A DNA stretch of 58,019 bases, counting the filler, from Sluysia triapertura (lineage: Eukaryota): NCBI GenBank assembly GCA_046118255.1. It is 4 parts of 4 records of this genome, joined end to end, with 100 filler letters (N's around TTAATTAATTAA, not from the genome) between each part and the next. Parts side by side here need not be neighbours in the genome. Positions count along the whole stretch, not along the records: positions 1 to 16,948 come from JBJNIA010194933.1; positions 17,049 to 29,815 come from JBJNIA010083366.1; positions 29,916 to 41,998 come from JBJNIA010141059.1; positions 42,099 to 58,019 come from JBJNIA010215142.1. One strand, given 5' to 3'. Positions 1-58,019 of the stretch are shown here, piece after piece. A model generated the notes under the pieces. That model was not told the origin of the DNA and made no database searches. It saw nothing but the letters and a program-made list of their open reading frames with translations. The position numbers and the translations under genes were made by a program. Every line of letters begins with the position of its first letter. Position 1 is the first letter of the stretch.

Positions 1-1231
1 TTATAATATTCGAATATTGATTTACTAAAATGTATTTAGTATTTATTATGGATTTTATGAAATGCGATATTTTGATTCGATTATATTTTATTAAATTATT
101 TCTTATTAAATTATAATTTAAACTTTTCAAAATTATTTATTTAATTTATTTTCACACTTACACCGAATTGCAAAATTATAACATTCGACGAGTTCGTGGT
201 AAATATTCACTCCAATGAAACATATTCAATTAAATCATTAAACAGAACGATTATCGTTATTCTTATTGATAAATATTTTGACAATTCCAGTTATATAAAC
301 TCTCTCATGACTTCTCACTTTGGCTTTGTTCTGCTCCTTTGGAACTTCTTTCCGTTATAAATTTGACCAATGACAAAGTGTCAATTCGTCGAATCGTAAA
401 GGTAATAAATTTTGATTCCTTGTTTTCCTGGTTTGTTTGATGTATAAGATTAGAAAGGAACACAACCACGAGTATTACATAGTTGATCGTCCACAATGAG
501 AAATTCAGAAATCGTACAACAGATTTTGATGTTATGAATGAAAAGTTCTCAAACTTGATTTATGCTAACTTCAAAGAAAAATTTAAATCTCAAATTGTGA
601 TAGAAAATATATGCTTGTTTCTGGGTTCAATGCCTCCTTGGTTAGCGCATTTTTCACGTTCATAATTCCTAAAGAGAAATTAGCACCAAAAAAATCTAAG
701 AATCGTGCTCCATAATTTGGAAGTTGGTGCTGAACACTATTCGATAAACAACTTCTTTTAAAATAAAAGGTTTTAGAGTTGGTTGAGGTGGTACAGCATG
801 TGACACAATTGACCCAGGTATTGCTCTTTCAATAACGGAGGACGAATTATCATTTGATGCAGATCTACTCTTGAATTAGAAACAGTTTCTCATTAAAAAC
901 TGTGGATAGTAAACATTTCATCTTCATTTTCATTGCGAGAGCTTCAACTAAGTTCATTGTTTTCATTTCAGTGATTTATTTGTTTAGATACTCTAAAATG
1001 TTTATTGAAGAATATTCTAAAACAGTCATAAAAATATGAAAAATGATCATTAAAATGTGAGATAAAAAATAAAATAAAAAAAATTATTAAAATAAATAAA
1101 ATTTTTTATTATAAAAATAAATAATTCATTTTAAAATTTATAATTTTTCAATTATTATTTTTCATGTTAAAATATTTTTTTTTGGAAATAAACGATACAC
1201 AGATGTTTAAATACCACATATGAATACTAAT

Positions 1232-2609
1232 TTACAGCTTCCATAAGGTCATAACAAATTCTACAAGTGTTTTAGAGTGACAGTGACTCTTTGGTTGTTT
1301 GTTGATATCTTTAATTTTTAATTTATTATCAAAGTAAATTTTATCTAAACTATTAAAACTAAGTTCTTTTATAACTTTACTTTTACAAATTTTATGAGAA
1401 AAAAATAGAAAAAGTTTAAGAAATATAAATTTATTATACATTAATATAACAAAGAATTTTAATTTTGATGTTTTTCTCGTACGCATGTCATGAAGTCTTT
1501 TCTTCGATTGAATTTCTAAATTAAAATAAAAGAATGAATTACAGTCGTTAAAAGGCAGGATCTCTTTATGTAGCATTGTGCTTCGTTTGAATCCATTCAG
1601 TTTCAGTTAGTTTATGAATTTTATCTCGATTATACGATATACTACTAGCTTTTTTATTTACTTCGATGATGTATAGATTTTCCTTCGTAAGATTGATTGT
1701 AGTTTTAACATAATTTTTGTCTAGAGATGAATTACTATAGGATTTATATAAACATTTCGTAAACACATCGACATTATTGTCGTACATATCGTCTTTGATT
1801 TGAATTGAAGGCTAAGTCTAAAATCGTCTAATTTCAGTAATTTATATAATACCAAATCATTAGTAGTGATGTCTAAAGTGATCTTAAAATGGTGATATAG
1901 AAATTCCAGGTCATGTGTTGGTGATATTGCATATTTAAACATTGATATAATCGTAACGATAGCTATCGGATTAAACAACTGTCCAAAATCTCATGTTTAA
2001 GAACAGACATACTGATTATCGGTACCATAACAGTATTTTTAAAATTGCAATTCGTCAAACTCCATTCCAAATTCTAACTTTAACAAATATGACGGGATGG
2101 ATTCCCAATAAGGGTAATCTTTACAAGTACTTGCCGATGATTGACTTTTTGAATGAATACCAAGACAACATTTGAAGAACATGAACCAACTTGAATCACT
2201 AACATCATAATATTAATCAGGCAATCATGCAGCTCCGGCTTATCTTTACTTTGTTGTAAAATCGAAACACATAGTAAATTAGGATCATCACCAGTTGTAG
2301 ATCCATGTTAGAAATCATCTGAAATATTTGTGGATTCTAAATCTAAAATTGATTATCGAAAAATCGACAGTGATCACAGTTGATTCTGCACTGATCAGTT
2401 GTATTAATTGTGTAAAAATCAGTTTGATCTTTAAAATTGGTGTAACAAGTATACGTAATAAATTGATTCATGAAATTGATTCTGACCACTTCTACTTGGA
2501 TAATTGCGCATGGAGTCTCTTTTGGTTTAATATTCGAAATAATTGATAGAATAAAAGAATCATACGATTTTATATACATTTTACGTAAACCATGCTTTTT
2601 TCTTAACAT
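1232..2609 (-). pseudogene. Fragmented intronless cargo ORF of cassette 1, unknown product
   Basis: Chain of minus-strand ORF pieces (2343-2609, 1721-1978, 1566-1787, 1232-1576) in shifting frames, starting 79 nt from hairpin 2; no recognisable domain. Confidence 0.45.
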
Positions 2610-3827
2610 TGTTAATAATTTTAAATGACTTTCTAAATTATAATTTTACTTTGAAAATTTTATGTACCTACTTGATGTGATTACTCCTCCAATCAGAAAG
2701 CGTAAAAATCCATGAACAGTACAACACTGATTGGACGACTAATATTAAAAATTAAAATTAGAGTAATTGAGTGATGAGCCACCATCAGTGCTGACATGGA
2801 TTTATAAACAGTAATCAACAATGTCAGTAATGGTGATGGTAGATACTGATTTGGATATTATGTAAAATTAATAAAGTTTAATATTAATAATAACAGTGAT
2901 GTTATTATTATTAATATTAAGTAAATACAAGGTATTTAAAAATACATAAATTCTTTCTAAATTTTACACGATCTTTCTTCACTTTTCTTTATATTTCTTG
3001 ACAGATTTTGAATCTAAAATTAAAAATGATTGAATTGAGTCTAATAACAATAATAATAAGAGAAACGATGTTATAGTTACTATTGTTATTAAACTGCATG
3101 AAATCTTGAATTCTTTAAAAACTGTACATGATCTTACTTGAAATCCTTTTAGTTTTCTAAACATATTCCAAAACTAAACATGTATTTAAAACTAAAGATC
3201 TTTAAGTAAAGGTTGGTTTAAGTGATTTTACATATATAATTGTCGTTTCAAGATAGCAGTTCTTATGTTATTCAGTAAAATGTAGAACGTTAGAATGAAT
3301 TTTTAGATTGTGATTAATGTTTTTGACTGAAAGTAATATTTGAATATTGGAAGATTGTGACCAAAAGATACATTGAGAAGAGTGTGGTTTAGTGGATGTG
3401 AAAAAGATAAATTATAGTCCAACTCTTATTATGTTCGAAAGGTGATTGTACAATGTTGCTAATGTGATTTGTTCTCTTTCTATTTTTAAGTGGTATAGTC
3501 TTTTGTGCTTTCGGGGATTATATGATGACAAATATTGAATTTAAAATGTTGTAATTGATTCGAAGGTGTCGAGTGGATACTTTCGAATGTGGTTGTAGTT
3601 TGATGGTTATGAATGTCGAGTAAAATTTTTTGATGAATCTATTGATGTAAATTGATGGTATTGGATGTAAATGTAGTTTGTATATTATGAGATTGTGGAT
3701 ATGAATTGACTTTGGCATGTAAACTGTTGTGGTGAGTGTAGAGAAGGTAAATATGTGAATGTTAAAATGTTAAAGGATTTTTATAAAATTTAATAATAGT
3801 GAAGGTTGACCACCACAGACTCCATAC
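1232..3827 (-). mobile_element. Double-hairpin cargo cassette, copy 1 (complete module plus decayed cargo ORF)
   Basis: Terminal motif GTGAAGGTTGACCACCACAGACTCCATAC 3799-3827; G/T-rich (+) body about 2980-3790, homologous to 52950-53610 and (reverse) 32300-32840; motif B 2941-2980; hairpin 1 2779-2797/2821-2840; hairpin 2 TCCAATCAG 2688-2696 / CTGATTGGA 2727-2735; cargo ATG at 2609. Confidence 0.7.
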
Positions 3828-4379
3828 TCGAATTAGAGTTAACTATATTTAAAATTTTATAATTCACCGTAAATTATCATTACATATTTATTATCTTGGC
3901 CTGGTTACACGACTAAATAGTAGATTGATTGTCGTACAATTTGAAGAGATATACGTTTCACTGTTTACCTAAATAATTTTAAATTTCATACATATTATAT
4001 AATGTTTATTTATCATTTTCTTTAAAATAAATAAATAATAAATGATAAACATCTCTTTTAATAATTGTCTTAGACAACCAAAAATAAAAAGTGTCTTCGT
4101 ATTTTTTACAAATTGTTTTACTTATCGAAATAAATATTGATAAATTTAATTGATTTAGACAATTCATTGTGAATCTACAAAGTTTATAAAATTGAATTTC
4201 GAATCGAATTACTTACACTGTTATTGGAATTATACTTCTGTATATCTCCAAATATCTGTATTAACAACAGACGGAGTTCAGCATAAATCCAATTTTCAAA
4301 ATGCACAAATAAATAAATTAAATAATTTAAGTAAGACATATTTATTTAATTTTTATATAATTATTGAAAGGAATGATCA

Positions 4380-4380
<1 letters not shown>

Positions 4381-4435
<55 letters not shown>

Positions 4436-4470
4436 GATTATTATTATTATTGTTGTTATTGTTGTTGTTA
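4381..4470. repeat. (TTA)n/(TTG)n microsatellite
   Basis: Direct reading. Similar tracts at about 5380-5420, 10600-10645, 13795-13865, 16882-16948, 18343-18400, 29772-29815, 38565-38612. Confidence 0.95.
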
Positions 4471-5373
4471 GACTTCATAAAATGGAAATCAAAATGGGCA
4501 CCTCTCGCTTCACAGTGGTGTAGTTCGATATTTATGCTAGATATTATGCTAGAATAATATGTATGCTAGATATTATTCACATACTGTTTAATAATTTTAT
4601 TCATCATATTTAAATAACCTTTAAGTCTTAAAATCAGATTATTACTAATATAAATCATGTTTTGAAAATTGAACTTATACTTGTCAACAAGCATCTAAAG
4701 TATACGTTAAAATGATCATTACTTACTTTGTGATGAAGATTCTCAACTGCACGAGCATTTACTTTGATAAATTTCTTTATAATAGAATCTTAACTGAATT
4801 TTTATTAAATGAGCAATATCGAATTTCTAAGTGATACCTGTTAGTGTTTATTCTATCGTTATCTCATTCAAAATATTCTTAACTTACAATTTCACAATAT
4901 TAGAATCACAAATTACACATTAAATTATCACAGAAAACTTCAAAATTAATCCAAAACATTCAATTTCACAATCCTTTAACATTCAATCAGTAACGCCAAC
5001 GAAAGATATTAAATTCATTTGTCAAAACCATTTTTTAACATTCCTATCTCAAAAAAGAAATTCAAAAACTAATTTTTTTAAAGAACTTTAACAGAATTGT
5101 ATTAAGAAAATTTCATTGTTAAAAGAACAAAATTAGGTAAAGAAAGAAAGATTTAAATTGCAAGAAACAGAATAAAGTTTATGTGAAATTTTCAGTTTTA
5201 TTATTGTAATTATTATTTGATTTCGTTTATTTATATGTTGAGAAACGAAAGAACTAAATAAAAGAAAAGATCGTGTTATGAAGCATTAAAGTTTATGCAT
5301 TTAATTTTAATACAGTATATTTTATATAATTTCATTATTATTATCATTTATTAATATTTTATCACTTATTTTC

Positions 5374-5422
<49 letters not shown>

Positions 5423-5908
5423 TTATTTAACATTCAATTAAGACCAGCGTTATAAACTACAATATAATTATTACATTCTGTTACCAATCGACAGTAATCC
5501 AATTAAATTAATTGAGTATTTCGTATGAACTGTCGATTGATGACAGCTTTCAGGCGTGTGGTGTCATTTTGGCTTGTCACTATTCTCTAAATCAATTCTT
5601 TTTATCAGCATGGTAACACGCATACATGCTTACAACCTTATCTACGTTAATTGATTTGGCGTCCAATCAAGTCTATCTCTACATTGTAATTTTACTTATT
5701 GGGATTGGACGTCCAATCAACAATGATATCATAATATGGTTAATTAAAAATTAACAGATTTTAATGAAATTCTATTGGTTATTCTATTTATAACATTTTG
5801 TTAAATAAAGTGAAAAGCAACTGTCTTTATTATTAGTTTTAAAAATAACTTCTTTATATAAAAATTATAAAACCTTAATTTTAGTGTTTTGGCAATGATT
5901 TTTCGAAT

Positions 5909-6599
5909 ATGGCATTAATATTTCATTTGTTGAGTGTTGAAAACTTAAAAGGAAGATGTGACAAATTCATGAAAATTAATTTCAGTGACTTTGAAAATGC
6001 GAGATCATAATAGAATTGAATTTAATGAACAAATTGAATGGTCTATTGAACGAAAATTAGATGAATTTGATATTATAGAAATGAGGTTATATCAATATTG
6101 TAAATATATAAATAATAAAATGATTGGAAGTATTACTATTAGTTTACCAAAGCTAATAGTAGAACGCACAATTGTCTGTCACGAAAATCTCGCTGATTCA
6201 AATCATTCGGTCATTAAGATAACAACATCATTTGAAATTAAATATTATTCTCCATATAGTCAGGTTGGATACTTACTTACACAAGATTTTGATCAACCAA
6301 TAATAGATAATGATGATAATTGTATTTTAATTAGAGGTAAAGATGAAGTAGCACTAGCTGTTAATTACGCAGAGGAAGAAGATAATGGATCCATGTTATC
6401 AGCTGATAATCAAGACAAGTCTATTTTAATTGTAAATTTAAATTCGACAAGAAAAATGCTAAAATTATTAGTGATGGAACAACTGAGTATGTGGAGTGTT
6501 GGTAATAAATTTATTTTGACAAATAATTCGAGAACCGTTGGCAATGTGCCGAAAATAAAATTATGTTTGAAAGGATTGCCGTTTCATTTTACCGACTAA
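5909..6599 (+). pseudogene. OTOF: Intronless, frameshifted otoferlin/ferlin C2A-domain fragment fused to unrelated sequence
   Basis: ATG 5909 gives MALIFHLLSVENLKGRCDKFMKINFS; after a frameshift near 5990 it continues EFNEQIEWSIERKLDEFDIIEMRLYQYCKYINNKMIGSITISLPKLIVE...ENLADSNHSVIKITTSFEIKYYSPYSQVGY. This follows the otoferlin N-terminus ([26 protein letters not shown]...FDETFRW...LEIQVFNYSKVFSNKLIG...). The rest of ferlin is absent. Confidence 0.8.
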
Positions 6600-6768
6600 A
6601 ATTAGTATCATATATTTTTCAACAAGTATTTCCCGCCACATTGAGAAAACTTACATGAATATGATTAGTAATACAGGACAAAGATTTAGTTCGATTTTTT
6701 AAAAATATTTTAGGAATTCGTTAAAAACTATATCAATAAACAAATTCATCTCAAATCAAGAAAATTTT

Positions 6769-7164
6769 ATGCAATCAGATCATTACTATGCCCATTCCAG
6801 TCCAACGAGTCGGGGCGATGCGTCAAATCTGGATTCTCATGCAAGTACTACCACACTGTTGATCAAATTAATTATATTGGCACCAACATATTTGCAACGT
6901 ATACAAAATATTATAAAAACTATCCTTGATGTCGCCAAAATAAACAATCCAATATATAAGGAGAATCACAATGAAGTTGGCAATAAGACTCGATTCATTA
7001 AATGCTTGAATGGCATCAATTCTAAACTAATCATAATTTTTAATATTCAACTATTACTAAAATTTTATTTTTTTATTCGAGGAAGCAACGACGTGTTAGC
7101 ATTTCGCCCAATATTTCTAACTTTAGTACAATTTTTAGTTTTGATAAAAATAAATACATTTTAA
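6769..7164 (+). CDS. Hypothetical ORF, probable 3' part of the cassette 2 cargo
   Basis: 131-aa ATG ORF on the same strand downstream of the ferlin fragment; no recognised domain. Confidence 0.3.
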   Translation: MQSDHYYAHSSPTSRGDASNLDSHASTTTLLIKLIILAPTYLQRIQNIIKTILDVAKINNPIYKENHNEVGNKTRFIKCLNGINSKLIIIFNIQLLLKFYFFIRGSNDVLAFRPIFLTLVQFLVLIKINTF

Positions 7165-7399
7165 CATTTGTATCTTTTAATGTTGTAATTTTAAAGTTAT
7201 ATAATGAAATTGAATTTAAATTATTTATTTTTACAAGAAAGTTTACAAATTCAATATAAACAAATCAACTAAACCTTACACAACTCAAATTGACAATAAG
7301 AATACATAAGTTTTCACTACATAATTTCATTGAGCAGAATTATTAAAACCTATTCAAGTTTTGTCCTGCTTCTATATCCAACAGCTATCCCTAACTAGT

Positions 7400-9208
7400 A
7401 ACAGTAGATACGTTGGTGAACTCACATTTAATTTAAATTTATTCTGCCCAAAATCTCTAAACTTTTCTCACGATAATATTAAAAAGATAAAATGAAACCA
7501 AAATATCTTAGTAATTTGATAAAATTACTCAAAGTATTACAATGATTTATGATAGATTTAAGATAAAAACAGAGTTCTTTTTAGCTGAAGAGTATTAAGA
7601 CATTAGATTTTCTTTGGATCTTAGAAATATTACATTATTTTAAATCTTGCTCATTTTGTAATAAAATGTTTAAAATATTACATTCAAATGGTTGTGTAAA
7701 AGTCGTAGATCTAGTTGAAATAGGATTCAATAGAAATTTTAGCAAATGGTCACTAGTGAAATATGAATATAGCAAAACATTACAGACGTTTTGTGAAAAT
7801 TGGTGAAATAGGCTATAAAATGTTTTACTTAACACTAAAATTTCATAAGTTAACATACGAAATTGGCAGACATAAATTTCAAATTTAGGTTTAAAGAAAT
7901 GGATTAAAGATTGGTCTAAAATTATTACGTCATTATTATAAAAGTTGTGGTTTAAAAACTCTAAAATGGTGACCATTAATGCAAATTTTTTACAAGTTTG
8001 CAAAATATTATTTTTTTTAATAATTTAAATACGAAATTACGCATTTCTTTAACATAAACATGGATCTTAAGGACCTTTACTTTATTAAAAATAAACTCAT
8101 AAACAAAACGATGAATTTCAACTGATTTATTACATGGCACAATAAATTTGATTATAAAAATTTTAGAATAAAAATCACAAATATAAACATATAAAATTTT
8201 ACGTATAATAAATGAAAAACTTACAGTTAAGATTGCTCCAACATCATAGATTTATTTGAGATTACACCAACGAGTAAAAATTTCAAGTTGGTATCATGCA
8301 TGACTTGATATTCCATATTTATGAATTTTTGATCATATTCTGTGAATAGGTCGAATAAACTATGAAAAATGATCTTTGCATATATTGTGTTATAGAAAAA
8401 ATTTCAGCAAAATCCAAACTAATTTTATGAAAGTTATATTCTGTGCGAATTTTAACATGGTTAAAATTAAATTCGATTCTGATTAATTTAGTTTTAATTT
8501 GAGGCAATAAATTAGGTTCAGTACAACTATTAATAGCTTTGAAATTAACATTAGCTTGTCGGTTCAAATTGTCATCAGAGTCTTTACACACATGTTGGTA
8601 TATGAACTTATTAAACGAATTTTGAGCGTAATATGAATCCGCGGGCATATTGTCAAAATGATTAATTAATGATCTATTACAATCTTGTTCCATATTTGAA
8701 GTAGTTTTAGAATTGTACTTCGAAAAAATTAGGCAGCCATTATCACCATTTTCAGAATCTATTTTTACTTATTGATTAAAAATTTTTCTTAAATAATATT
8801 AAAACATTAAATTTTTATTAAAATTATTATTTTAAATATTATCTTTTTGATTGGTATCAATGACAAATAATTTGATTGTTTTACTCTGAGTAGATGGCAA
8901 AAATTGCGATTTTTATCAATATGCATATCCAGAAAGTAATTACGGAAATTAATACAAAATGTGTTATGATTTTGATACGACATAGTTTCTGGTTGAATTA
9001 TGGACTTATAACTCATTGGATTATCTTCTAGTTGTATGTAAACTGATTTTTGACTGTCATTTTCGTTTCGAAAAGACTGATTATTTTTATTCCAATATTT
9101 TATTCTTGATTCTAGTGAAGGACACACCTTAACTGGCAAATGAACTCGAATTTTGTGATCCCTTAAATAATCGAATATACTTTGATTTTCCTTTCTCGAA
9201 GTCATCAT
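7400..9208 (-). pseudogene. Decayed multi-exon gene, weak SAC3/GANP-domain resemblance
   Basis: Minus-strand ORF pieces 8807-9208, 8319-8693 and 7635-8003 separated by short AT-rich intron-like gaps (GTAAG at about 8225, GTAAT at about 8040) and in-frame stops. The peptide HRFVYEFIFNKVKVLK near 8060-8115 recalls the SAC3 'YxFIxDRxRAI' helix. Family call is tentative. Confidence 0.3.
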
Positions 9209-10689
9209 ACGATCGATTTTCTTTTTGTCACAGATAAAATATTTTGAAAAAAACTAAGTGCTGAATTTGGTGCAGTTCCTGAGATAGTTATTACAATTAA
9301 TCAACAATTACTATATTCAAATGTTTTGAGAAAAAGTGAAAAAGTAAGGATAAGAGGTATTTCAGTGTTTTTAAAAGAAGTGTGCTATTTAAGAATTTAT
9401 GTTATGATATAGAACTTTATGTATTGTGCTGATTGCATTTAATGTATTTGATTGATTATTTACTTAATGTTTAACAATTGTTTAAGTGATTAATTTCTGA
9501 TTTAACTTTGAATTATTAGGTGAACCATCATAATTAAATTATTCCAAGTGCCTTTGAGTGCTTATTTTATATTACAACCATTATTATTCTCATTTTTATA
9601 TTTTTCATTATCATTATTATATTAAAACAATATTTTCTTCTATTTTATTCAGGTATTACAGAATGGATCTATAAAATATTAATAATTCTAATAATAATTA
9701 TGATTTTCTTATTTGGTGCTGCTAAATGTATTATCATAATAGTGAAACGGTTTGTTTAATGATAATAAATAAACATTATTAATAATCAGAGAAACAATAA
9801 AATGAAAAACATTAAAAAATTGATTTTCTTACACTTAATTAAAATTGTTTAAATTGTTTGTTTTTTAAACATTCTACACTTGATATAATAGATGCGCAAT
9901 AACTGCAGAAAATGAAAAACATTTCTTCAAGATCGAATATTTATCATCAAATGAAAGTACAACTAGTGTGATAAGGAAATTATTAATTAATTTTAATTTA
10001 ATTTTTATTAGTATGGCAATAATGCAAATGGTTTGTTAATTTTGAAATGATAAATTAATAATAATTTGTTTATTAATGTATTAAATGTTATTTTACATTA
10101 TGATTATTATTATTATTTTACTTTTATTTTAGCTTTATTATCATTATAAATTGAATAATATATAAAAATAATAATAATTGTACTAATTTGTACGAGCTGT
10201 TACTGTGTTTTCTAAGTTTGGTGACGCTAAAATTTAAAATAATTAGAGAAAACTTTTATTATGGAAAATGTTTGAAGAATTATAATAAAATTAATCATTC
10301 AGCACCTCCAAAGAATTCCAGTACGAGCACAGTTATTTTATTTTTAATACTCGTGGTCATAATTTGTGTAGTATTTAGCATTATTAAAAATAAGAGTAAA
10401 ATTAGAGAGATTTGGAACAAGTCCAAATTGATAAATTTCTTAATTATAAAATAATATATTTTTTCAATATTAAATTTCACATTAAAATAATTTTTTATTA
10501 ATTATAGTTATAGAACACGAAATTCTGAATGCAGAACAAATCGTAAACACAAAATTCACAAGTTATTATTTTGATTTTATGATGATTATGATGACGATAT
10601 TAATAATAATAATAATAACAATAATAATAATAATAATAATAATTATCATTATTATCATTATTTTAATTGCATTATCACATTTATTACCA

Positions 10690-11415
10690 TTTAACATTTT
10701 ACTTTTTCAGAATATATCAAAACCTTTTTTATATTTCAAAATATTTTAAATTCATAACTTTATAACATCCAAATCATATTTACATTCAAAATATTAAAGT
10801 CCATTTCAAATCTCATTTAAAACATTCTTATCTCACAATTCTACAACATTTGTGCCACAGTTTACATCTTAAATTATCATAGAAAACTTCAAAATTAATC
10901 CAAAACATTCAATTTCACAATCATTTAACATTTAATCAGTAACTCCGACGAAAAACATTAAATTTACAGCTCAAACCTTTTTTTAACATTATTATCACAA
11001 AAAGAACTTCTTAAATTAATTTTTTCCAAAGAACTTCAAAGAATTTTATTTACATATTAAGAAAATTTTAATTTTTAAAAGAATCAAGGTCATGTGAATA
11101 AAGCAAGGAATTCATGAATTTTAATTATATCTATTTTATTTTATTATAATTATTATTCTTGTTTATTTATTATCATTTTTATTATAATTATCATCAATAA
11201 TTATTTGCACTATATATTTTATTCACAATACAAATCACATTTCTGGTTACTACCGCTGCTTGCACTGTCAGTAATGACAGTTTTTCAGTTGATTCATATC
11301 ACCTACTGATATTAACAACAGTTGCTTTATATGTTGTCCTACTTCTCGTTATATCTGTTGTCAGTGTTCAATAATTAATACAACTAACTTCAATCAATAA
11401 GCTACTGCTGTTAAT
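10690..11415 (+). mobile_element. Cassette copy 3: body plus degenerate hairpins, no cargo of its own
   Basis: 10820-11080 aligns with 4870-5130 (e.g. AAATTATCA.AGAAAACTTCAAAATTAATCCAAAACATTCAATTTCACAATC); motif B variant 11081-11125; ATT-rich tract; CTGTCA-GTAA-TGACAG palindrome 11265-11280; no CCAAT hairpin. Confidence 0.6.
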
Positions 11416-11449
11416 ATTTTATTATAAAAGTGACTTTGTACAATGTTGT

Positions 11450-13342
11450 TTAGTCATCTTCATTCTGCTTTATTATTATTATTATTATTATTATTGTGGG
11501 GGGTTGTGATGTTATTTGAATTTGTTGGCTATTATGTTTTAGAATTATAAAAGATTTTAAGGGCGTTAATTTATCCATAAAATAAAATTGCTGAAAAAGT
11601 TTGAATTTAAGAACATAGTATTCATCTATAAAGTAAATAGAATGCGGTAAATTAAACGTTGTAGTATTGCGTCGGTAAGGTTTTATGGACTTCAAAACAG
11701 CGTAAAATTCAACTTTAACTGACTCTGGTGTTGTATGGCAGACTATTTCATTGTCTGAGAGTTCAGTTCGAATTTTATAATTGTGATGTTCAGGTTTTCG
11801 TATTTTGTTATGATTAATTTCTTGAGCAGTCGCATTGGACTTTCGATTATAATATAACTTAGTATCTTTGTCCGTTTTACCGATGTTTAATTTATAGTCT
11901 AGAAGTATTTTTTTATTATTCGGTTTTATCTTAACGTAAATAACAACTAAATAAGAAGGTTGAAAATATTTAAGAACATAATTTATTAAAAATTTTAATT
12001 TATTTATATTGATCAAAGCGATGAACATTTTTGGTGGTAAACGCCGCTCTCGTCCGTGCCGGGATCCATCTTCGTTACAGCATGATAGAATAATCCTGTA
12101 ATAAATTATACAAGTATAATAATTATAAGGAGAATAGCAAATAAAATTTAATGTTAGATATTTACCTAGGCCATCTGCAAATTGATTTGAAACAAACATA
12201 TTTCCTCCGTCCAAGTTACCGTTGTTGAATTGGCTTCGTAGTAATTTCTTGGGAAAATTAGATTTATTTGTATAGGATTTATTTATCGATGTAAATTTCG
12301 AAATTATATTTTTACCACTACGGGAATCCCAATTTTCGTCATAGCTTTTAACAGCTTCGGAGATGAGCAATTGATCTAAGTAGAATTCAACTTCTGAATC
12401 CTTCAACCTTTCTAACTTAACAATCTTTCTTCTTACTTTTGTACTGAATAACGGTAATAACGTATTGGTAATAGCTTTCAGTAAATTTGTTGAATGAACA
12501 TTAAATACACTTTTCAAATTTTGCTTGATATCTCTATCAATTTCTCTATAGGAAACTTTAATTCTTATAACTTGGGAAGAATTGGCATAGACGTCTATAT
12601 TGTTGTTTTGACTCTCATGGTTAAATGCTAGCACATTTTGAATGCTTAATGTATTGAGATTTGCTATATTTCTACATGTTAAACGATCTTTGAGCACAAA
12701 TTCAATAATTGAATAATTATATATGTTATCGATTAATCTATCGAGTATACATGGCGTACTAATTAGAAAATTGAGCATCTTTTCACCACACTGAAGAGAG
12801 GGCATTTTGGTTACTTTTGGCACAAGGCTGCGTGTTACTGAATTTATGACATCATTGTTTGGGCAACGCATAGATTTGGTCTGATCAGAACCATCAAAGT
12901 TGTCATTACTATTTACAAGCGAAGTAGGTGACCTGAGAAAAGGATTAAACAATATTTTCAAATATTTATAATCTTCAGCTTGACAAAATGCTTCATAAAC
13001 ATTACTGACAATTGAGGAAAGAATTACTGATATAATATGTTGAAACCCAAAGTATGTTACTCCGTTAACTTGTGGTTTGGGTGTTTCAGCTAAAATTTAA
13101 AGTGTTGCTGTCAAGTTTTCATCATTGAGCAAAATTTCTAATAACGATTCATTAGATGTATGGACTTTCAGGATTTGATGGAAGCCATAAATGCTTGTTG
13201 TTAACTCACGTATTATTTGATAAACTTGGCGATAATCTAAAATCATTGAAAAACTTTCATCATTTGTACATGGAAAAAATGTTATTAAAATCTTCGATTC
13301 TGTTGATAAAACTGGCATTGATTTATAAATCCCATCAGACAT
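11450..13342 (-). CDS. About 630-codon intronless cargo ORF of cassette 4 with one in-frame TAA
   Basis: ORFs 13097-13342 and 11450-12961 are in the same frame; the intervening codons (ILAETPKPQVNGVTYFGFQHIISVILSSIVSNVYEAFCQAEDYKY) are open, so TAA 13097-13099 is the only lesion. No recognised domain. Confidence 0.6.
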
Positions 13343-13435
13343 TTCAATTGATAATTTAATAGGTGATTTTTATTAACAATTATAATTGTATTGTCTAGTT
13401 TTTTGTGTATACTAACTTGAGATGAGCAAATTGTG

Positions 13436-13528
13436 TCTAATTTTTAGCTCCAATGACGATTGTGATGTCTAACTTCAGCTCCAATGATAATTGCGATGCC
13501 TAATTTTAGCTCCATTGATAATTGTGTG
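13436..13528. repeat. Three tandem copies of a ~31-bp unit containing CCAAT/CCATT
   Basis: TCTAATTTTTAGCTCCAATGACGATTGTGATG / TCTAACTTCAGCTCCAATGATAATTGCGATG / CCTAATTTTAGCTCCATTGATAATTGTGTG. Confidence 0.9.
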
Positions 13529-13556
13529 TACAATTTTTTTGCTGATAGATTTTTGT

Positions 13557-13799
13557 TCACCCAATCAGAGTGCTGATGTTTTTCTTTTCTGATCTTTGTT
13601 GTTTAATCTCTGATTGGGTGACATTTGATATCAATGTGATGCAAAATGTGTGAATTGTTAAGACCCTGATTGTACACCATCATCATCAATGAGTTTTGGT
13701 TAAAAATAATTAAATGAAATGTCACAAGTGATGATGGTGACAACAAAATTTATTTACTAAAAATTTTGATAAAGATAGTTAAAATAATTAGCAATAATA

Positions 13800-13865
<66 letters not shown>
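13557..13865 (-). promoter_or_regulatory. Cassette 4 double-hairpin module
   Basis: Perfect 14-bp IR TCACCCAATCAGAG 13557-13570 / 13608-13621; perfect 11-bp IR CACCATCATCA 13675-13685 / 13729-13739; then (AAT)n. Body not evident beyond this. Confidence 0.75.
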
Positions 13866-14776
13866 GTAATGACATATTGTCGTTTACGGATGATTTGTTT
13901 AGACAGTCTATTAAAAAGCTATGAAAACTTAAAATGTTTTAAGGTATGAAATTGACAAAATATATAAAGTCATTCCATAAAAAAATAAAAATATTAATAG
14001 TAGTAATATTAAGAAAAAAATAATTATAAATCAACATGAAAATCTAAAAATAAAAATAAGAAAAATAATTTTCAGTCACTGAAATTCTGAAAAATAAAAT
14101 AAAATATAAGAAAAATTATTTTTACTTGTGAATTTGGTAGATATATCAAAAAATAAATTATTATAAATATCTAGTAAGCAAGTAAAATTCGGTAAGAAAA
14201 AGATATAATAATAATATACGATTAGTACACATTCCTTACAAGTTGCTACCAAGGTGGATGCAGACCTACTTTTTTGCTTTTGATTGAATTTATAATAATA
14301 GACAATTAGAACGAGTTCCCACCAAATCAATTTCTTTAAAATTATTGTCTAGGTTTGTATGTTTATTTTTTATAATAATTTTGTCTTATTATTATTATTA
14401 TTCTGTCGCTATCCTAATAAGATACCTATAAAATTACTTTTAAAATCTCAATCTAAAATGAACAAATTTATTATTCTTAATCATTATATAAAATCTTAAT
14501 TAAACTTATTTAAGTTTGAGCTATTTTAATATAATAGTTATAAAATCCTAATTCATTAATATTAACATTAATATTAGTGGTTTACACAATTATTTTGTAT
14601 CTATTAGTAATATTATTGATAGTTTAGTTATTTTACTAACTTTTTAATCGAATTTTTGATCGTAAATATTTGTTATTTGTGTTACCTAATAGATATTGTA
14701 GATATTATTGTGTTAGGATACACGCCTAAAGTGCCTTTTAGTATAATTGACTGTAATAATCCAAAATTGTTAGACT

Positions 14777-15010
14777 GGGCTGATAGTTCAGTGAGAGGGC
14801 ACGATGTCGATTCCCGGTCAATCCATTTTTTGAGCCCACATATCGAATACCCTTCCGATGTTGAATTAAATGATTTACAAGATGTTTGAGGCCTTGTAAG
14901 TGCCATTTAGTACAATTCACTAATAATCTAAAGTTGCTAGACAGGGCTGTTATCTCAGTGGGTAGGTCATCGAACTGTGTAGCGAGAAGCCCGGGTTCGA
15001 TTCCTTTCGT
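14777..15010 (+). pseudogene. Two degenerate tRNA-like heads (tRNA pseudogene or SINE-like)
   Basis: GGGCTGATAGTTCAGTG...GTCGATTCCC (14777-14820, internally deleted) and GGGCTGTTATCTCAGTGGGTAG...GGTTCGATTCC (14944-15004) carry Pol III A- and B-box-like motifs; acceptor stems do not close. Confidence 0.55.
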
Positions 15011-15418
15011 AAGAATAAAAAACGTATTTAATACTAATAAGATTATTTTGCAATAAATACATTAAATTATTCAAAATACGTCTACTAAAATAACTTCTGA
15101 AAAGTCATGCATTATTACGGAAGTAACGTAAAGAATGATTCCGAATGTTATATTTGTTTATGTAAAACCTTCTGTTGTTAAAATTAATGAATAAATATGT
15201 TACAAAAACGTTATTTTAAGAATATAATACCGCAAGCTGTCATTAAATCGCAACAAATAAAAACATAATGATAATAATAATAAATATTGTTACTATATCA
15301 TCATTGTTCAATCCCGTGAAAAATAAAATCAATGTTTAATTCGTTATAAAAATAAAACAAAATATTTATTAAATACAAAAAATAAAAGTACAAATAAACA
15401 AAAACATTGCTTGACACA

Positions 15419-15954
15419 TTAATTTCTGAAAAAAAGAACAATTAAATATTATTATTAAATAAACGTACACGCCTCGTTTTTGTTGTCGACCACGCTGATT
15501 CGGATTGTCGAATAAGTTTGTCGAAATTGGTAGCTTTGAGTTGGTGAACTTTTCATAGATTTTTTTATTGTCTGTTACAATGTGAAACAATGTAATATAA
15601 TTACGAACCTTTATTAAAAGCATCATCACTATCGATGTTATCACTGGGTGCATAAAACGGTCTACCGACATAACCACTTACCGGAGGTAGATCATCGTAG
15701 TTATCATTGATTCTGTCAAGACATTCGTCGTAATGTGTTTCAATTTCGTCTATTCGAATAACGTGACTAAAATTATATGCACATCGAACAAAATCATCGC
15801 AATTTCGATGACATTTGAATAGATGATTTTGAAGACTACCAAGTTTTAGTATTTCTTTTCGATTAATAGGACATCGAACTAAAGTGTTATTGTTCGTTCT
15901 TAAAGAAAATATTATTTTAATCATTCGAAAGTCTAACCCATAAAATGTTGACAT
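15419..15954 (-). CDS. GTSF1: GTSF1/Asterix-like tandem CHHC (U11-48K) zinc-finger protein, 4 exons
   Basis: LVRCPINRKEILKLGSLQNHLFKCHRN...FVRCAYNFSHVIRIDEIETHYDECLDR matches the GTSF1 double-finger spacing. Predicted GT-AG introns 15937-15899 (39 nt), 15608-15572 (37 nt), 15468-15426 (43 nt); stop 15421-15419. Confidence 0.8.
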
Positions 15955-16880
15955 TTTTTAAAAGCAACTTTTATGAAAAAATTGTTGTCTAAATGAAATA
16001 TGAATTATCAAATATTATTATTTTATTTAAAATTGATTTATTGATTAAAAACAAAATTAATTCAAATAAACAATATTGTAACCTTTAAAATAAATTTTAT
16101 TTTTATAATGTAAAATGAATTTTGCATTTTATATTTATTGAGAAATGTTAATTATATTTAAACTTTAATTTTTCGTACTTCAATAAATGATGTTGAAGAC
16201 TAAGAAGTGCTGCTTATTATTTGATAAGTACAAAGTTTATCAGTACTATTTTGAATGAATATATTAAGTAATAAGTTGTAGTTTAATTTTAGAATGTATT
16301 TTCAGAATTGTATAATTATTCGACATAAAATAAGTAAATAAATATTATATTAAGTTGCAAAAATATTTGATTGAAGCGATATTTATATTTATATTTTCAA
16401 TTCGGAATAAAAATGGGAAATAAAATGGAAGAATGAATTATTATGCGCATTTGTGTTATTAAAATATTGATATGCGTTACCACAATCACAAATCTTCGTA
16501 TATGATCGTCCACAGTGTTTGAATGTAAAATAGTCAAGTGAGGTTGAATACTTAAACTGTATAAAGATTGTCTAATCGAATGACTAGAACATTCGAAATG
16601 TAATAATCATATAATCTGTGTAAATATTATTTAGTTTTCTATGTAATATCTGGTTGTGTTTTTCTGTTAACTCTTTAAAATTATTTTCTAGCTTAATTTT
16701 AAATAATATATTTGAGGCCTTCTTTAAACTAGGATAAACTATGATATTTTTATCGTCTTATTTAAACAAATGTGGTACTTTTAAATCATATTAAAAAGGA
16801 TTTATAAAAATGGCGAGAATATTTTTGTATGTTGAGAGTTTAAAATCGATTTTTTTTGTTTAAGAAATAATATACTTAGA

Positions 16881-16948
<68 letters not shown>

Positions 16949-17048
16949 NNNNNNNNNNNNNNNNNNNNNNNNNNNNNNNNNNNNNNNNNNNNTTAATTAA
17001 TTAANNNNNNNNNNNNNNNNNNNNNNNNNNNNNNNNNNNNNNNNNNNN
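16949..17048. other. Assembly gap with artificial TTAATTAATTAA linker
   Basis: 100-nt block of Ns with a central six-frame-stop linker; identical blocks at 29816-29915 and 41999-42098. Confidence 0.97.
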
Positions 17049-17058
17049 TTAATCAGTT

Positions 17059-17123
17059 GCGGAACCCCTGTCAACGTTCCAGGGAACCCTAGGGTTCCGC
17101 GGAACCCAGGTTGAAGACCCCTG
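17059..17123. mobile_element. End of an hAT (Charlie-type) MITE
   Basis: TIR GTTGAAGACCCCTG (reverse CAGGGGTCTTCAAC) at 17110-17123 with GGAACCC/GGGTTCC subterminal repeats; truncated by the gap. Confidence 0.7.
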
Positions 17124-17617
17124 CCCTAATCGAAAGTGGTTGTGAATATTGTACAGCAATTTTATGGGATTTATTCAAATATTACAACTTAATAAAGCAA
17201 GATACTGAAATAATTAGGTATAAAACCATTTCAACAAAGAATCGCATAAATAACGACCTTATGAAAGCTGAATCTTTCGTTTGTAAACTGCTTACAAGTC
17301 CTAATAAGGAACCAAATCTATCATTACTCGATGCTGATGCGAATTTGAAAACTTCTCATGATAATTTAGACATAATATTCAGAATTCAATTTGATATTTT
17401 CTCATTTACTTATGTAACATCCAATGATCATATGATGTTTTTAATGCTTTACGTACCTGAACTTGTAGTAAAAGTGAATGATTCTTATTCTTCGAATGAT
17501 CAGTATCTTAAACCATCAAGGGAAGTAGATTGTAATGAATTTTATGGGAAATATATAATTTCTTTTTATAATTACTATTTAGCTTGGTCTACAGACTCTC
17601 CTCTTAACACGTACTAA
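17124..17617 (+). CDS. Probable coding exon(s) of an unidentified gene
   Basis: Long stop-free frame with protein-like composition; the TTG start in the ORF track lies inside the MITE and is not credible. Confidence 0.35.
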
Positions 17618-18341
17618 ATTCCACAGAAAACTTAAAAGTTATAAAAATAAATCAACAAATTATCACAATTATGAAATACAAAGACGTGTACAGTTTAAAT
17701 AAAATACTAAGACACATATTTTTCTCTAAGTTTAATTATTTTAAGATTAATCACACTTAACCACCGAAAGGGGCCTTAATCGTAAATAGTACTATTTGCA
17801 TTTACAATATTCTGTAATAAGTTTTGGACTTATTATTGAATGCATTATTGATGTCGATTTGGAAAATGTCATATTTCACTAATGTTCAAAAACGTGTTTC
17901 TCATACTACTCATACCACAAAACAAAAAACTCTAAATAATTATTGCATTAAATTTGGTATTCAATATATTAGGTCTTTCTAAATAAAAGTATGGAAATTA
18001 TAAAATTATGCATGGAAATGTCATTGATAGTTTTTAAATATTTAATAAAATATTTAATTCATTATTTCCTCTAAATGGATATTTATTGTTTCATAAAGGT
18101 GATATTGGCATTATAATAAGTAATCACATAAGTGCTACAATAGTTGACATTGTTTCAGTTAAATATAATTCATTTCAACATTTGAAATTAAACATTACTG
18201 ATACGAATAAATCTTTATTATTAGTAGACCACACAGTAACTAAATGAATATTTTGTAAGCCGTTTAAATAACAGAAGATTTTAATATAAAAATAAATCAT
18301 GATAATAAATCAAACAGTAACTTCATAGAATTAATAAATAC

Positions 18342-18342
<1 letters not shown>

Positions 18343-18399
<57 letters not shown>

Positions 18400-21300
18400 T
18401 ATCAATTTATATTTCGCTCATATCTACTGCAAAATAAATCATTCATTATAATATTTCTGAAACAGAAAGAACTTCGCCTTTCTTAAATATTTCATGATCT
18501 TCCAGTGATTTGACATTCACTGGTTGTATTCTTTGGAAACATAAACGGTGTACAACCTATCATCTAGCTTATTATCACTGCGGATTCTGTATAGATTATT
18601 AATTCTCAATTAAGTATTCATCTCGGTTTCCAAATTTTTTATTATGCGTAAGAAATATTCAGGACTTCCGTAATGTAAGCATTTGTAAATTATTGTCATG
18701 ATTTTGAATTGGCGCCCAATACAATTCCTTAAGATAAGGTCTTACATGAGATCTTCCAACTTGGAAAATTAGTCTTGTTGCTTGATTCATTATTAACTTT
18801 TCACTTTATTATATGAAATTGAGTGCAATATACCATTGTTAAAATCTCTGTTATTAGTTATGAATGAATGAACAATTAGTTTAGATGTTTCTTTATTAAT
18901 TAATTTCCGAATATTTGATATTTTATTTAATTGATATTTACACATTTTAACAATACAATTAATATTTTCTTCCATGTTCATTTTTGAATCTATATAACAT
19001 CCGTAGCGTATCACCTACAATTAACTTTGATTCATTTATTTTGGTATCGTGGTTATTTTTATTACTGAAGATGATAAATTCTGACGTTTCTTCATTGATT
19101 TTCCAGTATTTATTTCCAAACCATTTTATCAATTTAGATACTAGTTCTTCTGTTCTTTGAATAATATTTTTTATGTTATTCACTTCAAATTCAGTATATA
19201 TTTGCACATCATCAGCATATGTATGGTATTAAAACCATATGTCGCGATTACACTTGAAACATCATTGATATATATTATAAAAAATAATGGATAATGCTTT
19301 ACACAGACCTCATTGGACTTCACATTCAAAAAGACGTACTGATTCAAACCATTTTATTGCACATTCTTTGGAGATCACAAAGTAACTGTATCAAAAACAG
19401 TGCACATATCTAACAAAACCATCAAAACACATTTATTGTGATTAAAACAATTTAAAAATATCATAATGCATTCTTAAAATTGCTGTTTCTATTGAGTGAT
19501 AGGCTCTGTAGGTTGATTGATACATTGTAAGAAGTTGATTTTCATCTAATAACTTTGACAATTGCTTTTTCAATTAATTTTGTTAAGAGTGTTATATTTG
19601 ATACGGGTCTGTAATTATTTAAATGTAACGGATCACCAAATTTTAGTTGAGGTAATTATGACGGATACTTAAAGGGACTTTTAGACTATATAATGAATTA
19701 TTTTAATATATTTCAATAATAACCTGAACAATTTTAGTCAAAATTGAATTATTTTTGATAAGTTTGGTTGATATTAGGTCAATAGAACTTGTTTTGACAT
19801 TTCCGACATAATGTGCATTAACTTATCCTCATTAATTTTCTTTAATTCAAATTCGTTTATGTTCTTTTGCATCTCTAATTTAATATTTGATCAATTACTT
19901 CTATTTCGTATATTTTCCACTTTCGATACAAAAAATTTTATAGTCATTTGACGTGATTTTATCATTTTCATTTTGTTTACCAAATAATCTATTAAATAAT
20001 TTATAAACACATATGATATTTGATATATTGACTTATTATATTGACTTTTTCTTTTTAAAAGCTTCAAATAGTATATTAGGAGATTATATGTATTCTTTCT
20101 TTGTTTCACCAGTTTTTTTATTTCTCCATTTCCTCACTTTGCAGTGCTTATATCTTCGCAACTCAATAATCTCAGAATCAAACCAAAATTTCTCATTGGC
20201 ACCACATCTTATAAAACATGTTTGCATTTTAGAAGTACATGCTTGTTTAAATAAAAGGATAATGTTCTGTTGTATAAATTGCTTACTGTATCTCTATCGT
20301 CTGTAAAATTTATCATTTTTCAAATTTGCTCGATACGTCTGTTCTCAACTCTTAAATATCCATTTTTAATAAGTTTCTATATTCAATCTTTTTATACCAA
20401 ACAGAATTTGTAATCTTAAATTCTACTTTAAAAGTAAATAAATAATGATTAGATATATCTAATAGTTCATTCACATTTATAACAGTAACGGTAATCACTA
20501 TCAATATTGGTTATTTGATCTATTACTTCTATTTCGTATATTTTCCACTTTCGATACAAAATATATTTCCACATTTCATATAATTTCATGCGGTTCGTTA
20601 AATTAAATATATTTAATAAATATATGAATGTTTTATTTGTTTTACATTCTTCATTCATTTTTATATTAAAATCCCAAGTTATTAAAACGTCTTTGGCATT
20701 TTCCAAAACAATATCCAAATAATCATAGAATTCATCTAAAAGTTCTTTAATTGAATTATTGGGTGGTCTATATATAGCAATTAATAATATCGTTTTATTT
20801 GTCTCAGTAATATTTAATTCTATATGTTCAACTGATTTATATTTAAGTGAAACAATGTCAATAAATTTGTCACTTATTTATTATGACACCAATACCACCA
20901 CCATGTGATCTTTCTCTCTACATTTATGAAAAAATTAATATCCATTAGAGGAAATAATGAATTAAATATTTTATCATTTTTTATTTTAGTTTCTATTAAA
21001 CAAAATATATCAATGTAATTTCCATAGTTTTATTTTGAAGAAACCTAACATTTTGAATACCAAATTTAATATAATCATTTTTTGTACTTTTTGCAGTTTT
21101 TTGATTTATATTCATAATTTTTCTTATCTTTTAAAATTTCAATATATTTTGGACATTTATGTGAATTAGCTGGATGATTAAAGTCATTATGACATTTTAC
21201 ACAATTTATGCACTTGTAGAACTGTTCGTTTTCTTTATTCGGACTTTTTCCTCTATGGTTTTAGAACAGTATAAACACGTTGGATCATTTAATTTATATC

Positions 21301-21450
21301 TGCAATTATGAACAGTGTGACCAAAAGCTTGACGGTATAGGTTGTATAATACGATGATGACTCATAACCTTACAACTTTGAGAATATACATTTAACTTAC
21401 CATTCAAATCAAAATAGTTCTTGATTTTGTATCCGACTTTTTTAGAAAAG
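18343..21450 (-). mobile_element. Decayed near-full-length non-LTR retrotransposon (L2/CR1 group)
   Basis: ORF1 Cys/His knuckle remnants (FGHTVHNC, CLYC, CINC...HPANSHKCP, about 21150-21340); APE motifs (GGGIG, IAIYRPP, WDFN for GDFN); NYRPVSNITLLTKLIEK about 19570-19620; RT core YHTYADDVQIY about 19196-19228; HVRPYLKELYWAPI about 18710-18750; (ATT)n tail at 18343-18400. Many stops and frameshifts. Confidence 0.88.
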
Positions 21451-21774
21451 CCACCTCAGCTAAGTTTAGAAAACATTAAGTGTAAAGTTTCTTGTTTAAT
21501 GAACTGCATAAAATTTATTAATATTTATAGTAATATTGTTTTACTGATATAAAAGTAAATTAACTATTAGTTATACCTTATCGTTATTTATTGGAGATTA
21601 CAAATTGTGTTTGGTATAAAAAAATTGAATATAGAAACTTATCAAAAACTGACATTAAAGGGGTGACTTATTGAATACATTTTAATTGTATTCAATAATT
21701 GTACAATAGAACATCATCCTTTTATTTAGATAAGCATGCACCTTTAAAATGCAAAAAGTAGTAAATTTTTTTGA

Positions 21775-22497
21775 ATCCGGTATTTAAGCCGCGGCTTATC
21801 TAAGAAAACAAGTTTTTTTTAAATCTTTATTGCGGCTTAAACTGAATTTTTTTAAAAGAAAATTTAAATAATAATTTATTCAAAACCACTAAAATCTTCG
21901 TCAAATAATCTCGAGCAATCCGAATGTTTTGGTAACTATTCTAAACTTTCTTCAACTTCTCGACACAAAATACCTTATCTATAAAATCCACCCTTAATAC
22001 AGTTCATCGTTACATCATTCCATGATTCTTTTATTCAATTACAAACTAAACTATAAGAGGCCCTTTTCAAAGCTCCACCCGAAGTAAAACTGTGGTCCTT
22101 TAGCTACCTATTAAGTCCATTCTTCCCATAGCTTACTTTCGAATGTCTTTTTCTACTTAATTTATAAGCACAAATATTTCTCGGTCTAAACGAAAAAATT
22201 TTAGAATAATGTCTGAATTGATTTTGCAAATTTATATTGGTCTACTTCTTTATTAAATGCTCCAAAATATTTGTTTTCGAACTCGAGATAAACAATCTTG
22301 AAAATATAAACGATTTTTATAAATCTGTCGTTAAATAGAGATGAAGTTTAACATAGTTTCTAAATAAAGATTTAATAGGGTGACCATTATAAAGTTAAAA
22401 AGAATCATTAAAGTGACGCTAAAAAATTCAAATATTTGCTGTGGCTTATCTAGAGAAAAGATAGTTTTAAAAAATTTATAAGGTGCGGCTTATAAGT
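21775..22497 (-). mobile_element. Internally deleted pogo-family (Tc1/mariner superfamily) transposon
   Basis: GCGGCTTAT subterminal motifs at both ends (about 21791, 21832, 22441, 22486); the minus strand gives HSFTSGGALKRASYSLVCN*IKESWNDV (about 22010-22095), typical of the pogo DDE-1 C-terminal region. Confidence 0.7.
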
Positions 22498-22719
22498 GTA
22501 ATTTTAAGATAATTCCAAGATGATTGTGCAACTGCGATGAAGATAGATACTGATGAAAGACTAAGAAATAATTTGTAACGTTGTGTAAAATCATAATCGA
22601 AGAAAAAAGGGGGACTTTTATAATGAGTCGTTTAGAATCAATAAATAAAATATTTAAAATATTTATAAATTATTTGGTAAAAAACTAAAATTATTTAGAA
22701 AATGATAAAATTACCTAAA

Positions 22720-23100
22720 ATGACATTTTACATTCTTTTGTATCGAAGTGGAAAATGTACAAAACATTAATAAATCAAGTATTATATTAGAAATCTAAAG
22801 AAGAATATAATTAAATTTGAATTTAAGAAAATTAATGAAAATGATTTAATAAAGATTATGTCGGAAATGTCAAAAACGAGTTTTATGAAAATAAAAAAAT
22901 TATTCATGAAAATTATTAAAAATTCATGATAGTCTAAAATTTCCGTCAAGTGAAAAGTATAACTTGTATAACCTCATCTGAAATACGGTGATCCTTTAAG
23001 TGTAAATAATTACAAACCTGAATCAAATATAACTTTCTTATGAACATTGATTGAAAATGCAGTTTTAAACTCAATGCTGCCTACTTAAACCACTTTTATG
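22720..23100 (+). mobile_element. Second fragment of the same LINE family, opposite orientation
   Basis: TTTGTATCGAAGTGGAAAAT, ATTATGTCGGAAATGTCAAAA and GGTGATCC...AATAATTACAAACC match the reverse complement of 19560-19935. Confidence 0.75.
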
Positions 23101-23194
23101 AATAATCATACTTTATGTGGAACGACTTTTTAATTCATAAAAAATTTTATAAATGTTAAATTTAAATGACCTTAATTAAAATATTAGATATATC

Positions 23195-23595
23195 TAAGGT
23201 GACCATATTTTTAGATGGGCAAAGCGGGACAACTCTGAAAGAGGGGGAAGTATCAACAAAAATTTTCATACAGAATAAAAATAATATCGTAATATTTTTT
23301 TATTTTTTAACAATAGACTTACCTTAATTTTCTATGGTAAGTGGCAGATTTGTAATATTTATTTGTTTAATTAGCTTGCTAGCACGTAGTACGAACACGA
23401 ATTGTATCATCTGAGAGACAAATACAATGTAACTGGGTAGCAAAAGCAATATGTAAGTCGTAGTAGGATTCTTAGAACGCAAAACAATGATTTTCATAAA
23501 TATAAATTTTAACTTAATTCTAAAAGTCGGGATTTTTGAAAAACGTCGCGGGACGCTGGACAAATTGTAAAAAATCGGGACGTCTGGTCACCTTA
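23195..23595. mobile_element. hAT Blackjack-type MITE, copy A
   Basis: TIRs TAAGGTGACCA 23195 / TGGTCACCTTA 23585-23595, with CGGGAC subterminal motifs. Confidence 0.85.
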
Positions 23596-24293
23596 TGTAT
23601 ATTTATTTGTATACCGTATTTAGATCTAGGATGAGCTGAAAGAAAGTGATACAGCTAAATAAATTTAACAATTTTACGAAAATTTAAAACATGAATTGAG
23701 TAAATATGGTTAAACGTAGAAAATAATTTCAAAGTAAAATGTTAAAAGCTGTATTTTGGCATCTTTGATAGAAATATTGTTACTTTAGGGCAGTATTACT
23801 GTTAAGAGTTGTAATACATCCATCTTCTACACGTCAAGAACTTTATTGCTGACAAAAATATAAGTATCACACATTATATGAAAAGAATTAATTACTCAGA
23901 TATTAAAAGATGAAGAAATAAGCCCAATCCTTTTTAAGTATGAAGTTATTCGTTACTGCATATTCGTCGCAAATACTTAAGAATTTATTTATATTCATAC
24001 AAATTATATAAATATTTATTTCAATAAGAAATTAATTTAAACCAAATAATACTTAAATTAGGAAATTAGAGCTTGTTGAGGAATGTGTATAAGTAAAACA
24101 TGAAAGTATTTTTTCAACAAGATTTTCATGGTCATTGACAACCTTAAACTATATATATATTTGTGTGTGTGTGTGTGTGTGCGTTTCTATTAATTTTTAT
24201 ATTAACACATTTAAGCGTAACATAGTTAAGTGAGTAAATGTAAATTTCAAATTTCAATGAAAAATTTTGCAAGCTCTAATTTGCTAATTAACA

Positions 24294-24680
24294 TAAGGTG
24301 GCGGGACAGTCCCGATTTTTCACAATTTGTCACGCGACGTTTTTCAAAAGTCCCGACTTTTAGAATTAAGTTAAAATTTATATTTATGAAAATCATTGTT
24401 TTGTGTTCTAAGAATCCTACGTGCTACGACGACGAACATATTGCTTTTGCTATCCACTTACATTGTACTTGTCTCTCAGATGATACACTTCGTGTTCCTA
24501 CTGCGTGCTAGCAAGCTAATTAAACGAATAAATATTACAAATGTGCTACTTACCATGGAAAATTAAGGTAAATCTTATGTTAAAAATAAAAAAATATTAC
24601 GATATTATTTTTATTCTGTATGAAAATTTTTGTTGATACTTTGCTTCCCGCTTTGCCCATCTAAAAATCTGGTCACCTTA
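24294..24680. mobile_element. hAT Blackjack-type MITE, copy B (inverted relative to A)
   Basis: Highly similar reverse complement of 23195-23595; left TIR partly deleted (TAAGGTG), right TIR 24670-24680. Confidence 0.85.
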
Positions 24681-24993
24681 ATTACAATCACCTTAATGAA
24701 TTCTCAACATAATTATATATTTTTATATTATAATACTTCGATAATGTTATAATGTTATTTGCTAGTTATTTAAGAATTTTAATAAATTTATCTTAATTTT
24801 AGTTTTTGGTTCCTAAAACAAAATTAATGAGTTAATTATTTTTGTTTGTATTTACAAGTTAAAACTATTTTCGGCGGTAAGTTTGTTTACTTTTCTCATC
24901 GGAATGATTAAAAATTATTAGTTATTGTTATTGTACTGAGGAGATAAATTAACTAAATTACTTTTAATTAAAAAATTTAAAATTTTTAGAATT

Positions 24994-26210
24994 ATGGGGG
25001 CTTTTCTAGATAAACCAAAAACAGAAAAATCAAGTTTTTTTGAAAATAGTGACGGATTAAGTTATGGCGTTTCTGCAATGCAAGGATGGCGCATTGATAT
25101 GGAAGATGCTCACACTGCAAGATTATCATTAATTGAACCATTCTCAAAATGGAGTTTTTTTGGTGTTTATGATGGACACGCAGGAAGTATTGTCAGTGAT
25201 GTGTGTTCTAAGCGTTTGCTTCCAGTTGGGATTATTTTTACTCATTATAATTTTTTATAGACAATATTGGAAACACGAGAATTTAAAACGTTAGAATTAA
25301 ATTCGGACAAAGATCCTATCAATTTAGAACAAGTTAAATTAGGAATACAAAAAGGGTTTTTAGAATTAGATCATTCAATTGGTACTAGTACTGATGTTGA
25401 AAATGGTGAAGATAAATCAGGATCAACAGTTTGTTCAGTATTTGTCACTCCAAAATATATCATATTTGCAAATTGTGGTAATATTTGAATATTATAATTT
25501 TATGTTTTGTAGGAGATTCACGTGGAATACTTGTTAGAGAAACTATTGTTCACTTCAGTACATTTGATCACAAACCAATGAATCCTACTGAACGTGATAG
25601 AATTCAAAAAGCAGGTGGTACAGTAATGATACAAAGAATAAATGGATCTTTGGCTGTATCGAGGTTAGAAAATAGTGCAAACAGTTTTCATATACTGATA
25701 CAAAAGTAAAAATGAAATATAAGGCAAATGATCGTGTTGATAAGATTTAATTGCTATATTAAATAAAATTCAAGTTAAAATGTTATGAATACTTAATATT
25801 TTAAGCATAAGAATAATTTTTTAATATTATACAGGTCCTTAGGAGATTTCGATTATAAAAAAGTGGAAACAAAGGGTCCAACTGAACAATTAGTGTCGCC
25901 AGAACCAGAAATAACAATTATTGAACGCGATATATTGAAAGACGAGTTGCTTGTTTTGGCCTGTGATGGAATCTGGGATGTAATGACAAATGAAGAAGTT
26001 GCTGAATTTGTTAATCACCGGTTACAACGGAATTCTGATATTAGTAAAGTTTGTGAAGAAGTTATTGATGCGTGTTTGTATAAAGGTAGTCGGGATAATA
26101 TGAGCATTATTATTGTGACAATGCAAAATGCACCAAAATACGATGAAACACTTGCTGAAAAAGATAAGGTGCTAAATGAAAATATTATTAGAAAGACGCA
26201 TGGTTTGTAA
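24994..26210 (+). CDS. PPM1B: Protein phosphatase 2C, PPM1A/PPM1B type
   Basis: [78 protein letters not shown]. Exons 24994-25224, 25261-25477, 25513-25663, 25835-26202; introns of 36, 35 and 171 nt. Exons for the C-terminal domain were not located. A versus B paralogue cannot be resolved. Confidence 0.95.
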
Positions 26211-26656
26211 TATTTTTTCAGATTTATTAGTCGATTCATTTAATATATGTTTTAATTATTTCTTATTTAAGCCTTATTGAATATATTTACAGTTTTTTAT
26301 TTTTTTGATAAATGAAGTTTGATACACCGTGTACTGTGTTTAGTATTATCAATGTAGATCATTAAGTGTATCAAATTTATTGTTAGATAATCAACATTTT
26401 AAATATTCGAAATACATTAACACATTTTACAATAATACGTATCATAGATTAATTTTTGTGAATAAAAATTTAAATTTTTTTACGTTGTATCACAATGTTG
26501 ATGTTAGTAGGGTAAAACTTATAAAGATTATATTTATTTACATGAAAAGATTTTCTATTAAAATTTTCAGCTCCTTCAAAATTACTTTTGAGTTTAATAA
26601 ATAATGTTTAGCTAAATTATTTTATGGTATTTTGTTTTTATTTCTGGAATTTATAA

Positions 26657-27742
26657 TTTTCGAAATATTGGTATTTTATATAATTTTTATCAATATTAAC
26701 TTTTATCTGTTTAACTTTACAAAGCGAGGAAAATATCCGTCAGCAAGAGTAATAAAATTTTCTGTTTTTTATAAAACATATCAATTTCACTTTTATTTTT
26801 TTAATTTTGGGAAGAAGTTTTTATTTTTTTGATATTAAATTACAGGTCGTGAATTTATACCCAACTTTACAAATTATTTTACTTAATCTAGGGCATGTCA
26901 GACCATATTTATATTAACTTTCTTACACCAATTACAATACTGAATAAAATGATTATTACACGTTTTTTCTAGTTCTAAGAAAATAAAAAATAATTCAGTT
27001 ATCTGGCACTATTTTGTCAGCAAAGTGCTTTTCTTGGATATAAAGAATTTTAACCTGTAAAATAAAACTTGATATAAAATATTCTATAAATATTTTGTGT
27101 TGATTATAATTATATATTTAAATTTTTCACCCAAATATTAATTTACATTAATATTTATAATTACAGACAGGTGTGCAGTATTAATATTATCTTTACAAAA
27201 TTGATTTATTATATCAAAGATTAAATTTATAGCAAAATATTAAACAATCTTGATTAAGTTGATTGAAACGTGTATTTTATATCACATTTTAAACAATTTG
27301 TACATTGTTTATTAATTAATGAAATGGAATAAATGAAAGTTCATTATACACTAGTCATTATAAGTGTGAAAGACTTATGAAGTCTTGTACTAAAAAAATT
27401 AATCTTCAGCAAAAAGAAGAGTAAAATTCAGAATCGTTTTGTTTGTTAGTTAAGTCAGTAATAACTTGAAAATGATTAATTTACATAAAAATCTTAAGAA
27501 GACAATTCACATAACTTCTGTAGGCAGAAACACGTTTTGTACCAAAATATAATTGATGTTTTGATATAAAATTTATTGGCTATCACATATTTTTTACTTA
27601 ATCAACTTTATGAAGCCCTTTTTCGAAATATTGATATTTTATATAATCTTTATCAATATTATTGGTATCCATTATTGGTAACTTTTCTAAGCGAAGAAAA
27701 TATCCGTCAGAAAAAGCGTATCGATTTCACTTTTATTTTTAG
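26657..27742. repeat. Diverged direct repeat (about 26657-26800 and 27620-27742)
   Basis: Shared TTTCGAAATATTG.TATTTTATATAAT.TTTATCAATATT, GCGA.GAAAATATCCGTCAG and TATC.ATTTCACTTTTATTTTT blocks. Confidence 0.75.
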
Positions 27743-29768
27743 TCGCTTTCATAAAATTCTAACTTTATTTCTACTGATTCTAGATGTTAACGAGCTTTTG
27801 ATAAATTAATGGACTTTCATTCTACTTTTTTCGTCATGTGAAGTTATGCTATTATTAACTCATTTGGTGATGTGACTATTAATGATTATTTATAGTGAAC
27901 CGTTAGATCTCCATAAATATGCATTACTTTTCTGTCAATCCGTTAGAGTTAAGGTGATCCACAGATTGTTATACAGAATTTCAGCCTCTATCGAAAATTT
28001 GTCTTATCTACTAATCTGATATGTTCAATTATTCAAAGGTGCTCCTGATAAACATCTACTTCATATTTTTAATGTCAGGTAACAATTTATTGAAATAGAC
28101 AGTCCGATTTTCTAGATGTAAATATTTCTTTAGTCTTTTGCGTGTTTCTTTTATTGGACGACAAAATTTGTAATTATTAATTTCTTAATACAATGTATGA
28201 GATAAACTATTTTGCAATTAATGAATCGTTTTAATAAACGTATGGCGTAGGTCTATCTTTTATTATTCATCTTTCATAAATGTTTACATTATTGAACTTT
28301 CGGTATTTGAATTTCCAAAAAGATTTTGATGAAAGCATGTCAAACTTTTCTTTTACAAATTCGTTCAATTTTTTCACATTTATATTGGATCGACATTGCC
28401 GTAATGCTTTTCATAACTTAACTGAAATTTAAAAACATTCAGAAAGAAATATGACTAAAATAGTAATATTAAAGGTTTCTTTAATTTCGAAAATTTAAAT
28501 GCCATATAATATATCCTTAAAATAAATCTTTATTTATATAGTAATGTTTAAATTATAATACATGTTCATCTATACAGTAACATTTCTCGTAATTTGCTAG
28601 TACTTTTGATTTACGTGCAAAAACTACTGAGACACTACGGCACCAAATCAGGAAAAACTTGTGCTCGTATCTGAAATAACAAATTTTGGTTTTGCTAAAA
28701 TTAAAATAGATGCTCTACAATGACCGTTTTAAACTTTTCAAAACTTTCTTGACGTTCTAAAATTGTTAACATCTGAATATGCAGCATATAAAGATTTTGC
28801 AATTGCAAATATGAAGGTAATTCTTTATTTGAGCAAATGTTAAAATCAAACACGTGTAGAAATGTTAACTAAATGTTTGACTTATTATTATTCTGGATTT
28901 TCTGGTGACATACTGAATATGAAATTGATACAGATTAACTCACTTTGTTTTTAGTTGTTGATACAAGATTTTAATTGGGATATCAACTAGAATTGATAAT
29001 AGAAATTTTAATTTCAGTTATTCTTTTGAAATTTAATTTATTATTTTTTTATTATGGGTATTATTCAATCAAAGTAACCATCACTGTGGTCATAATAATT
29101 CTTAATTATTGTAATGACATTAACTTAATTATATTTGATTACTACTACTACTACTAATATTAGTAATAATAATTATAATTATAAAGTAATTCACGTTTAT
29201 TAAATTATACATTGGAAAATTATACATTGCAATAAAATAAAAAATATTCAAAAATAAATTGGCCCCACAGAAGAATATTATTAACACTAAATATAGTACT
29301 ACCGGTCAAATAACTGTTTTTAGTTTTTAGTTTCTGTTTAATTACTACAATAAAGTTACTTTGTTTAATATGTCTTTACTAGAGTAAATTTATATTCAAT
29401 TAACCCAAAAATGAGGTTTTGTAGGTAATGGTATGAATAGGTATACATCAAACCTTGGCACGTTTAGTGTTAAATGAGCAAATTATGTGTAAGAAACAAT
29501 AAATTGAACATAATTATTAAATTGTTCAAGAAGGTAAGTATTATTGAAAGATTTAATTTTTGTAAATGTAAAAACAAATATAAACCTAACGTGGATTGTT
29601 ATCAGACATTTTATAAATTTAGTGTAACTACTATTCATTGCTACATCATTTGATATTCTGGTGAATTTAATTGAATTTTACTATTAGTAAGTACAATATT
29701 TAAATTTGAGAATAAAATTTGATACAATGAATATAAAATCATTTATTATTTATGTGGTTGCTATATCA

Positions 29769-29815
<47 letters not shown>

Positions 29816-30361
29816 NNNNNNNNNNNNNNNNNNNNNNNNNNNNNNNNNNNNNNNNNNNNTTAATTAATTAANNNNNNNNNNNNNNNNNNNNNNNNNNNNN
29901 NNNNNNNNNNNNNNNCAGGCATACAAATTAGAAGCAAAATATACATACTAAATCTTAAAATTAATAAAGTAATAATAGAATGCATCAAGCTGGTTAATGC
30001 AATTTTCAGATTTAAAAATGGGGCACTTCCTGTAACACAAAAGCAATTTAAAATTTTTATTTCAGAGGTCATTTGTCAAATAAATACGAAGTTCCGTAAT
30101 CATTGTCATTATCTTTAGTTATTCATATCGAAACATAAACTCCAATCATTTCCAAATTTTTTAAATACCAAATGTACAAAATTTTAAGCAAAATTTTATT
30201 TTCATCACATATATTTGTTACTATAAATAATATTGTTTCATTAAATTAAAATTTTACTGATTAATAACAAATAATAAATAAAAGATTGTGATTTAATATA
30301 ATATTTAAATAAATTTTGAAAAATAAAATACATAAATATAAAATAAGTGATGTCAACTAAC

Positions 30362-30508
30362 ATTATTAAAAATTATCCAAGGCACAAAGTTTAACGGTGG
30401 TTTCAGGTTATCAGTTTCTTTAGCAACTTTATGCATCAAATCATTTCCTCTTTTACTATTTACACATTTATCGATAACGGAACGGTTCAAGCGATATTTT
30501 TCAGCACA
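30362..30508 (-). CDS. IFI30: Exon of GILT (gamma-interferon-inducible lysosomal thiol reductase) family gene
   Basis: CAEKYRLNRSVIDKCVNSKRGNDLMHKVAKETDNLKPPLNFVPWIIFNN matches the GILT C-terminal 'C..S..G..L.H..A..T..L.PP..YVPW' signature; flanked by AG and GTTAG. Confidence 0.8.
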
Positions 30509-31072
30509 CTGTATTATACAAAAAATAATTAAATTCAAATATAATTATTATTATAAAATGCAATTAATTTTTAAATTGAAAAGCTATTTAATTATGTTTA
30601 TTCTCAAATGTTACACTCAGAAGTCCTTAATATAAATATGTAATACTTACAAAACATGTGTTAAAATAAAGCTGCTTTTTAAATAACTTTTCATGTTGTC
30701 ATGTGTTGAAATTACTCATTTCGTTAATAAAAAATAATTAATAATTAATTATAATTTTACAAACCTGTAAAAGTGAAGCTGAACTATATCAAAAGTATAC
30801 TGCAAGAATTTTACTACTAAAGAGAGTTAAGCTTATTCTTACAAAATAACTGAAGATCTCGTTCACCTATTAAGTACGACTTATATCAACTCGGAGACGC
30901 AATATTAGAATTTCTATTAGATAAATACGATATTATGTTAAAGGTGATTTATACTATTCTGGAAATTTAGGCTCTAAAATGTAAATATGATTATCAATTC
31001 AAATTATTCTATTATACAGATTGGACTACTATTGAACTATAGTTGATTAAACAATATTGAGCTAGCCTTTAA

Positions 31073-34000
31073 GGTCTAGTAAATATGGACAACCGTTAAA
31101 TCTTCTATTATCACGTACAAAAAATAAGTGAACGTCAACACCTGGTAATTTGTATTAAATATCAAAATGCACTATTAATAATTTTTAAAATGCAATATCA
31201 ACAATAGTTAATTGGCAGAATTTAGCAACAAAAATATAATATAATATAATCATAAAATATAATCATATAATTAACAAAATTATATAACATAATCCTTAAC
31301 AATTCCACAACCCTCACCACACTTTATACTTTACAACTTTCATAATCAGGCAATACACAACGTCATCCAATCAAACATTCTAATTGTAAACCATTTAACA
31401 ATAATAATAATAATAATAACTGCACAAATTCATCACACAAATTATCTACAAACTTAAACAATTTATATTCGTATAACATTAAAGCAAGAGGTCAACATAA
31501 TCCAGGAATTCATCTCAGATCCATGTCATTAGAATACTGAATAACAATATTTCAATATTACAATAGCTATTCTATAACTCAAACAATTCATATGCCATCA
31601 GCAAAAAACCAAATAATATGTTAATATATGCATAAGATCATGTTGTAAGTTAAAGAGAAATAAAAGATTTATGAATAAAAGACACAAAATAGAGTAAACA
31701 AAAACTCAAACAACTTTTAACTCGTAAAACACTTAGCAAAATTCTCAATCACCGAACAATTTTCTAAACACCTTGCAGTTAAAAACTTAACCTTTATAAT
31801 TTCATAACTCAAGTCATCATTTCTTCTGAATATTGAAATATATTATATTTATGCAAAAACATGTTTTAAATAAGCAGAAATGTAAAAAAACAAATAATTA
31901 ATAAAAGATTTTATAATATAATAATAATATTGTTAAGACTTTTTAAACAAAGTTAATAAATTGATGTAATAGTTGATGTATTATGTACATCAAACATTAA
32001 ACATTATACATTAAAGATGATGCATTTAGATGTTGCAAAATTATTGTTTGCGTGTAGTTAAGTTAAGAGTAAGAGTTACAGTGACAGTATGTAATCATGT
32101 TTTAAAAGAGTGTAGCAAAACGAAATGTGTGTATTCATAAAAGCAATCGTTTTTTTAAAGAAAAAGATTTGCTCAAAACAGAAAGTTAATTCTTTAATGT
32201 CATTTGTTGAATTTGTCATTAGTCACGTAGCCAACCTATTTCCCTAATAATCATTCTCTACAAATCACATTCAAAAAATCAACACATTATACATAAAACA
32301 TTAAACATTTTGATACTCCCATATTTTTCTCTTTTACAGCCACTAAAACATCATCCGTCAAAATCAATTAAACCCGCAATCTCATAACATTCAAAACCAT
32401 TAAACCACATTAAAAATTCATCTAAAATATTTTATTCTACATTTCTTAACAGGTCAATCACAATCAAATTCGAAATTAATCAACAAACATCTCCAAAGCA
32501 ATTCAAACATTATAATCCACGATCTTGTACTATTAAATCCTAACAACCAAACACGACTTTCTTTCAAAACACCAAGCATACATTTAAAAACTAATTTAAA
32601 ACAGCTCAAATCGTAAATCTCTAGAATCACAAGATAATAACAGCGTTATAAAATTTTAAAGAATCTAATACTTTCTGCATTTTTATAACTATAATAACAA
32701 TAGCATTGTCGCTCTTATTATTGTTATTATCCTTAATTCCATCATTTTTAACTCTAACTTTAATATGTTCAGAAATATAAAAGAAATAAAAGAAACACCT
32801 TGTATAAAATTCTAAAACAAAGAATTTATGTGTTTTTCGGTTAATAATAATAATAACATTTTGTTATTATTATTATTATTGTTATTGTTATTATTGTTAT
32901 TATTATTATTATCATCGTTTTAATTTTTATTATTTTTAATTTTTATCAAACTACAAAAATAATTCAGTAACTACCACTATTAGTGGCTAATTCATTAAAA
33001 TACACTTGTAATCAATAATGGTTCACTCATCAATTGTTCAATTGTATTCATTTATTGGTCACCCAACCACAATAAATCTTTACATTGCTTATTTTTGTTT
33101 CTGGTTGGATGGCAAATCAGTAGTATAATAACAAAAATTTTTCTCTATTCAGCATTGTTAAAAATTAAAAATAGAAATCTGAAAAACAATTGGCAGCGAT
33201 TAAAAAATTTTATACATTATTATAAAACTAATCAAAAATTTTACAGATAACTGATGACTACTAAAAACTATTGTTAACGAAACCGACTATGAATGATAAG
33301 TATAAATTATTATGCAATGATCTTAAGAAATATTTTTCTATTCTGGAACCTGATGTAAATAATCGATCTGACTTAAGACAGTGATATAATAGAAATATGT
33401 TTTAATTTCAAATATGTTTTAATTTTCCCGAGGTAAGACAGAAAAGATTATACTCCAACAATTCAAAAACAACTGATCAAATACTTATTCGTTGTATTTA
33501 TTCATACGTATTCCAACTTAGGGTTGATCTTAGAGTTTTAAAGGAATTTACTAACCAATATCAAGAACAAATCAATGCCTCTACATTTTGCCACAAAAAT
33601 ATAATTGATGTAATTCAACGCGAGATCTGTAATTTAAGAACTGTCATCATCATTGTCAACTTCAAAACTAGATTAAATATCCACAACTTCCCCAGTATAT
33701 TTCCTTTACGTTATTTGTCTTTAAATATGAAAACGTCAAATAAAAATTTGAAAGAGAATGCCTTTTATAAAGTTATGATACCAATATGTACAGAACCAGT
33801 TAAAAATGATAAAGTTAAATTTCTGATGATGCAAGGAAGGAAGAATTTTCGAATAAGTGTATCTGTAATTAGTTATGCTAAGGTAATTTATTTGAATCAA
33901 GGTGTAGAACCCACACCAATAATTACAAGAGATAACGTATGGAATACAAAAAATGATTAAAATTTTCAAGATTCTAGGAATAAACACAAACTCAAAGTTA

Positions 34001-34511
34001 TTTATAAATAAAGTTAAATCAATTGCTTCGTGTTGTTTAAACAAAGACGATATAACTGAATATAAAAACAGCTACCCAACACAGTAACGATGTATCCAAA
34101 AATCAAGTTTTTCTCCGATCTTCCACTATAAACTCGATTGTTCACAACTTTTTGAAAAGCTTTTTTGATGAAGATGAAGTATTTATTTCTTTTTATGATA
34201 TTAACAATAATTTTATTTTTGATTACTTTTTAGATAGTGAAACATGGACTCAAGTAGACTGTATATGTGGAATAAAATTCTCAAATATTAAATTTTTAAT
34301 TGTAGATATATTAAATAAAATTTTGTACGAGTATAGTTATTCATTTGTCATTAATAAATCAAAATTTTTATATAATTTATTAAATTTAATAAAAGATAAG
34401 GTAGAATTTAAAATTTTCAAATATCTAACAAAATCTTTTGAAAGAATTCGATTAATTCAAATGCTAAAGTTAATTTTATTAACAAAACTAAACAACTTAT
34501 TACACCAATAA
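31073..34511 (+). mobile_element. Double-hairpin cargo cassette, copy 5 (long, possibly duplicated body; decayed cargo 33289-34511)
   Basis: Degenerate terminal motif 31073-31097; CCTCACCAC and AGGTCAAC blocks homologous to the reverse of 50900-51130; 32300-32840 homologous to the reverse of 2940-3420; (ATT)n 32860-32915; hairpin 2 variant GTCACCCAACCA 33058-33069 / TGGTTGGATGGC 33102-33113; then broken + ORFs (33289-, 33715-33960, 34152-34511). Confidence 0.65.
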
Positions 34512-34770
34512 ACATGACAGAAGCTCCCCTAAAGAACGTGTTCAAATGACTATCACGTTTTTATAAATTTATTTAAGATATATTTAGTTTTTAATACTTA
34601 AATTATGTAATATTTTATTTCAAATTTTTAGTTTTTAATTTTTAAGTTAAAGTCTCCTTCATTCATTTATTGCATAGTAATGAATAACTGATAAATGTTA
34701 TCAATGTATTTAGCAAAATTTAGTTAAAATTCTCAAAATTTGATCAAGGATTCACAATAAATATACTTAC

Positions 34771-35021
34771 ATTTACAAATGAATTTCCTGTATATGCGTC
34801 AGCATCATTTTGAAAAGCGTCACCACCATCATCGTCATCATCATCAATTCCATGTTCAATTTCATCAATCGCTTTCACATTACCCATTTCATCAATAACT
34901 ACACAATTGGAATCTGTTCCAAAATTAGGTTTATCACCGGGATCATCATCATCGCAAATATTAATCACATTTATAGGATCATGAGGATCCGCTAATACTG
35001 GCATAACTTCAGTATTTGTCA
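34771..35021 (-). CDS. Acidic internal exon of an unidentified host gene
   Basis: Asp-rich open frame bounded by a TTTAG acceptor and a GTAAGT donor. Confidence 0.6.
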
Positions 35022-35559
35022 CTAAACAATAAGAATATAGTTGTCATAGAATAAAATCTTAAGAAATCGAAAAATCAAAATTAGGTTGTCGTAATTATGA
35101 TGTATGAAAATGAAGCATGAATTTCAACAATCAAACACCGTAATACATCTACCATTTATATCGTGTAACCGGGCTTATTTTATTCATTAGGCTTACATTA
35201 GGTGTAGTTCTCCTTCAATATTCCTAATCGATATTTATAAAGTTTATGAACCTGTATTAATGATTTTCATATTAATTTTGCTTTTTTGAATAGTAATATC
35301 TTAGGATTCTTTTTGGTAGGAAACTTATTTCTCAAATTTTGGATACGAAAATTAATGATGTCTAAATTTGGGCAGAATATGTTGACTGCTCACTTAAGTT
35401 ATTGATTATAACAATAATACTGTAAAATTACAATAAAAATTACAATAAAATTTCCCTCTGTCAGGAAATATGGTATATATTTCAAAAAAAATCGCTAATT
35501 ATCGAGAATATCGAAAACGCATGGCAATATTCATTATATTAGTATTGTGTATATTGAAT

Positions 35560-36132
35560 GTCACATAACCTAGCATAATTGGCAGGTGTTGAGTTCGTGT
35601 AAAGTAGGAGAACTTGATCAGCTTTTTTAAGATGGAAAATTCCAAGAAAAATTTATAAACTTAAAGATGCCAAATGTAAACAATTGACCGAATAACGTCA
35701 TGGTATTCTAGAAAAATTATTACAGCACTGAAAGACACCAATGAAGTTGCTGCTGTACTTCAAGTAGAATTTGCATGCAGCACAAGCTCAATATAGAGAA
35801 GGTAAAATATGTGCCAATGTTTCTGCAAAAAGAAAAATAAATGCGAAAAACGGAAGGATTATTCTGACAATTTAGTACAAGAATCCACCATTAAATCAAC
35901 GAGAAAGATTCGCAATTAATATTTCAAAATCAACTTTGTTTTATATATTTAAACTCTTTTAAGTGAATATCTTCTACAGTTAAACTTACTTTAATGGATA
36001 AAAATAAATTGGAAATATTACAGTTTTACTTATAAAAGGTAAATTTTCTTTTTGATGATTTGTATTACTACGTTCATATTGACGAAAAATGGTTTTATCA
36101 TAGTAAAGTTAAACGCTCTTATTTATCTTTTT
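35560..36132 (+). mobile_element. Decayed mariner transposase, DD39D ('plant-type') family
   Basis: FDDLYYYVHIDEKWFYHSKVKRSY (about 36050-36122) carries the HIDEKWF first-Asp motif; upstream PLNQRERFAINISKSTL resembles the HTH region. Confidence 0.7.
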
Positions 36133-36703
36133 CGCAAATGTATACCATATTTCCGGTTAGAGGAGTTAATATATTAATAATTATAATAACATTACTTTAA
36201 GGTATAAATTAAGATGATGCTTCCAATAGAATTTTTAGTTTTTCTACATTTGTTGACCAATGTGACCAAATTGGTGAACATTCTATGATAAGTTATTTTG
36301 CAAGAATTGTATTATTTTGATGAATTGTGCTGAAGTGGTTGACAAATGTAACCGGATCCACAGATTATAGTTTATTACATCATATTTTGGTAAATAATGC
36401 CCCATATAGGGGGAAAACTTTAGTTGCATATTAAGTATAAATTTTAATGACAGTTTAAAGTATTGTTAACTGCGCACATTTGCAAATTTATATAGCGCAT
36501 AATGTATAAAAATAGTTCTACAAATTTTAGCGTTTATTTGTTTAATCCTACTTTGAGTTATGTTTATTTACATTAAATGTAGTAATTTAGTTTCATTAAT
36601 TTTAATTCATTCAGAAAATAGGTTTGTTTGTGATAATAATAATTATTATATACATTATTAATTAATTAATTTACAAGTTAGTCAAATAAAATACAAATCT
36701 AAC

Positions 36704-36993
36704 CATTCGTGTCCAAATTATCTTTTGAAAATATAGATTTATTCATCATTAATGATATTTTGCGCCTCATCATTTCATTAATATTTCCCATTACTTTACT
36801 ATTAATAGTAGGAGGGAGCATGTATTCTTTTTTAATATTTTTATTCAAACAGTCTTCTGTTAATTGAATACTACTTTCAGAAACTTGCTCTAAAGTTTGA
36901 AAATCTTCTGTACAAAAAGGATGACAAAATCTGTCTGCAGCCACTTTGGATATAACGAAATGTTGAAATAATGGTTTCTTTTCACGTTCTCGT
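36704..36993 (-). CDS. Internal exon of an unidentified host gene
   Basis: Open frame EREKKPLFQHFVISK...DNLDTN bounded by TTTAG and GTTAG; a short intron-like gap precedes it. Confidence 0.55.
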
Positions 36994-37709
36994 CTAAAAT
37001 TAAAATTCAAAGTTAAACGATGTTACACCTTGAGTATTGAATTTCTTTCATTAGAAAACAATTCTTTCCATAACTAAAGCAATAAAATGTAAGCATATGT
37101 TTATACGATAGAATTGATCTATTTTCGAATAAGCGACTAAGTCAGTACTATTTTCATGGATACATAAAACAAAAAAAATAAATATATTTGTGTTTATGAA
37201 CATGTTTGATGAAAAATGAAATAAAAAGGTTTTTAGATCAAAATATATACTGTCTCAGGAACAGAAATAATCCAAAAAACAAAAAAGGTAGACTTTATGA
37301 CTAAAAACTTAAATTGTGCTTATTTTAATAATTAAGACTAATATTATTAATTTTATTATTAATTATTTTAAAACTAATAATTATAAGCATATTGCAGAAA
37401 AAAAAGCAAGCACCGAAGAAATCAAGCAATATTACAGACATTTCAAATAAACATTCCTGAGCGAGAGCAGGTAAATGATAAAGATGAAAGATCTGATAAT
37501 AATAATAATAATAATGATAATAATAATAATAATGTTTAATAATAAAATCTGAAAATAAATAACGGCAACGTAAAATGTTGCATATCTAATTAAATATATA
37601 TTACTGCTACTAAAATTAGTAGCACCACAAATCTACGATTAAAAATAATTATGAGTAACTAGACACAAAGGCAAGAGTTAATTTTTAGTGCATTAATTTA
37701 GTTCCTTAA

Positions 37710-38332
37710 ATGGAAAATTTCTACCTAATTTCTAATGCGTACATAAAAGAGAAGATAGTTTATGTAAATAAATTAGAACGAATTAATGAAATCATCAAGT
37801 CAACCTTTATTAATATCTACGTAGATAAAATAAAGCTCAATCAAAAAATCATCAAGTCGACCAGAGGTAACGTCTATCTAAACAGCATCAAGTTCTTTCG
37901 TGAAGTTAGCAAGTCTAACAATAATATTGCTTATGTAAACAAATTAAAATTATTCCATGAAATTAAGAAATAAAGTAAGGTGTTTCAAGTGAAAAAGCAG
38001 TTTTATATAAGTTATCCAAATTAGCAAGATTAATTTTCACGTTCATAAAGTTAACAAGATCTATGAAGAACTACGGTATATAAACAACGTATATGTATAC
38101 GAAGAGAAAATTAAAACAGCCAACGTGATAGAAGTGTAAAATGAACATTAGTCGATCAATCTGTGTTTTACCGCTTATAATTATCAAATTATGCAAAAGT
38201 CTCGTACCAACTTGTACAATTTCTATAATCAAGAAATTCTTTTTGATTCCATTACTAACATTTATTCTTTTTCTTTCATTTTTTGTAATGTCATTTCTCA
38301 ATATGTTTGGTATCATTTATATTTCAAAATAA
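37710..38332 (+). pseudogene. Decayed ~19-aa repeat protein with C-terminal hydrophobic segment
   Basis: IVYVNKLERINEIIKSTFI / NIYVDKIKLNQKIIKSTRG / NVYLNSIKFFREVSKSNNN / IAYVNKLKLFHEIKK; a downstream frame ends FFLIPLLTFILFLSFFVMSFLNMFGIIYISK*. Confidence 0.4.
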
Positions 38333-38564
38333 ATCAGGCTTCATTGATTATTTTTATTCACTATTTTACAAAATTTTTATTGTAAGATATTTAGTTATTA
38401 AAGATATTAATGAAATTTATTATTTTAATTGTATTTCCATAAAATTTAATTTTTCATTAAATAATCATATATTTAATATAAACCAAACATTTTCTTATAA
38501 CTATAAATGCTAAACCTTAAAAACGATTACAGTAAAGATAATAAAAAAAGTAATTAATGACTTC

Positions 38565-38615
<51 letters not shown>

Positions 38616-38645
38616 TATAAAAATAAAATGACCTTTAATATAATG

Positions 38646-38821
38646 AACTCTTTTAAGTGAATATCTTCTACAGTTAAACTTACTTTAATGGATAAAAATT
38701 GGAAATATTACAGTTTTACTTATAAAAGGTAAATATTCTTTTTGATGATTTGTATTACTACGTTCATATTGACGAAAAATGGTTTTATCATAGTAAAGTT
38801 AAACGCTCTTATTTATCTTTT
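38646..38821 (+). repeat. Near-identical copy of mariner fragment 35952-36132
   Basis: Direct match apart from a few small indels/substitutions. Confidence 0.9.
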
Positions 38822-39815
38822 GCGAATTTTCTCAAAAGTTAACTTTACGAATTTATACAATATTTTATGGTATTGTTCACAATTTTGTAACCATACGAAC
38901 AATAATTTTTCAATTCAAAAATCTAAAGTGTCACCACAAAAATATTTCGTTCTGCTAAACAGTTGATTATTCGCCGAAATTTACAATCCTTTTAAAATGC
39001 CTACGAAACAGTTGATTAAATTACGTTAGTTTTATTTTCATAGGAAAACGCGTTTTAAAAGATGTAGTAACATATTACGTAAAATTTTTTGATAGATTAA
39101 TTTCACCAGTTATTTTAAATAGATTGTTAAAATCCAAAAAAACTTTAATTAAGCATTCGATTAAAGATCTTCCAATCTTTAATAAAGTAAATTACTCTTA
39201 CACAATACAAGATAACTTCTATTATTCTTGTACTATTTTCATAAATCATTTTTAGGCATTTTGTAAAAATATTAATTTGATTTATTTATTTCTTATTGAG
39301 GTTATGTCGCCACCCATTTATACATATTGTAATGAAATGTAATGTTCTCTAATTGAATGTTTGAAAATAAGTTTGATTTAAAATATTTTAGTTGTGTTTA
39401 CTACTAATACTAATACTATTTAATTATTTCTAATCTAATTTTAAATATTATTAAAATTATAAACGAATTGAATGACTTATGCATGTTTAATAATAATAAG
39501 AATAAAAATATAAAATAATATAATACGTGATCGAATGTTCGAATAATATTTGCGAATAAAAATAGTATGGTTGAATGATATAAAATGTAAATCATAATGA
39601 TGATTATGGGTGTAGGTTTCGAATAACCGTTTATAGATGTTAATGTTATTTGATTTAGTTTAATTTCGGATTTTAAATAAAAATTTATGGGCATCTTTAA
39701 TAGGTGAAGGCCTAAGATGTTCGTTTATATTCATAACGTAGATTGATGTTGAGGGCGTACTAGTGAATTTGATACCGTAAATAGCTTTATAAGTACATTG
39801 GAGAAATGAAAGTGT

Positions 39816-41117
39816 TTAAGAGAAATTGAACTTATGGTTGTATAGTCTATGTTCTAATGCCTTAACATTTGACATATTATAGTTGTTATTAATTTTATTC
39901 GTTGAAATTATCATAACATTCTCTTCTGATTCATATTGACTTACATAATATTTAAAATAGTAGTTCGTGTTAGTTTGAAGTTTTAATTTAATCGTTATAA
40001 AATATTCTGTACTAAATTTCGACACCTTAGCATTTAATGTAGTGTTTTTCTTACCCAATATACTCATTGGGATTATTTCTAACTTTCTATTAATATAATC
40101 GTAACTAGCATAATGATTAACACGATGGTTCATGATTTTTAAATGCTTTAACTTATTGACTATAACACGTTTAATCATCATTATTTGATCTCTAGTTTTA
40201 ATATAAAATTTATTAATTAATATTAAAGTATTTGTATAAAAATTAGTCAAATAAAAATTGTGGTTATATATTTGAATTACGATTAATAAAATTCTTTTTA
40301 CATTGACAAAGTTATCTAGGTTTTCGGATGTAATTCTCGAACATTTCTTTTCCCAGGTGATGATCAGTTTCACTAAACTATAATTATAATAAATAATAAA
40401 TTTACAACTAACAAAAAATGAAGTACCATAGTCACTTAATCTTAGTTCAATTATGTCATCATCAGAATAACCATGAAAATTTACGTTAAATGAAATAATG
40501 TTGTTAGTGAGTAAGTCGCCAGATGAACCGATTCTTTTATCATTTAATTTCTTAATATCGATTCTTGTTTCTGCTGGATCTTTGCTCTTAGATACAATCA
40601 CTTTATGTACGTCATTGGAATTGGTTTTTGAATCATCAGAATTACATTTAGATTCATCTAATATTTTAGATAATACCTCTTCCTTTGAGGCTTCGCCTAA
40701 TCTATTGAACTTTACACCAAATACATCTAATATCTTGAATATCTTTTTATCGATATTTTTTGATTCAACAACTTTATCTGAAATTATTAAATTCAATTCT
40801 TTAACATCATCTGTACATAGATCGTTAGTGTTAACATCTTCGAAGCTTCGAACTGGGTTTTCTACATTATTACCTGACAAAATGTGATCGTCTAAATTGC
40901 GTACGATGAAATACTTTTTATTGTCTTTGTTATCCTTTAAATAGTCATTACTAAAAGCTAATAAACCAAATTTATCAAATACATTCTCTGAATATTTACT
41001 AATATGATAACTTGATTGATGATGAATTTTACTGAATGAGAATATAAATTGGAGCATACTAAATTTATTTGTTGGAAATGGATATACGGTTATAATATTG
41101 TTTGAATTATCATCCAT
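39816..41117 (-). CDS. 433-aa intronless cargo ORF of cassette 6 (probably extended to about 39416 before frameshifts)
   Basis: Long ATG ORF in very AT-rich DNA, starting 165 nt from hairpin 2; no recognised domain. Confidence 0.65.
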   Translation of the reverse strand: MDDNSNNIITVYPFPTNKFSMLQFIFSFSKIHHQSSYHISKYSENVFDKFGLLAFSNDYLKDNKDNKKYFIVRNLDDHILSGNNVENPVRSFEDVNTNDLCTDDVKELNLIISDKVVESKNIDKKIFKILDVFGVKFNRLGEASKEEVLSKILDESKCNSDDSKTNSNDVHKVIVSKSKDPAETRIDIKKLNDKRIGSSGDLLTNNIISFNVNFHGYSDDDIIELRLSDYGTSFFVSCKFIIYYNYSLVKLIITWEKKCSRITSENLDNFVNVKRILLIVIQIYNHNFYLTNFYTNTLILINKFYIKTRDQIMMIKRVIVNKLKHLKIMNHRVNHYASYDYINRKLEIIPMSILGKKNTTLNAKVSKFSTEYFITIKLKLQTNTNYYFKYYVSQYESEENVMIISTNKINNNYNMSNVKALEHRLYNHKFNFS

Positions 41118-41281
41118 GCCTTTTATTTCATTAGAAATTCTTAAAATTAAATTTCCTAAAATATGAATTAATAAAATGTCTAGAATGAAGCCACACAGGA
41201 ATGATTTAATTCGTTTGAATACTTTGGAAAAAAAATTTTATGAGTCTAATATTTAATTGTGTATTTTCCACTTTTATTTAG

Positions 41282-41341
41282 CCAATCAGAGTATAGTGGA
41301 GTTATTAGATGATATTTTCTGATGAATTATACTCTGATTGG
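41282..41341 (-). promoter_or_regulatory. Cassette 6 CCAAT hairpin
   Basis: Perfect 14-bp IR CCAATCAGAGTATA 41282-41295 / TATACTCTGATTGG 41328-41341; the rest of the module is not recognisable. Confidence 0.8.
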
Positions 41342-43394
41342 ATATTGATATGGAGAGAGCATAAAAAATCGACTTTAACCGCCAAGTAGAACCTAATGAA
41401 AATCAACCAATTAAAATCATTTCCATTTTAGTAACACCCAATTGAAATTTAAAAATACCAAATCAACTAATCATTTCTCCAAAATCATTAATAAAACAAT
41501 ATACAGGGGTTACTATTACCCTTATTTCAGTTTTGTAAACCTTTATTTCAGTTTCGCCATATTTCAATGCAAAACTACTTAGCAAAATTTAAATTTAAGG
41601 ATTAATAAAATTTAATAATTACAACAAAATTGAAATAAGGGCGGAAACCATGTAAAAGGATCGAGTCTATTAGTTTATTAGTGATTTAACAAGGACATAT
41701 TCATCTAATAAGGTCATGTTGTGTCTTTTATGCTTTTTATTTCGCAAAACCCAATAATTAAACAACTTCATAATCTCGATATAATTTTGTATAATCAAAA
41801 TATTTACATTTTAAAAATTATTCTTTATGGCAACAACAATATAAAACATTAAAACAAAATACAAATTATTCTTTATATAAAAATTTTAAATTACTCTCAA
41901 TAATCACGTAAATTACTGTTTAAAAACAAATTGAAAAACCAGGGGTGACACAACTTAAATCCTCGCACCCGATATTAATGCAAAATATACTCAATACANN
42001 NNNNNNNNNNNNNNNNNNNNNNNNNNNNNNNNNNNNNNNNNNTTAATTAATTAANNNNNNNNNNNNNNNNNNNNNNNNNNNNNNNNNNNNNNNNNNNNAA
42101 ACATTATTGAAAATAAATAATATTTAGATTGACAGACATTATTTTACGAATATTTTAATTACTGAACATTATTTTGTGAATAATTACTGGATATTATTTT
42201 TATAAAATCGGATGTTTATTATTTGATACTTATTTATAATTATTTATTAATTTCAACAAAGGAAATTTATATTTTATAACCTAACAAATAAAGCGAGTAT
42301 AAAAGGTAAAAAATTCTATTAAAATGACGCACAACAATTTTTAGAATTAAAAACGTTCAAGTTGCAGAAAATTTTGGATACAACGGGCGATTTAATTATT
42401 TGGATACGACTAATTCAACTTCCTTATTTTTGGTGTAAAGATTTGGAAAGTATATTTCAATTCAAAAAACGAAATTATCCTCAATTGGATTCTACTGCGT
42501 TCATTTGGCTCAGCTGCAAATTGGAATACAAATATATTTAAAATTCTCAGTAAGCTTTATTTGTTAGGATACCGACCATATTATTTGGTCTTAAAATACA
42601 CTTAACTTTTACATCATTATTTACAAAACCCAAAGGTACCCTCTGGGTAAAAATCAACATTAAAATCCAAATTCTATATTATTATTATAATTTGTTTTTG
42701 ATATTCTTTTCATTTGTGTTTTATAAATTTATACTACCTTTGTGTTATATTGTTAAAACTTTATAAATTTGTACTAACTTTGTTAATAATAAAACTTCGG
42801 AAACGAATTTTTAGTTTTTGTTAAATACTACAAAGTAAAATTTAGTTAAAGAAAAGAAATCGTAATAAAACAATAACTGTTTTTTGAAATTAAATTACAA
42901 CGCATTCACGAAATTTTTGGATAAGTTAAACATAAAGAGAAGGATTAACAGAAGACTGACTAAAATTTTTCTTTGAGTAAATTAATTAATATACTTTTTT
43001 AAATTGAAAAAGGTTATTAAGAGTCATAAAGATTAAAAAGAACGAAACATTAATATATAATTTTGAAAACACATAAGAATTAAAGTGATCCTTAAAGGTT
43101 ATAAAACGGTTCTTTATAAGATAGAAAATTATTAAATACAGGCTTACGCACCAGAAAAAGTCAAATAGTATACAAGAAGATAAAAGTCATAGTATTCTTG
43201 CACTAGTATTTTTCACAGCTTTAAAATCCTACGCACTCGTCCATTTTAGGTAAATCGATTGGCGTAGGCGAACCTAAAGTATAAATTAATAATTTATAAT
43301 TGTTCAAGAGTTAAGAAGAAAAAACCGAACAATATATAGCTTATTACAATTATTTGTACTTTTTTTTCAAATACGTTTTTGATTAAATACTAAC

Positions 43395-43503
43395 GCCATA
43401 AAGTACTCCGTCCGTTTTGACCATGATCACCGTTATAGCCATGCATTCCATCGTTACCATGTTTACCGTTAGCACCAGAAACATCAATAACAATAGCAGC
43501 AGG
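43395..43503 (-). CDS. Short exon with Gly-X-X repeat
   Basis: PAAIVIDVSGANGKHGNDGMHGYNGDHGQNGRSTLW bounded by TTTAG and GTTAGT. Confidence 0.5.
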
Positions 43504-46500
43504 CTAAATATTTATTTTAGTTATTAAATCATTTTGTAATAATAATATTAATAATAAAATGGCCAGTTAAAACCATGAAAAGCTTAGAATTCCAAAAATT
43601 GTTAACTGTAGAAACTAATTTAAAACCATAATTTATCAATATCACATAATACTATGTTATTTCAACACAATAATATAACTTTTAATCTCAATTTTAAACA
43701 CAATTTTTAATTCACATTTAACTAATTCACGCTTTCATCATTGCCTTTACAATTTTACACTTGCAATAATTTCCCCGAAAACAAAATTCTTATAAAATTA
43801 TTATTAAATTATTATTGTTATTAAATTACTTTCAAATTTTATTACTTATTTATATAAGTAATTGACTCATTTTTTTCTTGATTATAATTCAGTTCAAATT
43901 TGGTGAAAATCCTTTCATTGTTTCAAAAAATTTTATTGTTTGTTCAAAAGAAAATCTATGTAAAAATTAAGTATAATTCAAGAATTCACCAATCATGGAA
44001 TTTCTCAAATGCAATAAAACATTATCAGCCTATGGATGCTACTTATAGTAAAATGAATGAGTTTTTAGATGATGCAAGCAATACTTTCGATTAAATTTAT
44101 CAAAAATAAATTTCACAACTTTTAACGATTTTCCTCAGATATTAACCACAGTTTATTGCTTCTAAAACTTCGTGCAGTTACACCTATAGTTATAACAATA
44201 TTAAAAGACAATACGTCTGTTGATTGTACTCATTTCTTAGAAAGTGATGTTAAATAATTTCGCAATTCAAATGATAACAAGAAGTTGAGTTATTTGTATG
44301 ATGAATCTATAAATTGAATGAGTTAGAAAATAGCTTAGAGAGTGAATATAAAGCATAGTTGACCACTTATTTTTAATTCACTTGACAAACAAATTTTAAC
44401 AGTGTTGTCTCCTTTTTGTGAAGATAATTTCATCAAATTTTATAATTATAACATCGAAATAAAAGTAAAAAGCCCGAATTCGATAAAGTAATCAATCTGC
44501 TTAAAGAATAATTCAATAATTACTTTCGTAAGGTGCACTCTGTTAAAATTTCCAAGATAACATTTTCAAGTTTAAATGTTGCTACAATAACAACATTAAA
44601 TACACTTATTGTTTGAAAGAATAATTTGAATTTGAATTTAAAGCAAACATCAATAATATTTCAGTATCCAAACCACAAAATCCTATAAAGTGCCTTCCAT
44701 AGGGATATGAGTCATCTACAACAAGCGAACCATTGTTTTATTTTACAAAAGTGAACATTTAGTATAAAAAAATACAGACTGAATTTGTGATTAAATATTA
44801 ATTTATTTTGAATTGCATTTATTACTTAACATAAAATTAAACACCAAGACTAAATTTGGAATTATAAAGTTGAACTGTTGGATTGATGAAAAATAATGTT
44901 AGACAAATATATTTTAATTAATTATAAAATTGTTCCACAAATTAGTATTAACAAACAATACTACAGAAAAAATATGAATGTGTATGTGTATTTTTAATTA
45001 GAGTAGAAATATTTCAGATGACTAAAATTAATTATTATACAAAAATTTCATAATAGACTAGAAATTAAATATATAAAAGTACCACTATATAAATCAATTT
45101 GGTTAGAAAATATTAAATAACATAAAAATCACACAATATAGTTACTCTAACTATAAAAATCATATTTATGTACTATAAATAATATAATTTATTATTATTG
45201 TTATAATTAATATTCGTGATGATTATGGTCAAACTTTAAAATTTGCATACAGAAGTAAAACGAGTTTACCTAGTGACTTACGAAGAAGATGATGAAATAT
45301 GCAATTACTACAGCTTATAGTCAACTACAAATGGATGATGAATTACTATATTTTGTCAGTAAACTATATGGATGGTTAAGAACACTTTATTGACTAGGTT
45401 TTCCTTTAATTAAGCAAGCTTGCCGATTTTTAGGTAGTTAACGAGATGTTATAAAGAAAGAAAAAGATTACCATAGGAATTAAAAATTTAATGAAATCGC
45501 AAAACACTAAATAGGTAGTATTATATTTAATGATAAATAATGAGTTGTACCAAAACTGAATTATATATTTTTGACTATCCTTACTTTAGATTTATTATTA
45601 TACAAAAAATCATGATATTAATATAATATCTGATACAAATGCAGACTTTAGAATACAAGCATCATGCATTACCTTTATGGTAACTTAAACTTTAATTGAT
45701 AAACTTCAGACATTCGTACATTCACATAAAATGCTAATTTTTGTTTGAATATTTGCATAACAATTATAAAATTCCCTTTACATTATCATTATTACTATTA
45801 TTATTATTATTATTGTGAACATAGTACCCACACTCTCAACATTAGCATCTAATGCATTGTTGTACTCTGATGAAACGTTTGATTACGCTCGAAGGTTTGA
45901 AAAATGAAAGTCATTTTCAATTGAGATAATATAAAAATATGAAATCTAAATTTGTAAACATTAAACTTTGATTATTAGGTGAACAAAATCATTTTAAATT
46001 GAGATATAGTGTGGAATTAATAAAATGAAAAATAATAATAAACGGCTACATAAAATCTAATTGGATGAAATAAAATAATCATGAAGAAATATTATGAATG
46101 TCTATTAATAATTTCTATGTAAATAAGTGTGTATAAATCTAAAGTAGATAATAAATTACGCCTATGAATTTTTATTAATGTATACCGATTTCATTATTTG
46201 TAAATTAGTATGTGTAATCTAGTAAAGATAATAAATGGTTGTGTATTGAAAATAGAGTAACTAAATAAATAATAATAAAATTTTTCTATAAAGAATTAAT
46301 AATTAGTAGATGAAAAATAAATTTTATAAGCAAAAATAATTATTACAATCCGTGTCAAAGTTAAATAATAATGTTGTTGTAGATCAATATGACATAAATA
46401 TTGTATGTATAAAAATAACTGTAACAAATTTATATAAATGTGTAAAGTAATAACTAAATTTTTATATTATGGAATTTATAAAATGATTAACGATTTTGTC

Positions 46501-48703
46501 TGTATAAAAAGTCGAACACAATTTTTGATAAGTAAAAATCTAATATTTTTAAAAAGAAAGAACTCATTAGTTGGAATGCAATTATTCAGAAATCATTCAT
46601 TTGTTAGAAGATATTACGAAATCAAACAGACGTTATTCATTGCTAGATGAAGATTGATTAACCGAGCAATTCATCGAATATTAAAATTGAAGGTAAATTC
46701 TTCAACTTTTACACAGATAATAAATTTTAAATTATTGAATTAAATATATTATTTGCATGTTTATTGTTTTTAAAGTAACAAAATAAAATACATTGCTTGT
46801 TTATTTAATTTACTAAGCGGGAAAAGGGATTAAGGAGTGAAGTATAAGAAGTCGAGGTTACAATTTGTAGTGATAAACTAAGAAATTTCATCTCGAACAA
46901 CAAAGACGAATGTAGATCTCGTTCTCTGACATCAAACATTGTTCAATAAATTGCAATTTATAAGACTAAATATAAACTCTATTAACAGAAGAGGAATTTA
47001 ATCTACACGTGAGATTGATGAAAATATAATATCTAAAAACGGAGAGGTATATTATTACATTAGCTAAAATTATTTGCAATAAAGCCGAATTATTAGTAAT
47101 CGTAGAGGCAAGAGTACTTACATTAAAGTAAATTATAAATTAATATTATTATTATTATATTTTTATATTTAACATCAATATATTATACATAACAGTATTA
47201 TCACTATTACTATTATCACTTTCTTTTATTATTTTATTATTTTAAAAACACTTAATTTATTTTACATTTTAAAATTTTTTTCAATATTAGTCGTTAACTA
47301 AAAATTCTTCTTTATATTAAAATCAAAGTTTTCATTCCTGAATGAAGTTCAATCACCACGACTTCAAAAATACTACCCATATATTTCAAAACTTTAACGG
47401 CTAATTGATGAATATAAACGATTATAGCAAGTTACGTATTAATAAATTAATTAGCAATGCTAATAAATTTAGACAACTTAATGGATACCAATCTGTTTGA
47501 GAGTGATAGTATTTTATAGCGCTATATTTTATTTTTAAGCTTAGTTATTCCTTTGGTAAGAGAATGCAGAGATCTCAAACTAATAACTTCAAAAGTTTAA
47601 AATTAAAAATTCTAATTGTAAATTTAATTTGTTTAGTCTATTTGTACAAACTGAAAATATAAGATGAATTTCATTAACTTAGAAAGTTTTATTAATAATT
47701 AAAACAAATTATTAATTAAAAAAGTATGTAAAAGAAATAAGATGATTAGATTGAGACAATACATTATGTAAACATATCTTCATTTAAATATAATGAATTG
47801 GATGAAAAATCTAAAACAAAAAAGAATTCAATAAAAATATACATCAAGGGAAAAAGATTTTATAGATGTTACGTAGTACGAAAATGTTCGTTTTTAAAAA
47901 GTACATACATGCAAAAGATGTACTGAATTTCATATGTGATATACAATAGACTTAAGAGTACAAAAAACATCACGAGTCATATTAATACTTAATATTAATA
48001 GTCATCATCATCATAATAATTCGTATCTAAAATATTTTTTTGTAATAGTTTGTATATAATTTTATAATTTTACTTGAACGAATTCATAAGTTAACTTTAA
48101 AAATAAAATTAAATAAATTTTAATTTTTCAACAATCATATACTACTTACAATAATAAGTAAAATAATTTTATATAATGTGCTTTATATAAATATTGTATT
48201 TTGATTGGCTTATGAGAAATGTGATTCTATTTTAACCACTGGTAAGTTTTTATTTATTATATATTTAGTTTTAGTACATAATGAATTCTAAAACTCGTAC
48301 AAATTTGTGGTACGAAATATTTTATATGGCCTTTAAGTAAGTTTTATTATTTATATTATTATTTATATTAATAATATATAATTATTAATTATATTAATTA
48401 ATTGTTTATATTATTATTAGTTTAGAACAGCCCAAGCAGCGAGATCAACATTAATAGAGATTAAAAGTAAATATCAATTTCACATAAAATGTAAATTCAT
48501 ATTTATTATTAATCAATCACAAAACACATATCATTTCTATCTAAACTCAAATTGACCTTGTAAAAATTATTTTAAATATATTTGATAATGTATAAAATAT
48601 TTTTCGTTAATATTTGATATACTGTAGGATTGGGCAACCTAGTCTAATAGCAGTCTAGATAAAAACAACAAATACATATATTTCAATGTTTGCGCCACAT
48701 ATA

Positions 48704-49626
48704 TCACATATTTAGGGGGTAATACCTCTTACACCAATTTTGGGTGGATGTTTTCATGTAATGTTGAAAAGATTGAGATGAAGTTATAGTTGAGGGCGTT
48801 AAATTTATATTAATATTATAATGAGAATGTACTATTAATTTAGAATTGAAGTAAGTACATGAAGAATTTATTTCATGTCGTAGTAAAACGAGATATAATA
48901 ATTTTATAATTTGTTCAATATTCTTTTGATTAGAGATTTTATTAAAATTTAGGACCAGTGTTGTGTCCGAATTTCGATTATGAGCATCATTGATAATAGT
49001 AAATCTATGAACATATATTTGTTTATTTAACCTAAGAAATTTTATATAATAATTATTTATACATCTAATTTTGATTTTTAATTCATCGTAATTTAACAAA
49101 AAGATTTTAACTAAATTAAAATGAACTAAATAAAAAACATTAAAATCTATTATATACAACAGAATTTTATTTGTATTTGTGATCTCTTTGTAATTTCTGC
49201 ATTTGGCCGTTGTAATCACATCTAGAAAATAATTATATAAATGACTAAAATCATAATTTACAAAGTTTTTTAACAAATTAAATTTAGAAATCTTACGAGT
49301 TTCTAGAAAATTAGCATAGCCGTGAGTTCTAATGTGTTCTTCTGGATTTTGTACAAAATCTGCTCGTAGAATTATGTAATCATTGTTGCCAGTAATTGTT
49401 TTATACTTTAACATTCGAGCAAATACTATGATAATCGATAACTTTGTGCTTTTTACGGATTCCGAAACCGTTTCATCTGTTACGTTAATAGTTTTCTTAA
49501 ATAGATTTGTTGTTGCGCTTAAAATCATAAATCTTTTTTTGCTAAAACGTAAGATTGTCGTTACTTTTTTAATATGTACATGTACATTTGAATCTACTAA
49601 GATCGAATTCAGGAGTCGTAATTGTT

Positions 49627-49639
<13 letters not shown>
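48704..49639 (-). CDS. 311-aa intronless ORF, 3' part of the cassette 7 cargo
   Basis: Long open frame abutting and overlapping the end of the REEP fragment; ends NLTPST...YYPLNM. Confidence 0.55.
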
Positions 49640-50083
<444 letters not shown>

Positions 50084-51444
50084 GTTAAAAATTAAAAAGT
50101 GAGTACCAAAAATTCTACAATGCCAATTTTTCACCTCGTCCAATCAGAGTGTTCTAAGTATTAATTGTTTCATATTTTGATACATCTACTCTGATTGGGC
50201 GACGTTTCGTAATAGAGGAAAGACAGCTGGCGATCGACCAACAGCAGTGCTGACAGCTCAATGTTAATGTGAAATGGGCTGTCAGCACTGGTAGTGGTAG
50301 CAACCAGTGTTATCAGCTATTTTTAATTTAATTTATTTTAATTTTATTTACATTTAGGTACCTGGAAAAATGGCGATAAATCTAATAATGATAATAATAA
50401 TAACAATAATAAAAATGGTAAAGTTATTGTTATTATTATTATAAAAATAAAAATATAAACGCATAAATCTTATAAAAGCTTTTACATGAACTTTCTTTCT
50501 ATGCTTTATACTTCTAACATAAAATAAAAGTAAAAACAAAGAAATGTACTGGTTACTAAATGTATAATGTATGATCGTTAAATGTTGCTTCACAGTATGT
50601 TAATGAATATCTTTAAAGTTATCTGAATTTTATTTTGAAAATGTAAAATTGATTGAAGTTGTTAGTGAATTTAAGAATGTTGAAATAGTTTATTGAAATT
50701 TATTAGAGGGTTTATAGTTTGAAAACAAGATTTATGCATTAGAATTGATAGTTTAAAATATTTATTAAAAGATTGAAATATATTTGAGCTTTATTGATGA
50801 TTGCAAAATAAGTTTTAATGTTTATTATGGTGTTGTTGTGAATATTTGATTTTGCTGTATGTGTATATATGAAATGGTTTAAAGTTGATATGGTTGCTTA
50901 AGGATTTAGGTGTAGTTGACCTATGTTTCTAAGGTAATTGTTAACATTGTTTGCATGGTATTATGTTTGTGATTTGTGAAGTTTGTGTTGTGATTGTGAT
51001 TTATTTGATAAAGTATTTAGTGAATAAATGTTGTGGATTGTTTGAGTTGAGTGTAGAAGTTTGTTATATTAGAGATGATTAGAATAAAGTTGATTTGTTG
51101 GTATATATAAGGTAGTGAGGTGTTATGATCGTAAAATGTTGTTTTATGAGGTTTGTGATGTTGTGATTCTGAATTTAAAAGATATGACTGTTAGGGAAAT
51201 TGTATTTTGATGAACCTTGATTTATAGTTGTGATATTTAGGATTTTAATTGGGTTTAAATTTGGATTATAAATGTTGACCACTACAGACCACTACATATA
51301 CAAATTTAAATTATTTACAATCTAAAGATATTTATTTTTATTCTCTACATATACAACGTAATGAAATGATAATTAATAATTTTCAAAGTTTTGTATAATG
51401 TTACATTTAGTTCTGATAATTTCTTTACTGCAACTGGCTGTACC

Positions 51445-53638
51445 TCAGTAGGCTTCACTCTGGAATGATAATCTAAAAACATTAGAAAATAAAAATAGAG
51501 ATTTAGATAAACAAAATAAAATTTTACTATAAGTATCGTTGACTTTGTTCTGATAAAACTTGATAATCTTTAATCTTTCTGTAACACAAGGTATATCAGT
51601 ATGGAAAGCTTTTACTCGGCAATGAATACGTGTTTCAAATTTGGAATTTGTTGGTAACGTAATTAAGTAGTAAATGGTATCGTGAAAACAAGCATCAATG
51701 ATAAAATTTTGAACAAAATTAGCCAAGAGAATCGGAATACTTCGAATATCAACTATATCGATGACTTTATTATGTCGAAACCTTTTGCTCGATCTAACTG
51801 AATAAATCGAATCATGTAAATTTTTAGGGATTACACCCTTATAAATCATATATTTAATTGGAACCAATATAGACTCTGGCTTATTAAGTTTAGAATCTTC
51901 AATTACTAAAAATACTGGTGTTGCTAAACTGAGCTCTTTGAAAATTGTCGATAATGCGATGAGATATCTATCAAACGTTTTATTTGTAGTGGATACATTA
52001 CCAGATATTTTTGTGATCTATCGTTAATTGTATTCATTAATTTAATTTTTTCAATACTATTAAAGGTTTTGATCTATAACATAGGGTTATGCATAACTCT
52101 GAAATATTACTTGATAATGAGTATGACGAATTAACAGCAATGAAATAGATAATCTTTGGTTGTCGCCAATGTTCATTTACTAATGTCGACGCAATCATAA
52201 ATTCATCAATTTTATTCGGATAGGATATTATTAATAATTTCAATGTTATATAATCTTTAGAGAAGCAAACCGATAGATTACTGTGGTAGGACTAACAATT
52301 TGAGATTGATCATAGAGCAATTTTGATATTTGACTGGCTGTCATCAGGATCCTCTTTTTACTAAAATGAGAAAATTCAATTCCTAATCTTAACGATGGCG
52401 GTTTTTCATAAAAAATATCGCAATCACTTCCTTGAAATGAACGAGGAGCGCAAGCTAGTAATTCATTATTTGTTGAATATGGATAATTTGTGAATTGCAT
52501 TTCTGACTTAGACTTCAATATTTGATCTCCATAGTTAGATTGAAACATTTTAATTACAAAAAAATACTCAAAATGTGTGAGTATCTCTAATCATTAAAAA
52601 GATTTATTAAATAATTGTTGTTTTATTTTTAGAAATTTTCTGTTTAGTTTATGACCTGTGGTTAGTCATCCAATTAGGATTCTCTAGAGTATAGTTTAAT
52701 GAACTTCGTTCTGATTGGATGACAGTTATTAGGATAGAGCCTCAACAAATCATCAATGATCAGTGTTGACACAGTACTGATAACCGTGATGAAAAACGTC
52801 AACACTAGTCATGGTAGTAACAATTTTTACCGAGTTAAATCAAATTAATAAAATTTAAAGTAATAATAATAACAATAATATTATTATTAATATTATTCTT
52901 ATGTAAAAATATTAAAATGCATAAACTCTGTATTGTTGATTCTACACGATCTTCCTATTGTTTTCCTTAAATTTCTCAACATATTTAAAATTAATTGAAA
53001 TAGAGAATGATAAAATTAAATGCAATAAATTTAAGATGTGTTCGGAACTTAAGTTTCTGAGTTTAATTGCTTTAAATGAATTGATAAGTGCAGTTAACGT
53101 TTAAAGATATGATAATTGATTTAAGTCGTGAGATGAAATAAAGAATGTTAGAATGAGTTCTTAGATGTTGATTAAAGTCATAATTGAGAACATTTAAGTA
53201 TTGTAAGATTGTGGATAAAAGATCTTTTGAGAAGATTATGGTTTGGTGAATGTAAAAGGGCAACTACAATACAACTCTTGGTATATTTAAAATATTATTG
53301 TGCAGTGTTTATGATATTTGTTTATTTGTTGTTTTTATTGTTGTTGTCATTTAAGTTGCTAGTGGTGATGTTGTGTAAAATGAAGAATTCGAAAGTATTG
53401 AATGGATAATCTCGAATGTATTTGTTTGGTTATTATGAATGTTGAGTAACACGTTTTTGGTGGATTAGTTAGTGCAATTGGTAATATTGGGTGAAATTGT
53501 GGGCATGAATTAGTTTTAGAAGGTAAACTATTTTAGTAGGTATATAAGAGACAACCGTATGAATGTTAGAGTGTAAAAAAATTTAGTTTTTTAATAAAAT
53601 TTTAATGGCTGTGAAGGTTGGTCACCATACACCTCTAT
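51445..53638 (-). mobile_element. Double-hairpin cargo cassette, copy 8 (tandem with copy 7); fragmented cargo 51445-52548
   Basis: Terminal motif GTGAAGGTTGGTCACCATACACCTCTAT 53611-53638; body homologous to copy 1; motif B 52915-52956; IR ATGATCAGTGTTGAC 52756-52770 / GTCAACACTAGTCAT 52798-52812; IR GTCATCCAATTAG 52665-52677 / CTGATTGGATGAC 52711-52723; cargo ATG 52548 with pieces 52246-52548, 52037-52243, 51445-51867. Confidence 0.75.
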
Positions 53639-53864
53639 GTATTACGATATAATCTCAGAAGTATTGCAATTGTATTGATTAATTTTTTGCAATAAATAAA
53701 AAAATAGGGTTTTTGTAATAAAATTTTGAGTTTAACTTTAAATATTAAAAGATAAGACTTGTTTTTTAACATTAATACTTACATTCTTTTCCTAAATGCG
53801 AATTTATGTAATCAATATTTTATATTAAGATAGTATTTTATATAACTTATTTAATTTTTGATAG

Positions 53865-54206
53865 GTCAAAATCAGTCAATCAGAAATACTTCAAATATTT
53901 CGTTATAAAAGCAAATGCACTGAAGCACAAGCCCAGAAACTTAAAGATATTGTGTTTCGGTTGGCTAGCATCGCCCATTCTCATTCCGAAACAGTTAGTA
54001 AAATGCTGTACGATGATAAATCACCCGAATGGGTGAAATTAACTGATAATATTCGTTCCCTCTGTGCAAGCAACATAATTGCTCGAAGTTATTTGAACAA
54101 CTTGATAGATTATGATTTTGACATATTTAATGAAAAATTATTTAAACGTGATAGTATGCTTCATTTGAAAATTATTTGGAATATGAAATTAAAGAAAGTA
54201 GTTTAA
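53865..54206 (+). CDS. Probable terminal exon of an unidentified host gene
   Basis: TTTTTGATAG acceptor, then an open frame VKISQSEILQIFRYKSKC...LKKVV*. Confidence 0.5.
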   Translation, partial: VKISQSEILQIFRYKSKCTEAQAQKLKDIVFRLASIAHSHSETVSKMLYDDKSPEWVKLTDNIRSLCASNIIARSYLNNLIDYDFDIFNEKLFKRDSMLHLKIIWNMKLKKVV

Positions 54207-56468
54207 TATATTAATAAACAAATGTATTTCTATTTTTTACATGTTATTGAATAATTTCTTTAATTTAGCTTAACAAAGCTAGTTTGTAATTAAATAAATA
54301 ATAATGTGAAAGTCCATTATAAATTTAAATAATATATTATTACGAAATCAATACAGTCAAACTCTATTACGAATACTTGTTGGTTTTATTTCATATTTTT
54401 TTCAAAGAAATTATAACTTATTTAGGTATTGCTTTTACTTAAATGTACTAAATAATAATAGTTTTAAAATAAGAAATAAAGTAAGAATAAAAGCAAAATA
54501 TTACTTTTTAACTAAAATTGAAGATTGTTTTTCACAAGTCCATTTAGAGCACATAATTAAATCAATGCATTTTAAGATATATTTTGAACAAATTATTGAT
54601 TATAATCCAGTGTTTTTGGTATTTCATCAAACTTCTACTAATTTTGCACGAAGTATCCATACATAATTTTTAAGGGTGACATCACTTAACTTAATTATAG
54701 TATAGGTCTCTGTTCGCGGTTGTTCGTTTTTGTAAAGAAATACGAACGTTGTAAAGAACGTATTGCACATACATGATAAATAAGAACACAATGTACCATT
54801 GTATTTCACTATACAAAGATGAACCATTACCGGCTGTATTCGTATAACGGTGATGGGAATAATGATTAATGTGGTGGTGGCGTCAATCAAAATGATAAGA
54901 GATTCAATAATGGTCATTTTCCGCATTTGAATGGAATTGAGAATATTTGCATTTCGAATAATTATGCAATTGATTAACAAGGTTACTACTACTGCTTATA
55001 TCACAAAAATTATTAAGGATGGGTCATTTTTAAGAATCTCAAAAATGGTCGCCTCAATTTGTGTTCAATCAAAAGTAAAACGTCATGTTTCTCATTTGGG
55101 AGAATGAGTGCATTATGCCTATCTTTACTGCAAATGGGTTTACTAAGTTACTTATAAAGATACTAATATTAAGTCTTGCACAAATATTATTGTTTAAAAT
55201 CTTAACACTTAAGGATTTGAATTTTAAAATTCAAAATGTTCTGGCTTAAAAATTTTTTTGATGCTACTAATGTTAAAATTATTAGATGTATTATACTTTT
55301 ATTGCTAATTACATAATATATTGTCTGAAGTACGTAAAATATAGTAAAATTAGTAAAAGCAGAATAGCATTATATATTAATATTTTCACATAAAGGGTTT
55401 AATTAAAATGGTTTGTTTAATGGCTTATTACAAGGTATTGCAGTAGAGGTTGTCAAAATTTTCATAATGATACTTTGTACATTTTCCTTGTCAGAGAAAA
55501 CCAATAAATTAGTCATTAACATGCATACCTTAATTATCAACTAAATAAAGCTTTATTATTATAGGCCTAACAACGGGAATGCTAGAGTTGATGAAAGTTT
55601 GATTGAGTTTTTGATTTATTTTATTTTAATTTATATTTGTAATTATTTTGTTAAATACTTATATTTATTATATTTAATCTAATAAAATATTAAATTTAAA
55701 ATATTATAATTTTTAAATATTTTAAATAATTTTATCTAAAATTGTAAATTTCATTATTTTGTTTATTTAAATCAAAAAGAAAATGAAAGAAAATTCAATA
55801 TAGCTACTTAGTGTAGATTTCATATAAATATAGGTGAAATCTTACAGTAAGTAACAAAATAAGTAAATTGTAATTATCGTAAAAAGAAAATGCATGTATT
55901 CCATGAAGCCGTTTGTTTTTTAAAAAGTCTATCATTCTTATACTAATTAAGAACTAAATTTATACTTAAATCTCTTATATTGTCACGCTAGATCTTATTA
56001 CAGCTAGCTCAATTTGTAGCTTTAAAATAATTTTAGTAATAGAAATCCTTTTTAAAATACTATATAAAGTATTATTTATTATAATTTAACTCGACTTGCA
56101 TTGCATCTGTCTATCATTTTACTTAATCCGCTTGTCTATTAATAAAAGTTAATTTTCTTATCTTTCTTTTGTTGAATAATAAATTTTGAGAGAGTTTGTT
56201 AGACCTTAAGAAGACTAGCTTAAACTATTTTTAAAACTAGACTATAATCGACTAGTGCAACCAATTAATTAATAGTTTAAATGAGAATAAGCTGTTCCAT
56301 ATTTTATGTGACAACTTTTTTCCAAAAAATCCTAACAGGACTTCACCTTCATAGATTTAGGCCGTACTTATTAATCCTTTTAGATATCTTGCTAAGATAA
56401 ATTTCTTTTCATAAGAAAATACTCAGCAGGAAGTATTATAAAGTACATCCGATTTTCCTATTAGCAAT

Positions 56469-58019
56469 TGTTGGGGTTGCTCAATTGTGGATCAAGAGAT
56501 GAGTCAAAAAAATATAGAGCCGTAAAATAAAGGAAAAATAGATACAGAGTGATGGATTGAACATTTTAAACACTGTTTGAATAATAATCATGAAAATGAA
56601 ACCATATATAATTATGTTAACAACCAAAGAATATTTTCGAGTTCCAAAGACTTTTATAAAGGTTTGGAAACACTGAGGTGCCTTTGAACTTGTGAATCTT
56701 TAGATCATTTAGGACTTTATTAATTTTTAATTATTCTTGAAACTTTGTTAAGCATCTAAGACCCTAGTAATCATATAAAGTATTTAAAATCTTTAAAATA
56801 TTCGAGAAATATTCATCCTTGTTATTTGTATTAAGGATGAATCTAGTATTGTAATAAGTAACATGAAGAAGTAGGAAAAAGAATGAGAGATGAGGTGAAA
56901 ACATCTAGAGCCTCCTGAATGCCTTATAATCTATTAAATAACTTTAGAACCCTAAGAACCTTAACAAAATCTATAAACTTAAAGTACACTCAATCCTATT
57001 TTTACGGGGTCCTTTTTTATGCGATTTTTATTTGTGCCATTTTTTGTGCGATCTCGTAATTGAATTATAATTATGAGATCGCAAAAAACAGGTTTGAGTG
57101 TATCATTAAGTCGAAAAGTAGATTAATTAATCAACTTAATTAAGAAAAAGTACCTTTTGAATGCAGAATGCTATTATAAATTTGAAGCTGTGTTTATATT
57201 TGTTTTAAAAAGACCTTTCGATGAAGCAGTGGTTTGATCCAGTTCACGCAAAGAAAGCCTTAATATCAAGCAAAGTCAAATTTTAATTAATTCTTATTTA
57301 TGAAATGCTGAATTTTTTAATGATAAAAATGATGATAATATAACGAATATGAGATGATTGCTATAAAAGTGAAGAATCTAGAAGTGAGTTTGAAATGTCT
57401 GTAGAGCGGTTTGTTTGAGAATAAAAACCTTAAAGTAAAATAAGATAATTATAAATCATATTTTTGTGTTTTGTATCAAGTAAAGTTTGACAGACTATAC
57501 CAAGTAATTCGGATTAATTCTCAAAGAATGTTGTGATAATCTGTGTGAGGAAATGTTTGATTGTAAAACTCAGGAACGATTGGATGATGAGAAAGTATAA
57601 AAAGTGCATGTGCTTTTTTTATCTAAATCCTAAACTTACCTACAAAATACCTGAGGGTCGATTTGCATAATATACACGAGACGTGTTATTAGGATTTGAT
57701 CAAAATGAATATCAACTCACGGCTTATAATGCGTGTATCTAAATTAGTTGTAAAATTAAATGAAATTACGCAACCCTTTTTAACGTATTGTTAACAAAAT
57801 ACAAATTAATAATTACGCAACCCTTCTTAAGGTGTTGCTATCAAAAATAAGTTTATATTGTTGGGATTGCCCAACTGTAGATCAGAAGATGAGTGAGAAA
57901 CATGTAGAATTATTATATGAAAGAAAAAAATGATGCAAAGTAATGGATTGAACATGGTAAACATTATTGGAATAAGAATCATAAAAGTAAAAACATCTAT
58001 AATAATGTTAACAGTTAAA
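56469..58019. repeat. Diverged direct repeats starting TGTTGGG (56469 and 57859), possibly old LTRs
   Basis: TGTTGGG.TTGC.CAA.TGT.GATCA..AGATGAGT ... ATGGATTGAACAT..TAAACA shared between copies; the second copy runs off the window. Confidence 0.55.
56985..57102. mobile_element. Tigger/pogo-like MITE (about 118 bp)
   Basis: Imperfect TIRs TACACTCAATCCTATTTTT / AAAAAACAGGTTTGAGTGTA including flanking TA; internal hairpin TGCGATCTC...GAGATCGCA. Confidence 0.7.

Follow-up and report, generated by a model that had tools for sequence, protein, structure and literature searches.

A dispersed family of cassettes with a shared leader and variable cargo in Sluysia triapertura, a candidate non-autonomous DNA element

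By published counts, transposons seldom capture genes in animals: 370 Pack-TIRs are reported in 100 genomes (PMC8277862). Pack-TIRs such as Ssk-FB4 are non-autonomous DNA elements which carry a piece of a host gene, occupy several sites and have an unknown mover, and Ssk-FB4 shows TIRs of about 700 bp, TSDs of 9-10 bp and the introns of its parent gene (PMC8277862). The bat Helitrons HelibatN3, N211 and N424 join a promoter and a retroposed mRNA in an amplified non-autonomous element; their retrogenes carry poly(A) and TSDs, and the elements themselves Helitron ends (PMC4224331). LTR-mediated chimeric retrocopies contain partial, poly(A)-less and re-amplified fragments of several genes, mostly in sense, and their cargo is flanked by both LTRs (PMC5131818). 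CERP2 and CELE2, germline promoters derived from MITEs, are non-autonomous elements whose paired motifs, at a set spacing, act as promoters; these short MITEs have been co-opted next to host genes (PMC9757741). The window analysed here, a stretch of 58,019 nucleotides from the AT-rich genome of the animal S. triapertura (GCA_046118255.1), contains eight stretches with parts of one non-coding leader (c1 to c8), in both orientations, and seven of them are followed by a cargo. These cassettes occupy about 32% of the window and recall each of the systems above. Unlike Ssk-FB4, they show no long TIR or clear TSD and carry many different, intron-free scraps in one constant slot that follows a module of paired motifs; unlike the bat Helitrons, they show no poly(A), TSDs or Helitron ends; unlike the LTR-mediated retrocopies, they have neither a second LTR nor a primer site; and unlike CERP2 and CELE2, they have other motifs and carry cargo. 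Judged by its ends, the family does not qualify as Helitron, Helentron, LTR element or long-TIR transposon, and no account of it was found in the literature searched. Its proposed status as an undescribed system in the initial annotation outruns the evidence, since capture of host fragments and retrocopies by transposable elements is known (PMC4224331, PMC5131818, PMC8277862).

The leader, read toward the cargo, contains a terminal motif, a body, motif B, an (ATT)n tract, hairpin 1 and hairpin 2. Read on the strand of the cargo, the bodies contain little G (3.4-6.6%) and 17-24% C, in line with the C/A skew given in the initial annotation. The leaders are approximately 65-80% alike between copies: c1 matches c8 with an nhmmer E of 4.9e-29 and c5 with 5.3e-13, and c2 and c3 are 79.7% identical across 301 nt. 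A leave-one-out leader profile recovers six of the eight at E<0.001 (c1 7.6e-23, c5 1.9e-15, c2 2.3e-15, c3 2e-7, c8 1.7e-6 and c4 7.2e-4), with c7 marginal at 0.072, c6 at 5.4 and the best non-cassette match at 0.2. For the loci proposed initially, homologous leaders and a recurrence of hairpin 2 above that in shuffles are borne out; c6 shares only hairpin 2 with the other leaders. Of the ordered architecture, the full leader is present in only four copies. Four leaders have an aligned start point, and the terminal motif has two matching sites (c1 and c7), is loose at c8 and c5 and is lacking in c2 and c3, while c4 has no body and c3 has neither hairpin 2 nor cargo. The (ATT)n tract, present in seven of the eight leaders, matches the internal microsatellite of Helentron, HINE and DINE-1 elements and is also frequent outside the cassettes. 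Decay of coding DNA does not account for the body, in which mismatch spacing modulo 3 is flat (294/300/309) and gaps divisible by 3 are only 6 of 18 and 0 of 7. The leader shows no match to Rfam families, and a metagenome pattern scan gave nine loci, none matching the leader profile at E<=1.

The word CCAATCAG occurs nine times in the window, always inside a cassette hairpin 2, against a mean of 0.5 and a maximum of 4 in 100 dinucleotide shuffles, so that its recurrence exceeds that of composition-matched sequence. Its strict inverted pair is found six times (0.02 expected, maximum 1 in shuffles), and a relaxed pair pattern marks exactly seven sites, a single one per cassette in c1, c2, c4, c5, c6, c7 and c8. 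The paired word is CCAAT-like and has no site outside the cassettes in the window. The two arms agree better in the same copy than across copies (9.6 against 7.9 of 16 positions; 88 of 5040 permutations reach this), and five of 13 pairs show changes on both sides. The arms span either 46-49 or 57-60 nt, two classes that differ by about one helical turn, and mismatches favour neither strand. A promoter role is likely for these paired motifs, because they contain CCAAT words, their spans fit protein binding on DNA and their mismatches are strand-neutral. Between hairpin 2 and the first plausible ATG downstream there are 57-289 nt, a range with the same lower bound as the 57-215 nt given before and a higher upper one.

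Cassette c1 shows a full leader at 2689-3827 (minus strand), with the terminal motif at 3805-3820, a G-poor body, motif B at 2940-2975, a short (ATT)n, hairpin 1 at about 2780-2840 and hairpin 2 at 2689-2734. Its cargo (1232-2645, minus) is broken across several frames. The c2 leader (4840-5708, plus) has the body, motif B at 5267-5302, (ATT)n at 5334-5420, hairpin 1, and hairpin 2 at 5663-5708. It is followed by an ORF of 200 aa (5997-6599, plus), containing a fragment of the otoferlin C2A domain at about 6015-6251 (E 2.3e-11), and by a likely exon (6714-6854, plus) behind a host-like acceptor at 6713. This exon encodes a C-x9-C-x6-C-x3-H finger at 6789-6854, the only 4/4 pattern match in six frames (zf-CCCH_UNK, E 0.014), and has no significant match among the other cargos. 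A CCCH finger proposed for c1 has just 2/4 of the pattern, and its similarity to c2 is not significant. Cassette c3 is a partial leader (10660-11415, plus) with body, (ATT)n and hairpin 1, facing the end of c4. The c4 leader is truncated (13561-13865, minus), with (ATT)n at 13793-13864, hairpin 1, and hairpin 2 at 13561-13617, and its cargo (11450-13369, minus) is one frame interrupted by just one stop (90 + 548 aa), which includes a fragment of the ARHGAP1 BCH/CRAL-TRIO domain at 12284-12556 (E 1.4e-5, and 9.8e-22 when a profile built from its relatives was used). The ESM Atlas also pointed to CRAL-TRIO for c4, with values under 0.9, and separate protein searches for c2 and c4 gave no match. 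The two arms of one foldback element were considered for c3 and c4 and rejected, since their hairpins and bodies fail to match. The c5 leader (32220-33108, plus) is immediately preceded by an additional G-poor body with motif B (31150-31700, plus), and its hairpin 2 (33063-33108) keeps a T>C change in both arms; the c5 cargo (33406-34511, plus) is broken. In c6, hairpin 2 lies at 41282-41341 (minus), the remaining leader is unrecognisable and the cargo (39816-41237, minus) is an open frame, 473 aa long and 433 aa if counted from its ATG, with no usable match in the ESM Atlas. Cassette c8 shows a full leader (52670-53640, minus; hairpin 2 at 52670-52718) and a broken cargo (51445-52590, minus); between this cargo's end and the c7 leader lie 150 nt, and the two cassettes are arranged head-to-tail. 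A supposed resemblance of the c8 cargo to poly(A) polymerase and a cullin-like cargo at 43950-44700 gave no such match in searches.

The cargos are patchworks and not intact genes. A host-gene fragment, from a different gene each time and always in leader orientation, is found in three of the seven: otoferlin, with the CCCH finger beside it, in c2, ARHGAP1 in c4 and a broken REEP5 in c7. Those of c1, c5, c6 and c8 have no known relative. None of 21 antisense frames has a Pfam match at E<=0.01. Stops or frame changes break six of the seven cargos, a correction to the coding regions of 1.1-1.9 kb first described. Stop-free frames longer than 300 aa are three (548, 473 and 333 aa), all inside cassettes, and the maximum in ten shuffles is 99-133 aa; the earlier statement on ORFs of this size holds for these frames, and when counting starts at an ATG just two are longer than 300 aa (473 and 433 aa). 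An alternative genetic code or editing was rejected, since stops are of all three kinds, frames shift and the changes between c7 copies are plain transitions in both directions. The three host fragments are partial, poly(A)-less and without introns over 0.3-1.6 kb. Since exons of PPM1A in this genome are about 150-370 nt, an RNA origin of these scraps is probable, intron loss being deduced with no intron-bearing parent gene seen. The intronless state given in the initial annotation is uncertain for c2, in view of the acceptor before its finger. No far-end block is common to the seven cassettes (z<=1.7; three pairs reach z 3.4-4.5 under looser scoring), and an 11-nt far-end word of c6 and c7 (blastp E 0.036) is not significant against shuffles.

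Cassette c7 shows a full leader (50140-51296, minus) with a duplicated 10-nt terminal word, body, motif B, (ATT)n, hairpin 1 at about 50223-50300 and hairpin 2 at 50140-50198. Its cargo has two parts: an intron-free REEP5/DP1 fragment (49675-50071, minus; TB2_DP1_HVA22, E 7.2e-21) with a deletion or frame change and an in-frame stop, and an open frame of 333 aa without relative (48704-49705, minus). An independent run (X1) placed 503 pieces on 48430-50318, of which 21 are at 99% identity or more, 79 at 95-99%, 199 at 90-95% and 204 under 90%. The summed depth, which is not a copy number, is 2-74 in five flank bins, 384-2527 across 48745-50004 and 30761 in the hairpin-1 bin. The c7 chimera thus has many diverged copies, with an abrupt far edge at 48745-48757, and the claim that cargo differs in every copy is true within the window only. 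Depth falls to 139-304 across 50005-50193, a drop that makes the physical linkage of leader and cargo in the other copies tentative. Among the differences listed in X1, five of 24 are synonymous in the 333-aa frame, which therefore shows no amino-acid constraint, and two of 12 in the REEP5 frame. X1 shows no joints, in a stretch which contained only one element end. Two small-share runs (X2 and X3) gave short low-depth pieces only and were kept out of the evidence.

The cassettes are best explained, with a probability of about 0.5, as a dispersed family of non-autonomous, DNA transposon-like elements which share a leader with a promoter, hold a slot for fragments of host mRNAs and are copied as whole chimeras. 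Shared leader parts, host scraps in three of seven cargos and one multi-copy patchwork together point to a likely jumping element; of the options first offered, gene capture gains from these fragments and from the abrupt far edge of the multi-copy chimera. The paired motifs would serve as promoter ahead of the slot, the slot would be filled with fragments probably copied from host mRNAs, and each chimera would be copied whole at the DNA level by an enzyme encoded elsewhere, because an RNA copy would lose the leader upstream of its own start and the probable c2 intron. It is unlikely that the family represents an undescribed class, in which dedicated machinery would write pieces of host mRNA, always in sense, into the slot behind a twin-palindrome promoter, and each new chimera would be multiplied to tens of copies that stay translatable despite amino-acid drift, with ends unlike those of known classes; if true, one third of this DNA would be a factory for new chimeric genes. 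Once the ends and the mover are found, the cassettes would amount to a new element class or to a new non-autonomous family in which RNA-level capture is unusually heavy. The cassettes also allow testing whether long open frames without amino-acid constraint persist for the sake of the element.

A rolling-circle element of Helitron or Helentron type with a fixed start, whose hairpins would be bypassed terminators or a captured promoter and behind which landing retrocopies would be amplified as in bats, is possible and doubtful. It suits the one fixed end, the variable far ends, the microsatellite, the hairpins and the head-to-tail neighbours (c8 to c7, additional body to c5), and TC precedes the terminal motif in c1 and c7. 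Helitrons are defined by a 5' TC after A and by a 3' hairpin followed by CTRR and then T. Here, however, that TC is preceded by G, the hairpins sit mid-unit and CTRR then T is found within 40 nt of hairpin 2 in none of seven copies, the true far end being known for one copy only. Bat Helitrons do amplify captured promoters with nested retrogenes (PMC4224331). Helentron, HINE and DINE-1 elements show subterminal inverted repeats of 12-15 bp, a 3' palindrome and T-rich ends (PMC4067079); the cassettes have no such repeats or T-rich ends, no inverted partner of the terminal motif turns up when 3 mismatches are allowed, and the starts are not T-flanked. A remnant of an LTR-type retroelement, with the leader as 5' LTR and a cargo picked up from host mRNAs through a switch in reverse transcription, is quite unlikely: although c1, c7 and c8 start with TGT and the cargos are partial at both ends, poly(A)-less, chimeric, sense and re-amplified like those of PMC5131818, the mechanism requires both LTRs, and seven far ends compared with seven leader starts in both orientations give low-complexity matches only. 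Besides, no conserved CA-TGG primer site follows hairpin 2, gag/pol remnants are absent from 24 sense frames and c2 apparently retains an intron.

Another reading is a host multigene family without any mobility of its own: a gene for a CCCH finger, equipped with its promoter, would multiply through ordinary duplication and acquire retrocopies, and most of its copies would decay. This would explain the intact finger behind an acceptor in c2, the three long open frames far beyond chance and the CCAAT boxes, in which planarian promoters are enriched (PMC10558129). It is decidedly improbable, with the finger in only one of seven cargos, an aligned start in four leaders, an abrupt far edge, a very high hairpin-1 depth, both orientations and no amino-acid constraint; the related proposal of an effector family is weakened by the broken frames and by the lack of constraint in c7. 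Endogenised segments of a multipartite virus or a minicircle replicon with a common region deserve very little credence. Hairpins kept by compensatory change and an extreme strand skew recall single-stranded replication, but the identified cargos are fragments of host housekeeping genes, the c6 and c7 frames have no viral relatives, none of 14 proteins matches PHROGs and pattern scans gave one and zero viral loci, the single locus being unrelated. The limited likeness of the leaders and the lack of joints in X1, where only one end was contained, also speak against this reading. A SINE or a derivative of a LINE 3' end was rejected: the 3' region of the local LINE scores z<=2.2 against eight leader regions, and no tRNA or Rfam match was found.

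Within the non-autonomous DNA element reading, we lean toward cut-and-paste movement, with TG...CA ends that would be very short and imperfect, as seen in one copy, c7. For the cassettes, neither a transposase nor an empty site or a target duplication was found in the window and X1, and in the window they show no second LTR, long TIR or Helitron end, as first noted for a clear TIR pair or TSD. Terminal inverted repeats of at least 40 bp are absent; only c7 shows a 12-nt imperfect inverted copy of its leader start (9/12, TGT...ACA) at the far edge of the multi-copy unit (48745-48768), and c1, c5 and c8 have no match ending in ACA. This copy, chosen post hoc, sits at the X1 depth step (p about 0.02), and another 9/12 match lies approximately 350 nt within the c7 cargo. 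Cryptons, whose ends are TATGG (PMC3212892), were rejected, since this word is found only in c1 and c8 and the far ends show no direct repeat. Ginger2/Tdd elements have a TGTNR terminus and an AT-rich RTATAY target, both in line with the c7 start, besides TIRs of 50-180 bp and a 4-bp TSD, which the cassettes do not show, nor a transposase (PMC2836005). The TGTNR terminus fits c7 (TGTAG) and c1 (TGTGG) and misfits c8 (TGTAT) and c5, the true first base being uncertain. In c7 it follows GTATA, and the flanking letters are TATA beside the leader and TGAA beside the far edge, with X1 contigs mostly varying at one of these letters.

The eight cassettes (c1-c8, in window order) occupy about 32% of the window and are a real, abundant gene-capturing repeat family, to which we give no class. 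Each shows all or part of a non-coding leader (terminal motif, G-poor body, motif B, (ATT)n, hairpin 1 and hairpin 2), followed, except in c3, by a variable cargo. The initial annotation had described about eight loci sharing all or part of one ordered architecture; the homology of the leaders holds, but the terminal motif is reached only by c1, c5, c7 and c8, and c3 shows neither hairpin 2 nor cargo. The leaders of c1 and c8 match at E 4.9e-29 and those of c1 and c5 at E 5.3e-13, and those of c2 and c3 are 79.7% alike across 301 nt. A profile scan of the window, with each leader left out in turn, recovers six of the eight leaders at E<0.001, with c7 at E 0.072, c6 at E 5.4 and the best match beyond the cassettes at E 0.2. 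CCAATCAG has nine occurrences in the window, every one in hairpin 2 of c1, c4, c6, c7 and c8, against an average of 0.5 in 100 shuffles. Exactly seven window sites fit a relaxed inverted-pair pattern, c2 and c5 joining these five cassettes. On the cargo strand, leader bodies contain 3.4-6.6% G and 17-24% C, and no codon periodicity is seen in them.

G-poor tracts at 31150-31600, 43550-43900 and 47150-47400 may be more decayed cassette copies. In the regions 43400-44800 (+) and 47150-47500 (+), a G-poor tract precedes a stretch rich in (ATT) and one CCAATC word, and decayed coding-like DNA follows in the former; the leader profile recovered neither of these possible older cassettes. Region 7635-9253 (-), which is either a host gene or one more decayed cassette, contains three or four open frames of 113-149 aa with no identified relative, and a G-poor tract lies upstream at 9300-9500. 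On the same strand, the c6 cargo is followed at 39016-39850 by a G-poor tract, an (ATT)-like run and one more frame, of 79 aa; the c4 and c7 cargos likewise end in short G-poor tracts. Between hairpin 2 and the cargo of c4, a 31-nt unit is repeated three times in tandem (13420-13520, -).

As initially annotated, all three stop-free frames of more than 300 aa in the window are cargos (longest in shuffles, 99-133 aa), and the cargo differs in each copy within the window: the cargos are unrelated, with c6 and c7 matching weakly (E 0.036). A host fragment is present in three of the seven cargos: c2 an otoferlin C2A fragment (E 2.3e-11), c4 an ARHGAP1 BCH domain (E 1.4e-5; profile E 9.8e-22), whose stretch is covered by all 23 matches of the search for c4 relatives, and c7 a REEP5 fragment (E 7.2e-21) carrying a deletion, a frame change and a stop. 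All three are partial, sense-oriented and without introns; no relatives were found for the cargos of c1, c5, c6 and c8 or for the second c7 part, and none of 21 antisense frames matches Pfam. The description of the cargos as intronless applies to these fragments but is less secure for c2, where a host-like acceptor at 6713 precedes a C-x9-C-x6-C-x3-H finger, absent from the other six cargos by pattern and similarity comparison. Since three donor-acceptor pairs also allow in-frame, stop-free joining to this finger, c2 may be a spliced chimera.

Comparison of the c7 stretch 48430-50318 with X1, an independent sequencing run, gave 503 pieces, 21 at 99% identity or more and 403 below 95%; their number and divergence show that the c7 chimera is multi-copy. 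Summed X1 depth, which is not a copy number, is 2-74 in five flank bins, 384-2527 in the cargo and 139-304 at 50005-50193; the hairpin-1 bin reaches 30761, and at 48745-48807 the depth rises abruptly from 46 to 2527. In a single loose end the pre-ATG leader is fused straight to 49963, which is a deletion variant; the X1 pieces listed on this stretch include neither a joint nor an intron-bearing parent. Of 244 differences 40 are shown, and the 35 in coding parts were used: the 333-aa frame has 5 synonymous changes out of 24 and the REEP5 frame 2 out of 12, none makes a stop, and the coding changes in this small, selected sample are near neutral. Parts of c4 are present in three sequencing runs, none recorded as RNA, one having 54% of its words.

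The arms of hairpin 2, an inverted pair of CCAAT-like words, span 46, 46, 46, 49 or 57, 59 and 60 nt. Within one copy they are alike at 9.6 of the 16 variable positions, versus 7.9 across copies (matched by 88 of 5040 permutations), and 5 of 13 predicted pairs show double-sided changes, including a core T>C in both c5 arms. Folding energies are better than shuffles equally on both strands, as are the mismatches able to form G-T pairs found on both. Together these observations fit symmetric DNA sites, or else a cruciform, better than a strand-specific RNA, the arms having been either homogenised or kept in pairing; Rfam and tRNA searches gave no match. Planarian promoters show an enrichment of CCAAT boxes (PMC10558129), and paired motifs in Caenorhabditis MITEs act as promoters (PMC9757741); we infer a putative promoter role for the cassette motifs.

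Established for the family are a common leader, sense host scraps behind it, an amplified chimera with an abrupt edge, and decay. In the mechanism we propose, the paired motifs would drive transcription, host scraps would enter via RNA, and a mover encoded elsewhere would act; whole units would be copied as DNA, because an RNA copy would lose both a leader lying upstream of its own start site and the probable intron of c2. We give a mobile element of some class a probability of roughly 0.84, and see an even chance of a DNA cut-and-paste-like element. The c7 depth step shows an ACA-ending inverted copy (9/12) of the leader's first 12 nt (p about 0.02), and the c7 start fits the Ginger2 pattern, TGTNR after RTATA (PMC2836005). 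Against this, a second 9/12 match sits inside the cargo, c1, c5 and c8 show no ACA-ending inverted match, and no exact target duplication was found. Strict scoring gives no common block at the far ends (z<=1.7), and looser scoring gives three pairs at z 3.4-4.5.

The cassettes work like Pack-TIRs (PMC8277862), without the ends that define them. They also work like bat Helitrons with nested retrogenes (PMC4224331), but Helitron ends and Helentron subterminal repeats, tested on the cassettes, were not found, and a rolling-circle element is unlikely. Their likeness to LTR retrocopies (PMC5131818) does not extend to the ends defining that class: no far end repeats any leader start, no primer site was found on the cassettes, and an LTR element is improbable. 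A LINE-derived tail was likewise not found on them. A host gene family is quite improbable, and the virus-like origin initially listed among the options, for which viral relatives were looked for and not found, is very hard to credit. Drosophila telomeric retroelements likewise capture host fragments (PMC13534243), with no shown link to the cassettes. Literature searches gave no description of this family.

Among named relatives, the REEP5 cargo is closest to those of nemerteans and an annelid (56-58%; 68% for the best unnamed match), which makes the host an animal and probably a spiralian. The window (25% GC) contains an ordinary PPM1A/B-like phosphatase gene (24990-26210, +), presumably PPM1A-like from its motifs. 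Its introns measure about 32-170 nt and its exons about 150-370 nt; a non-GT donor seems to open one short intron. An intronless 117-aa ORF at 15601-15954 (-) shows two CHHC-like fingers (zf-U11-48K E 0.083), and we take it to resemble the piRNA factor Gtsf1/Asterix. Decayed LINE pieces in both orientations occupy 17900-23100, including an RT-like frame (18959-19228, -) with an (ATT)n tail at its end (18342-18399) and an endonuclease-like frame (20467-20877, -; Pfam Exo_endo_phos_2 E 9e-4). A 400-nt element present as an inverted pair (23195-23598 and 24291-24680; 86% alike, GGTCACC/GGTGACC ends) looks like a MITE, and two 65-nt repeats at 14720-14990 (82% alike), both with a GTTCGA-type word after them, are possible tRNA-derived SINE remnants. 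The paired word also occurs at nine metagenome loci, which are unrelated to the cassettes; four (L003, L005, L007, L009) show long palindromes around the matches, with what we take to be hammerhead-like words, possibly inverted Penelope-type repeats. Direct repeat pairs lie at 35939-36134 and 38634-38824 (95% identity), 56467-56622 and 57857-58013 (78%), and 26657-26749 and 27620-27716 (82%). The 100-nt filler spacers (16949-17048, 29816-29915 and 41999-42098) contain stops in all frames, and (ATT)n runs precede two of the three.

What the first reader, a model, noticed from the sequence alone, without database searches (positions are those of the whole stretch)
5909..6599. Otoferlin C2A domain captured without introns behind the cassette module
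Seen: the ferlin match starts at its own initiator Met, covers only C2A, has no introns (host genes here have introns every ~150-370 nt), lacks a short stretch after KINFS and then runs into unrelated sequence. Inference: a 5' mRNA fragment was captured through an RNA intermediate. LINE retrocopies are usually 3'-anchored with a tail, so a 5'-only capture suggests template switching or another mechanism.
Basis: partly seen in the sequence, partly recalled or inferred. Interest (0 to 1): 0.72.

Follow-up and report, generated by a model that had tools for sequence, protein, structure and literature searches.

The report
Intron-stripped otoferlin piece in amplified repeat
The front end of an otoferlin gene sits here without its introns, behind a repeated promoter-like stretch and in many decaying copies, so it was likely copied from spliced RNA into a mobile element and then spread with it.

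Summary
Bases 5909-6308 encode the N-terminal C2A domain of a type-2 ferlin (otoferlin) from its own start codon. They read straight through four sites where homologues, flatworm ones included, show exon breaks. No later ferlin domain lies in the 10.6 kb to the next assembly gap or elsewhere in the window, so this is not the real gene.

The gap after KINFS is a 14-nt frameshifting deletion that other copies lack: later decay, not a mark of capture. In run X1 the piece lies on many divergent contigs, joined to the same upstream module; its changes look neutral. A CCCH finger follows.

An RNA step is well supported (about 0.9). The enzyme is not identified. Template switching in a non-autonomous retroelement is my best reading (0.5). 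LINE internal priming, which is known to give 3'-truncated, tailless copies, is a close rival, so 5'-only capture does not exclude LINEs. The parent gene was not seen, and junction microhomology could not be tested.

This scan has noted the same module-cargo-finger layout on other pieces of this genome, with other cargoes. It had no look-alike of this otoferlin stretch.

The parts
4861..5150 (+). G-poor leader segment of the repeated module (copy D)
   Evidence: 79.7% over 301 columns to 10810-11107, E 2e-66
5197..5420 (+). Conserved motif block followed by a (TAT)n run
   Evidence: 70% to 53020-52848; local score above all 200 shuffles against modules B, C and E, not against A or G
5485..5540 (+). 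First inverted repeat (hairpin 1)
   Evidence: DNA fold z -3.4, 0 of 200 shuffles as good
5651..5720 (+). Second inverted repeat, holding two CCAAT boxes (5663, 5713); promoter role inferred
   Evidence: z -4.3, 0 of 200 shuffles; boxes
5889..5897 (+). 9-nt word repeated exactly at 6538-6546 (8 nt again at 6977); possible target-site duplication, unresolved
   Evidence: other copies differ at 5897
5909..5995 (+). Otoferlin codons 1 to about 29 from the native start Met; spans intron site 1 (after 5987)
5995..5996 (+). 14-nt deletion shifting the frame (stop at 6008-6010); absent from other copies
   Evidence: tables 4 and 7
5997..6308 (+). Rest of C2A and start of the linker; spans intron sites 2-4 (6029, 6119, 6218); in-frame ATG at 5997
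6309..6599 (+). Open tail of 96 codons: diverged ferlin linker or foreign sequence; no C2B
6789..6854 (+). CCCH zinc finger (C-x9-C-x6-C-x3-H), probably in its own exon from about 6779
   Evidence: Pfam zf-CCCH_UNK E 0.0011, below cut-off; only such motif on this pattern besides a doubtful one at 36299; contigs rejoin at 6773-6779

Best explanation
This is an intron-free, 3'-truncated piece of an otoferlin gene inside a multi-copy unit (promoter-like module, captured piece, CCCH finger), likely copied from spliced mRNA when the reverse transcriptase copying a non-autonomous retroelement switched onto the host mRNA and back. Shown: identity, reading through four exon-break sites, absence of later ferlin domains, many divergent copies joined to the same module, a later 14-nt deletion, and a neutral mix of changes. 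Inferred: the parent had these introns; capture happened once, before amplification; the module is a promoter. Least certain: template switching in an LTR-type element as the enzyme step.
For: Exon breaks in homologues cluster at profile positions 26-28, 45-47, 75-76 and 108-112 (sequences). The closest homologue P0024 (unnamed genomic ORF, 14/26 and 21/41 identical) has a 21-residue in-frame insert at site 1 and stops at site 3. A Schistocephalus gene model (P0033) departs from P0010 at sites 1 and 3. A Paragonimus model (P0027) breaks at site 4. Five single-exon ORFs (P0054-P0058) run from site 3 to site 4. laid 121 contigs on 5880-6370 (6, 19, 49 and 47 at 99+, 95-99, 90-95 and under 90% alike). 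Listed pieces span the sites without an intron-like joint. One contig bridges module and cargo (5651-5929) and others join tail and finger. At 7 of 10 tested residues the other copies carry the P0024 residue; none of the 10 sides with the window. For switching: no A-run of 8 or more in 5801-10800. 3 of 3 identified cargoes in the window are sense to their module and lie just behind it or in the ORF behind it. One of them is an internal RhoGAP piece, cut at both ends. LTR-mediated retrocopies are partial, more 3'- than 5'-truncated, and re-amplify with a shared junction (PMC5131818, passages).
Against: No second LTR was found: the downstream module E matches D over only about 290 nt and lacks its hairpin-CCAAT end. 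No gag or pol, polypurine tract or proven primer-binding site was found. No tRNA or Rfam match was found. A 9-nt direct repeat brackets 5898-6537 like a LINE target-site duplication. LINE relics lie in the window. Introns of homologues are inferred from protein records; no DNA was seen. The parent locus was not seen, so microhomology is untested. 3 of 3 sense cargoes has a chance of 1 in 8.
Confidence: 0.5

Rival explanations
1. A LINE enzyme primed internally on otoferlin mRNA and inserted a tailless 5' copy behind the promoter of a CCCH-finger unit; the unit was then multiplied as DNA (Helitron-like or by duplication).
For: Exact 9-nt direct repeat at 5889 and 6538. Its 8-nt core occurs only 3 times in the window, all in this unit; 4 of 2000 shuffles give two repeats, a post hoc test. 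LINE endonuclease and RT relics at about 18660-21260. Tailless copies by internal priming (PMC5322556, passages). Retrogenes inserted into promoter-carrying Helitrons and then amplified (PMC4224331, passages). The module upstream of the likely transcription start is copied along.
Against: All 9 contigs covering 5897 have another letter there. Units C, F and G have a similar word before their cargo but no exact second copy within 4 kb. One exact repeat arises in 241 of 2000 shuffles. Random insertion does not predict the same position and orientation in several units. No Helitron ends were identified.
Confidence: 0.3
2. The otoferlin 5' exons were joined to the unit's finger exon at the RNA level (trans-splicing or ligation) and then reverse transcribed.
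For: The piece is sense, starts at the 5' end, and donor-like GT sites (6487, 6502) and an acceptor at 6778 lie between it and the finger. First exons are trans-spliced onto LINE-1 RNA in mammals (bioRxiv 10.1101/2025.02.02.635956, abstract and section 32).
Against: It does not explain how the upstream module is kept. The 3' joint is not located at a ferlin exon end. No RNA data.
Confidence: 0.08
3. DNA-level capture (Pack-TIR or Helitron type) from a parent, or an earlier retrogene, that already lacked these introns.
For: The parent was not seen. P0024 itself reads through site 2, so introns are lost in this lineage. The 400-nt match is only slightly longer than the longest host exon measured (about 369 nt). 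DNA transposons capture host DNA in animals (PMC8277862, passages).
Against: It needs loss at sites 1, 3 and 4, which are seen in tapeworm, fluke and P0024 records. No terminal inverted repeat pairs with D.
Confidence: 0.1
4. This is the 5' end of the real otoferlin gene.
For: Native start Met with promoter-like sequence upstream.
Against: C2B starts 56-166 residues after this point in 9 of 9 homologues in which it was located, yet no later domain is found in 10.6 kb. Frameshift, many copies, and 10 synonymous to 30 non-synonymous changes.
Confidence: 0.02

Closest known systems
LTR-mediated retrocopies (Tan et al. 2016, PMC5131818; maize Bs1 as cited there; passages read)
   Same: Partial, intron-free, tailless mRNA piece inside a repeat; 3' truncation; further amplification with one shared junction; chimeric frame.
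   Different: No flanking LTR pair, retroelement ORF remnant or junction microsimilarity shown here. The piece starts at its own Met about 190 nt behind a CCAAT hairpin and precedes a CCCH finger.
Tailless retropseudogenes (PMC5322556, passages read)
   Same: 5'-complete, 3'-truncated, no A tail; candidate target-site duplication.
   Different: Described for therian LINE-1, mostly from small RNAs and as single insertions; here an invertebrate, amplified with its flanks.
Helitron-amplified retrogenes of bats (PMC4224331, passages read)
   Same: Intronless gene piece beside a carried promoter, multiplied to tens of copies.
   Different: Those were 5'-truncated with A tails and target-site duplications; no Helitron ends were identified here.
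Pack-TIR / Pack-MULE (PMC8277862, passages read)
   Same: Host fragments inside multi-copy units.
   Different: DNA-level capture; that study excluded intronless copies of multi-exon parents; no terminal inverted repeats found here.
Type-2 ferlins (otoferlin, Fer1L4; PMC2923515, passages read)
   Same: N-terminal C2A sequence.
   Different: All other domains and the transmembrane tail are absent; the copy is decaying.

Membership tests
Type-2 ferlin gene (intact) | N-terminal C2A closest to otoferlin | tested here: met
   the longest top hit P0008 has C2, FerI, FerB and Ferlin_C and no DysF
Type-2 ferlin gene (intact) | C2B-FerI-C2C and C-terminal C2 domains with transmembrane tail | tested here: not met
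Retrocopy (RNA-derived) | Several exons joined without introns | tested here: met
   four sites read through; introns inferred from homologue protein records, not from the parent's DNA
Retrocopy (RNA-derived) | Intron-containing parent elsewhere in the same genome | not testable with these tools
   no genome held; no parent-like contig among the rows shown, 38 of 44 loose ends not shown
Classical LINE retrocopy | 3' end of the mRNA and A tail | tested here: not met
Tailless LINE retrocopy | Target-site duplication | tested here: inconclusive
   9-nt repeat 5889/6538; other copies differ at 5897
LTR-mediated retrocopy | LTR on both sides | tested here: inconclusive
   E matches D over about 290 nt only; D itself appears cut at its outer end
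LTR-mediated retrocopy | Microsimilarity at both joints | not testable with these tools
   needs the parent mRNA and a cargo-free element
LTR-mediated retrocopy | Retroelement ORF remnant, primer-binding site, polypurine tract | tested here: inconclusive
   no Pfam retroelement domain in the unit; a TGGCA-type word precedes 4 cargoes, defined post hoc and not matched to a tRNA
LTR-mediated retrocopy | Secondary amplification with a shared junction | tested here: met
   one listed contig bridges the 5' junction
Pack-TIR / Pack-MULE | Terminal inverted repeats around the cargo | tested here: not met
   no inverted partner of D in the window
Helitron / Helentron | Defined 5' end and 3' hairpin end, no target-site duplication | tested here: inconclusive
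   unit ends not located; the high-copy stretch at 7345-7460 does not fold better than shuffles (z 0.2)

The most novel reading that the evidence does not exclude
This genome holds a family of non-autonomous elements with a dedicated slot: spliced host mRNA pieces, here a 5' end with its own start codon, are swapped in between a fixed twin-hairpin promoter and a fixed RNA-binding finger by a route that is neither LTR capture nor LINE insertion. Each successful swap founds an amplified subfamily of chimeric genes, a standing exon-shuffling machine in an animal.
Probability: 0.2. Interest if true: 0.8.

Novelty: new variant of a known kind. Interest (0 to 1): 0.47.

Why it matters
It is a clean test case for how this genome's gene-capturing units get their cargo. 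Otoferlin C2A has exon breaks shared from flatworms to vertebrates, and the captured piece lacks all four, so the cargo very likely passed through spliced RNA. That narrows the candidate elements and makes the family a place to map template-switch joints in an invertebrate. The C2A piece itself appears to be neutral debris, not a new functional protein.

Tried and rejected
Parent locus: no genome is held. Two word-index protein searches with the ORF gave nothing (0 of 708 and 0 of 56 candidates). A metagenome scan with P0024 confirmed 0 of 295 pattern matches.

Deletion as a mis-splicing product at intron 1: rejected; other copies keep the 14 nt and the gap lies 8 nt past the site.

VGNK-like stretch in the tail as decayed C2B: rejected (106-996 of 1000 shuffles score as well in 9 comparisons).

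Second ferlin piece in ORF 39816-41237: rejected (tblastn E 0.03-0.17, profile E 4.6).

Selection on C2A: not seen. The 40 best-supported of 171 variant sites give 10 synonymous, 30 non-synonymous and 0 stop; the expected synonymous share is 0.22-0.25. The lack of stops is not significant (P 0.11). The 131 unlisted sites were not examined.

D and E as an LTR pair: not supported.

P0007 (VCBS-repeat protein), 1 of the 28 hits, was dropped as chance.

Human OTOF exon limits (c.79, 138, 227, 327) are recalled; two paper searches and one paper did not confirm them, and the argument does not rest on them.

Expression: no RNA holder was listed, which is no evidence either way. The ESM Atlas did not complete.

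Print search: none of the 10 listed of 470 papers holding 3 of 5 terms contained 'otoferlin'. Neither of the 2 papers holding 5 of 6 terms contained 'flatworm'. These are narrow searches. No supplements were opened.

Full report
Identity. ATG 5909 opens 33 codons, the first 26-29 of which match residue 1 onward of ferlins; C2A continues one frame over in ORF 5973-6599. The only solved-structure match at E<=1 is otoferlin C2A, 3L9B. A phmmer search of 1.84 billion representatives gave 28 hits. Of these, 27 match a ferlin N-terminal profile (the profile was built from 18 of them), and one VCBS protein was dropped. Named hits are otoferlin, otoferlin-like, Fer1L4 or C2-domain proteins. The longest has the type-2 layout without DysF (types as in PMC2923515, passages).

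Not the real gene. Long ferlins match the window only with their first 139-165 residues. Profiles of C2B and of everything after residue 150 find nothing in 2466 ORFs or in three-frame tiles up to the assembly gap at 16949. C2B follows within 56-166 residues in the 9 homologues where it was located, and host introns here are 35-171 nt. The tail 6309-6599 is not significantly like any of 6 linkers, so the 3' joint lies somewhere after 6308 and is not placed.

Intron test. The parent could not be fetched, so I used the break points of homologue records. Their matches start, stop or are interrupted at profile positions 26-28, 45-47, 75-76 and 108-112. The closest, P0024, has a 21-residue pyrimidine-codon-rich insert at site 1 and a stop right after site 3, as a genomic read-through would. 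P0054-P0058 run from site 3 to site 4 between junk. A Schistocephalus gene model departs from its fuller record at sites 1 and 3, and a Paragonimus model at site 4. These introns are inferred from proteins. The window reads through all four, at 5987, 6029, 6119 and 6218. P0024 itself reads through site 2, so only three sites weigh for this lineage.

Many copies. One run (X1, possibly the source of the assembly) holds the stretch. At 80% likeness 121 contigs lie on 5880-6370, 96 of them under 95% alike, with up to 23 contigs per variant site. All 30 bins of 4400-11500 are covered. One listed contig bridges module and cargo, and several join tail and finger. Depth is no copy number, but the divergent contigs show a family. 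Three contigs carry 14 more letters behind 5995 and 11 more show them as a loose end. Fourteen is the offset between the two frames, so the gap is decay in this copy or its branch. At 7 of 10 residues tested the other copies have the P0024 residue and none sides with the window. The 40 listed of 171 variant sites are 10 synonymous, 30 non-synonymous and 0 stop, as expected without selection. No listed contig shows an intron-like joint, but most loose ends were not shown.

Context. Upstream lies a module with a G-poor leader, a conserved motif, a (TAT)n run and two inverted repeats, the second holding two CCAAT boxes. Related modules lie at about 2690-3830, 10700-11400, 32250-33150, 50140-51300 and 52700-53640, and a CCAAT end at 13560-13620. 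D scores above all shuffles against B, C and E but not against A or G. Behind two of them lie a REEP piece and an internal RhoGAP BCH piece, both sense; I did not test their introns. Downstream lies a C-x9-C-x6-C-x3-H finger, weak by itself. Earlier notes of this scan report the same finger as the fixed 3' part of such units on other pieces of this genome and call the host a flatworm (unchecked AI notes; I tested only this finger, not the taxon). Whether tail and finger are spliced in frame is not shown.

Mechanism. Spliced mRNA was very likely the template (about 0.9). Capture came once, before amplification (inferred from the shared joint). For the enzyme step I favour template switching in a non-autonomous retroelement: there is no tail, cargoes are sense and in a fixed slot, one is cut at both ends, and the product was re-amplified, as described in PMC5131818 (passages). 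Against it, no LTR pair or retroelement ORF was found. A LINE route stays close: tailless 5' copies arise by internal priming (PMC5322556), LINE relics are in the window, and a 9-nt repeat brackets 5898-6537, though other copies break it at 5897. Amplification of such a retrogene by a DNA element has a precedent in bat Helitrons (PMC4224331). DNA capture from an intronless parent (PMC8277862 type) and trans-splicing are less likely.

Verdict. The feature is real and the RNA step is well supported. It works like an LTR-mediated retrocopy, but membership is not shown. RNA capture into repeats is known. The fixed promoter-slot-finger layout may be a new variant, and this scan has noted it before with other cargoes (no look-alike of this stretch). 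The otoferlin case adds an intron-site test, not a new protein. Interest 0.47.

Noticed in passing
window 49627-50084 (-): REEP/TB2-DP1-HVA22 piece (E 5e-11) with stops and a frameshift, starting about 60 nt behind module C, no visible intron.
   Followed up: partly
window 11450-13096 (-): 548-codon ORF holding an internal piece of a RhoGAP1-type BCH domain (chain residues 139-217, E 1e-5) among unidentified sequence, behind a CCAAT pair at 13566-13617.
   Followed up: partly
window 39816-41237 (-), 48704-49705 (-), 51445-52590 (-), 33406-34511 (+), 7635-9253 (-): Further long ORFs in 25% GC DNA, most behind module copies, without a convincing Pfam match; the first two also had no convincing PDB match.
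   Followed up: partly
window 3813, 51282 and about 53625 (-): Modules A, B and C share an outer-end motif that begins with TGT, as LTR ends do (recalled); G and D do not show it clearly.
   Followed up: partly
window 5889, 33190 (+), 50126, 13502 (-): A TGGCA-type word sits just before the cargo in four modules (4 of 8 occurrences in the window, pattern defined post hoc): promoter word, primer-site relic or target site.
   Followed up: partly
window 7376-7445: About 70-nt stretch on over 100 contigs of run X1, with loose ends on both sides: a very high-copy short repeat or element end.
   Followed up: partly
window about 18660-21260 (-): Decayed LINE: endonuclease piece (Pfam E 9e-4) and an RT-like YADD motif.
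   Followed up: no
window 24994-26210 (+): Host PPM1A/B-type phosphatase gene with introns of 36, 35 and 171 nt; used as a control.
   Followed up: yes
window 23195-24680: Inverted repeat pair of about 400 nt, 86% alike, like a TIR element.
   Followed up: no
window about 14760-15010: Two tRNA-like stretches by eye; ARAGORN and Rfam found nothing; perhaps SINE heads.
   Followed up: partly
window 16949-17048, 29816-29915, 41999-42098: Three 100-nt assembly spacers (44 N, 12 bases, 44 N); adjacency across them is not real evidence.
   Followed up: yes
P0008, P0001, P0010: Annelid and flatworm ferlins of otoferlin type keep a C2A, whereas PMC2923515 (2010) found it only in human and sea anemone type-2 ferlins.
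   Followed up: no
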